Source: Ascidiella aspersa (Eukaryota). From it: a stretch of 64,000 nucleotides of DNA. Of the stretch, positions 1 to 64,000 are shown piece by piece (position 1 is the first letter of the stretch; each line of letters starts with the position of its first letter). Location: NCBI GenBank assembly GCA_963924565.1, contig OZ004612.1, positions 3,348,001 through 3,412,000 on the forward strand, read 5' to 3'. The notes beneath the pieces are model-generated. The model saw only the letters and a list, made by a program, of their open reading frames with translations. It had not been told where the DNA came from and ran no database searches. The translations under genes and the position numbers were made by a program.

Positions 1-210
1 TTACACAATGGCGCCAGTATAATGCGGGCTCGCGTGGTGAAACTAGAATTGGCTGGGGTGAAATTCTCCCCAAAGTTAATTTCATTTTCATATATATTAA
101 ATTGTGGTTGAATGCCGATCAATCTCTTGGCCCCGAACAGTCTGGCGAGTAATTCAATACAATTTCCCAAGTCAACTCAACTAAACTCAGTTTAATCGAA
201 TCAGAGATGC

Positions 211-250
211 TCAATTATAAAAAGGCCAGCCGCCCACAATGCAGTTTTGA
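211..250 (-). CDS. Candidate terminal coding exon of the PH-PDZ gene ([P]QNCIVGGWPFYN*)
   Basis: Strong polypyrimidine acceptor attttgtttacttttcattttcctacag at 251-278. Read in phase 2 after the donor at 4931 it gives 12 codons then TGA. No homology support. Confidence 0.4.
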
Positions 251-1593
251 CTGTAGGAAAATGAAAAGTAAACAAAATATACTGAAAAAATAGTTCTACA
301 ATAGAAGGTTACAAGTATTCAAAGCATGTTGCTACATAGCAGTTTGTATTTGATTTCAAATTGACTGGCTTTACACACAATTTGTTAGAATCTAGTCTAC
401 CGATCTTTTTATTGTAGGGTCCTTTTATTTTACCAATCTTTTACGCGACAAATTAACAGTTGTAAGACAAAGAGTCGCATTTCATCAAACAAATCATAAA
501 GGAATGTGCATCTAAGTATAGTGCGTTGGACAAATTTTGACATTTGCATGCCAAGTGTCAGAAAAACTAAAACGCTATAGATTTAGCAGTTTGTGGCAAA
601 TCGATGTAAGTTGGGAAGACTTGTATTATAACACAGAGTTACTGGACTGTCATACTAAGTTTAACAATATTACTGTACCTGTGTTACTGTTTATATATAA
701 TCAATGTGTTCTCCACCTAATCACCCTAAAAGGCCACAACAGTCAGCACGAATCGTTGCTTAACTTAACGCTCAACAAGTATTGAATAATCCGCTAACAG
801 CGACAAACAGCAAAACTTAACACCCATTACGTATCTGCCGCTGTTCAATGCACGTTATGTAGATTTGGTTCTAATGCTCAACCTTCAAAGATCGTAAGCG
901 GAAGCGCGTTGCTCATTAAGTACAGAGCATAAGGGTTTGTGACAATGGCAGAACTGCGGATGTATTAATGACTACATCAGTGGCATGCCTTGCCTTCCGC
1001 CGCTGTCAGCCTAATGAATGAGTTGCGATTTTCTGGGCACGAATTGTGAGGTTTTAGTTCATTGGCGCATTTTGTTCGCCGAACCTTCTCGAATTCTGCA
1101 AAGTTGGATTCTCGGAATTTTTTTGACTGTGGTCTGGGAATGTTTTAACAAAAAAACAAAAAAACGTTTGCTTTTTACCGCCACGGTTTTTAACGAATAA
1201 ATGGGGAAATTTCGTGTGTTTTGCAAAAATTGCCAAAAACGCGCTTAATTTGCTCAATTATGGCCGAATTGATAAACTTTGCAATTTACCTCCACAATTA
1301 CAAGCAACCAAATAACCGCTGAGCATTAAACGCTTCTCTTCTTTTCACTCGTTATATCAATTCATTTTCCATTTTCCAGAAGTCTCAATATGACACAAAA
1401 CTTCCCGTATAAAGCCATAATATCCCGCCCACGGCAATGCTATCGCGGTTTCAAATTATTTCCAAAGCAATTCTTCTTTTGGCGTCAAACGAAGTTTCCG
1501 CTCCGTAAGAGAAAAGCGAATCGCATTTCTCTATCCATCATCTCAATTTAACTGTGGCGCAAATGTATCTAAAACCTACCCTTTACTAGGAAA

Positions 1594-2685
1594 TAGGGAT
1601 GTACGATTCTTAGTATTGTATTCCCACACCGATACCCGATATTAAGCAGAAAATTTCCTCTTTAACCCCCGATCCAATACAAATACGCTATTAATAATTA
1701 CATTTTACAAAAGTGTTAAAATTGAAATTACTATATTCGTGATCAGTATTTTTTTTAAGGTGTTTTGGTGGACCGAAACGGTCCCCCAAATTTCTCCAGC
1801 GGTTTCCCAAATTTGGACTTGCAACTTTTTGGTATTTAAATGAAACACTTGCGGTCTCTTAAAACTACTTAGCGGTCACCCAAACCTTAAAAAAAAACTT
1901 TATTATTTTTAGGCAAATTAACCATTTAATTCAGTTGGAAAATGATGCGATGTCCGAAGAGTCCGATTCGATCATTTGTATTCCTACTCTAAAATGCAAA
2001 CACAAGGCTATAGTCGCATTAAGTAATGTCAGCTGACTGCGTGAATGGCCTTGCGTTAACATATTCGTAATATTGATTCACATTTTTTTAGAATTAGAAA
2101 GCTTATTTACTTACAGTTGAGAACATTCAGTATTTTTTAGACAGTTTAACCTTGATGTAGTTGCGCTGTCACAAGAGAACCGGATACGATTGGATAATTT
2201 TGGACATCCCTACTATATGGCAAAGTACAAGGCTATAGTTGCGACCAAGCTAAGTACTGTCAGTTGACAGGAGTGCATGGCCGGTTTCGCAAAACGGGTT
2301 ACCACACCTTTGGTATTGTATTTCGGTAAGCAAAAAAAAATCCTCTTTACCGCCCGATCCAATTCAAATACGCCATCACTAAGTTAAAGTTTACAAAACT
2401 GTTGAAACGGAAATTACTATAATCGTGAAATTAGCCCACTTTCGCTTCGGAATTGTAAAGCTCACCAACCGTCAGTTGTAAGCAATCAATATTTTTAGGC
2501 AAATTAACCAGTTAATGCAGTTGGAAAATGAAGGTTATCACAAGGGGAGCGGATCCGATTCGATAATCGTGCACATCCCCACTCTAAATGAAAGTAGGCT
2601 ACAAGGCTAGTTGCAATCAAGTCAAGTATTGTCAGTTGACAGGAGTGAATGGCCGGTTTCGCAAAACGGGTTACCACACCTTTGG
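1594..2685. repeat. Patchwork tandem duplication around a TAGGGATGT..ACATCCCTA element
   Basis: Blocks 1613-1742 and 2312-2428 are similar. Blocks at about 1902-2050, 2130-2313 and 2490-2685 are similar. There is an exact 36-bp duplicate at 2278-2313 and 2650-2685. Confidence 0.75.
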
Positions 2686-4930
2686 CACGATTTTAAGTCT
2701 TAAAACTAGTCCGATTTGTTTGCTATTTGCAAATCGCCGCTAAGAGGCTCACAACGCGTAGAATTAGCGATTGGATTGTCGCACGGCGCGGAATTTAATC
2801 CCAGGATTTTCTCCAAATTGTCCAGGGCCACGATTTTTTTCGCTAGCTTAGGCGAAAAGTCGTTACCTGGAACGTTTTTGGGTCACGCTCGTGTCAGAAA
2901 AAGGCTCTCTATGTTTTTGTTTCCATGTAATCTGGCCTTTTGAAACGATTTTAGTGTGATGTCGGATCCCTCAATGTAAAAACGCTGGAAACGTAAATAA
3001 ACAGTGGTTTGAAGCATCTGAACTGTAGTAACTGTACACTGTAGTATTTAACTCTCACCTAAGGTAATTAAACATTCATATGTGTGTATTTGAACAGTGG
3101 TTTAAAATTCTAAACTTTAGCAATTGTATTCAAGGCAATTAGGCATTCATATGTGTATATCGAGGTAAGTTTCTTTGTGAACTCTTATTGGACAACAATA
3201 ACAGCACACTTCGTTCTAAAAAAGGTTTACCGAAACTACGCCATTTACTGTACAGTTGTGTTTAACTGTGATTTAGCTCATTGAAGTTCCACTAAGGAAA
3301 ATTGCACACAAATTGGTTTAAACAAAGTTTGATATTACGGCCATCTTAGCTCTAAATGTATTTTTAAAGACCACGGCTACTAAAAACAACTGTTTTGTTA
3401 TTGAAACTTATCGTAAGCAACACTCTTACGTCTAATATGCTCATCAACAGGTTCCGATTTTGCTAACGTTTCGAGCAATTGTTCTGTCAATGATGAGATA
3501 TAATGAATGAGGGACCCCTTCCTGTTATCTTGGCAATTTCCTGTTTTTCACTAATTTTGTGACCAAATGAATTTTTCTCATGCTTTTCAGGCTGTTAAGA
3601 TTGTTTATAAAAAATGCATAAAACATAAAATCATTTCAGAAATATATATTTCGCCTTCTGAATAGGAAACATTAGAGTTTCAATTAGAATGATTCGTTAG
3701 CTTTACGAAAACGTGAACCGATAGGCGTCATTACATAAGGTTTTTAAGTGAAGACTTGACATTGCTTTTCCTAGAAATCGCGACTCGCATTGTTTCGCCA
3801 TAGTTATCCTTGCACTCGCCTTAGCCGATTACGTCAACCTTTTGAACAGTATTTTCTCAGAAAGCCAAACCGACCTTTTTGCGGCAACTACACAGTCTCC
3901 AAGTTTTGCTCTCCCATAATATAATAAAGTGGTAAAATTTTGCGTTTTTTAAAGTTTATTTTAAATTTTCATCGTTTTATAAGTTTTTCCATTTGCAAAT
4001 ATGACCAAAATGCAAGTTTATCCAAAATAAGACAAAAATGCATTTTTTTTTTCTATTTTACAAAACGCAAATTTTCCTATTCCTATGTTAAGTTTTTTAG
4101 GGCTTGTATAAAAGTTTAATGGGTTCAGGTCGAATTTACTAGAAATTGTCTCATTCAGCACAAAGTACCACGAAACACTCAGATTTAACACTGAAACGAG
4201 CGACACCGATCAACCCAGTCTTTCCTGGAGTTCAACTTGTAGTTTTTGGAAGCCATTTATCCGCACGATAAGCCGCAATGGCTAAACTCCAATAAACCAC
4301 AGAGCAGTTTTACCGACTACGAAGAAATAGACTACACTTCCAACAAATTTCTCACTACTGCAATAGTTTTGATACCCGTATTCATAAATAGTCAGCCCCC
4401 TTTCTAGTTAAATATTGTTTACCGCTATTGTGTGAGAAGCCAACTTTTCCAGAAAATAAAACCCACTTTTTCAATCTTAAGTGGAAAATGTACAAGGTTA
4501 AATGGCCCTACAACCAAGCTTAAACGCACAGCACCAACATCAGGATAACTAGACTCAATATTATATCGATACTGAAACGGTCGCCAACTCTCAAAATAGG
4601 GTCAAACATTACTTGAAAAGTTACCATAATGTTTTAGACCTTAGTTTTTAATTTGCGAGCTGCCGATCAAAAATACAAGGTAAAAAACGCTTAAAAGCTC
4701 CCATAAATCAGCCTGTGGGGAAAGATATTGTGGAACGCATTAGCAAACGGCCTAGCTGGCAAATTCAAACAAACAATAAACTGAAAACAGGGTAAAAACG
4801 TTTTAAAGGCTAAGAGTAAATCACTCTGGTTAGCTTCCAGCTTCCTTGAAGGCACAAGTCTCTCCCTTGCGCGCTTTCTCAAAAAACAAGTCTGTACGAA
4901 AAAAACAAACAAACAAAAGCGTCAACTTAC

Positions 4931-5147
4931 GGCTTGCTGATTCGAGGCTTGACGATAAGCGAAACCGTGTTCGGGGAACTTCGCACAACTTCGGAAAGCA
5001 TCTCAACGCTGGTGACCCGGAGTCCGTTGGCGGCCACGATCTGGTCCCGGGGCCCGATGACCCCCAGGCGCATGGCCGGCCCCCCTTCAAGGACCCGGTT
5101 CACCACCACTCGGCCGTCGTTTAGGGGAATCACCGTGATGCCGATGC
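4931..5147 (-). CDS. Coding exon 3: PDZ domain
   Basis: Acceptor cttttcacag|GC completes the phase-1 Gly codon. GIGITV..GRVVVNRVLEGGPAMRLGVIGPRDQIVAANG..VSLIVKP is a PDZ signature. Ends at CC|GTAAGT (phase-2 donor) or reads through to CCG TAA. Confidence 0.87.
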
Positions 5148-5637
5148 CTGTGAAAAGGGCGATTTTTGCTGGTGACTGGATTAAACGTATAGATTCTTTT
5201 TCTTGCAACTCATAGTAGGCCTACACCTAAATCGAATGTACCTAATACCTGTGTACAACCAATAAACGATAGAACCAGGACTGACAAAAATAAACCTAAA
5301 TTTTCGAGATCTATTATGGATAACTGACACGTACTTAATATCTTGGTAAATGGTCGCATTTGTTTAATTCCAAGTACAGTAATCAGGTGTCACTGTCACT
5401 GTATAAAGACAAATTATTGTTGAAATATTGCCAAGCTTTAGCACAACAGTGCTTCATGATGAAGTGCGAGAATTTAATACTTTTTGGGGGTTTGTATACA
5501 GGTTTTTATTTTGACCTTGTTAAACGCTCCTAGAAGTTTCTAAACTGTTTTCGGACGTTTCATTATATTTCACGTGCAAAAGCAGCTATCAGTTAAAACG
5601 AACGCTTCCAGGGGTGGGGTTCGAACCCAGTACCTAC

Positions 5638-5830
5638 CGACTCCTGTGTCGTTTGGCAGCACGACTGTCCGACAACCACGAATAGGGCTCTTCACTTGGG
5701 TCGGTTCCTGGACGTAGTTGTTATGCGGCGAACTCTCACTAGTTGGGGATCCCCTCAGTCTTTGCATGGCTGACTCTGCTACTTGAATGCTGTTGTTGAG
5801 TTGCTTGTAGCGCATGATGTCTTGGCGGTT
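5638..5830 (-). CDS. Coding exon 2 of PHLDA-like PH + PDZ protein (end of PH helix, linker, start of PDZ)
   Basis: Acceptor tttctttacag|AAC (phase 0) and donor G|GTAGGT (phase 1). Splicing to exon 1 gives HYK|NRQDI, matching the PHLDA motif QYKNRQAI. Confidence 0.85.
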
Positions 5831-7310
5831 CTGTAAAGAAACAATATGTGTTTAATATGCTGGATTATATTATATACATGGTTCTTAAATGTGCTATGGG
5901 CTTACTACAGGGTGCTTAAATGTGCTATGGGCCACCCTTAAATCGCACTGACCAATGGTTTGTTTGGTATAGGTCGTTGATAATTGTGGTTTGTGTGTAT
6001 TGGTTGCCAAAGGTCTACGGAAATATACTTTAAATCCTTAGCGACCCTTGTGTATAATGCAATAATTATATATACTACTGTTGGCCCACGCGGCTGTAAT
6101 TAGATCCATGGCGTTTAAAAATGCTCTCATTACACACAACGGTTATTTTAACCGCACTCGGACCGCAAGCAACCAATCATTTTGACACTCGGCAACACAG
6201 CAAGCAAATATCCCTCCGACCCCTCAGTATATTGAAGCCTAACCTTAGCGCAACGAGCAACAATAGAACTAGGCACTCCGCCCGACTAATGAAACGGAAA
6301 ACGAATTTCCGCCGCTCAATATCGCGTTACAAGGCACCACGTTACAGTGAAACACCAGGAACTTCGTAGAATATATGATCCCAAAAGACTGGATACGATA
6401 CGTCGTGCATATTGGCGTTTCGCCATGCTATGTCCTCTATTTTGGGAAGATGTTCACAAAATTTCCCTGTATTTTGATGCTCTTATAGTTGTGTGCTGTT
6501 AAATTTGTTTATGGCTTTGGTATGTAAAATGTGTTGTCCTGTCAGATGTATTAGTTTTGAGTAACTCCGAATAAGATAAGAAATTGAATTAGGCCCACAC
6601 AAGCCATTCACAACTTAGATTAGAGTTAGCCACATTTTGCTCTAATTCTTTGAATTAGAAAACTTGAACCATATAGTTGTCAAAACTTAAAACAACTCAA
6701 AAAAAGCGCCACTAGGAGCAGTTATAGCATAACTGGCAACTTTTTCCAATGTGTGCGGTCAACGTGGCGACACGAGCTTAATCTTAGCACTACGCAAGAA
6801 CAGCACACAGCAAAAGAGAACGAAAAAAACACGTAGCCTGCCAACCTAAAGCCTTAAATTGCCGCCTGTGAGCTTCTGGGCAAGGCGGTGCTTTAGTTTG
6901 ACACAAGCTCGGGTTCGAAGAGACAGTTGGCAGACCAGCGTTGCACTTATCTAATGAAGGGCTCACTCCCCTTTACTTTGGCCGATAAAGCGCGTAGATT
7001 ACGATCGCCAAGATTACCAGGCAAAGGTCCGAGAGGCGTTTTTGTCTCTGGGAGAAAATGCCGCCACTTTCAACCTTACGGTTCTTGAGGGGCGGGCACT
7101 TCATGTTAACCTTCAGGCACGACGTGCTTTAATGTGGAAAACATAGCCCGGAAACAAAAACGCTGCAAAGGCGCATGAGAAGATGTTTGGGCCAGAAAAA
7201 CAAAACATGGCTTCGTTTGAAAAAGTTGGTTAACGATTACAATGAACACTGTAGATTGTTTAATGGCGAAAATAACGGCCCAAATAGACGTTAAAAGCGA
7301 CATGCTTTAT

Positions 7311-7352
7311 TTTCAAACGTTTCGGCAATTTCTAATGCCATCATCAGTGATA
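7311..7352 (-). ncRNA. Minimal type I hammerhead ribozyme (mirror copy)
   Basis: Reverse complement reads TATCA CTGATGA T GGCA TTAGAAAT TGCC GAAA CGTT TGAAA. The core is intact and stem I has one mismatch. Confidence 0.65.
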
Positions 7353-7503
7353 TAAAGGCCACATCGGTTGCACCCGTTTATATACACTTTGGTCGCACCA
7401 AGAAATGATAAAAATGACGCTTGTTTCGCACTTTTTTATCATTCTTATCATTCCTTGGTGCGACCAAAGTGTTCTTAAACGGGTGTAACTGATGTGGCCT
7501 TCA

Positions 7504-7545
7504 TTTCACTGATGATGGCATTAGAAATTGCCGAAACGTTTGAAA
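7504..7545 (+). ncRNA. Minimal type I hammerhead ribozyme
   Basis: Stem I TTTCA/TGAAA, core CTGATGA (7509-7515) plus an extra T, stem II GGCA/TGCC, GAAA (7533-7536), palindromic ACGT stem III. Predicted GUU cleavage after 7540. Confidence 0.75.
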
Positions 7546-8163
7546 ATAAAGCATGTCGCTTTTAACGTCTATTTGGGCCGTTATTTTCACCATTAAACTT
7601 ATGAACAGATCCGTATATAGTGTTCCACTGTAGATTGTAATTTCCAAAAGTTGTAATTAAGAAAGTGTCCCACAGTAACCGGTGTTTTGAAGTCCGCTCA
7701 TGTTGGTTACCATCGAGCGTTTTGCGAGTAAATCCTGAAAACTAAATGTGGTAAAGCCATAAAAAGTAAGGTTAAAAGGATAAGAAAAATAGCTCCGAAG
7801 AAACCTTTTAACCCATATTTTAAGTCCCTCGCTTTACTAAATTGTGTTTTTCACTCCGTGACTCTGGCATTAAAATATTGAGATATTTCAGACCGTTTTA
7901 TGGACCGTTAAAAACCACTTGGTCCCCCCGCATTACACTAAAAGAGAGCCGTTAACCACGTAAAATGTCTTTTGATGACGTCTTACCCGGATTACAAGCC
8001 TCAGTTTTTAATCGCACGACGAGAAAATCGATCCTTTCCGTCTTAAACCGCGTTCCTACGTTTAAATTAGCGGCTTGGGGTTGATGTTCGGCTTACAAGG
8101 CAAAGCTGTTTGGATCTAACTGCGACTAAACTACAAACTCACAAACCAAAAAACCAACGCCAT

Positions 8164-8367
8164 TATCAAAGCCCATAAAGTTGGTAGCATTTTTAACGTT
8201 TCGAATATCTCTTTGTCCATTTGCAGCATCTTTTTAAACAACATTGTTAATCTAGATGTTAAAAATGAATAAAGTGATATTTGAAACGTTCACAAAATGC
8301 CACATACTTCTGTATGGACTTTGATATTCATCATACGTATCGCTACAACCTTCAACCATTATGCTCC
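8164..8367. mobile_element. Palindromic MITE family A, near-complete copy
   Basis: Self-complementary arms TATCAAAGCCCATA..AACGTTTCGAATA / ..TGAAACGTTCA..TATGGACTTTGATAT, ending CCATTATGCTCC. Confidence 0.8.
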
Positions 8368-10033
8368 TAACGCGATCTTGGTTTTGCGAAGTTTCGTTTG
8401 ACCTTTTAAGTTCGGGAGTTCACAGTGAGTGCAAAACAATACGACAATATGGAGCCAAAATCAATATATATTCGAATTGAAAGTAGAACAAAAATAGCAA
8501 AAATACGACGGAAATGCGCCAAAAACGTGCCTAACGACTGTTATTTTAGTTTTACGGGATCTCGAGATATCCATTGTCGATTTTATCAAGAATGACAGTG
8601 TTTTAGTATAATTTTCTGATTTTTTAGCTGTATGGAAGACTACTTGCTTGTTTGCAAGATTAAATAGCAAAAAGCCGTGTAAATATTACCTTTTGAAATA
8701 ACAATCAACCGCTAGCGTTTGTTGCATCTATTTTTTGTTTAAACTTTTGAGTTGCACAAAGTTATCAAAAAATAATTTTGTTTATTTGGATTTCCTCTTG
8801 AGTTCCATTAAATACAACCACAATCACATCTAACACATCAAAAACCGATTTGTTTAGTTGTCGATCCCAGCAAATTCGGAAAGAAAACAACCATAATTGT
8901 CTCGGGTGCTTTGCTTCTAAACTTACACCCGCATCATTTCAAACAAGCCCAGATAAAATCACCTATTCGCTCTAGGCCTCAGTGCAAACCATCCTTGCTT
9001 TTTTGTTTAACCTTATTCTCCGAGCACGTTCTTTACGCAGCGACGCTTATTTTCACACCGAGTGGCGTGGCAGGCGTGCGTCATTCTAACAGCCCGAAGC
9101 GAAATTTGAACCGAAGACTCCAGGTAAATGACCTGTCGGAGGTTATTCGCGCCCTTCCGCCGTTTTCATGGCCAAGGTTATTTCCGCGCACGTATTTTAA
9201 CGCAAAAAACGCTAATTAGAACCGACTTTTTGAAAATAAAACTCTTTAATTGACCCTAATTTATGCGCAAAAGGTGTTTTTACTTAATTTTATCTGAAAA
9301 ACGATAAATTAATCTAAATTATAACCCCCGATAATTCTTCACAGTGTTATGGCATGTAATCTAAGTCAAGATTGTTATAGGATGTAAAGACAAATATATT
9401 TTCCCTAAGTTTTTCGCTAATCGAATGAAAAACAGATGACAGACTTGTCTGACTAATATATCTGGTTTTATTTAAAGTCATTGTCGTCATCTATTATTGA
9501 AATACGAGGCCATATGTTTTATAAACATTTAGTTTTCAACTTTAACGTTTCTCTGCACACGTATCTTCACGCGAAATACGCCACAGTTTCTGAAAATTGC
9601 ACTATTTGTGCAAAACCAGGTCTTGTGATGCAGGCATATGTGCCGTGTGCTAAACATTGGAAAAAGAACGGCCGCGAAATCACACCTTTTTGTTATTGAG
9701 ATCATCTAAATTGTTGTAGCGTGCAAAAACGAAATGGGATATTGTTGTTTCGGGTGTATTGCGTTTTAAACCAGGTGTACCGGAGACGGTTTGTTTGTCA
9801 GAATAAAAATAGCGATAAGGCGAAGTGTAACATATTAACAAGACTTTGAAAAGCACTCATAACACCACGCGTATCGCGTATGTTGCATTTAAAAATGTTT
9901 TAATGGAGTAAAGAACTTTTTTCCAGAATTTTTTCCACCCATATGCTTTCCTATTATGCGTTACACTATAATTTGATTATGGTATTGGAAGTGTGAACTT
10001 TAACCGCTTATTTAACGCAAATACGGTTTAAAA

Positions 10034-10111
10034 TGTTGAAAATGAATAAAGAGTTATTCGAAACGTTCAAAATGATACCTACTCTGTATGGGCTTTGATA
10101 TTCTTATTACG
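10034..10111. mobile_element. MITE family A fragment (one arm)
   Basis: GAATAAAGAGTTATTCGAAACGTTCAAAATGATACCTAC..TATGGGCTTTGATATTCTT. Confidence 0.8.
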
Positions 10112-10440
10112 GTTTTGAATAGTTACTCTTTTTCCCTAATATATCAAGTCCTCTTTTAGTTTAGGTCAAAGCATTATGGTCTATAAGAAAGGCGGATATG
10201 CAACAACAGAAATTTGCAAGTTGCAAATTCCTGCACACCCCTAGTTTTAGATTGCACAACACTCCTAACCCTGTACTAACTGGCGTTTAATGTGGCCAAC
10301 AACGCGCAGATGAAAGAAGTGTTGATGGCTACTCTAACGAACTCCCAAAGTCGTTGTATTTACAGGCATCTTGACATTGGAGCAAGTCGTGCAATGGTCA
10401 CGCCTGTATTTGCCGATGGCAAATCGCTTTCCGTGCAACA

Positions 10441-10754
10441 ATCTCACGCACGATGTGATAAGGTTAGCCACGTAGGCCACATGCATGTGCATTTATGCAA
10501 ACATGTTCTTTTGTGGTTTGTCAAAGTTTAAAAATAACCGTTACAAAAATAGAATGAAACTCTAGCTAAAACGCTTCGATTGCATGTGCATTTTGCAAAG
10601 TTAACCTAACAAGTGTTTTAACAGTATCTCACGCACGATGTTACACAAGGTCAACCGCATTGCTTAGATGCATGTGCATTTCTGCAAACTTGTTTTTTTT
10701 TTGTAGAAGTTTGAAAACCATGCTTCGTAAATAGGATGAAACTTAAGCTAAACG
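10441..10754 (+). repeat. Diverged tandem duplication (~185-bp period)
   Basis: ATCTCACGCACGATGT..ATGCATGTGCATTT..ATGAAACT..AGCTAAA at 10441 and 10626. Confidence 0.75.
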
Positions 10755-13204
10755 TGACCAATGCCCTATCGCAGGGGTGGATGCCATCACCATTATTTAT
10801 GACCAAACTAAACATATCGTGATCTTTGGCCTTTCGCACGAGAGAGAACAGTTTGGGCGCTTTTCGGCTTGCCAAAAAAGCATCAATAAAAAAGGAATAT
10901 TATTTCTGCTGGCAAAGCAATCAGAAAAATGCGTCTATTTAAAATCGACTATTATAACAACAGGCGTTAGGTTGTGCGGGAATGCATACGTTTGTAGCTT
11001 TTGTCACGGCCATAATTTTTAAACGCGCAAAGGTTTGTTGCTTTTTCGTTGAAATTGCGACAAAATGTTTCCCCCGCTGCATTTGCCGCTGTTTTGTGTT
11101 GCTTTTCGTGTGGAAACGTAATTTCGAAAAGCAATCAATCACCTTGCTTGACAGGTTAAGAATTTTTGACAACGCTTCGATAGCAGAAGCACCAACTGTG
11201 TCGTGGTTGTTATGTATGTTTCCAGTGGCCTTTTTCAGTGTGGTAGGCACCCGGAAAATTTGTGGCAATTTTGTTTTTTAAACTGAAGCACTAATCTTAA
11301 CGAGTCACATATATTGGCTTTACAATAATTCGTGAGAAATAAAATTAATTTTATTTCAGTTTGCAAAAAAATACAACCATATATGTATAATATGTGAGGT
11401 TCCAAAACCATTTCTCATGAGCGTAAGTTGATAAAATAAGGATAATTGTTTATATTGGGATGAAAGCCTGTTCAAACATTGTTATTCAACCATGTCGTAA
11501 TATCCAAACAAAACCACAAAGGGTATAAAAAGTTCTGATATACAACTTTATTCAAAAAGAGCAGAATACTATAGTAGCGCAAATAGCATCATCAGTTATG
11601 CTTCAAAATCTGGGAGTTCAACCTTCACTGAGGAAATTTCTATTTGCCTTCAACGGTGCATATCATTAGCGCCCCTTAAGTACACACAACGGGTCATTTG
11701 CGCATAAGGTTACAAAACTACCGTGAACTTTCCCGGGGATTTGCCATTCCTGGGGGCAAGTAGGTGTTTGACTTGGCAATGATTTATATTGGCCACTTGG
11801 AAATAACCTGTCTCAGCTTGAATCACGTTTGCCAATATGTGTTACAAATTGCGCTTGAATTAAACTACGGTTATTCAAAGCTTAATGCGTTAACCTGGGG
11901 TCAAATATGCGTCCTGAAACCCAAAACACACATGTCTTAAAAGTGTTAACTTTTGCAAATAGTGTTACATATAAAAAATGTATATTGCATATGAATTGAA
12001 CATGGCGTTGCCTTGGGCACAGTATGTTTGTAACCTTGCTATGTTTTATTCCATTTCGTGATGTTATTTTGGGAGCTAACTTTGCCCAAAAAATTCTACA
12101 AGTTGATGTTTTTTATCTGTGTTGGTTGTTAATCGTATTTGTCTTATTCAAAAACTGAAAACAATTGTTGACGAGCTTGCGAACAACCGTGCCTACACAA
12201 TTGGCGAAAAGTGCCCCGCGCTTTCAGTTTTCATCCGGCTTGCTTGGTTGCACCAACGTGCCTTTTTTCAGGCAAGATTTTGTTTAATCTCTCTAATGTT
12301 CACCGAAGATTCTCATCACTTTTCATGGAAACTCGTGATGATTGCAATCGTCCAACAGTAAACAACAGACCACTTAGCTAACCCAAACAAACGCTAGGCC
12401 CACTTCCTCCCCCAAAAAAGTTCATCCGCAAAATGAAATCAGCATTCTCTGAAACAGATCAACGTTGAACCATTTCCAGAAGGGAAAAGATAAGGGCAGC
12501 ATATAACACAAACAAAAAAAAAATTTCATCATTAATGCAGTAGATGAGGATAGGGATTGTAATGTCAATGAAAAAACACTTTATTTATTGTCCAAATCAT
12601 TAAGCCTGTACGACTTCCAAAAGGTTAAATACAGAATATACATTGTGTATATGAACGTTTAGGTTACAGTGCTTGGTTGGATTTTATCCCCCGGTTGGAA
12701 ATCACGAAAAAATATCCTTTAAAATTTTAGCCGGAATTTGAAATCGGCATTCGCTCCAACAAAAAGCTAGAAAGAAAAAGCCCCTGATTACAAATCGATT
12801 AGGTGAAGCAGCAAAAACATGAAACGGGAATCACAGGACAAGGCAATTACGAGCAATGCCGCGAAAAATAGCGTATCTCTACCAAGGGGGGTTTATCCCT
12901 ATCTCTCTGAACAAAATCGCGGGCGTTGTCCTTCTCCGCAGTCCCCTATCGTCTTTCGGGATCGCGCAAACGGCGATAGCGAGCTCAGAAGGGTCGCTGA
13001 GAAGTCACGTTCTGCATTCCCGAGAGCGTTTAAGCGTGGGGAGAAATAGGCGGTGGCTTAAGCAGCGAGAAACCCAACACAGAGTGGGCATTGTGCCCTG
13101 GCCAATTGGCCTGCTTGTGCTTATGCCTGTGCTGCTGCTTTTCTAAGGTTGTATCCTCTATTTCTCGTACCTCGCGGTTACGGCCCTTTTTTGCCTGACG
13201 TAAT

Positions 13205-13750
13205 TGACTGGTGTGTATTGTATTGTATTGTGGGCTATGCACGTGTCGTGTGGTAAGTGTAAGTATTTTTTGTGGGTGGTTGTTTTGATTTTGGGTGTTT
13301 CTGTGCGTGGGTTCGCTTGATTGTGTGTATTGTGATTTGTGACTTTTTGTGCGAACTTGTACGTGTTGTGTGTTTGTTAGAATTTTGGTGGGTGATTTTT
13401 TTGTGCAAAAAAATATTATGTGTTTCTGTTTCGATGTGATTCCGTGTGTTCATGAGTGTGTGTGTGTGTTGCTGTGTTGTATGTGTTCCTGTGTTTGTTT
13501 CTGTGTATTTGTGTGTGTGTGCTTCCATGTGTTTCTGTGTTGCTGTATGATTTCTGTGTGTCTCTGGACTTGCATGTACATTTTGGTACGCAGGTTAGTG
13601 CTGGTGTTTTTTGTATTTTTAGTGCTTGTGATTTTCTTTACCTGTATTCATTGCACCTATATAGGTTTGTGCATATCGGTATGTGTGAGTGTTTGTGTCT
13701 GTGCTCAACTCTATATCCAACAAGCACATTGCACGCACAACCTCGTGTGT
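13205..13750 (+). repeat. TG-rich low-complexity tract
   Basis: Degenerate (TG/TTG/TGTG)n with strong strand asymmetry. Confidence 0.85.
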
Positions 13751-14023
13751 GGATGAAGTCCACATCGGATTAGCGACCACAGCTTGTTATCTCCCGTTCG
13801 GAATTTAGCAATTAAAATTTCTCGCAGCGATTTCGGCGAAAAAATAAACAGCCGGCGTCATTCTCGGTCCGAAGTTCGCAAAGTAACCGCAAGAAAGTTT
13901 ACATATGAGCGAAATCGGGTGGAATTTTGCACGTAGACACACCTTTTTGGCCGATTTAAGAAAAGAACGAGCTATCAACGCCAATACGCTATGTATGCTT
14001 TATTTTTCAAAAGCACTTTTTCG

Positions 14024-14149
14024 GACGTATAGCAAGTATATCAAAGCCCATACAGTAGTGGTTAACATTTTTAACGTTTTTAAATTATCAAAATGAAATG
14101 ACTAAAGGCTTTGATATTCTTACTACGTCTTATTACAACCCTAACCATT
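14024..14149. mobile_element. MITE family A, internally deleted copy
   Basis: TATCAAAGCCCATACAG ... GGCTTTGATATTCTTACTACGTCTTATTACAACC. Confidence 0.75.
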
Positions 14150-15719
14150 TTTTTGCGCAACGCATTTCTAATTTCATTGCCACCCCAGCTTCGTAGCTAA
14201 ACAATGTTAAAAGTCGGACAATGCAAAAAATGTGCTTGAAAAATTGTTGTGGATTAACATTTCAAGTTTTACAGATATCAGAAATACTACTTAAGCAGTG
14301 TACAAACGTAACGATTTTGGTGCAAATAAGGTCATCAACATTGCCTTTGAACCATTTTCCTGTAACGTTTAAAGCGTTTTAGCACAGCCTTGTCTACATA
14401 CTTAACCGGATACTTTAATGTCAACAGTAGAATGCCAGTCGCTTATGACGTAACAGTCGAGATGACGCGCGGTAATTGACGCTGGCGGCGCACCCAACAA
14501 TTGAACTTGAGCTCGACTGTCTGTGCGGTGGCACAACTTGACGCTTCGCCTCCTTCTGTTTACGTCACAGAGCTAACGAGACGTTTTTCGTCAGCAAATT
14601 GTCGCTTGGCTTCGGCATTTTGACAAATTTGGTGTCGATTTCAAACGGATTTCGGTTTAATATCCGACACCTTGACACTTGAATTATTGTGTTAGGTTGA
14701 GTAATAAAGCCCTTAAAGTGGAAGGAACACAGTTCAGGAAAAAGGAGATGAAAAATCGGGTTGAAGTTGACGTTGAAACATGTTTAACATATAGTTGGCA
14801 CATTTTAAAGGAAGTTTTAAGAAGGTTTTTTCCTACTTTCATTGTTTTGTTTTTCAACACGTGTAGCATACTTTTTAAAGTGTATAAAAGTTAAAGTGTA
14901 TAAAAGTTTGTGTGGTCAACAAAAATTGTAAACTAAAATCGTTGTTTGTTTTTTAAACTGAAGTCTTACAACTATTGGAGACAACCACAAAGGCGCACAA
15001 CTGTTTTTATTAACATTTTTTCCCCTTGGACAAGCCATCTCCACAAGTCGAGCCAAAGGGCAGAGAAATATAGCGAAAAAGTGGTTCTTCGAACTGCGCT
15101 TTGTAAATTGACCCAGTCGGTCATGTTTTCAGGATTTAAAGTGGCACGGTCAACACTCGGGATGCTGCAACCCCTAATTTCAACACAGTTAAACCCCGCT
15201 GGCGTAAAACCCTAAATCCACAGGTCCTTGAAATTACATCCAAAACGGAACTTTGAGGAATAAAACCAGTCGGTCGCTTCAAAACCTGGCTAAACCAACC
15301 AGAACAACGAATAATAATGGGGCTATGACGTTGCATTTGAAGGCTTGTGTTAAGAAAGGTGTGATAATGCAAATATTACTAACCGCAGCTCGAAAAGTTT
15401 ATTACCGAGAGTTACCGTCTAATAAAAACTGAGATTTTAAGCTTTTATTAACAAATAAAAATGTAGAGTAGCAAACTTAAAGATACTTGCAAATAAAAAG
15501 TTCCAAATTAGGCATTTTCGAGAGATTTATTTTGCAAAGTTTGAAGAATTTCGGTTTAAAAAAAACTACCTCTTTGACAACAACAATTATTTCCCCCACC
15601 GAAAATGCCCAACTTTTTACCCGTATCCAACTCGTTAATTCCTAAAAGGTTACAAAATGAATTTTGGGTGAAAAAGGAACACTTTTTTGGAGAAATTGCT
15701 GGACTATTGTACCATCACC

Positions 15720-15950
15720 ACATGTGTCGGTCAACGCGCGCGCCCTACGTCACAATGGGTGCGCGATTGTTGCGCAACAATGCACCGCGCGTTTCTTGCT
15801 CAAACAACGACTTACGCGCGCGCAGCCAAGCGTGAAAGAGGAGCGGTTTGGAAGTCAAACAATTGTGACGTCACAAATCGTGTGCGCGGTGTTTAAGGGG
15901 AGGGGGTGGAATTAGGGGGCAGGGAACACAAAGGGTGACGTTTACACGCG
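15720..15950. promoter_or_regulatory. Intronic CpG-rich enhancer-like cluster
   Basis: 16-bp palindrome ATTGTTGCGCAACAAT (15766-15781), 14-bp palindrome TTGTGACGTCACAA (15863-15876), and a G-run cluster at 15897-15924. Confidence 0.4.
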
Positions 15951-16278
15951 GTAACAAAAAGGTCTTGTGAGATTTGCAAAGGGTTGAAAAGGTATTTTTC
16001 TTTAGCCGCTGTATTATCTGACTCTAGCTATAACCACTATACTTTAATATTTGGTTAATTTGTTAAAAGTGGGCTAGAACAATTGCGATTCGTACGATTC
16101 TAAGTTACGTTCGATTGTTTTTGTTTCTGAGATACCATATGTTGCTAGGAATTTGGCAAAGCATCAACTGAGTGACTTTTTATATGTTTTGCGCAAGGCA
16201 TCGGTAATTGGTTAATTAAAGGAAGAGGAAAATTCGACGTGGTAGCGAATGTATAATACAATGTTATATGCGTTTTGT

Positions 16279-16379
16279 GGAGCATAATGTTTGGAGGTTG
16301 TAGTAAGACGTAGAAAGAATATCAAAGCCCATACAGAAAAAACATTCTAAATGCTACCTACTTCTGTATGGGCTTGATA
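16279..16379. mobile_element. MITE family A, internally deleted copy
   Basis: GGAGCATAATG..GTAGTAAGACGTAG..TATCAAAGCCCATACAGAA ... CTTCTGTATGGGCTTGATA. Confidence 0.8.
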
Positions 16380-17098
16380 GGCGTTGACTTTAAATGAAGA
16401 GGACACTTCAACTTTCACGGCCATGTTAACTTCCGTTAACTGTGACTTGCTTTAACCTAACCATCACGTCTAACAACTTTAACCTTAAAAGACAGTCCGT
16501 GACCTTACTCCAACATCAGCTTTGATCAGCCTTAAAAACGCCCAACATGTTCAGCGTGCAACTTAATTAACAAGGCAATCGCGCTGACACGAATTCTGTG
16601 ATCGACCGGGCAATAAGTGAAATGTCAAAATCTCGCGACTTTTCAGTTAATTGGATCGCGCCCAAAAGCCCCACCATAAAAAAGGGCCACGACCACCGGT
16701 AAATGATCAAACAGCGATCAGAGAAATCATTCGCAAAAACGACTGTGGTTCACCTTATTTGGCGTTGCAACACTATTAGGGCGTCATGCAAATAAACCTT
16801 TGGCTTTTTTAATTAATTATAACTGGTATCGCTCGTTTCGTTTAGTTCCGTTGTGTGTTACATGTCATTACCACGTTGAAAATGACATCAGCATTTCTGT
16901 TATGTAAAAAAAACTTTAGGAATTTTTCTTTTTGAGCAAACATATAATTCCGATTATGTTGAATATTTTGAAATAACTATGGTGGCATCCAACATTATAA
17001 TAAAAGGGGGACATCTTTATGGAAATCAAAAGCATTGACAGCAGGTTGCTGTTTGTCTTTTATTGTTGCTGTAAAACCTAAATTTGAGTAAAACTTTT

Positions 17099-17253
17099 GG
17101 AGCATAATGGTTGGAGATTGTAGTAAGACGCAGCAAGAATATCAAAGCCCATATAGAAGTAGGTATCATATGGTATTATATGAATAAAGAGTTATATATT
17201 AGAAACGTTCAAAATGATACCTACTTCTGTATCGGATTTTATATGCTTACTAC
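17099..17253. mobile_element. MITE family A copy
   Basis: GGAGCATAATGGTTGGAG terminus plus the inverted right arm. Confidence 0.8.
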
Positions 17254-17594
17254 AGGATGAAATGTTTTTTTTATTATTCATCTACTTTTACTGATTTATA
17301 TCCAGTTGGAATAAAAACCGAAGGTCTATTAACGAGTCAAACTCTTTTAAGTGATTTACAATCTACAAGCTGGACACGTGGCACCACTGTGTAAAGCCAC
17401 TCTACAAGCAACTTTATTTGTGCAGATTGCAGGTTACACGCGCACAACATAGTATAACATGGTACAACATGGTGGGTTCACCGCAGGTCTGCCACCATAG
17501 TGGAAAGGGAAATGTCTAATTAATTAGGCCGACGCTCCCTAAGTTATAACTCACTTAAGCCTCTAAAAGTTGCAGGACTATAGGAAATGTCACT

Positions 17595-17744
17595 GTTGTA
17601 TAAGAATATCAAAGCCCATACGTAGTAGTAGGCAGCATGTGGTATCAAATAAATAAAGAGTTATTCGAAACGTTCAAAATGCTACCTACTTTTGTATGGG
17701 CTTTGATATTCTTATACCTCTTGGTATAACCACCAACCATTATG
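17595..17744. mobile_element. MITE family A copy
   Basis: AAGAATATCAAAGCCCATAC / GTATGGGCTTTGATATTCTT inverted pair. Confidence 0.8.
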
Positions 17745-20700
17745 TACATCGAACAAAATATTCGACACCAGACAGAAACCTTCTTGACCCTGTGTGACAT
17801 CGGGACCAGCTAAAACAAATTAAAAACCTGCTCAATCTGGCCGACCGCCGAGCATTCGCGGAAAAAACGCGCCAACCAGTCGTTCAATACGAGGTCGCGC
17901 AAAAGTCATGGTCTGTCGTTGGACGCTAATCGGGAATAAATCGTTTAGCACGGGATGTGAAATGAGCTGGTCGTGCAACCTTCTGTCTGCTGATTTCTGC
18001 GGCTGTTTTTACGACACGAACGCTGCTGCGTTGTCGAGACAACTGCAAAATGTTGTTGCACTGGTGTGAAAAAATTGGCTATTTTTGATGGTAATTTTGG
18101 ATATTGGCTATTTTCGATGGTAATTTTTGCTAATAATGGCGATATATGCATACGATTTAAGCATGTTGCCGTTGTTGCGTTTGTCTATATTAGGAGTTCA
18201 TGAAAGGGCATAAATGTAGTTGTTCCTAATCTAAATAAATTCAATTTCGTGCGAAAATCTTGCGATAGGAAAGTAAGACGAAATCTTGCGATGGAAAAAG
18301 TAAGAGAAATATAACTTTTTCCGAAGCCTATTATTAGTTCTTTTATTTTTTTTTAAATGTGATACCAAATAATTAATTGAATTTTTTGTATCTAAAGTTG
18401 TGGTTGGTATGATAGATGGCAGTTCCAAATCTAAAAAAGAAAATTTGAGACGGGAAATAAAAAAATGAAGTTTTACCTAAGCCTTCTTTTTTACAAACAA
18501 GAAAAATGTTTTATAAGGCTCGGTTTCGGGAGCCAATTTCCTTTGCAACAAAAGGTCATCCATCCATTACAAAACTAGTCCTCAGTAAACGTCGGTTCCG
18601 GGCGCAATTTGGGTAAAAGTTCGCGGAAAAAACCGGCGAGTAGGACGCCATTCTTCCTAATTTGTTCGCCCTTTCTTCCTTTTTGAAAGCGGATACAAAC
18701 AGCCTTGCGCTGTTAAAGCTTTCAGTCTCCATTTTGAGTTGTTTTCTTTTTGGAAAATTTTGATTGTTCAGCACAAAAACAGTCACAAGATATTTAAAAT
18801 CAGATTTTAGGTTATTAACCAAAAATTTTGAAAATATTGCAAAAAAACGTTGTTTTGTTAAAGACTTTACAATAAACCGACCTTCTAGTCACTTTTTGTG
18901 CCGTTTTATTATTTTTCTATATAGTCCAGTTTGCTAAAAAAACACTTAAAACACATTGGAAAGAGCTTTATGTTAGTTGTCATTTTCTTCATGGAATTTT
19001 GCAAACCGTTAATGCTTAAAATACAGATAAAGCTTTTTTTGGTGTAAAGTTTGGAGCAATAGCATAAGTCAATTAGTATGACAAATTTAGAAGCAATATG
19101 CTTTTATTTTAAGCTTTGTTAACAACCTGAAATAATTTATCATTTGATAAACCAGGGCTTGTTTTAGAAATATTTTAATAAGCTAGTACTTACGGAAGTT
19201 ACACACAATGCTTTATATATGATTTAGTTTTGTCACCTACACCAAGAAAAATGCCTGTTTAGTGTTTCAAACTCGGTCACAAGTACTCAATTAAAATGAA
19301 AACACGCCCATCCTTATTATGAAATACAAAACCTGGCGGTTTTTTCATGAGAACCATAATAAACCGGTCATATCAAAACTTGCCTGAGAGAGTTTTTGAC
19401 TGTTGTTTTAAGCGCGAGCGCCTGGCCTTTGTGACGACAATAAAGGGCCGAGGCATTCTAGCATAGCGCGCGGTATGTCCCTTTCTCCCGACCCACGTTC
19501 AACACAGCTCGCTATGCGGCTTGAAACGCCTGTCAGCTTGCGGTTTTTCTCAGCAGTTTGCGGCCTTATCGTTCGATGCCTCGTGTTTTCAATGCATTTG
19601 GCTTGCAGCGCTCAGGCCTCAACTTGCTGACTGCCTTAATGTCAAGCCGAGCCGGCGACAAACAAAATGGCCGTTGGTTTAGTGGATGGGATGCTGCTGG
19701 GGTAAACTTGGTGAAGATGGCGTGATAAGGAAACTGTAGCGTTTTGTTTTATCGAATGGAGCTTTTCTCTTGGAGTTTTTGAGTTATATAAAAGTTAAGG
19801 AATTTATTATGATTGGCGACATCTGTAATAAGTTGGCACGTGGCACTTAAAACCCGTAAATCCAGTGGAAAAAAACGCACCATCTTTATTCTTTGATATC
19901 GTACATTCATCAATGTTTGTTTATAAACGCGCAATTTGTTGTCGGAAAAAATATATGGTTGTGTTTTAACTTTCTGAAAGTTCTTACTAAAAATTCTACC
20001 AGCAGTTCAGTGCAGGAAAATTTTCAAGCTAACATACTTTGAATTCGCCCCAAAAATGTTCTAGAGTGTACAGCAAAATAACATCATCTCGCAAAGAATA
20101 ACTTTTCGGCCCTTTAAGCCAACTTTCCGTTTCACATTTAGAAGGCTAACGTTCGGTTTTAAATTTTCGAAATCCAAACAAGCTTTGGTGTCGCGTTCCA
20201 TAATTGACGTCATCTATTTGTTATTGATTCAGTGGTAACCGCACAAGAAAGAAATTCAGCCAGTCGACTTACGTCATTATGTTTGTATTGTGCGAAATAT
20301 TAACGAGTTGCCAGCAGCGAGAAGTTTTTTGCCCTATACGAGCTATTTTGCTGGTCATAGTTGGCGTTTAAACGGCGAATAACATGTTTTCACCGTAATC
20401 TATTTGTAAAGCGTATACCGAAGCAATTTTAACGGTTAAAGTGAAATTTTTAAGCCAAAATATTAACGTTTTGGGACTTGTTTTAGGAAAATTAACTGGG
20501 AAGTTTTAAAACTATTAGAAAACCTTGCGAAAAAAAGGTTTTTATATTTTTAATATATACGGGTCTGCACAGTAACGCATTAGAATTAATCCAAATGGGG
20601 CTTAACCCAAAGATTAAAGAAATGCAAATTAAAATTAAGGTAAAACAATCTCCGATAGATCTGATATTACTTAAAGTGTGAAAACTTTAAATTCGCTTTT

Positions 20701-20965
20701 TGTTTCTATAATCTATACAATCGACAATAATAGTAGAAATTCTCTTCGATAGTTACACTGTGCAGTGTGCACGGATCTGTAATGTAGCCCAATAATGAAT
20801 GTTAGAGATAAAAGGCCGAGTATCGACACCATCTTGATTAAGACGTCTCAATACGAACTTGTTTCATTTTCAGTTAATGTGATTACATGTCAAAAACGTC
20901 CTTATCAAGGTGATATCAATTTGCTTGACCTTTTTAGCTTTACAATTCATTATTAAATCCTCTTT

Positions 20966-21053
20966 GTAGTAAGAATATCAAAGCCCATACAGAACCAGGT
21001 ATCAGTTTGCCATTCTTACTACGTCTCACTTCAACCTCCAGCCATTATGCTCC
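20966..21053. mobile_element. MITE family A, short copy
   Basis: GTAGTAAGAATATCAAAGCCCATACAG ... ATTCTTACTACGTCT..CCATTATGCTCC. Confidence 0.8.
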
Positions 21054-24000
21054 GAAATCCTCTTCGTGATATTCGTTTTTGTTCCATATACAACCGTTTT
21101 ATAAACCTTAACAAATAACTCGAAACTGCTAAGAACCCAAAACGAATATTCCCAACCTAAATCCACCCCGTACGCATTTCCTTGTATTTCGCGATTAACC
21201 ACTTGCCACGGATCCACAGGAGCAGGCATTAAGGTAACGTCGGGTCGTCGACCGCGATTTGGGCCAAGGGCGCCGTTCGAACCCGAATGCCGCGCGAGCT
21301 TCAATTAAGAAAAGCGCCGATTTACGCGACTTTCCAGCCGCTAAAGCTGCCGTAAGCTGCTTGCCGCAGAGAAACGCGACGAACTTATGCCGGACAATTA
21401 CATCGGCAGTTTCTCCGCACTGCAAACAAAGCACAGGCCAGACGCTGTTTTGGCGTAAACAGCCCTGAAGGATTTAAGCCTATATAGGTAGCCGGCGTTT
21501 TTTTGCGACCTATTGGCCGGGGACAGGTTTTAATATTCCTGCTGTTTTCGGTCACCTTAATATTGTAAAAGAACTTTTTTTACTGTGGTGCTTTTTGTGG
21601 CCTGATTATACACACACTATACCGCCGGGTAACGGAATTTATTGTTTATGGCTTTTCGTGACCTGGGTTAGAGCTAAAGAAGAGTTTTTTTGTTTAACGG
21701 TTATATTCATGACTAGGATATGCGATGAAACGCGCAGTGCACAACAGATCAATGTTACCGAGGAAATTCGCTTTCCTGTCACCCGCAAAAAGCCTTCGAA
21801 ATCTCGCAGACGTGACTTGCTACCTGTGCGCTTGATAAAACCACATGCCAACATGCTTACGTGCAACCAAGAAAGCACCATGAGCCACGCCCTTGTGTTA
21901 TGTGTAAAGCCACGCCTATTTAGTCCTTATGCATCCCCTTGACCAGTTGAAAAGTTCTTGCTTACCTTAACTGTTTCATATTATCTTTAAAGCACTTTTG
22001 AAACGTTCTGTGTATAATTGACAAGCAGGGTGTTAAGGGAGCCTGCTGTCTAAATCTTGTGTGTGTCCTTAATTTAACCAACAATTTTTTACCGCCTATG
22101 CACAAAACGCATTTGGCTTGCGACATTGTAATGTTAAGGGAGATGTTCTTGGATTAAAAAAAATAACACTTCACTTTTAGTGATCACAAACAGGCAAATA
22201 TTTTCGAAGCAAACAACCTTTGAAGCGAAGAGCAACATTACTAGCATCTGCCCTTCAATGGCTACAATTTTAATCGCGACATTCCAGGGAGTCAAAACGA
22301 ATCAATATTTTGCGACGTGGGGCGATATGCATTTCAACGCTGTTCACCTGCCATTTGGTCGTGCAGAATTTCACTGTTACACCGAGCGTTTATATTTCTA
22401 TGAAACAGTGCAAAATGGAATGCCAAGCTTGCTAGAAACGTGACACTTTGATCGATATCGCTGTTTTTCGATTTTTTTTTTATCTAATTTACGCTTTTTA
22501 AAAATAGTTTTAAAGATTTACCCTAAAACCGCTCATTATTTACTACCAGACCATAAAAACAGTACATTAACGTGACAAACAAAACTAATGAAATCATCAT
22601 CTTCAAAAACTTAAAACTGTCAACATAAAACTTAAATTTTCTTAATACTTAAAGCGTATTCTTAGGAGTACTTCAATAGCTATGTCCTGAATTAGTTTGT
22701 TAAGGCAAAATTGAGAGCTTTTAGCAGTGTTGTAGTGAATTAGGTCAACGCTTGATTTGATTGCACTTAAAATCATCGTTTTGGTAAAATGATAATCTGA
22801 CTGGGACTTGAGATATTTCACAAATGACTTGCATGGGCCTTAGGCAATTTTTAAATGACTTGTTTACCACATCGGATAAAACTAAACGCAATATTTTATT
22901 TATTATAAAAATCAATTTCATTTTACTCTGCCATAATCAGGGATTGAAAAAAGGTCGTTATTCTCTCCAAAAACATACCTTTGGGACCCCTAGCCTTACA
23001 AAAAAATCTAGTTTCACGCTGGAATGTCGATATTTTCCTCTGGCAAACACAGGCCAAGGTGTACCACGGGCAACGTGCCTTAATTACGTAGGACAGTCGT
23101 AAAACGAAATGTCACCGAGACCCGTCGAACGACGGCCCACGCATTTTTAATAAAATAAAGGTGGGGCACGCAAAGCCGGCATATTTGCCAGCGTTTTATA
23201 CGCCTTGACTGTCGATTGGTCTTTTATGGGCCTTCTGTTCACACTTGAGCGTTGGCTGTAGCCGGTTTTACACGAAGGGTGTATTTGGCATTACCATAGA
23301 TTTACGACATTTGTTGGTCAAAACGGCGTTTGAGGATTGAATGCTGATGTTTAGTTGAATAGATTAAAAAAAGTATAAGACCTTTGTTTTATTATACATA
23401 GGAATAAGGTTTTGGGGGATTCTTATACTATGGACAGTAAGATTTTAAAAAGCACTGTGTATTTTACGGTTGCGTTAGAATCCAATTCTTTTATCTTTTT
23501 TGGTAGCCATATTTGTCGAATTCTAAATCGGGAAATCAGGTCTTAATGACTTTTGAAACAAACTGTCGTCAAGAGACCCACCTTATTTCCCAATTTCCCC
23601 AAACGTTTTGAAACATTTTACTATAGTATATCTTTAGTGTCATAACTTAAATATTATATATTTAGTGTAATAACTTAACACTATACAAGGTAAATCCCAA
23701 ATTAATCGCTTCAAAACGAAAATAATTGAATGTAATACAACATTACGGATTGTAATCTTTAAAATGGCCTCTTTTACATCACTTTTGGTAAATCGCTTGA
23801 AAGTCGCCATAGACTGTCAACTTACAGTCACGACCGATATGAATTCTGACGCATTAAGACCTAGCTATATATGACTATGTCACGATGGCGCGTCACAAAT
23901 CAAAGTGACGAAGGTAGTTTTGGTTTCGCGTCGTGCTTATGAATGGGCTTGTGAGTGACTGTGACAGTCTACAACTACTACTCATGCTGTGGTTTAGATT

Positions 24001-26407
24001 CGAGACGTGTGACTTTCACATCTATACATGTAACTTCCTTTACGCAATGCACGCTGGCAATGTCACGGCTTTTCATATGGGCCAGTTAAAAAGTGGCCGG
24101 CCCAGATTTGGTGCTTATGGTACATTGTGGCTGATTAAATTAAAGGCACATCATGCGGCTCGCTTAAAAGTTTATTTGTTGCCCTGTTTTGGTAAAATAG
24201 TCAAGGTGGCCAGTCCTTTTTAAAAATGGCCGTATGTAAAGACTATACCTTTCATTAAGGAATTTTAATACATGTTTCAGTGCAAATTTCCGCTTTTTAT
24301 CCGGTTTAAATGAAAGGCTGGTTTGTAATTCCTAATTTACCCGTTTTTTGTTACTTGCATTAAATGGAAAATAGGGAGCTAGGCTTCTCTAAAGAATGAC
24401 CATAAGCAATGACTAATTTTACTAAAAAAAATTAAACACAGTTTTATGAATAGTTTTACTTCTCAAATGATTTCTTTTATAGAACTGCTATACCAAGGCC
24501 CCGTCTATAAACATTCGCAATGACCTTATAAGGCACGTCCTGTACCGATTCGTTCCCTGTTTTGCGGTTTCGGTCGGAGCAGGAAAATGTTGTTTTTTCG
24601 ATAATAATTAACAATCAAATTTATTAGGCGACCACTTCTGTTTTTTTTTCATTTTTGAAAATTGCTAGTAATTTATGCGGCTGTCTTATTTGTGTTTTGT
24701 TTCCTTTAAGCTTACAAAAAGTTCATTGAAGAGAATTGAGTTGCCAAAGCTTTGTTGTTCTACTTACGCCAGTATTAGCCGCAAAAAACGTTTAAGTTTT
24801 GCTATGTATAGCCTAAGTTACGTTTAATAATGCATTTACTTAAATGCATGCATGACGGCCTTCTTTCACCGGTTTACCATACTCACTATTTGCGCATACG
24901 ACAATACTCTTCTCATTACGCAAGACCGGTGCGTTTCCGTTGGCGCAGTTAAGGAAGCATCAACATAAACAAACCAACCAACCGCCGTATATAGTGTACA
25001 GCACACGCGCTAACATAAAAGGACAACGGGGCATTTAGAAGAAACTCAATTGCTTAGGCCTTAATACTACTGCTAAGCAAAAAACAAGGGGACGGTGTTA
25101 AGTTTTAGTAACTTCTGCGCAAATCTCTCGTATTCTAAGCGCCATAGTTTTAAACCATAACCAATTATTACCGAAAGTTTAACAATTCTTAAAAAACACA
25201 AAAATGACAGATTTTCCACAGTTCTTTAAAAAGTCTAACAAATGGAAGTTAATTATTTTTTGGCAATTAATTTATAAAACAGCTTCTCACAATCTGTCGA
25301 AATGAATGCTTAAAGTGCCAAATACCCTCTTTTGGTCGGAAATGTGCAAACGTTGATAACCACAGGGGTAAGCGAATATATCGGTTTTACTTTTAGGTGT
25401 AACAAATTTCGTAAACCCATCGCTTTCAACCGTAAAGACGGCACAGCCAAACGTTTTTTCGTAACCAACTGAAGTTTAAACCGTTTAAATATCCACAGTT
25501 TAAACCAAATTTTGTATAGTTGTGTAATACAGTGCTGTTTAGAAGCAAGAATTGTTGGTGCTTTATTCAGTAGGTAAATTTGACCGACTATTAGGACATT
25601 CAACCACTATCAATATAAACGCCTGTGAAAACACAATTATTCAGCGTTAAGTTTCGCACCGCGGTTTCAAAGGAAGTTTCCAATGGTGTGACATGCAGTG
25701 GTGTATGGTAGCAGCATAGCTGATGTTTTATTGTGTTGTAGCTTTACGGAAGGCACAGTGGCTCCCCATTTATCATAGCAACACCGCACATTGTTTTTGC
25801 CACACAGAGCGCGTGATTAATGTAGGGAAGGCAGATTGCTATAGGGGTGTGTGAGTGGCGTGTTTTCGCCTGTTTTATGATGCACAGAACCATACAATTC
25901 TCCCTCGCATTAACTGCCGAGCTCAACAACGTTTGAATAATCGCAAAATCAAACGTGTTATCTAACCAGTTATAACATTACCGTGCAACAATTTTAAAAG
26001 AGATGTTACACCACCATAGCGGAATCAAAGTTTTGTTAAACTTATAATTACCTAAAAAAAAATTAAAATTAGCTCATAAAATAAATCCTGCAGAACTCCT
26101 AATACACGTAAGAAATCCCGATAATCCCCAAAACAGCGTAAAATATACTTTTACACTTAACCCCACAACATCTCTATGTGCGTAAGCAAAGCTGCATTTA
26201 GACTTCAAGGAAAATCATGATGTTCACCCTGACAAAATTAAAGCGAGCCAATATAACACACAGAAGGTCATTTTTACCCTTCCTTTTTTCACCTTCAAAA
26301 TTTTTTTCTACATAAAAAAAATCGGGGAACTCAAGAACTTATGTCCCTGTCAAGTCCACGCGCGCGGCTAAATAAACAGACAAAAACCAGCAACCAGTGT
26401 GACTCAC

Positions 26408-26932
26408 CTTATAATGGATGAGCTGGATCTGAATCTGGGCCACCCAACCGGTTCCTTCCCTGCACCTGAACGTCATCGTTTCTCCTTGCTCCGTCTCAAG
26501 GCTGAAGTACTGCAGTCCACCGCTCTCATCTTCTTGCAAACGAGCCACTGCTCGAATATGGCAAAGAGGAATCGTGCGTAGAGCAGAACCACCGCTCGTC
26601 TTCTTACTCTTGGTGCGATAAAGTCTAAGTCCATCGCTGCTTAGAACCCCGTACTTTCGCTTCCACGCTGGCCCAATAGGCAGCCGTCTATAGTCAACCT
26701 TCTTGTCCAGCACTCCATCGCAAATCTCCGTTACTTCTTCAGCGCCCATAATGCTCGTGTTCTCAGGCCAGCTATAGTTGCTGACCACGCTCTGCCGGTG
26801 CGAGTTTACACAGCAAGGCAGGATGCTGACCTGGTGGCTTTGTTGCTGCTGCTGCTGATGTCTTGTTGTGCCCACGGAGCCCGATATACCGCTGGCTCGG
26901 ATGCCCGCACTCACTTGAAGCTCGTTCACCAT
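26408..26932 (-). CDS. Coding exon 1 of PHLDA-like PH + PDZ protein (polyQ tract + PH domain)
   Basis: ATG at 26932 with an in-frame upstream stop. Translation GVLDKK..WKRKYGVLSSDGLRLY..YFSLETEQGETMTFRC..GWVAQIQIQLIHYK resembles the PHLDA-family PH domain. Phase-0 donor AAG|GTGAGT at 26408/26407. Acceptor ttttttag at 27116 gives a 5'UTR portion 26933-27115. Confidence 0.88.
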
Positions 26933-27392
26933 ACAGTTGAGCGACCGACGCCTTTTGAGTTCTATATTCCTCAGCTTAGCTTAATTCCCACGCGTTTGGA
27001 GCAGTGGCATTTCTCTTCGATCAGTTACTTTTTCCAATTCTTTCAGCCCTGATTCGACAGAGAATCGCAAATTTCGCCAAGTGCAAACGCGTTCCTTAAT
27101 CTTACGTGCGTTGGGCTAAAAAAATTAAAATTGAAGTTTAATCGAAACAGAGTATCTATCGCCGAAGAACATTTAACAACATTGGTTTTGCTAGATTTCC
27201 AGTTAACAAAGGACTATACTACTTGGTATTTTAACAACTGCATAGATAGCTAAAAACACTTGAAAAACCTCGGTTTAAGTCAGTGTTATGCTCAGCTACA
27301 TTATATGGTGTGTAACCTAATCAAATGTACGGCATTTTTCCACTGTGGCTTTATTGGAACAACTTTTGTAAATACGTACAATAACTTAGTGT

Positions 27393-27993
27393 TAAAAGTT
27401 AAACATTTTATCTTCAATCGCTGCAGTTAAATATTTCAAAATATTGCAAATGATTATAAGAAATACAACAATCTAAATTCAGCACCGATTTTTTCTATTT
27501 TCATACAGCCGTAGTACAAACTTTTTCAATAAATTAACTCATAAGGTTTATATTCAACACCCTACAGTCCAACTACGACTCATCAATTCAGTAAATGACC
27601 CGAAAGAGACGAACAAAAGCGTTAAAACTAGACTTCTAAAGCTAATTAATCAAACGAAATCGTGCCACTGTAGTTTATTGAAAACTTTAGTATAGCGTTG
27701 TGAAGACAAAGGCGAACCATCAACATCGACGTAACATAATAGAAGAAAACAAGTTAGGTACAGTTCCAGTACTAAAAGTTAAACATTTCATCTCCAATCG
27801 ATGCATCAATGTAAACTTTAAACAAAACAACAACTTTTTCTCTTTTCACCCAGTCGTACCACAAATTTGTTCAATAAATTAAACTCGTATTGCCATAAGG
27901 TCTGTATTCAACACCCGACAGTCTAACCACGACTCGCCAATTGAGTAACCGGTCCTTAATAGACGATTACAAAGGCGTTCAAACTCGACTTCT
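27393..27993 (+). repeat. Diverged tandem duplication (~380-bp period)
   Basis: AAAAGTTAAACATTT..TCAATAAATTAA..TATTCAACACC..GACTTCT at 27393-27637 and 27773-27993. Confidence 0.75.
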
Positions 27994-29010
27994 TAGGTGT
28001 GATGCATCATCCCAAGCCTGTCGATAAGAAGCGATGGCGAGGTTGGAGAAAGGCTTGATCTAGCGATTGAATCGATGCGGTTTCTGGCTTGTTCCACGGA
28101 CCCGTGGACTTTACTTAAACACCGCAAAGCTCAAACACGGATCTGCTCGCGGTGGATTTCTCTGTACATTTCGCCTTTGGTGTTTGATGGTGGCTTTTTA
28201 CACAAGCTTATACATTATATATCTCAAAAGGATGCCTGATAGGTTTCACTTTTGATTTCAAGGTTGCGTAAGAGAATTCTACGTTTAAAATGCCTTTCAA
28301 ATTAGAAGCGACACTTTATTTTAAGGTTGTTTATTTTAATTGTTTTATTTTTTGTCCGTTAGTGTTTTTAAAAGTGACTGGCGAATGTAAAATAAAAACG
28401 GAACACTTCTCACAGGTTTTATCGACATCTATTTTTAATTGCATGCGTAGAAAGAACATTTTACCCCCAAAAAGTCATGTGTATAATTTCGTCAGAAACA
28501 TTATAACAACAACTCTTTGGCTCTTGATTAATATGTAGGACCTTATTCGCAACGGTAGTCATCAAATCTAAACTGTTTAAACTCACTGCGCACAAACGTT
28601 TTGCGGTTCTGACCCAGTTGCTTCAAACTGTATAAATAGCTTTAACCGAAACGGGTAACGCCTAAAGGTGTTTGTTAGCGCCAGGTTGAAAATAAACCTG
28701 CTTGAAATAAACTGCCAATTCGCCTTCTCGCCTATATATAGATACAGACTGAATGAGGCAAGTTAATCAAGGTTTTCACCTTATTTTAAGCAAGGTCGAT
28801 TGATTGACGTTTTCGATTACACTTTTTAACCACAGACTGTTACATGGCCGCTTTAAATAAAAGAACAATTTTTTTACCATAACTGTACGAATAAGGATGA
28901 GGTAATCGTGCTCTTGAGCCATAACCCAGATCACTGGCCCTATCAACGTCTGTTTTTCAGTAACACTAAATTTCTCCGCACTAATTGTTAATGACTTTTA
29001 CCCCACCATA

Positions 29011-29108
29011 GTTGAAAATGAATAAAATATATTTGAAACCGTTCAAAATGCCACCTACTTCTGTACGGGCTTTGATATTCTTACTACAACCTCAAGCCAA
29101 TATGCTCC
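29011..29108. mobile_element. MITE family A, right arm
   Basis: GTTGAAAATGAATAAA..CCTACTTCTGTACGGGCTTTGATATTCTTACTAC..TATGCTCC. Confidence 0.8.
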
Positions 29109-30843
29109 AAAACTTACTCAAGTGTTTCTGAAGCTGGGAATTACGACGGTTTTTTAAAGCTTACCAACTAGTTTATCAAACGTGGTTCCGTGGTGAAAAG
29201 CGAAGCGGCGTTTATAAAGCGATCACCCGACAACGGAAATACCGGCAGCCTTTTGCCGTATAGTCAGTAGTCACGGCCTTCTGGTTGGAAACCGCACGAT
29301 AGCAAAATTTCCAACACAGCACTGAACTTGTGACTTGTTGCATATGCCAGGGCGGTTCAACATGTTGATAATGTTTTAGGTATTTTGAAGAGTCATTAAA
29401 CGTTTAAGTTCTTTTAGAAAATGGCTAGATTGTGTTGATTTTGTCTTGCTACAATTTCCAAGCACATTTGCTCACTTTGAAGTACTTTCATATTTTCCGT
29501 TTCAAAGTGTCAGTGTCTTATCGTGAACAAGGTTCATCAGGCGTTTTAGATCACGTTTCACTCTTTCGCTTCAAATACCGCTGGGAGGTTCGTGTGATAT
29601 TCGAAACCGACTCAGTCGGCCGATTAATTTTCTAGAAAACGGGATATTCACTACAGAACAAAGTGAAGTGCCCGACGTTTTGTTCTATTTGGATGCCAAG
29701 TTAAAGCAGGACCTCTATGCATGGTGCCAAAGACTACCGAGCGGAATTTTAATATTCAACCAAAAGAATGCTAATCGAATTTATCTCCAGAATATTCGAC
29801 AATGAAATCAACAACTTAAGCAACAGTAGACTGGAACTCAGGTCCACAAAAGTTTCAAGTCTCCAAGCACACACAGTATGGCAGTGAGACCGAGTTGCAT
29901 TTTCAACGTTAACACATTTAAAGGTTAAGTTGAGAAGACATTCGTTATTCACGTTTTACTTAAACAAAATGCTACATAACAGCTTTGGTTCTGTACTTGT
30001 ACCCAGTGCCAGGTTTTTTCTCTTTTCGCCACTCACGTACAGTTTAGTGCCAACTCATTTCTATAATTTATCATGAGTATTACTTTGCCAGTTAGACTCA
30101 AGTATACCTGGTCGACTGGCAGGCTCCCAGCACATTGCTGTACAGATATTTAAGTCCGATGTAACGATCCCGTATTCTGGCCCGCCACGTCGGCAAGTTG
30201 ATCACAAACCAGCAACAAGGAAATAACGACAAAGGAAATGGTTCGCCTGCTTATTTCACAAGGCTTTAAAGCTAACAGTTCTAACCAATCCAACAGTACC
30301 TACAAGCCATACTGCACTAGTTAGCTTTTCTATTTAAACCTACTTCATATGATGCCAGGTTTTCGATTTTAAAACCTTCCTTTCCAACTTGAAGCTAACA
30401 GTTCTAACAACGCGAACAGGACTTGTTACACTGGCCAGCTATTTCAGACAAAAGTGCTTCTAGATATCTGAAAAACTCTGAATCAAATCGCGAGTTCTTG
30501 TAACTCCCAATTGAGAACTGTTCCAGCCACTTGATCAGAACGCCTACAAAGGTCTTTCCACAAAATTCCTTCGCTCAACAAGTTTTATTCAGTTCTAAAC
30601 TAACTCCAATGAAACACGAAATCAAATAGAAGTCTTGCGTTGATAGCAGTCGCTTTCTAAATCTTAGCAATATTGTGGAACAAATTGTCGTTCACCATTG
30701 CCACCCTATGTTCAGATTTCCAATACAATTGTAAGCTCACACTTGGGAAACACCGTTCCACCGTGTTCGCAACACCAATCGATTTAGGCCCAATAATCCA
30801 TTTATCATATCGATTACATTCGTTCCATCGCGCTTAGCCTAAC

Positions 30844-31250
30844 CTGTACTGACCTTGGAGTTAAACCAGCTCCGTAACCGTGTTGTGCCTGACGACAAAG
30901 CAACACTCCGGGTCTCCAACCTACCCTTCCCTGTCTTTTGGCGAATGAATGAAAACACACAAAATCGCTGCCTCGCCAAACAGCCCAAGCCCGGGCGAAA
31001 AAGAGCGAAGCGCGGCCAAATTCCAGCCGCCTGTAGCGCCTTTTTATGAATGAAAATTCTCCCAACCAGTCAGTCGACCGACAACTGCTCTAGCGCTATA
31101 ATTACGTAAACCGCGGTCTTCGTCCAATAGGCCCCTTTGCCTTGGCGCAATAAAACGACGAGAGAGAAAAAGGCAAAGTGGGCGTTCTTCTCTTTTTATC
31201 ATTTTTTTTATTTTTCTCTCGCTACTTGAGCGTGCGCAGTGGCGCCATCT
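30844..31250 (-). promoter_or_regulatory. Candidate promoter and non-coding first exon of the PH-PDZ gene
   Basis: CpG-rich patch with TATA-like CATAAAAAG (31040-31048, minus), TTACGTAA (31102-31109) and CCAAT (31124-31128). Candidate donors AAG|GTCAGT (30854) and CAG|GTTAGG (30844) lie 3.7 kb upstream of the acceptor at 27116. Confidence 0.35.
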
Positions 31251-33736
31251 AGAAAACACACAGTGCTATTGTGCAGTTATATGGCAGCCGTCTGGCATAG
31301 CACGTTGTACAATTTTTACTCATTTCAAATTGCTGTATTTTTTTATATTCTTAACTGGTGTAAATGGCCACCTGATATAAAAGCAGGCATTCCTTTCGTT
31401 CGTCTTTTTAGGCCTTTTTTGCCGACTGATATTCCATAGTACATTTTACAGAAATTTTCTAATCCATTTACTGGTTTCAACGGCAAAACTCTTGATTATC
31501 AGCTGCCCCTACGTTTACAAGTAGTATTGTGTGGTAAATATTGCGCCTATACCAGTAAAAAAAGGCATTGACCCTTAAATCCAGGTATCTAGCACACAGA
31601 TTTCGTTTGGCGAACAGTTTCATTGCTTGACGGAAAAAAAAATAACTCCAACGCTTGTACTTTTACTTGGATGTAATTTTTGTTATTGCGCCAAAGGGCA
31701 CAAGTTTTCTGTCGCCTTACGTAGGTTTCCATATCTTTAAATAAAGCCCCTCTAACTTTTGTTTGTATTTTCACTTGTACGCAAGGTTAAAAGTAGAATA
31801 ACTTATCTACCGAAACGCGTGGAAACTTTGAGAGATGACGTCACAGAGTTACGTCATAGCGGGACGCCTAAAGAAGTGACCTAAGTAAACACGAGGTTAA
31901 CGTTGGATGTCGTGAACAAATAAGCATCGTGAACTGTCCCGGCTTACTTCCATCACTGCTTATACGTTAGTGCGAGACTACGAGTGTAAGTCCTTATAGG
32001 CTGTAACTGAAATGTAGCCTACGGTTTTGAACACTTCAGCCGATTTCACAGCTAATTTTTCGCAAAAAACTTTGCCGCGAAAAAAAAATGATTTGACGAA
32101 AATCGCTCGCCCTATAGAATTTATACACAGGTATTATCTCAGTTTTCTAAAATAAATATACTGCATGTAAGTTCTTAGTAAAAAGGTTCACTTTTCAATA
32201 CTCCAGCTATTAAAAGTGACCTTTTGTTAAGTTTACCGAACAAAGGAATCCCTTAAATACTTTCTATAGCAGTACGTCTAAAATTAATTTAAACCTATAC
32301 AGCACTTGGTCACACAGGAAGGCCTAGAGAAGGCTAACGGAAATCATTGGGATTTTAAGATTTGCGTAGAAGCAAGGCGAGCGCTTAAAGCTTCCCGTCT
32401 GCTTAAAAATTCCAATTGGACTGCTTTGTTAACGCGTTAACAGCTATGTGTTCCTTAGGCTGGCTGGTTTAAATTCTGAAGTGGCCCATCCCGGCTAAAC
32501 ACAACTTGTATACATTACAAGTTATACTCAAATACGTCATCACAACAGCGTTGAACTTGTTCCGTCATGTACACGGCTTAAAAACTTTGTCAAAACACTT
32601 TGATGCCACTCGAAGGCCGTTTCTCAAAGTCGAGTGGCTTTAGGGCGGTTTTTAGGTCGTTGACAAATACAAGGCTTGTTGACAAATGAAACACCAACAA
32701 TAGGAACCTTTGTAGCAGGAATTCGGGCTGTTTTTAAGGGTTGGTCCGTCCCTGTTTGCACTGTACAGCGATAGGGAAACTCTTGTCTCTATATCCATAG
32801 TAAATAAAGTTCTACCAGGTAAAATCGAATAAAATGCCTCTTTGGTTAAGAAACTACATTTTTCTAGTCAAACGTTACGACTTTTTTCCAGTGTGTTTCA
32901 ATGTTTTCCGTGACCCCTTTCTCAGTTTTACAAAACTTACGCTTCGCAAAATGCTAAGTAAGGACGTAAAGCAGAGCCAATTTAAACCATGCTAAAATTG
33001 ACGACAAAATATACTTTAAATTGTTAATTTAAACCATACTGAAAGAAAAAAAATATAGTTGGAAATTTGTCGAACGCTTTTTAAACTAAATTTCGATGTA
33101 ATTTTTAACAGGAACAAAAAATCACAAAACTTATCGAAGTCTTTGTTATATAATTATATTTGTATTTTCCTGGTTTAACGAATTGTTAAGTTTGACACAA
33201 AATGTTATATCTTGCCTACGAACGGCATAGTCCTTACAATTACCCGACCCTTTATGAACAACGTTTAGCAACCCAGTCAAAATATTAAGTTCATTCTACG
33301 GAATGGCACTATATAAACTTTATTTTTCTCAGGTATTTATACCTCAAACTATATGTTAAACATTTTTGTTTTTCACATATGTCCCTAGTATATACGATCA
33401 TGATATTGTACCAGGCTTCACAATCTATTGTGACGTCATACAAAGGGAGCGCGACATAAGCCCTAAGAAGTAAAAACCGGTTCCCTAAGTTAGATTTCGT
33501 CGAACGGCGAAAATGTCACCTATTTCTCAGAATGCTGTAACTACATACACAGCGAGAAGGTAGATTGATACCAGGGCCGTGAAATTTATTATTCCACTGG
33601 ACACCAGTTTTTAGTTACAAAGATAATAATCTGCAATCACGAAACAAGATCTTTGATCAAAGCGATGGCTTTTCACTCTCCTAAAAGGATAACCACAGCT
33701 GACGCATCAAATGCACTTACAAAATTAAGAGTTTAA

Positions 33737-34121
33737 AGGTTGTAATAAGACGTAGTGAGAACATAAAATCCCATACAGAAGTAAATTTATTACTTTTAAC
33801 ATTTCGAACAACCCTACATTCATTTTTCAAAATATAGACTGTGTTGAAAATGAATAAAGATATATTTCAAACGTTCAAAATGATACCTACTTCTGAAAAA
33901 TTTAGGGGAATTTGCCACCTTTGTTACAACAACTTGCTGGTAGCTTCTTTACTAAGATTATTCCTAAATCAGCGATATCTAACACATAATATATTTTCAA
34001 CCGACATCTTCTTGACCACCTGTATCACAGAGTAAAACACATTCTATGGAGTTTTTGGAACATAGCGGTTGGATGTTTTAGTTAGACGTATAGAGTAGCA
34101 TTTTGATCGTTTTCGAATATC
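33737..34121. mobile_element. Two diverged MITE family A copies (33737-33895 and 34057-34121)
   Basis: Same consensus motifs as the other family A copies, more diverged. Confidence 0.7.
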
Positions 34122-37100
34122 TTTTCATGTGGTATTTGGAGTTTTTATGTCGCACAACTAGCTGGATTTTCTCAAGTGTGACGCAAAATAAGTATCGACG
34201 CCCATTCACAAGCAAGTCACGTTTTGACGTTAAATGACGGCAACATAAAAAGTAAACAAAAGTATGCTAGTATATTGGCTAAACCTTACTACACTGTTGG
34301 TAAGCGCATGAAATAAAATACAACTTTATTAAAATAGAAATAAATGCATTTCAACATAAATGCATTAACATTAAGATCAGTGACAGAATTATTTTCATGG
34401 ATAACCAAAACTTTGATTTATATAAATGAATTGCATTAAACTTGGGTCTTACAATTTCGTTCATAAACTTTATGCTTTAAAGTGGAATTGAAGAAGGCAA
34501 TATTGGTCTACAAAATATAATTAGACATTTACATTTGAATCACCTACACGAAAATTTTGTAATGACAAAAATTCACAAATATAAAGGCGCTAATGCTATA
34601 TATATGACTGCTTTAGGGTACACATTAGAATCACCTAAGTAGGTTTTATAATGACAGCAGTGCGGATATATAGATAAGCGCCATGACTATATGACTACCT
34701 TAGGATACTTAATAGGGTACTTGAAGCGATGAAAGAAGGAGAAATGAAAGATACAAAACACACTATTTCATTGTTGACTATATCGCATTTTGTGGGGTTT
34801 ATCGTACGTCTGTATAGTGTCACTCACTTTGTCTCGCCCAAACCCAAAAAGGCTAATTTCTCTCCAACCGCATTGCCTTTTACGACGTTAAAACACCACA
34901 ATCTCATATTATAGCGCAAATAACAAAATGCCAAATCGTTGTCATCCGTAATTGCGTTTTTGACGCATCGATAGCATATCGATGTTTGTAGTTTGCCACG
35001 AACAATCGATGTCGCAATGAAACGCATTAAATCGAGCGTTTTGCGCGATTTTTAAGTCAAGGCTATACAGGCTTCAATAAACCAGCTTGAACTCATCAAC
35101 AAAATTCAAACGATTTGTCAAGATTCGATTGCGCTCTCAAACTACGTCATCGTAATTTGTCGGTTTTAAATTAACCAACGTCTCAATGATATAAAATAGA
35201 AGTAATTCTCCTTTGGGAAAAACATTTATCATGCATATATTCTATTAGGTGTTTTACGCGCATGCGAATAACATCTGCCTGTCAACCTTTCGAAACAAAA
35301 AAACGCATTTAGATTTTAAATATACCTTTTTAGTGGAAATCAATTAGCGCTCGCGATTTTGTTGAAACACTAGAGTGCTTAGAAACGATATGAGCTTAAT
35401 TTAATTTCCATTTTAATTTCAAACACGGTTAATAAAAACATATTCAGCGCAAAATGCTGTTAAATATGCAAATAATAATGTACCTGAATAAGGATATAAA
35501 CAAAACTATCGAATTCCTTGTCACAAACGTGGCAAAATTTTAATCGCGTTGGTAAATTACGTCATCATTTTTTCGGTTTCTTTATATCTTTCGCTTTAGA
35601 TGTTACGTCAGAGTCGTTGAGTCACCAGCACCTTGCGATGTTGACGTTTTATCGCTCGCAGTTTCTTGTCTGGACCGAAATAATTCCGAGACTCGCCGCT
35701 TACTTACGTACGCAAACACAAATAATGCGGTTTCGGCGTATTTCGTCTGCGCTAAAATAAAATGTCGGCGCGAAAATGTATTTCAGGCGATTCATACCTA
35801 TGCTGAAATGCCCGGTCTTGCTTTTTAATCGTAATATTGTCATGTTTTAACCTTCGCATGTTTTAAGTTCTACGTTATGGCATTTTGTCACTGTTACCTA
35901 ATATGGTCAAACGGCGTAAAATGTGAATCTAGTGCGGTTATTTATTCCGTCAAATAAAACGAACCGGTTTAAAAAACACATGGCGCACCCTCAGAAAAGT
36001 TGTTCAACGTTTTCTTTTATAATACCAGGGTTTATTTCCTGTCTGACGTAATACCTTTAATATAAAGTAAGAAACAAAAACTTTTTACACTAGCCTAGTT
36101 ATTTCGAACGTACTTCAAAATGTAAACGGTTGCGGCCATTTTTGTTGTTCTACTGGCTAATGTGTTCTTGCCACTAAGAAAACTTTGCCAATAAAATTTC
36201 CCATTACTTTTCAAAGTTCAGTGTGCGTGATACCACCCTTTTCTACCTTATTTACCGATAGTGTCTATCTAAAATACCCGGTGTTGCGTTTTAACTGTCG
36301 CCTTTCCATAGGGTAAGTTCTATGTTAAAGGTGTTTCCACTGTTTTCCTAATATAGCCAACTTGTACGCGAACGAATTGAACACAGTCATTTGTGTATAC
36401 AATACAAACAACATTTGACAGTTGCACTAGGAACACATGACGCAGCTCCTTTTTTAATGTATTGCCTTTGCCATTCCAAAGTTATTTCCTGTCTAAAGAC
36501 ATCATTTACCCTTATCAATTTAATATAATTACTTTTTCCGTGGTGAAATTTTTAATATACCCAGACACCATTTTAGATGTTTAAAACCACTAAATACCGC
36601 AAATGATATTACCTGAAAACATGCCTTATCTACACGTTTTTGCTAAGAGAAATACTACAGACGTTTGCATTTTTCGTGTTGTAACTGGATAATCTAACCG
36701 CTGATTAAATTTGTAAATATAGAATCTTATTTTCTCATAAGTTCATTGGAACACCTTTTTCTACCTTTTTTAATTTCTCTTATTCAATTTACTCATAAGC
36801 GCATGAAAAGATACCAACAACTTTATCAAACTTCAAGGATGAAGTAAGAACTAAAGGGTCTCATGTGCATTAAACTATAGTACACAAACGAAAACCTTTA
36901 AAGTTTAAACGAACCTTTCACGACGCCGAATAAAGCAAAGAAACTATTTTTAAATTTAACCAATAGGCGTGTCATGTGTCATGACTGCAATAGATTATAA
37001 CCGATTAAATATTAACCAGTCATGATTGAGTTCCTCAAACTCTGTACCGAAACTTTAACACGTTAAAACGCGTTCGAAGTTTCACGTGGCATTTTGCGCC

Positions 37101-37458
37101 ATTTACATTTTCTCGCCTTACCCTTGAAAAACGTGTGTAATACTGGCTTCGTTATTTGGTTATAAGCACGTTTTTTGAAGGGTCAAAACTGCCATACACG
37201 ATTGGTATTTTGACGCTGCTTGGAAGAATGATTTGCTTGAGAGAATGGAAAATTCCATGAAACTTGTCCTGGCGCAATAAGCTGTGTTTGACGGTTTGTC
37301 CAAGTTAAAGCAACTGGGATTTTCCGTTTGGTAATGGGGTGAAATCCAAGGTTGTTAATTAACATCACAAATGACTTATTCGTTGAAAAACAATTAAAGT
37401 GCTAATTTAAACCCAACATATGTTAAATACTACCGGTCTTAGGGAACAAGATACAGAG

Positions 37459-37978
37459 CAGTGTTTTTCAACCTTTTTTAAAAAAAAGTTCTTCACTTTC
37501 AGGGTTTCTTAGAATAAAATCTAGGCCTTGATACTTTAAGCAGAAACTAGCTCACCCGATTGGAACCTTATTATTACGAGTCTGTTGTTACATAAATAAA
37601 TTAGGCAATGTTTTATGGAACTTAAGTCAATGTTTTATGGAACATTTTTATTTGCACAACACCTGACGGTCTCTTGTGTCAGTGTTTCTCAATCAGGTGA
37701 ATGGTTCGCCCCAGGGTGAATAAAATTTTTGCAGGGTGAACCAACGAAAAGGTGTAAATAAGGGTAAACCGTCTGAAATGGGTGATAGCTTGCGAGCAGG
37801 GCGGATTTTCGGGTGTTCAACCTGTTCAGTGAACAGGTGAGCATTTGCTAAAACAAAGTCCATTCTAATTTTTTCACAAGGGTAAATGAAATCTGAAGAT
37901 AGATGCTACAGGGGTGAACAAAATTAAACAAAAAATTTAAGAAGCACTGTCTTATGGAACACCGGTTGAAAATCACTG
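37459..37978. mobile_element. Nested hAT-type MITEs (outer 37459-37978, inner 37680-37949)
   Basis: Outer TIRs CAGTGTTTTTCAACC / GGTTGAAAATCACTG. Inner TIRs CAGTGTTTCTCAA / TTAAGAAGCACTG with a degenerate 8-bp TSD TCTTGTGT / TCTTATGG. Confidence 0.7.
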
Positions 37979-38316
37979 CTGTAGAAAAAGCAATCGTGTT
38001 TTTTATGCCTTGTTAGTTAGTATCCCGAGAATCGTATCGCTTATGTATCAGCCATAATCCAGTGGTTTTCAAACTGTGTGTCGCGAGAGTTCCTTAAATG
38101 TAACGCTTTTTTGTAATTTTAGAAAATACCTCTTCGAGCGAAATAGGCATGCACGCAAGCAAGCGAGACTTGAATCCGCGATTTACATTAAATAAACCTA
38201 TAATAATGTGCTATGTGGGATAAATATCCCTCCTAATTTAGTGAGAGTGATTGCTAATTTGTATTGAAGATGAATGTCAAAGCCCAAAAGGTCGAGTAAA
38301 TCAGCATCATGTTAAA

Positions 38317-38930
38317 CTAAAGTTCAAATCGTTATAAGCGCGATAACTTTAACGAACATAAGGCAACTGGGTGTTATTATTTTGCAATCGCAAAACACAA
38401 TTTTTTGGGGGTTTTTTAACAAAAGAATAACGTGCCATGTCTTCTGTTACTCTTTCAGTATCACCTTGTCTATTATCTCTGTTGTAATGTAACGTTCGTT
38501 ATACTTAGGCTACAGACAACAGTTCAAATCTAAAGTTCAAATCGATACAGGTTACGCGCGATAACTGTAACGAACATAAGGCAACTGGGTATTATTTTTT
38601 GCAACCGCAAAACATCTCAATTTGGGAATTTTTTAACAAATAATTACGTGTCACGTCTTCTGTTTCTCTTTCACTATAATTTTGTGCATTATCTTTGTTG
38701 TAATGTAACGTTCTACTTAAAGACAACAGTTCAAATCTAAAGTTCGTTATAGGTTAAGCGCGATAACTGTAACAAACATAAGGGAACTAGGTATTTTTTT
38801 TTTGCAAGCCCAATACACCGCAGTTTTGGCATTTTTTTATCAAACGAAGAAACGTGTCCTTTCTCTTTCACAATCACTTTGTCTATTCTCTCTTTTGAAA
38901 TGTACCGTCCGTTAGACATCCAGACAACAG
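38317..38930 (+). repeat. Tandem repeat, 3 x ~210 bp
   Basis: Units start CTAAAGTTC at 38317, 38530 and 38737 and share GCGCGATAACT..AACATAAGG. Confidence 0.9.
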
Positions 38931-39249
38931 ACAATTTCTAGACGACCTGACTCAATTACACCTGCAAACTTCCCTTTAGACACCGGTTAAATCCATTATT
39001 TCAACAAGGGTCTAAGTTAGTCACAACAGAGGCGCTTTAAGTCGGTTAAGAAAAGCTTTCTTGCCTATGAAAGAGGCGAGACTTTAGAGCGTAAGCATTT
39101 TCTCCGCTTTGAGTCACTGCGCTGTCGCGTTACCAAGCGATTGGCTGCCAGTGCGGTCGCCCTTACAAAAGCTGTGTTGTCTTTTTACGCCATTGAAAAA
39201 GCAGCTGGTACTCTGTGCTATTCTCTCCAATTTAAACCTTAATCTTAAG

Positions 39250-39433
39250 CAGGGGTCTGGAATATTTTTGGCTAAGGGAGCCATGAAAGTATATTTTTAA
39301 TTGTATTTTCGTATGAACCATTTACTATATTTCAACATCTAATTTGGGTTGGTAAAAATTTTGGTTCTAATCGTAAGACACTGTCATCAAAATAGCCACA
39401 CCTGGCTCGCGAGCCATGGGTTGCCGAACCTTG
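39250..39433. mobile_element. hAT-type MITE
   Basis: CAGGGGTC.. / ..GTTGCCGAACCTTG termini, internal GGCTCGCGAGCC, and 8-bp flanks ATCTTAAG / ATTTAAAG (6/8 identical). Confidence 0.55.
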
Positions 39434-42400
39434 ATTTAAAGCAAAGTTTTTTGACTCTCCAGTTGAATTTTTTTCATCAAATTTAAAGCCAATCATTTTG
39501 TTCTTCCTGTTTCGAGCCTTAATCTAAATTTGAAAGCGATCGTTAGCGAATTTGTCGACTTTTGCACCCCTACATAAAGCTAAGTAGAATGCGGTCCATA
39601 ACTTGAATTTTCCAGGTAATTGTCAGAAATAAACTAAATTAAAACAGAAAAAAAACTTTGCACAATATAGGATAAAATTGTTGATTTATTGATTGATGGA
39701 TTGTACTTATACTATAGACACCCTTAAGCGTTAAAAGGTACTGCGGATTGACCTTCTTCAACAATTTTCTTTTTTTTCAATTGCTTCACTTCTAGAATTC
39801 GTCTTTCGGCGAGCAACGCACCCATTTTAAAAGTTACGTCGCCGATTCAAAAGTAGCAGGTATACCGTTTAATTCTCTCGGTATTTGCGACCAATTTGCA
39901 CCTTAGCTGTGCAAATGTATAAACTGGTTTATTACGAAATGGCGAAGAATAATTTTTTTTCGAAATGCAGTGAATGATAAGCCTGACTATGTGTGTTCGA
40001 AGCCTAAACATGAATAGTTCTTTAAAAAACGGATCAAAACTACACAATCATTTGCAAAGTTATTTAAAATCGGGAAAAATAATCGTTTTTGACTTGCAGC
40101 CATCGATGTGTCCTAGTAACCGTGGAGAGCTTTTACAGCACACAACTGTATCGAAATGTCACACGATGACTAAGGCCAAAATCGATGTCAATCGGGGATT
40201 TTGGACGCTAATAGTTTTCAGCGAATTAAAGGCTTTTAAAGTTTTCCTGCTTCTAGCTCATGATTTGTTGGCACAATTTGTTGAATCAACGTATTCGATA
40301 TGTTATTTGATTTTTGTTGCTTCGACTAATAGATTTGGTTTCAATATTAACTTACCGCAAACCCCCCTAATTTCGTGTGTATTCGTGTATCGGTAAATTA
40401 CCAAACCCCACCGATAGAGCCAACAATACTAATTTATGTAAAAACTAGTTAAGGTTCTATTCGTGTTGTAATCAGGGAGTCGGACGTAATTTTTAAAAGA
40501 CTCCGCAGCCCTGGTTATAATAACCCTATCCTGGTGTGTTGATAACCCATGGACAAACATATTGAACGTCATGTTAAAAGCAATACAAGTTGAACCACTT
40601 GCAACCCATAGGCCTGGGATGGTAAACCAAAGATCCGCTGATCACAAAGTGAAATTGAAAGTTTCAATAAACAACACGGATCACCAGCCAAGGATAACAT
40701 TATTTGTAGAGAAGACACGGCAGCAAGTTTAACATTAATTTAAACCTGTAGTTTAATGTGTGAACCACTTGTGTCTTTTTCATCGATAAAGGTCTAAATT
40801 GTGACCCAAGCAATAGAAAGGTTCCCTGCATTGACCCACAGTTATTGTTCGTAAAAACTAGTTATGGTTACACTCTTGTTATAATAACCCTATTTTGATG
40901 TATTAATAGCCCCTATAGTCCTAGAGAAACCTACTAAAAATACACAATACAATTTTATCCGGCAGCTGAATTTTAAACACGTATTGTACAGATACCGCAA
41001 AATAACGCAGTAAACAGTCGTTTCGTCAGCGCCAAAATTAACATTTATGAACGAAAATAGCAACGGGGCGCTCGTAAAACTCACAACAGCCTCGTAACGT
41101 TAAAGTACACAGAGAGTTAAGCGTTGTCGGCTTTTGATTGCTCTGCGCCGCGGTTTTTGTGAATGGAGGGCGGCCCAGCCTTTGTGTGCTCTCGGCGCTG
41201 AGCAAATCCTTTTGGAATGTTTTCCCTGCGTTTTTTTAGTCGTTACGTCACGCAGGAGTTGCGCAACAATAAAGTTAGGGGGTTGACCGCTGCGTAAGGG
41301 CGAAAGGAGAAAAATGCCCGGCGGAAAGTTGTTTTGTTTGTCTGGTCATTGTGAATGTTATCAAAAGAGGATTTCCCGTTTTTTCCCAGAAGTTTGGTAG
41401 ACGACTCAACATTGCCGATTTAATAGCGTTCTAGCCCTGTATATTTTTCTGTCGTGTAATAATTATCCAAAACTGTTAATAAAAACATAAACTATGTAAA
41501 CGGACCATAGGCAACACAAGATAAAACTACAAAAACAATTAAAAAAACATAAATAACTAGGCTAAATTTTGATGTATTTTTACAGTGACGATTTTAGCCA
41601 CGGTAACCAAATGTTGTTAATTTTTATAAATTTATGGCTTTTATGGGTCACAATGTTATCTATGGTTCAGATTCATGTTATTTGTTCTGCAAAGAAACTT
41701 ATAAAACAGATTACTAGAAGTGTTTATATCATCTGAATGACAGCACAGTACCTTACTTCAATGGATATATTCGTTAAAAACACATTATATTTGTGTGTTT
41801 TCCATATCATGTAAACTAAATGTAAAAAAGTAACGTTTTAACTGTTAAAAGTTTTTGGAAGTTGACTGTGCGGTTTTAATATCAATAGATTGCAAGCAAA
41901 ACGTGCATAAACATCTAAAATGGGATTTTTAAGCATACACATTTGTCATATTAAAGCCGTTCTTATCAAAGTTTTAAATAGTGCGACCAACATTTGTTTC
42001 AATAGAGTTAAAGTTTTTAGTTCGCACATAACCGTAGTAATGGCGCATGTATATGACCTAAAGTTGATTGGTCATTAACCAGACGACCAACTTTTAACCA
42101 GGTCGTGAACCTTACAACCAATGGAATGACGGGGACGGGTTTATTTGTTTAAGTTGGGAGAAGCAATTGGTGAGCAGACGGACTGGAATTTAATGACACT
42201 TGTTTCATGTATGGTTTGCGGACACTGTCTACTACTCATTGTAAACAACATCCTGTACACACAGAAACACAAGCTAATCACTTTTATCGATGGAGAAAGT
42301 GTCTCCACTGGTAGATTAAAATCCCCTTCAATAAACGGATAGTCTCCCACGTACTTTGTATGTTAGCTGTCAACGTTATCGAAATTTCCCAACAGAGACT

Positions 42401-42939
42401 GTTAGTAAAATGACTTGTAAAATATAGTGCTGAGCTGTCCTAATGAAATATTTTCTAGATTCAAAATATTAATGCTATTAGCAGGTTATATAAGTGGTTG
42501 CAATATTTGGTTCATCGTATCCTTCTTGCAGAGACATTAAACACCACCAATCACATTGTGATCTATCAAAATAAAATGTCTGCTGCCCAAAAAGCAAATT
42601 TTTTCGACCATGAGAATCTGGACCTTCCTTCTAAAAATGTGGAATTTCCAAGACTATAATTAAAAATATGTCTATTAAGCTATAAAATACCAGCCTGCGA
42701 AAAGGAATTAACGAACGCTAAATGTTCTACATTGCGTAAAAAATTTTTCCACTCAAAATTGAGGCTGCAAATGGTGTGGTATGCATTTTTACAACAACAA
42801 AAATACAAATGTACACAATTCAAGATGGGTTAACGTGACCAGTTATAGTAGGCGGAGTTTGGGAACGTAAATAGAGATTAACCTTGCGAGAAAAAGTTAT
42901 TATATCGGAAGAAGATCAATTCGAAAACATTTCGAACAA

Positions 42940-43325
42940 GTGTTTATTCATTTTACAATCACAAGGGGACAAAAAAAAATGGAAACCAAAATCTGTAACA
43001 AAGGTAAAAGGTTGGGAACCACTAAATGCACTCAAACGGCATCTTCACATTAGTTATAATATCTGAGCAATAGAAATTTTTATCTTTATTTATTACAACA
43101 TCACAAAAGTTATCAAAACGGAACAAACGAAAACTGTAAAACAAAGAGCTGTTACAACAGAAAAAAGCTTGGAAACCACTAAATTTTCTCAAATTATACC
43201 TTTAAAGAAATTGTTTTATTTAAGCAGTACAATTTTTTTATCTTTATTCAATACTTCATCACAAAACTGCTCATAACAGGACAATAGAAAAATTGTAAAA
43301 CAAAGAACTGATATAATGGAAAAAC
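42940..43325 (+). repeat. Degenerate tandem repeat (~3 units, ~130-160 bp)
   Basis: Recurring TTTATT..ATCACAA..TGTAA.ACAAAG..ACCACTAAAT. Confidence 0.6.
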
Positions 43326-43399
43326 GTTACCACCGAGGAAACCACCTTGTACTACAGAGAAAGAGAACAAGGCTTTACATTGGCGCGTTTCATAAACAC

Positions 43400-43570
43400 A
43401 GAACGCGCCAGCGGCCACATTTCCGTTCCGCATTGAAGGAAGTCTACGTCACGACGGGAAAAGTGACGTCACTTGCCGCGCATTGTTGCGACACAATCCA
43501 CCCAATCACGTGACCCGGACAGGAACCAATCACAAGCGTTGATCGATAATCCGTAACGCGTGCGGTTTGC
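43400..43570. promoter_or_regulatory. Promoter-like motif cluster with no adjacent coding exon
   Basis: Palindrome AAGTGACGTCACTT (43461-43474), CCAATCACGTGA (43502-43513), a second CCAATCA (~43526), GGAA ETS cores, CpG-rich. Confidence 0.4.
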
Positions 43571-44636
43571 GAATGTTATGAATGGGCTTTGAGGGAGAAA
43601 ATTCTGATTGAACAAAAACGAACGACAAAATTCGTGAGCCAGAGTGCGATCTGAGCTCTGTAATGATTTTCGAAGTGTTTTGGTGGGTTTATTGTACTGA
43701 TCAGATTGGGGAAGATAACCGATTCTCAGTATTAACATGCAAAAGTGTCAGACATCCCTTGAACAGGGAATTTTTTTCCGATACCCGATATTTATGGAGA
43801 AATTTGCCGTACATTACCAATTACGTCACTTCTAAGATTCATTTTGAATTCCAAGTTTTGCTATATTAATAAGCTTCCTAATACACTTATGTGTGTGCGA
43901 TTATAGTGCAAGAAATCCAGAAGGTTTGTTCTTTTGTTTTTGCACAACTGATGTGTGCTGTTTCAACCTCGTTTATTGTGACGTTACAGTAAACCACGAA
44001 GCAAAAATACTAACAAGTGTGCCGCAAACTATTTATAATTTGCTCAGGGTACTGCAAGCCAACAAAACACTTACAACCACCACGTTAAACAACACGCTTA
44101 AACTTCGGTAAAGCGGCAAAAGTGATGAACTATCGCGGCAAAGTTCAGCGCAAAGTCATCCTACACTTCCGTCGAACCTCACACATCGCTGTAAATTAAT
44201 CGCCCTTCTATGTATATGCGCTATTAATAGTTGTCACTTCCACAAGGTTACAAATAATCGCATTCCGAGAAGCGGTGGTGGGTGGGGGGTATAGCGGAAA
44301 GTAGTGAAGGGACAAAACGCGCGCTGATCGATTGTTGCGTCACAGCACGACAATGATGTTGCACAGAAGCGGAAGACGGTGAGAGTGCAACGTTGAATGT
44401 TGCCGATCTATCATCTTACCTTAGGCGTGTAAATACAACTCGGGAGGAGCCATCTAGTAAGAAACAGGCAGCCTTATTTCGAGCTTGACCTTTACTGTAT
44501 TTTCTGCCAAAATCACACCTTACACATAAAAACCTCCTTGAAGAAAAATTACACCATTGCAGAAATCACTATCCCCCTATTTCTCTGACCCACACGCCTT
44601 TTCTAGTAATTATTTTTTTGTATGGGTATCTAAGAC

Positions 44637-45208
44637 TAGGGCTGCGGAGTCGGACTCGTACTCGGGATCCGGGAATTGACGGAGTGGGTTTATTTTGCTG
44701 GAGTCGGACTCGGGACTCGAGTTATACTATAGATTCACGAGTCCGAAGTGCGCATGCGCAGTATCAAATTGAGAAAATGACAAGGCCTTATAACTGCTCA
44801 TTTTAAAGGTAGAATTGCATTTGGAGGATATTTTCCAACCATGTATTTTGGGTGAACGAATTATACAACACCCTTATAAGTGGATTGGATAGGTTTAATA
44901 ATGATAGTATAGCAATTTCGACATACTCGCCATCAAATCGGGCAGGTACACACCATAGCTGTGCAACCCTATAGAACAATTGTGTCGACAAAGTAAACTT
45001 TAAGCACAAAGTAACGGCCTATAAACAGTGGATAGGTCTAATGACGCCCCTATGAGTGGACTCCTAAATATACACCATATTATCGTTCAGTAAATGACTG
45101 TAAATTCGGAGCTGGACTCGGGACTCGACGAAAAAGCACATTTCACCAGAGTCAAACTATGGACTCGGGATTTGAAATCGGGTTATTTTTAACCGACTTC
45201 AAGCCCTG
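44637..45208. mobile_element. MITE with AGGGCTGCGGAGTCGG termini
   Basis: TIR AGGGCTGCGGAGTCGG / CCGACTTCAAGCCCTG and internal GGACTCG reiterations. A collapsed copy lies at 40473-40513. Confidence 0.7.
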
Positions 45209-47019
45209 GCTAAACAACTACACGTGGAATAAAAATCGTAAACCTGTATTTGCCTCAGCACTAATTGCTCCACCTTTTTAGCACCTAATCTACCATGCTA
45301 AATGTCAATCAACATAAATCGCTCTTCTGGTGTAAACGAAGTTATAAACCGTGAATCTGTTGCATACTGCAATAGCAACTCGCATTGTACACTTTGTAAA
45401 AAATGTAATTATTGCGCTTTATCGCCACCGCGCGAATTGTATGCCATGTAACAACAGAAGCCTACAAACTTGGAAGGTTAGTCGTGAACTTCTTAATCAA
45501 ACCCTTGTTCAAATTGTGTTGCTAAATTTAGCAAGTGTTCTTAATAAGCAGGTTTTCGTTAACTTATTGCTATTTACCGATTTCGAGACAAACCTGTTTG
45601 TTTTTGCTGAAATGCTTTGTAGGGTACATGAATAATTGCCGACTAAGAGCTATTGTGTTTACGGAGCAATTTGCGCTGTGTCGGCTTGCCACAGATTTAT
45701 TGTCTACTCGCACCAAAGTGTAAAGTGCTTACTGGCTTGCAATTGTGTACTTAAGACGGCATTCCGCTTGTAAACGAAGCTCTTCTCAGTTAACGTGTAA
45801 TGCTAACGAGTATACGCACGCAACCTTCAAGTCAACTTTGAAACGAGAGTCAGAAGCGTCAACTACTAAACTCGTGCCCCACAGCTTCACCAGTCTAATT
45901 CAAATGTGTAACATAATACAGCTACTTTATTACTTGGTCAAAGATGGAATATTGACATGACTGCGAAGTAGGATTCTGCAGTAGTATAGATGTTTATTAA
46001 ATAGCTACTTTATTGTGCAGTAAACCCACTTTTATTTCCTTTTTCCAGTCCAGTCATTTCCATGCTTGCAACATAAAGCATACTGGTCTTAACTGACTCT
46101 ATAAAAACGCTCTAGTGTTTGACTTTTGTGTTGCGTTTAATTGATCAAATATTGTGCAACTTTTGGAATTGTATTTATAGAGGTTTGATTTTCCCCAAAC
46201 ATTATTTATTTTATAGTTTATAAATAGAATCAATTTTCCAAGCTAAGAGTTCAATTGAAAACAGGACTTTTGGCGCCTTTTCCTTGAGTGGCTTTAGGCT
46301 TCATTGAATTTTTACATTTTATGGATCAAAAACATCAATTGTTAAGATTATTCATTTTCTGTTATGACGCTCTAAGCAATTAATACCGACCATCAACCAA
46401 AAACATGTGCCAGGTAAAACATTATGGAACAATGGCGAACAAATAGGCAGTGATCGAAAAAAACAGAAAAAAAGCCACAGTGACAGAACATGTGGTAAAA
46501 GCAACTTTTATTTCCACAATTAAGTTTAAATACTGCGGTTATTACCTTGAATAAAACATAATAACTAACTTTTTCATTAAGTAATCACTAACCAAAAATA
46601 TATGTAAAGGTCCTTATTAAAAACAATCTGCTCAAAAAACTGAGCGGCTAGAAGATACAAAATGGCGACCAAATGCAATGCCTAGCTTTCTTGTAAACTT
46701 TCAAGCAACTTGTTTACAGTAAACATTCGCAACATGTTTCGCTGGTAGCGTTTGTGGTCAAACACAACTTCGCCATTTCACTGTGACCTGTGGCATAATA
46801 ACACAACAACACTGCTCCTCATCTACACGTTGCTGATGCCTCGTTATTAGGTCAAACAGAAGGCAGTGCAACGAAATGGAACGAAATTAGGTGGCCTTGG
46901 AAGCAAAAAGGTGAACGAAAACTACATAAAAATGCTGACTGCTTGTAAAGTGAAAACTAACCTACCTAGGGTTGGAAATAATGTGTGGATTATAGCAAGT
47001 AAACAGACAAAAAGTTTTA

Positions 47020-47420
47020 ATAACTTAAATCAATGACTTCGCTGTTCTCAAATGATTTGACTTGACTTAAGCCACTTGCAAAAAATACTTTTCAAATAAC
47101 TTTGGTTAAAAATATAAGTTTTATTGAATTGTTTTTGTTGCTATTATAATCGAATGAAGTTGGACTTTTTTACTACAGAGACAACTTTGTGTAGGTTTTG
47201 CTTGTAAACAGATTGCTTGATATACATTGCGCTTTGTTATTTTGCAGTTGATATATTGCTCATAATCGGACGAGGTTACCAATTTCATTGGTTTAATATT
47301 TACTTTTATGACAAGGACTTGACTTGAAGTTGACTGGCTGTAATTATAACTTATGAACGGGACTTCATTTACTTTAGCAACTGATGACTTGAACAAGGAC
47401 TTAACTTTTTCCTAAGTCAT
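47020..47420 (-). mobile_element. Repeat family B copy (opposite orientation)
   Basis: TGACTTGACTTAAG motifs. The reverse complement aligns with about 61940-62070 (AAGTCATCAGTTG..AATTGGTAA). Confidence 0.6.
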
Positions 47421-49916
47421 TTTCATATTTAAACAGGCAAAAAAACTTGCCCATTAATATAAAATACTTAGACAAAAGACAAAGTTTGTCTCTTTTATGA
47501 TGTGAAATGTAAGGCCAATATGTTAGAACAATTTGAATAAACAAATTGGCTGTTTTTCTTGCGTATTTTATTTTATCTAGGGACAAGAAAATATCTTGAT
47601 ATAAAAATGTAGCCACAGCCTTTTAAACAAGCACCTTTGCCGACCAAGATTTGGAAATAATAGTTGTTTGAAAAAAAAAAGGAACCAGGTGCTTTACAAG
47701 TGACCCGGTAACGTTGCACGATATAACGGTGTAAACCAATACTTTGGGGGGAAATTCTCCCTCGAAATTGCTGTTAACTTCAATTTGACACGCTCAGATC
47801 TCAACAGCCTTGAATCTTTGGTTAGATGGCCACAACCTTCCAGCGTTTGTCGGTGTGTTTATGTTGGGTCATGTACGCCTGTTTTTGCCACACCAGGGTT
47901 GCTTTTCTTGCAAACATTTCAAAACACGACCGCGTCAAATGAAAAAAAAATGTTCACCGTAAATCTAAATCAACTCTAGCATGACATTACATCTCGAATC
48001 AATGAATGACCTTGGGCAATCAATGAATGACCTTGGGCGAAATTTTACACAGCGAATCTGTTTTGTTCACAAAAATAACAAATTAAATGCAACACAGCTA
48101 AAAAATACATTTTTCGTCGACTATATGGCTCTTTTATAATTAATTTTAGAGCCACGGCATTCAACCATAGAGCATTTTACTTTGTCCGTTTACAAAAAAA
48201 TATTTTAATCTACAAATACCCGTTCTACTCTACATGGCCTATTTCACCACTTTTTAATGATTTTTTATCAAAAAAAGTATATTAATTAACCCACCCAATA
48301 AATATTATTATTGAAACAATGTGCAGTATATAATACTATACTTGTATTGGCCTTTCTTACTAGTGCATTTTCTATGATTGGAACAAGCTAGAACGCAATG
48401 GTGACATTATTTCCCGTATGAATGACACTTTGGGCGAAATATACAAAAACTATGTCCGTTCACAAAAACTCCTCTTCAAACGTAACCAATTGAACTCGAC
48501 GCCGCTGTGAAATAAATATTGTGACGACCATATGACTTAAAAAAAGTAAATCTTTGTCCGTTTACCAAAACATACTTGACAGCACTAAAAACGATTTGTA
48601 GTACTCTATACATGGATTAATTTTACTACGTGTAAATATTTTGTCTTTTACTAACAATAAACCATAAATAGCCATAACCTTTCTCTTTCAAACATGAATA
48701 ATATTAAAACCAAAAAGCAATTTAACAGCGCATGTGCTAGCATCCGTTAACAGTCTAGTTTTCTATCATTATAACAAAATAAAACGTTGGCCTTGGCCTA
48801 ATGCAAATAGGAAGACAAATACTGTTTTACCAATAAAGCGTACACAACACAATTGTACATTGGTGATTTCATTTTTTTATAAGCAATAAATCAAAAAAAA
48901 TTTACAAAAACGCAAATATACTGCTAGTCATTACAACGTTATTAACCGGCTTTAAATATTAAGTAAACTTGGAATCAAAATTTGGGTTTCTTAACTTCAT
49001 TTAAAAAAATATAATTTAGCGTTGTAGTTTGCACAGGAATTGGTTCACATTCTGTTTTTTAAACGATAGTTTTCAACATTTTTTTTGTTTATAACCTTTA
49101 ACGAGTAATGTATTAAAGTAACGTTGCATTCTTATTGCGTGCAAATGAGTTTGTATTGGACATAAATGCTGTTTTTCTTGGAATTTATTTGCATGCAACA
49201 ATTTTCCTGTATGTTTGCGGGCTGTGAAAATACTGCATACACCATTCTGAGAAACGCCTGTCTTAAAAACACGCAATGCATATATTTCACGTCTCATGTC
49301 AGTTACATAATATATATGAACCTTTCTGCGATTCAAAAAAGTCTAATTTCTAAACAAACGTTATCTTGCAAAATATTTAGCTGAACAATATATTTTTTTC
49401 AATGTATGCTGTAAGCTTAATACATTTTACAAAACTTGCCTTAAACCAAAATTTACATAACTCCCATAAACACAAAAACACATTTGTGACGCTTTTTACA
49501 CCTTAAACAGCTATAACATAAATTTAACCACATTATATATAAACTGTTGCTACCAGGCATAAAATCAATCAAAAATAGCTCGTCTGGTAATTAAATAATT
49601 GCTAACGTTGGATAACAATTACAGTTATCAGTGCTGGGGCTATTTTTGATGAAACATATTTATTTAAAGAGTTATTCGACAAAACTAAATGGCCATTTTA
49701 CTCAACACTTATCTCATTATTATACAATTCTTCAATACCTCCCTTCTTAAGTTATACATACCACGTCGTTGGCAGCCACCAGGCTTCTTAATCGCTCAGT
49801 CTTGCGGTTTATTTAGACGCTGTTATGGAATGCCAGCTACCAAGAATTGTTGAATCACACATCCGCAATACAAAGAATGAACCCTGGTGACCTCAAAGAC
49901 CGAAAACGTATTACGC

Positions 49917-50437
49917 CAGCGGTTCCCAATATTTGTTTGTTGACCTCTCCCTTTGGAAGCTTATTTAGTCTCGCAGCGTTGTAATAATTCAAAAAAATTA
50001 AGTTATGTAAAACATGGTATTAGTAAATCATGTTTGGTCAAAATGCAAACTAACGAAAGCGTTTAATGTTAGCAATGAGCCTGTTACTCGATGCACAATT
50101 TACCAAACCGCGGTTTAATATGTAATACATCTTTTATATTTAAATACTTGGTTTGGCAACCTTTTTGGCTTGCGAAACCCTACAGAAATTGTAAATAGTT
50201 CGCGGCAGAGTGGTTAACCGTGACTTTACAATAAACGAGATTGAAACAGCACATTAACTGTGCAACAAGTTTTAAAGTGAAATTTTTGGCACTTTAATCG
50301 TACTCAAAAAATGCTATCAAGAAGCTTACTAATAGAACAAAAATTGGAATCCTAAATAGTTTGAAATATCACTCGGCGCACTTGAGAGGTAAAAATGGCA
50401 CCCTAGACTTCCGGGGCAACTCGGTTAAGAACCACTG
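49917..50437. mobile_element. hAT-type MITE
   Basis: TIR CAGCGGTTCCCAA / TTAAGAACCACTG. Confidence 0.5.
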
Positions 50438-50952
50438 ACTTGATGCATACCTTCAATGTATGTTTTTGTTTTAAACACAAGAATCGTGAGTCAACTTATG
50501 TTTCAAATACAGTAGTATAGGTGTGTGTGTTGGTCGTTTGCTAGTTTCTTCCCGAATACTTATATTATGCTCCTTAAATTAAGTTATGCTCCCCAAACTC
50601 AGATTAAACACTTATATACCTAAGTAACTTAATTTCGGTAATTTTTTGGTGTTCCACAATTTTTGTTAATTACAAAAGTGTTCTTAAGTCCGCGCAAAAA
50701 CAACAACTTTCACAAAGCTCCCAATTTGTGAAAGCGCTACTATATACAGTCTAACTAAACTGCTTATAGCTGCAATGTTTTATTAAACTGCAGCCAATCA
50801 TGCGCGTTTTTCTAAACGTTTAGTTATTTTAGTTTGGGCGTGTTTAGGAGATATCTTATTTGATTTATAAATGCAAACATTTTACAAAAAGGTTTTTACT
50901 CGTTCATATCGTTAACAGATTTATTTGTTTGGAAGTTGATGCGTGAGGTATA

Positions 50953-51767
50953 TTTACAAATGTTCGGCAAAATATTTTCCGTTAGTTTTTGTCTTTTTTT
51001 GTGTTTTACCGCTTTTATCTTGGATTTAATACTTGAACTTTCGCACTGATGATGGCCCGAGGATTGAGGTATTGCCGAAAGGTTTGAAAACAATAAATTG
51101 CTGATTTTATAAAAGTACTGTGGATTTGATATTTAAGTAATAGAAGAGATTTTGTAATTTTGCGACAACTAGAACGCCCATCAGGCCTATTGATTTCCAA
51201 TGCCTGCAATTAACTCTTGTCAGACTCAATGACCACTGACTGTGCCAACCTTGCTTTCACAGCCAAACAAAATTAAACAATTAATAAGTCCAAGTTATTT
51301 TAAAAGCGCAAGTCTATATAAAAAAAGGTTACATTGTAGTTTCAACCAAATAACACAAAATTCGAGGCTGATAAAAGAAAAGGTAAATTATATAAAAAAC
51401 ACCACGTTCATTATTTGCAGTGTTGTAAAAAGTCTTTTTGAAAAGCCTAAAGTACAAGTCATTTGCAAACAACAAGTCATTTTGGTTTAATGACTTGTAC
51501 TTTAGGCTTTTCAAAAAGACTTGATTACAACACTGCAAATAATCAACGTTGTGTTTTTGATATAATTTATCTTTTCTTTTATTGTCGCAAAATTACAAAA
51601 TCTCTTCTATTACTTAAATATCAAACCCATAGTACTTTTATAAAATCAGCAATTTGTTGTTTGCAAACCTTTCGGCAATACCTCAATCCTCGGGCCATCA
51701 TCATAAAAGCGATAATACACAAAAAAGACAAAAACTAACGGAAAATATTTTGCCGAACATTTGTAAA
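50953..51767. repeat. Large interrupted inverted repeat (foldback) containing decayed hammerhead-like motifs
   Basis: Paired blocks 50953-51018/51703-51767, 51047-51168/51582-51703 and 51371-51463/51489-51582. Motif CTGATGA T GGC..GCC GAAA GGTT TG at 51046-51086. Confidence 0.85.
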
Positions 51768-51939
51768 ACTACAAGGAAATAGAACTTTAAACTATTATAA
51801 TTGTTAGAAATAATCGATATGAGCAATAATTTAACTAAAAAAAATGGCACAAAATGTAGGAAGAAATTTGCTTTATTTGCAATAATTTGAGATAAATAGT
51901 TCAATTTACAAAAAAAATTAAATGAAAAAAATTATTTTA

Positions 51940-52066
51940 ACCCAAGTCATTTGACTGAATGACTTAAGTCTAAGTCAAGACGTTTGTTTTACCGACTTAA
52001 CTTAAGTCAAGTTATTCTATCTAAAAGTCAAGTCATGAAAATAGTAACTTATGTCATTAGAACACA
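51940..52066 (+). mobile_element. Repeat family B terminal fragment
   Basis: CAAGTCATTTG..GACTTAAGTC..AAGTCAAGTCAT..GTAACTTATGTCATTAGAACAC. Related ends occur at about 57270-57392 and 59995-60253. Confidence 0.55.
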
Positions 52067-53209
52067 ACACTAATTATCCGAGTCAGATTTAAGAAAACAT
52101 TTAAAATGCATCAGTAACAGAAAATTCAGATTATCCAAAATTCGCAAAATTAAATTAAACTATTAACCTAGATTTATTTTTTTTACTTGACAAAAAAATG
52201 ATCAGAGCCTTCATGAAAAAACTGTTGTTTTAACAAAAAAATACAAAAATTTAAACCCAAAGGTTTTAACTTCGGAAATCATAAAACGGCAATCAGTCAG
52301 AGTCTTTACTTTGTATGTTTAAAATTCACTTAAAACACTTTTTTCTCCCCACCAATTATGCAGATTATATACGACATGGCAACTTTTGTATTAGAAGATG
52401 CAAATAACATTAAAGCCCATGACAAGGGATGCTCATCACATTATAAAAACAAAATATATTAAAAATGCATTTCCGGCGAACAACGTGGATATACCGAATG
52501 CAACTTCAGCATTAAGCTAAATTAGAAAACTTATAAATAGCTAATGCTTAAATTACTAACAATACAAACTTAATATATCTCGAGCTGAAAATGTAATCAG
52601 AAACTACCTTTGAATCTTTTTACGTTAGGTTTAAACAACATACTAAAAATACATCAGTAACAAAAAACTTGCACTTGGCTAACGCAAAAACACTTTATAA
52701 TTTTACAGCTGCTAACAAACTTTAGCGTACGTTAAAAGCCTAACTATTACACATACGTTTTTGAAAACAACTCGCACCTATGAAAAAAAACATGCGTTTT
52801 GTTAATGCACTAACAACTAAATTAAATTCCAAAATGTCGCACTTAACTTCTAATTTTACAAACTACTGCGAGCCGGCTTGGAATGCATCATTAGCCTCCA
52901 TAAAGCGAACCATTTAGTTCACGGCAAAATGGCGGGCAGAGGAATGTTCGGCGATGCAATTCTCAACAGTTTCTGGAGATCAATTGATTAAGTCGATATT
53001 CCGGCCGCTTTGCCGCCACCGCAATTGAGAAAACAAGCAAAAGAAGCGGCGAAGGCTGGCAGGCTCCTTGTTAGTCGTTTCTCCCATCTGCAGAATGGCG
53101 CCTTCTCTGGTTTTGCGCGGTGATCCAAAGTAGATAAGGCATCAGTTCGTTCTATTGTAGGCTCTTCTACATACACGTTTTTTACCACCATTGTCACTTC
53201 GCCTATAAT

Positions 53210-53500
53210 TACCATTTTTCAGCTGTTTTTCTTATCATTTAGAAATTAATTACTATACTGTTGCCACTAAGCATAATCTAATTTAAGAAGCAGCTCCTTT
53301 GGTAAATATATTTATTCACCCTACATAAAGCGACCAGTATATTTTTAATTGAGTTTTTGCGACCATTGACACTTTACCTAGTTACCATTTGCCGGCTGTT
53401 TTTCTTACATTTTTCAATTAATTACAATTCACTATTGCTATTTAAACTGTTGCTATAACGGGTATAACATTATTAAAAACAGCTCCTCTGGTGCTTATAT
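53210..53500 (+). repeat. Diverged tandem duplication (~173-bp period)
   Basis: TACCATTT..GCTGTTTTTCTTA..AATTAATTAC..CAGCTCCT.TGGT occurs twice. Confidence 0.7.
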
Positions 53501-54197
53501 TTTCGACGTCATTAACGTTGTATAAGACGACTTGTATAGGCGGCTAAAACTTCGAAAAAGAAATATACTTGACAGAGGATCTAGGATTAATATTTTTGCC
53601 GGTTGTTGGTGCTTATAGCAACTTGCGCAATTCCAAGCAAGCTGTTTAAAAGTATAAGTTCCTAAACTGGTTAGCCTACTGCTAATTTTCAGATTGAAGG
53701 CTTAACAAGTGTATGCGCTGTGAGAAGCGCGATAACTCGGTTTTACACAAGGCGTTTAATCAATGTGAAAGCAGAATAGTCTAGCAAAGCTAGCAATTCA
53801 GGTCAGACAGCTTTGAACGTTCTTAAAACATATATCTGTATATTTCGCTAGCAAATGCCTCGTCTTAATTCACAAAAAGAAATTTGAATCATTCAAGGTG
53901 ATTGGCAATATACCATATATTCAGTGTCCCATTACACCAATGTGATTCGATTTTTCTTTCTATAAAATGATCTTAAGAGTCCTTTCAAAGATGTCATAAA
54001 AGATTTTTTAGCGCTAAGATGAGTAATGATAGCGTACATTAAAGCATCACATTCTTCGTGTTTTTTATTATTAATTTCGTTATCCCTTTAAAAATAAATT
54101 CAATCTTTCTCATTGTGAACTCTCTTTTTGCAGATTTCGAAGTTAATTTGGCATAAATCTCCAAAAAGACACAAATAAAATGCAGATTATAGTGTTT

Positions 54198-56061
54198 TCA
54201 TTTTTGCACCAAAGGAGTTTCAGGAGTACATGGATACAGATATCCATCTTTATCAACGTCTAGTCTCTTGTTCTTCGACGAAATAAAACAAACCAAAAAC
54301 GTACAAAACAAAAGCAAAGAGCGTTGAAACACTAGAACATAAATTTTGCCATACTTATTAAAGATCATTCTGCAAACAGACCCATTAACATTGCGAAAAC
54401 CGATTGTATTCCACCCATCCAAGCATTTACGAAGGTTTCGTCGATTGGGTCTGTTGCGTTATGACCTCCATCGCTATAACAGCTGTAAGGCCGGTGGACA
54501 TTCCGAAAAGGGCATTAGTTACGAACACAGCGACTGTTGCATTTACGTAAACGCTAAGTACTAACCCAACTGTAGAAAGTGAATTCAGTGAAAGACTAAT
54601 TATTTTTTTTTTATTGATTTAACGACAATCAGGTGGCAGTCTTACGACTGAAGAAAACCTTTTGTCGCGACACCAATTACAGCGAGTAACAAACAATTTT
54701 AAGGAACAACACGTAATAAATTAATACTGGAAACTGGAAAGAATTTGCATCAAGATCTACGAGAAGCTAACAAAAAGTCATGTACAGCGTTAAATAAAAT
54801 GAGAGATTCAGAGCAAATTAAATCAGGATGTCCAAACAGAATGTAATTCAACAAAGTAGCATTAGACAAGGAAAACAACGCAGTCGGTGACATTACAGAA
54901 TTATCGACAAACAGAGAACAAATTGCGCTCATTAAAACGGACCTTTCGGCGGTTAATAGTGGACACTCAAAAAACAAATGTATTGGAGTTTCAGAAGCTC
55001 CGCAAATACAAGTACGAAACGTATATGTTATATTCAGTGGACTCCAGTTTTCATATTTCCCTTCTGATATGTTATATTCAGTGGACAAGCTTTCCCGAAA
55101 GCACCAACCCAAGTATGCAACCCAATGACCAGGCAGTCATAATAATACCACTTAACATATCAGAAGGGAAATATGAAAACTGACTCAAATCCAAACTATG
55201 GATTATCTCTGACATCATGAGGGTTTCAAGAATTGCGACTTGAAAGCTGATGCAAAGTAGAAATAGCATAACTAGAAACGAACAATTAGTAAACAAAGAT
55301 TTGGTTTCTTTAAAAAACATTTGTCTTGTTTTAGTCACTTTGATGTTGTTATCCTTCATTTCTTGCGCTCTTGTGGGGGCTGTTGGGGGTTTGTCAGTCA
55401 TAAACACGAAAAACAACAACCCTACAATGCCAGAAATAGCTAAACATGTTCCGTACATTATCTGTAAGTTTTGTCGACCGTGATCCATTTCAAGTTTACT
55501 CGGGTTATATGCAGAGCTGTTGGTTCCAAATTCAGTTAAATACAGAAGACTTGAAGGTAGCAAATAGCCTGTCATATCACCACAGATGAGCTCAACTACG
55601 TTGATAGAAATTGCAGTTCCAACTTGATTTTCAGGGAACCACAGCGCAGCAAATGTAGAAGGGGAACCGATAGTTATAGTCCCTAAAAAACCCAAGAAAG
55701 ACTGTCCGATAAATATGAGTGATATCAGCGAAGGATGTGCTAGCGATGCTGTTATAAAAGACATTCCTAAAGTGCTTAATAATGCCACAACCAACAACAT
55801 TCTTCTGAGCTGCAGTGGTCCTTTAAATATGAACCATACCAAGGGTATGGTGAATATTGCGGTGCTGAAATTTCTTCCGATTGTAATCCAATCAACCACC
55901 GAGTATTCCACGTTGAAATATTGCGAGTAAAAGTTGCTGATTTCTCCAAAACCAGCGAAAGAAATGCCGCTGACAATCTGGTAAAACACAAGCCCGGCAA
56001 GAAAGACCCACCTTCTTGCGTAAAGTGTTCTTTCTTTTTTGTCCCCAGGAACTTTTTCCAT
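54198..56061 (-). pseudogene. Intronless FLVCR/SLC49-like MFS transporter pseudogene
   Basis: ORF from MEKV (ATG 56061) has LYARRWVFL, VVDWIT, IGQSFLG, FAALWFPENQVGTAISI and FMTDKPPTAPTRAQE motifs typical of FLVCR/DIRC2. Premature TGA at 55078 and LINE insertion at about 54603-55020. The C-terminal half resumes at about 54600 (ISLSLNSLSTVGLVL..MEVITQQT/PIDETF../SVCRMIFNKYG..KNKRL..TPLVQK*) with frameshifts near 54448 and 54381. Confidence 0.85.
54603..55020 (-). mobile_element. 5'-truncated non-LTR retrotransposon (CR1/L2-group-like LINE 3' end)
   Basis: ORF2 C-terminus with CCHC knuckle CICGASETPIHLFFECP and ..ILFG..VHDFLLASRRS* (stop 54750), about 135-nt 3'UTR, and AATAAA merged into an A10 tail (T-run 54603-54612). 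Confidence 0.8.
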
Positions 56062-57757
56062 GTTTAGATTTAAGCGCAGCGCACTACAAACTATATTGAA
56101 GAAACCTGCTCGATAAACAAAGCTCGCTTTATAGTGCAAATATATAAAATAGACCACCCCAGTGCCACCGACTATTTATCTCGCGGCTCACACTTAACGA
56201 CAATTTATGTTACGGAGCACAAATATTTTGCGGACCAAAATGTATCACAAAGAACACAGGCGATTTATTTAAAAGGATACTCTGCTAATACTCTCCTACA
56301 ATTGCTCTTCTGGCTTCTTATGTGCAGAAATATTTGTAATGTGCAGAAATAATTTCAGGTATGCTTGCATGGCGCTCTTGACTTTCATAATACCGCAGAT
56401 TCGCAAGGGCAAATATAGTTGTGCCGAAATTACAATGCTACAGATTAATGAAGACTGCTTCCCTTCTTAACCGCAGTTTTTTGTCAGGAGTGGAAGTTTA
56501 CGAATTACTCTCTGCTGAAAGACGAGAACGCTAAACGTTGAATGCTGTACGTTCGCCGAACCATTTTTGCACAACTGTTTAAGTCACTTCCAAAGTCGCA
56601 CTGATCAGCAAAACGTCACGCTAATACTAGTCGGGTGAATTTATTTTCATATCAACACACTTGTAATCGAGACGAATAACAATATACAGGCCGCTCCAAT
56701 ATTCAATTTTTGTCACGTCGTTGTATCAGTGTTATTATAATGACGAAAAGATACACTTTGTAAGAAGGATAAATGTAAATTAATCAAGTTAATACAAAGA
56801 TATACAATCAAGTTAAAACAATTCCTCACGTTGAAATGTACAAGTTAAAATATAATGCGTAGAAAATAAAAATACCATCAACTGCTCTTTGAAAATACAT
56901 TTGTTTTCGAAATTAAAAAAACCCTCAAAACTTGCAAATTTTAGGAAGTATAACTACAAATAACATCCACTAAAGTACAAATAACACTTTTATGTTATAA
57001 AAAACAAGCAAATAAAAAAGATCACTGTGATGAATTTCTCTTGGTTAAGTTTAACATAAAATATAAATATTAAAACGTGTGTTCAAACACCAAATAAGGT
57101 ATTTCTTGGCCTGAAAGAAGATTTGTGTAAAAAAATTTTACATTTTTTTTGTTTGTTTTATGAGAAATCGCAAATAGTTTCTATAGTTTTATTATAAAAA
57201 TGACTTTCTGAGCAATATTTCGAATTCCAGATCTAAAACAAAGCAATTAACATTTCTGAATTTATTAATTGACTTAAGTAAACCCAATACTAAAACGTAC
57301 GCATTAAAGCATCTAAATTTAAGTCAAGTAATCTGTGACAATTTAAGTCATTTAAAACCAGTAACTTAAATGCCTCAAATTATTCTATCACTGTTGTTTC
57401 GTGATTATAGTGAATAGCAAAGGTATTGACTATAGCGACCTTTAGCGTATTTCAGCATACTGAAAAAGAAATACAGCCAACAACGGTACCATGGTTATTT
57501 CTCCAACAGTTCCCTATAAACCAGCCCAGTTCCAGCTGTAGAGTGTAAAGAATAAAACTCTTTAAAAACCCGAGTGAAACCAGGATCACGCATTTTTAAA
57601 GGACTATATATTTCGCTTACACTGAAATCGTCAGTTCCTTACTTTGAAAGAGTTTTGTTGTTTATATACTCGGAAACAGTGATCTACAGCGGAACAGTGA
57701 TAGACAAGTAGAAACCTGCTGCCAATGGTTTTGGATAGTATAGAATTTTCCACCTAT

Positions 57758-57924
57758 TTACTCGGTAGCCAGAGATGGGAAGGTTTTTGACAATTCCTTT
57801 GTGACGCAACGCATCACGCCGCCGTCTATGACGCAATAAACGACGAAGATGAAGAATCCTTGCAGCCCGTTAACGATCACGTGGGTGTACATAGAGGCCA
57901 GAATGAACGTTGGTGAACCGATAC
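57758..57924 (-). CDS. Adhesion GPCR last coding exon: TM7 and short C-tail
   Basis: actttcag|GT (phase 1). Translates GIGSPTFILASMYTHVIVNGLQGFFIFVVYCVIDGGVMRCVTKELSKTFPSLATE*. NGLQGFFIF is the canonical TM7 motif. Missed by the ORF track. Confidence 0.9.
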
Positions 57925-59317
57925 CTGAAAGTTAAGAAAGTTTAATCGCAACATGCAAAAAAACACGCTTTTTGCAACACAATATTGTTGGAGATTTCAA
58001 GTATGATTTATTTCAAGAAAAAAGCATTTCACGTTTGGAAAGCGTATCTTGAAATTTTAGATAAGGGTTCATTTCAGGACAATTGATTCAAAATTGAACT
58101 CTGTATAACTGTTAATCTTAATCGCAGTGTTTCTAAAGAAGGTTTAAGGCAATGATTCCGAATATTTTCTGGCTTACGCCCCCTAGAAATTAGTTTGCAG
58201 CACCCCTAACTAGCGTTTTGCCTTATTATTTCCTCGCAACTTTTTTTTCTTTGCTAAATCAAACTTATATATTGCTAAAATAGATAGGGTCAGTCTCTTT
58301 GTATAACCACTTGTGGTTCAAGGCTGATCCTTCCCCAAATCCGGAACGTTATTTACTTTTCTATTTGTGTGTGTATTGTAATAAGCGTGGATGGGGACAA
58401 AAATAAACTTGAAACTTGAAAATTAAGTGGATTACTGTAATGTCACAATAAACCAAATTGAAAAATAAATCATTTATACACAAAGTAGGAAATCATTGTT
58501 TGGTTTATTGTACTACATTTGTATCAAAAGGTTTTCCAATCGGGAAAAGATTAGCCAGTTAAAAAATCCCAGGTATTTTACGCGGCACTCTTTGGCAGTA
58601 GAAATGGCACACTGGTGGGTTACTCGTTTAACTACTCGTTTACGGTGTGCGCTTAAATCCTTTTTTAAGATAATTTTACGATATATTTATCATCAGCCAT
58701 CGTCTCATTAATTTAAACCCTGAGTTGTTTATTAAACAGTTTTTTTTGGTTTAAACCTTGTATCCCTCCATTATTATTACGTAAAGGCAAAAAGGGTAAT
58801 AGGCAAAATTTTTGAGACGCACTGACATAGAACCAAGTATACTAAAAACAGCGTGGAGGGTTATGATACATGAAGAGGTAATAAAAACAGATTAATGATT
58901 CAAAGCATAACAGGAATCTTGCTTGCTCATGTTAGGTTGGTTGGACCATTTTTTCCCAGGAAAGATTAAATATTCTACATGTAAATCGATTTTATACCAA
59001 ACATAATAACAGCCGTTCACATGCACCAACCATTCCAATCTATCATCCATTATGATAAAGCCAGGATTGATTTGTAATCGGTATTTGGCTATGTAAAATT
59101 GAATGTTTGTAAATATAGCTCTCGTCCGTTAACATTAAATAAGAAAAAATACGCCGCATAACTTTACCCGTTTGAATGAATGTTATCATAGTTAAGTCAG
59201 TGATTCATGTAAATTGCAAAGTAAAATATACTTTTCCATCAAATTTGCGTTATAAATCTCTAATAAATATTAGAGCACTCCTTAATTTAAGCAAACGACA
59301 AAAAATTGCCAACTAAC

Positions 59318-59605
59318 CGACAAAAAATCCAAGAAACAATGGAATTCCAAGCACTGGAAGCAGGATTAGGACAAGCTTCAGAGTTGCCTGTGCCTCTTCC
59401 GCCATCTTCCGCATCTCTTGGTCATATGGATCAGGATTGCTGGGAGCCGGAACGCTCCTCCTCAGTCGGATCGTAATACAAGCAACTCGAACCAGGATGA
59501 AGAGGTTGATGAAGGCCACCAAGCAAACTGGGATCACTATCGACCAGATGAATGTAGGGCTCGTAGGGTCCATCCAGCATCTGTCGTGCTGGTAGCTTGT
59601 AGTCT
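59318..59605 (-). CDS. Adhesion GPCR exon: ECL2, TM5-TM6
   Basis: ccacag|AG to G|GTTAGT. Translation DRCWMD..FIWSIVIPVCLVAFINLFIL..LKLVLILLPVLGI. Confidence 0.92.
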
Positions 59606-60280
59606 CTGTGGTAGAAGTTTGAAAAAAGTTTGACGGTTGTTGTCTTAATAAGGATAACTGAAATATTTTATTTTTTATTTAATATTAGAATACAGAGGTA
59701 CAAGTTAAAATTGATTTAACATGTGTTAGATAGTGATATGTTATGGATTTGTGATACAATTTTCTTCCGATATGAATAGCCGTTATAGCAGAAACGTTCT
59801 AACTTCCATTTATGTCACAATGTTTTTGTTATCTCTCAAACAAAAACATTGTGACATAAAATGGAAGTTAGAACGCTATCGGGGAAATACATGTTATCAG
59901 GGGGAATACATGTTATCATTATTCCGTTACCAATAGTAACATATTTTGCAAATCGCAATGTTGTCTGTTGCAATGAATCATTCTCATTTTTTTTAATAGT
60001 TTGACTTGACTTTAGTCGTTTATGTTTTGATTTTTTGATTCAATGTATTTTTTAATAAAATCGCTCATTTTAATGATGTGCCCTTAAAACAGTTTTTTTG
60101 TTTTGTTATCGTTTTTGGTATCATCTTTCATAATTTTGACCAGAATCAAATGAGCCAAAATGTTCAACAATTACTCGTATTCTTGGTAACTTTAGGACGT
60201 CAAACTTCTGCTATTTTGAAATTGACTTGACTTAAGCCATTTTAAAAAGACTTACTTACAACAACTGCTTATTAACTTAC

Positions 60281-60490
60281 CAATACCGAGCTGTTGTACT
60301 TTGGAAAGTGCCAGGTACGAATCGGTGTAATAACCCGAGATCGCCGCAGCTAACGTGATCAACCCGGGGATTACCCAGCCGGTGAATACCCGAAGAATGT
60401 TACGCTTCAGTGACTTCATGTTTGTGTAATGCAGGGCCTGGTCCGAAGTCTTGATGGCTAAAGTAACACCTTCAATAAGCATCCAGAACA
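60281..60490 (-). CDS. Adhesion GPCR exon: end of TM3-TM4
   Basis: ttttcag|TG to G|GTAAGT. FWMLIEG and GWVIP are secretin/adhesion-class motifs. Confidence 0.92.
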
Positions 60491-61154
60491 CTGAAAATTA
60501 AAAACAAATTGTTAAACGTTTGCTACGTTTGGAACATTACACGGTTTTATTCATTTGTTTAAATTTTAACAAATGTGTTAGAGCTGTAGCGTTTAAATGA
60601 AATCGACATACTTCTGTTTTGCAGTTTTAGATTTTAACTGATAATTATAAGTTATAAACGAAACGCCTAAAACAAAAATATATGTTGGTTAAGTTTTAGA
60701 TTTTGTATTTTTTTTAATTTGCTGCGTTGTGACGTCATAAGCTAAACTAGATTGACATCTTGCTTGTGATTGTGTCTAGTTTAAAATGTCAAAAATGCTT
60801 TCGTAAGCAAATAAACTCGCTTAAAGAAGGTTAACTAAAGTAGGGCGTAGAAACATGTTGGTATTAACGAAGGTTTGATATTTATAAAAGTTTATAAGTT
60901 TTAATGACAGAAGTTAAACTGGCTACATCATGTTTATGATTTCAGGTTGTTACACGTTCACACACCCCCGAAAACGTTTCAATTCTCCGAAAAAACAATA
61001 AGGCCTACAAAGGATTTTTAGCCTTATGAAAGAAGCACGAAGGTGGGACAATATTATACTCACTGAAAAGAAGTGGATACCTGCGTCAAAATTAACTCAT
61101 TGAAAGTAATTGCACACAAGTTAAGATCCGCTGTAAAATTAAATAAGTACTTAC

Positions 61155-61386
61155 TTGAAGTGAGTAAAAAGTACTGAAGCGTGACGGCCACTGGAAAGCA
61201 AAGCTCAGGCACGTACAGCGCCACCTCGTGTGCGATGTTGGCGGAGTGGAAGAGGCACAAGGAGAAGGAGAGGTTGATCTGGACGAACGTCCGGTCGTTG
61301 TGCAGCTGCTTCCTCACAGTTATGAGAATGAAGAAGGTGATGAGAAGAAAGAATATGGACACTCCCTCCATCACAAAAGACAGGAT
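61155..61386 (-). CDS. Adhesion GPCR exon: TM1-TM3
   Basis: tttcag|ATC (phase 0) to A|GTAAGT (phase 1). Translation ILSFVMEGVSIFFLLITF..RTFVQINLSFSL..LCFPVAVTLQYFLLTS. Confidence 0.92.
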
Positions 61387-61837
61387 CTGAAATTTAGCAT
61401 TGGAGGTTTTTTTACTACATGTCGGCAACCTTGGAACAGAAGAGTCCTTTGGTCTTGTTTTTAACTAACCAAAGCGTCCTCTGAGCCAACTAACTAACTT
61501 ATCGTAGGATCTAATTTTGTTTAAAACACTTACAGTAACTATTAAGATGTAGTTTAACCCATGTTACAGTTGAACATTAAGCTTTAACACTTTATAATGG
61601 AGGTCAGTACTGGGAAACATAGCTTATTGGAACAACGTCATATACAAACACAAACATCTGATTTTGTTTTCATGTAAACTCGCTGTCTGCGATTTACGGA
61701 AGCCAAAACTCGCATGTTGGTTTCTAACCACTGCAGTAGAGTCACATTACATATTCTGGGAAACCGTTGTAATATAAGAAGGGATCAAACCTAACGGAAA
61801 TATATCGTAAGGTCTGTATCATTTGTCACTGGTTCAC

Positions 61838-62328
61838 CAGTGTTCTAAACAAGTGATTTGAAATGACTTAAGTCGCAGTCAAGTCATTTATAAGATTGCT
61901 TTAGTCCAAATCAAGTATTTTTTCAGTAAATAACAAGTCAAGTCCAAGTCATCAGTTGGCCAAGTCAAGTCATAATTATAGAGCAAGTCAACTGTAATTC
62001 AAGTCCTTAAAAATGAACGTTAAACTATTAGAATTGGTAAACTCATTCGCTTATAAGTATGACATATAACTAACCTTAACTACTTAATCAAAGTATTCTT
62101 TCGAATAACAAAATCTGCCTGAATCCGTATGGTGAAAACAAACGATTCTGGTTGCACATCAATGATAAAGATTAAACCGAAAATTTTCGGTTAACTAAGT
62201 TTTGTACTTAGTTTAATTCTTAACTACTTAATTAATGAAATTACTTTATTTTAAAACAAGTCATTTGTCCAAAACACTTAAGTCAAGTCACGTCATTTAA
62301 AAACAGTGACTTAAGTAATTTAAACACT
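61838..62328 (+). mobile_element. Repeat family B (AAGTCA-reiterating MITE-like element), most complete copy
   Basis: Starts CAGTGTTCTAAA, ends TTTAAACACT, with many AAGTCA/GACTTAAGTC motifs. Internal sequence matches the reverse complement of about 47250-47400. Confidence 0.65.
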
Positions 62329-62375
62329 TAGGTTCACAGAGCAATAAAACAAGTACAAGCTTATGATTCACACAC

Positions 62376-62989
62376 CTTAACATGATAAGGAACAGTTAGC
62401 GTTTCGACGGCCAGCAGGACGCTGAAGGCGGTCGTGTGATCGCACTCGCATCGGACCTCCGTCTTCAATTCGCTCTTCTTCCATTGGCATCCCTCATCAG
62501 AGAGACCTGTTTTTGTGAGGAAAACGCACTTCCAGGAGAGCTCGGTGAAGACAACTTGACCTCCGTCCGCCTCGGATTGGTAGAGGGGCAAGACCTCGTC
62601 TTGGAACGTGGTTTCGTTTGTTATGTCGAAGGAAAACTGAACAGGGGCGCTGATTATTTCACCGGCAGCATTTGTGAGGTCTATGAGCGCAAATAGGGCC
62701 GACTTCAAAGGAAAGTGGTCGACTTTCGTGATTTTTGTGAGCGATTCGTGATTTTGATACTCAAGGAAATCGAGGATAGATTCCGGCATTTCAAAGACAG
62801 AGAGAAAAGCTTGATGCCATAGAAAACTTCCAATTGCTTCGAAAGAAATTCCATCGTTCCGTGGTAAGTCATGACCCAGTATGTTTGTCGTTGGGTTAGA
62901 GTTAGGGCTATGTATTGCATTAGCGGAATATAAGTTCACGAGTTCAAAGACTTCATTCAGCAGTGCTGTGGTGTTAGGTTGAACACTTC
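62376..62989 (-). CDS. Adhesion GPCR exon: GAIN domain with GPS motif
   Basis: Acceptor ccccag|GA and donor AAG|GTGTGT. Translation contains CVFL..LSDEGC..VRCECDHTTAFSVLL (GPS). Upstream exons were not identified and probably lie beyond the window. Confidence 0.88.
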
Positions 62990-64000
62990 CTGGGGTGGCA
63001 CAAGATTGATGTTTTTAATATGGCATTAGGGACCTTGTAGTAATCTATACCTTTGTCCAAACCAAGTTCCTTTTATTGTGTTGAACATGTTTAGATTTTA
63101 AGGTATTTGTGGTTCAGTTAAATCGTTTAATAATAAAAACAATCTTAATAATTTATAATATTGGCTAATTTCGACGTAGAAACGTATTAAAACGAAAAAC
63201 TACAACGTATTGTAAAACTAACACAATTGTTATTTTCTCACAAGCTCGAACGTAAAACAAAGCAATTCGTAACACGTAATTTAGATTTAAAACAAAAGTC
63301 AACTTACCCAAAGCAGCTAATCTGAATACAAAGACCATCAAACGGGAGAAAGGCATTACTCTACATAAACTTTACGACTAAACGTTTAGCAATGATCAAA
63401 ATACAGCGGTTATTTCGTTTGTATCATTTTGCCCTACTTCAAGTGCTCCGCAACATTTTTCACTTTAGGCTCACTGACAGAGTTAAAATAACAATATATA
63501 TGTCATTCGACAAGTGACTCACGAGTATATAAAGACGCATTTTACAATTAAATGCTTCGAAGATAATCGGTGTTACATGTAATCTTACAAAATTGTTTAA
63601 CATGCAAATATTAGGATATATAACCCAATTTAACAAACTTAAATTAATCAGTTCACGTTTGATTGATATGAACCATGTCTTTGATTTGCTTTTTCAATTT
63701 TCTTAATTTTCAGATAAATCATTTTCACAACGAATCTTAATATTTTTTTTTATCGAATCTTAATAAATCTAATATTATAAAACTATTGCAGTCGGCGACC
63801 AAACCAAATTAAACAAGCGACCCTTAGAACGTTGGTTAACAATTACAATTACCAGAGGAGCTGTTTTTGATTTATGTTACCATGCCTTTAGCAACAGTTT
63901 ATATAAGCGACCCTTAGGTTGAGGAACACTGCCTTAAGTCAACAATACTGCTGAGTTACCCAAATATATATGCTGATGAAATGTTGGGCTGAGCTAGAAA

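What the first reader, a model, noticed from the sequence alone, without database searches (positions are those of the whole stretch)
4931..26932. PHLDA/TDAG51-type PH domain fused to a PDZ domain across a 20.6-kb intron
Seen: phase-compatible exons 26408-26932, 5638-5830 and 4931-5147 join into polyQ-PH-linker-PDZ (about 324 aa if the 211-250 exon is real). The junction rebuilds FRC..GW.AQI.IQLIHYK|NRQDI. Known: this parallels the PHLDA1 C-terminal PH motif FRCPQDQGWNAEITLQMVQYKNRQAI. Vertebrate PHLDA1/2/3 are compact PH-only phosphoinositide binders that dampen Akt and have no PDZ. Inference: an invertebrate PHLDA relative that couples PIP binding to PDZ scaffolding, representing either the ancestral architecture or a lineage-specific fusion.
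Basis: partly seen in the sequence, partly recalled or inferred. Interest (0 to 1): 0.8.

Follow-up and report, generated by a model that had tools for sequence, protein, structure and literature searches.

The report
Tunicate PHLDA-like gene with PDZ domain
This is a real, conserved sea-squirt-type gene whose lipid-binding PH domain is the counterpart of the vertebrate PHLDA tumour-suppressor family but which also carries a PDZ protein-docking domain that the vertebrate proteins lack.

Summary
The three exons exist as described on the minus strand: 26932-26408 (PH), 5830-5638 (linker) and 5147-4931 (PDZ). They have GT..AG borders and a 20,577-base first intron. The real two 3' exons lie 2.6 and 3.3 kb beyond the window's left edge and close the frame at 305 codons (366 from the upstream ATG).

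The gene is the orthologue of uncharacterised 297-305-aa PH+PDZ proteins of Ciona intestinalis, C. savignyi and Clavelina.

The PH domain is PHLDA-type:
- Apart from this family and two chance repeat matches, phmmer over 1.84 billion proteins found only vertebrate PHLDA proteins.
- Two PHLDA proteins searched back each hit only this exon in the genome.
- Profile-profile probability is 99.3%.
- The nearest predicted structures are PHLDA1-3.

Exon 2 encodes both the PHLDA-like helix extension and the first PDZ strand, which ties the two domains into one gene.

RNA reads in this species were too few to show junctions. In a relative, cDNA-like and genomic contigs 97% identical up to the junction show the splice.

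Whether PH-PDZ is ancestral or a tunicate addition stays open. Phosphoinositide binding plus PDZ docking is inferred, not tested. I found no paper describing this.

The parts
26408..26932 (-). Exon 1. It carries the 5' coding part from the first ATG (26932); an alternative, better-context start is the ATG at 26749-26747 (MGAE..). It holds an N-terminal extension with a short Gln run and a di-Cys motif, then the PH domain, and ends ..IHYK before a GTGAGT donor.
   Evidence: tblastn to Ciona P0007 residues 1-111 gives 1.8e-44, starting at 26749.
26459..26725 (-). PH domain core (Pfam PF00169 match, residues 70-158 of the exon-1 translation). It is PHLDA-type.
   Evidence: 5.1e-06, 27.4 bits, cut-off 25.1. 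for the PHLDA kinship.
5831..26407 (-). Intron 1, 20,577 bases, GT..AG, phase 0. The position after ..YK is shared by relatives.
   Evidence: Of the 12 genomic exon-1 fragments of relatives that I read, 11 continue after YK with V, a GTN codon that fits a GT donor. The six longest intron ORFs have no Pfam match. No Rfam family reaches gathering score.
5638..5830 (-). Exon 2 (193 bases). It encodes the continuation of the PH C-terminal helix (NRQDIMRYKQL.., alignable with the PHLDA NRQAIL/NKKAIQ stretch), a variable linker, and the first beta strand of the PDZ (..CRTVVLPN..).
   Evidence: (8.8e-14). AF2 model of the Ciona orthologue: helix 99-138 spans the junction and strand 160-165 belongs to the PDZ.
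5148..5637 (-). Intron 2, 490 bases, GT..AG, phase 1.
4931..5147 (-). Exon 3 (217 bases). It encodes the body of a canonical PDZ domain with a GIGI carboxylate-binding loop. GC is 63% against 48-54% in the other exons.
   Evidence: PDZ_6 3.7e-09; 1.9e-34.
1..4930 (-). The window's part of intron 3 (7,521 bases in all). The true exons 4 and 5 lie outside the window at L005 7409-7303 and 6677-6619.
1744..1886 (.). High-copy interspersed repeat inside intron 3. It is not part of the gene product.
   Evidence: DNA word depth 52,545-225,996 against about 50 elsewhere. RNA reads pile up here on both strands with loose ends on both sides.

Best explanation
A five-exon, minus-strand protein-coding gene, of which three exons lie in the window, in what is probably an ascidian genome. 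It encodes a protein of about 305 aa, or 366 aa if the upstream ATG is used.

Domain order:
- An optional N-terminal extension with a conserved di-Cys motif.
- A complete PH domain.
- A long helix, about 40 residues in the Ciona orthologue's model, that continues the PH C-terminal helix across the exon 1/2 junction.
- A short disordered linker.
- A canonical PDZ domain.
- A tail of about 55 residues, disordered in that model, ending in a conserved SPRHF(K/R)F(F/T).

It is the single detectable counterpart in this genome of the vertebrate PHLDA1/2/3 family, and the orthologue of uncharacterised PH+PDZ proteins of Ciona and Clavelina.

Shown: gene structure, domain content, conservation and PHLDA kinship.

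Inferred: the PH domain binds membrane phosphoinositides as PHLDA proteins do. The beta1 Lys and the beta2 Trp-Lys are among the nearly invariant columns across both families. The PDZ domain binds the C-terminus of a membrane or signalling protein. The protein would then act as a phosphoinositide-dependent membrane adaptor rather than as a bare PIP competitor.
For: Structure:
- Open exons with GT..AG borders, and a frame that closes at 915 or 1098 bases on a stop at the homologous end.
- Pfam PH and PDZ above their cut-offs.

Orthologues:
- Ciona intestinalis (297 aa), C. savignyi (297 aa) and Clavelina (305 aa) all read ..IHYK|NRQDI.. continuously. Precomputed Pfam shows PDZ in all three and PH in two of them.

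Splice in relatives:
- P0018, 305 aa on a 1,154-base contig, is 97% identical (122 of 126) to the genomic fragment P0020 up to ..KYK and then diverges. P0024/P0025 show the same at 82%.

PHLDA kinship:
- phmmer gave 23 hits at E<=0.001: 16 of this family, 5 PHLDA-like and 2 chance repeat proteins.
- Reverse searches hit one place each, exon 1, at 1.6e-9 and 9.1e-8.
- hhalign probability 99.3, E 6.7e-21 over 106 columns. BLASTP 2e-16.
- Atlas structure hits are PHLDA2/3/1, with TM by query 0.78-0.85.
- In the tree the two groups are split by one branch with 100/100 support.

Fold:
- AF2 of the Ciona orthologue has mean pLDDT 81.6, and its PDZ fits PSD-95 PDZ3 at 1.5-1.6 A.
Against: - No junction read in this species. 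The one RNA run was read to about 6% and gave 0.1-0.35x depth on exons 2-3, so no joint could be listed.
- Only three family members carry an organism name.
- Single-sequence E-values to PHLDA are modest (1.4e-06 to 7e-04).
- No NAP-family gene lies on the window's contig C6, so there is no NAP1L synteny support.
- The tree has no outgroup.
- PIP binding, the PDZ ligand and any effect on Akt are untested.
- The AF2 model gives no docking of the tail in the PDZ.
Confidence: 0.85

Rival explanations
1. Two neighbouring genes were wrongly joined: a PH-only PHLDA-like gene (exon 1) and an independent small PDZ gene 20 kb downstream.
For: The intron is very long (20,577 bases). No junction read was obtained here. 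Vertebrate PHLDA proteins are PH-only: none of the 117 non-PH-PDZ rows listed carries a PDZ family.
Against: Exon 2 encodes both the PHLDA-like helix continuation and the first PDZ strand. Exon 1 ends in an open phase-0 donor with no stop at the homologous position. The frame closes over five exons. Three annotated orthologues and six short contigs carry one continuous PH-PDZ reading frame. Spliced/unspliced pairs exist in relatives.
Confidence: 0.03
2. The PH domain belongs to another PH family that is already known with PDZ (syntrophin, CNK, Tiam, ARHGAP21/23), and the PHLDA likeness is convergent.
For: The language-model feature search on the whole Ciona protein ranks PLEKHS1, an arthropod 368-aa PH+PDZ cluster and syntrophins at 0.89-0.92. 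These scores are leads only, and the 0.89 row falls below the tool's 0.9 line.
Against: With the PH part alone those clusters disappear, and the four nearest structures are all PHLDA. phmmer found no syntrophin, CNK or Tiam at E<=0.001 among 1.84 billion proteins. hhalign to PHLDA gives 99.3%. The PH is contiguous rather than split by the PDZ as in syntrophin.
Confidence: 0.04
3. The locus is a silent or decaying copy with intact-looking exons.
For: RNA depth is close to zero in the one run available.
Against: All five exons are open, the splice sites are intact, identity to distant tunicates is 60-74% per exon, and it is the only copy in the genome. Only about 6% of one run from one sample was read.
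Confidence: 0.04

Closest known systems
Vertebrate PHLDA1/PHLDA2/PHLDA3 (TDAG51, IPL/TSSC3, TIH1)
   Same: The PH domain is alike from the first strand to the helix, including ..FRC..W.A.I...L..YKN(R/K)Q.. and the basic beta1/beta2 residues. The two are reciprocal best matches. PHLDA proteins bind PIPs and repress Akt (PMC6215895, abstract and passages read).
   Different: PHLDA proteins are PH-only. None of the 117 rows other than the three tunicate PH-PDZ proteins carries a PDZ family. That their coding sequence is not interrupted after YK is my recollection, not tested here. The tunicate gene adds a long helix, a PDZ and a conserved C-terminal tail.
Ciona intestinalis LOC100178268 (UniProt H2XN87), C. 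savignyi H2Y4S2, Clavelina lepadiformis 'unnamed protein product'
   Same: Same architecture, same exon-junction residues, same conserved tail. Identity to the window's exons is 60-74% for Ciona intestinalis P0007 and 56-79% for Clavelina P0010 on exons 1 and 3, and 45-49% on exon 2 for all three.
   Different: They are annotated only as uncharacterised or 'PDZ domain-containing protein'. They start at MGA.., without the di-Cys extension seen here and in five other relatives.
Alpha-syntrophin PH-PDZ supramodule
   Same: A PH and a PDZ in one short stretch of a membrane-associated adaptor. The title of Yan et al. 2005, seen only in the reference list of PMC6215895, speaks of lipid binding by the PH-PDZ supramodule.
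   Different: There the PDZ is inserted inside a split PH, as the title implies and as I recall. Here the PH is whole and the PDZ follows it after a 40-residue helix. There was no sequence match.

Membership tests
[quoted passage not shown] | The PH domain is more similar to PHLDA PH domains than to any other PH family, reciprocally. | tested here: met
   (5 PHLDA-like PH-only proteins are the only matches outside the family apart from 2 chance repeats; 2 of the 3 clusters looked up that carry names are called PHLDA2). (a single reverse hit each). (99.3%). (the top 4 structures are PHLDA). (one clean split).
[quoted passage not shown] | Small PH-only protein without other globular domains. | tested here: not met
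   A PDZ domain is present. I therefore file it as a PHLDA-type PH domain in a different architecture, not as a typical PHLDA protein.
[quoted passage not shown] | Phosphoinositide binding and Akt repression. | not testable with these tools
   The only indication is that K16, W29 and K30 (Ciona numbering) are at least 90% conserved over 34 sequences of both groups. The contact residues in PMC6215895 are shown in a figure, which is not held.
[quoted passage not shown] | Conserved synteny with NAP1L/CSRP/TNNI paralogons (partly recalled; PHLDA3 beside TNNI1-TNNT2 in PMC9825255). | tested here: not met
   None of the 9 NAP (PF00956) matches lies on contig C6. The window neighbours are an MFS transporter and an adhesion-GPCR-like gene. 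This test is weak, because tunicate gene order is scrambled (my own knowledge).
Canonical PDZ domain | Profile match above the curated cut-off, a G-phi-G-phi carboxylate-binding loop, and the PDZ fold. | tested here: met
   (three PDZ models above cut-off). GIGI is read directly. (the orthologue model fits PSD-95 PDZ3 at rmsd 1.5-1.6 A over 85 columns). The ligand class was not assigned.
Syntrophin-type split PH-PDZ | PDZ inserted within the PH domain. | tested here: not met
   The Pfam PH match covers profile positions 2-88 of 105 within exon 1 alone. The model has seven strands and then the helix, without interruption.

The most novel reading that the evidence does not exclude
PH-PDZ is the original architecture of the PHLDA family in the common ancestor of tunicates and vertebrates. 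Vertebrates lost the PDZ exons, keeping only the start of the helix that exon 2 encodes. On this reading the Akt-dampening PH-only PHLDA proteins are truncated descendants of a phosphoinositide-dependent PDZ scaffold. The tunicate protein may in addition be lipid-anchored through its N-terminal di-Cys or MG motif.
Probability: 0.3. Interest if true: 0.6.

Novelty: new variant of a known kind. Interest (0 to 1): 0.45.

Why it matters
PHLDA1-3 are studied as p53- and imprinting-controlled repressors of Akt, and are treated as minimal PH-only proteins. A single tunicate counterpart that carries a PDZ domain offers two things. First, it gives an experimentally tractable model, Ciona, with no PHLDA paralogue detected in this genome, in which to ask what the family does. 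Second, it gives a concrete hypothesis: the family began, or in tunicates became, a membrane adaptor that links phosphoinositide signals to a PDZ-bound partner. Finding that partner could point to unrecognised interactors of vertebrate PHLDA proteins. The gene models already exist in public databases as uncharacterised proteins, so the gain is one of interpretation, not the discovery of a new gene.

Tried and rejected
- The 211-250 terminal exon is rejected. It has no similarity to the conserved tail, and the real exons were found in L005.
- RNA junction test. One RNA run (X4) and one DNA run (X1) were laid on window:1-6000.
- Tail-in-groove autoinhibition. The AF2 model leaves residues 244-297 disordered, so there is no support.
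- NAP1L synteny: none.
- Arthropod 368-aa PH+PDZ cluster as a distant homologue. It appeared only in the whole-protein feature search (0.90) and vanished with the PH part alone. I could not fetch its sequences, so it is left open.
- Closest kin of the PDZ. The PDB sequence search gives only generic PDZs, the best being PSD-95 at 4.9e-07, so no donor family was identified. The PDB sequence search with the PH gave nothing below E 0.05.
- Nested genes or RNAs in intron 1: none found.
- The bacterial promoter/terminator scan is not meaningful for a eukaryote, and I disregard it.
- Non-tunicate PH-PDZ. The profile search A1 gave 14 hits, and the named ones were only the three tunicates. That tool depends on shared words and a length window, so a blank is weak. 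The profile search A2 listed only the best 120 of 717 hits, so its tail, where invertebrate PH-only relatives might sit, was not seen.
- Literature. 0 papers for LOC100178268, H2XN87 or H2Y4S2. 0 for 'pleckstrin homology-like domain' plus Ciona. Searches listed nothing relevant. Supplements were closed and not asked for. Figure 3A of PMC6215895, which shows the PIP-contact residues, is not held.
Full report
WHAT IS IN THE SEQUENCE

On the minus strand, 26932-26408 translates without a stop to 175 aa. 5830-5638 gives 64 codons plus one base. 5147-4931, read with that spare base, gives a 71-aa PDZ-like stretch; read from 5147 without it, the frame is full of stops.

The borders are ..AAG|GTGAGT, CTTTACAG|AAC..TCG|GTAGGT, TTTCACAG|GC and ..GCC|GTAAGT. 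Intron 1 is 20,577 bases with no N, and intron 2 is 490 bases.

Pfam gives PH on exon 1 (5.1e-06, 27.4 bits, cut-off 25.1). On exon 3 it gives PDZ_6 (3.7e-09), PDZ_2 (7e-07) and PDZ (1.8e-06), all above their cut-offs. Exon 2 has nothing above cut-off.

THE 3' END

The conserved tail of the orthologues finds nothing credible in the window. In the 10 kb to the left (L005) it finds two exons: 7409-7303 and 6677-6622, followed by TGA, each with AG..GT or AG..stop borders.

The five exons add up to 915 bases (305 codons) from the ATG at 26749, or 1098 bases (366 codons) from the ATG at 26932, in frame in both cases. The window is G000:C6:3348001-3412000 of a 308.6-Mb, 75-contig assembly.

RELATIVES

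A word-indexed search with exon 1 gave 12 proteins among 45 candidates. Three are named and full length: Ciona intestinalis LOC100178268/H2XN87 (297 aa), C. savignyi H2Y4S2 (297 aa) and Clavelina lepadiformis (305 aa). Precomputed Pfam shows PDZ families in all three and PH in two. Their sequences run ..IHYKNRQDI.. without a break and end in ..SPRHFKF(F/T). The window's exon 5 ends the same way. I therefore take the genome to be a tunicate's; this is inference from the named best hits.

A profile of seven full-length members found 14 proteins, and no named one lay outside those three species.

Of the 12 exon-1-type genomic fragments whose sequences I read, 11 continue after YK with V, a GTN codon that fits a GT donor. 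P0023 is the exception. The window does the same. The intron position is therefore old.

TRANSCRIPT EVIDENCE

In this species it is inconclusive. The look-up of sequencing runs gave three DNA-like holders and one RNA run of the same species label. Laid on window:1-6000, about 6% of the RNA run was read and 142 reads were laid. Nearly all of them lay on a repeat at 1744-1886. Exons 2-3 got 0.1-0.35x depth, and no joint could be listed. The few exon reads have the first mate on +, which in a usual stranded library fits a minus-strand RNA.

In relatives there is indirect but clear evidence.
- P0018 is 305 aa and lies on a 1,154-base contig. It is 97% identical (122 of 126) to the genomic fragment P0020 up to ..KYK. 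P0018 then runs on into NKQ.. and a PDZ, while P0020 runs into intron-like sequence.
- P0024 and P0025 behave alike at 82%.
- Five more complete or near-complete PH-PDZ frames sit on contigs of 1.2-2.3 kb.

IS THE PH DOMAIN PHLDA-TYPE?

phmmer of exon 1 against 1.84 billion representatives gave 23 proteins at E<=0.001. They break down as follows.
- 16 belong to this family.
- 2 are chance matches to repeat proteins: P0019, a 1,228-aa tandem repeat, and P0030, sushi repeats.
- 5 are vertebrate-type PH-only proteins at 1.4e-06 to 7e-04.

Of those five I looked up four. Two clusters are named PHLDA2 (frogs, rays), one is a Danionella hypothetical protein and one is unnamed. The fifth, P0029, was not looked up.

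Searched back, the Danionella protein and the frog PHLDA2 each hit one place in the whole genome, exon 1 (1.6e-9 and 9.1e-8). So this is the only detectable PHLDA-like gene here.

Further support:
- Profile against profile (15 sequences each) gives probability 99.3, E 6.7e-21 over 106 columns.
- BLASTP to the Danionella protein gives 2e-16 at 32% identity.
- A joint profile found 717 proteins. The 120 listed are this family or PHLDA1/2 of vertebrates or unnamed, and only the three tunicate full-length rows carry PDZ.
- For the PH part of the Ciona protein, the nearest predicted structures in the ESM Atlas are PHLDA2, PHLDA3, PHLDA1 and PHLDA1, with TM by query 0.78-0.85.
- A maximum-likelihood tree of 35 PH regions splits the 23 family rows from the 12 vertebrate rows by one branch with 100/100 support. 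It has no outgroup, so it shows separation, not direction.

THE TWO DOMAINS ARE TIED TOGETHER BY EXON 2

The alignment shows that similarity to PHLDA runs on past the junction into the first dozen residues of exon 2.

The AF2 model of the Ciona orthologue was built on a 34-sequence alignment and has mean pLDDT 81.6 and pTM 0.53. It shows:
- seven strands;
- one helix at 99-138 that spans the junction;
- a short disordered stretch;
- a PDZ at 160-239 whose first strand is encoded at the end of exon 2;
- a disordered tail.

Foldseek finds ordinary PDZs (PSD-95 PDZ3 at 1.5-1.6 A) and PH domains with long helices (GRK2, Btk).

START CODON

The named orthologues begin at MGA.., which corresponds to 26749, where the context is A at -3 and G at +4. 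Upstream, the window and five relatives share a di-Cys motif in an open frame (ILPCCV in three, (F/C)(I/V)CC.G in three). That is six of the eight sequences with an extension. One relative, P0012, has no Met at the MGA position. I lean about 60% towards the longer form being translated in this lineage. The 'polyQ' is six Gln.

HOW IT PROBABLY WORKS (INFERENCE)

PHLDA1-3 bind phosphoinositides through the PH domain, localise to the plasma membrane and repress Akt (PMC6215895, abstract and passages). K16, W29 and K30 of the Ciona numbering, in strands 1 and 2, are at least 90% conserved across both groups.

The PDZ has an intact GIGI loop. No His is apparent where the second helix begins in the orthologue model. 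Placing that class-determining position from the model is my own reading, so the ligand class is open.

The likeliest role is a phosphoinositide-dependent membrane adaptor that holds a PDZ ligand. It may be helped by N-terminal acylation. Nothing here tests that.

ANCESTRY

No relative outside tunicates and vertebrates appeared at E<=0.001, and no named PH-PDZ outside tunicates appeared. An arthropod PH+PDZ cluster surfaced only in a whole-protein feature search and not with the PH part. NAP-family genes are not on this contig. The direction, PDZ lost in vertebrates or gained in tunicates, is undecided.

NOVELTY

The gene models are public but uncharacterised. I found no paper naming them, none that links PHLDA with Ciona, and no evolutionary treatment of PHLDA outside vertebrates. 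The library lacks most subscription journals, so this is not proof of absence.

VERDICT

I rate it a new variant of a known kind, of moderate interest.

Noticed in passing
window 1744-1886: Very high-copy interspersed repeat in intron 3. DNA word depth reaches 225,996 against about 50 around it. It is transcribed on both strands, with loose ends on both sides and many internal variants.
   Followed up: partly
window 7271-7585: Long hairpin element in intron 1. It matches plant miRNA-precursor models on both strands far below their gathering scores (MIR821, 130 bits against 249). No hammerhead family appears at E<=1, and no Rfam family reaches gathering score in 1-28000.
   Followed up: partly
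window 4931-5147: The PDZ exon has 63% GC, against 48-54% for the other four exons and 37-38% for the introns. This is unexplained.
   Followed up: no
window 26750-26932: The N-terminal extension holds a di-Cys motif (ILPCCV) shared with five relatives, which may be a palmitoylation site. One relative lacks the internal Met, so the extension is probably coding in some lineages.
   Followed up: partly
window 55078-56157 (-): A 359-aa open frame with an MFS_1 transporter match (2.8e-15). It is a neighbouring gene, apparently one large exon.
   Followed up: partly
window 61060-61428 and 62361-62939 (-): A GPS motif (GPCR proteolysis site, 2.3e-07) sits in an ORF at 62361-62939, with a hydrophobic ORF downstream of it at 61060-61428. 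Together they look like an adhesion-GPCR-type gene.
   Followed up: partly
window 13235-13773: Low-complexity CA/TG-rich stretch that gives long spurious ORFs on both strands.
   Followed up: no
window 1-6000: The DNA run X1 differs from the assembly at many single sites and small indels, for example a 12-base insertion behind 1364. This suggests a high level of allelic or individual variation.
   Followed up: no
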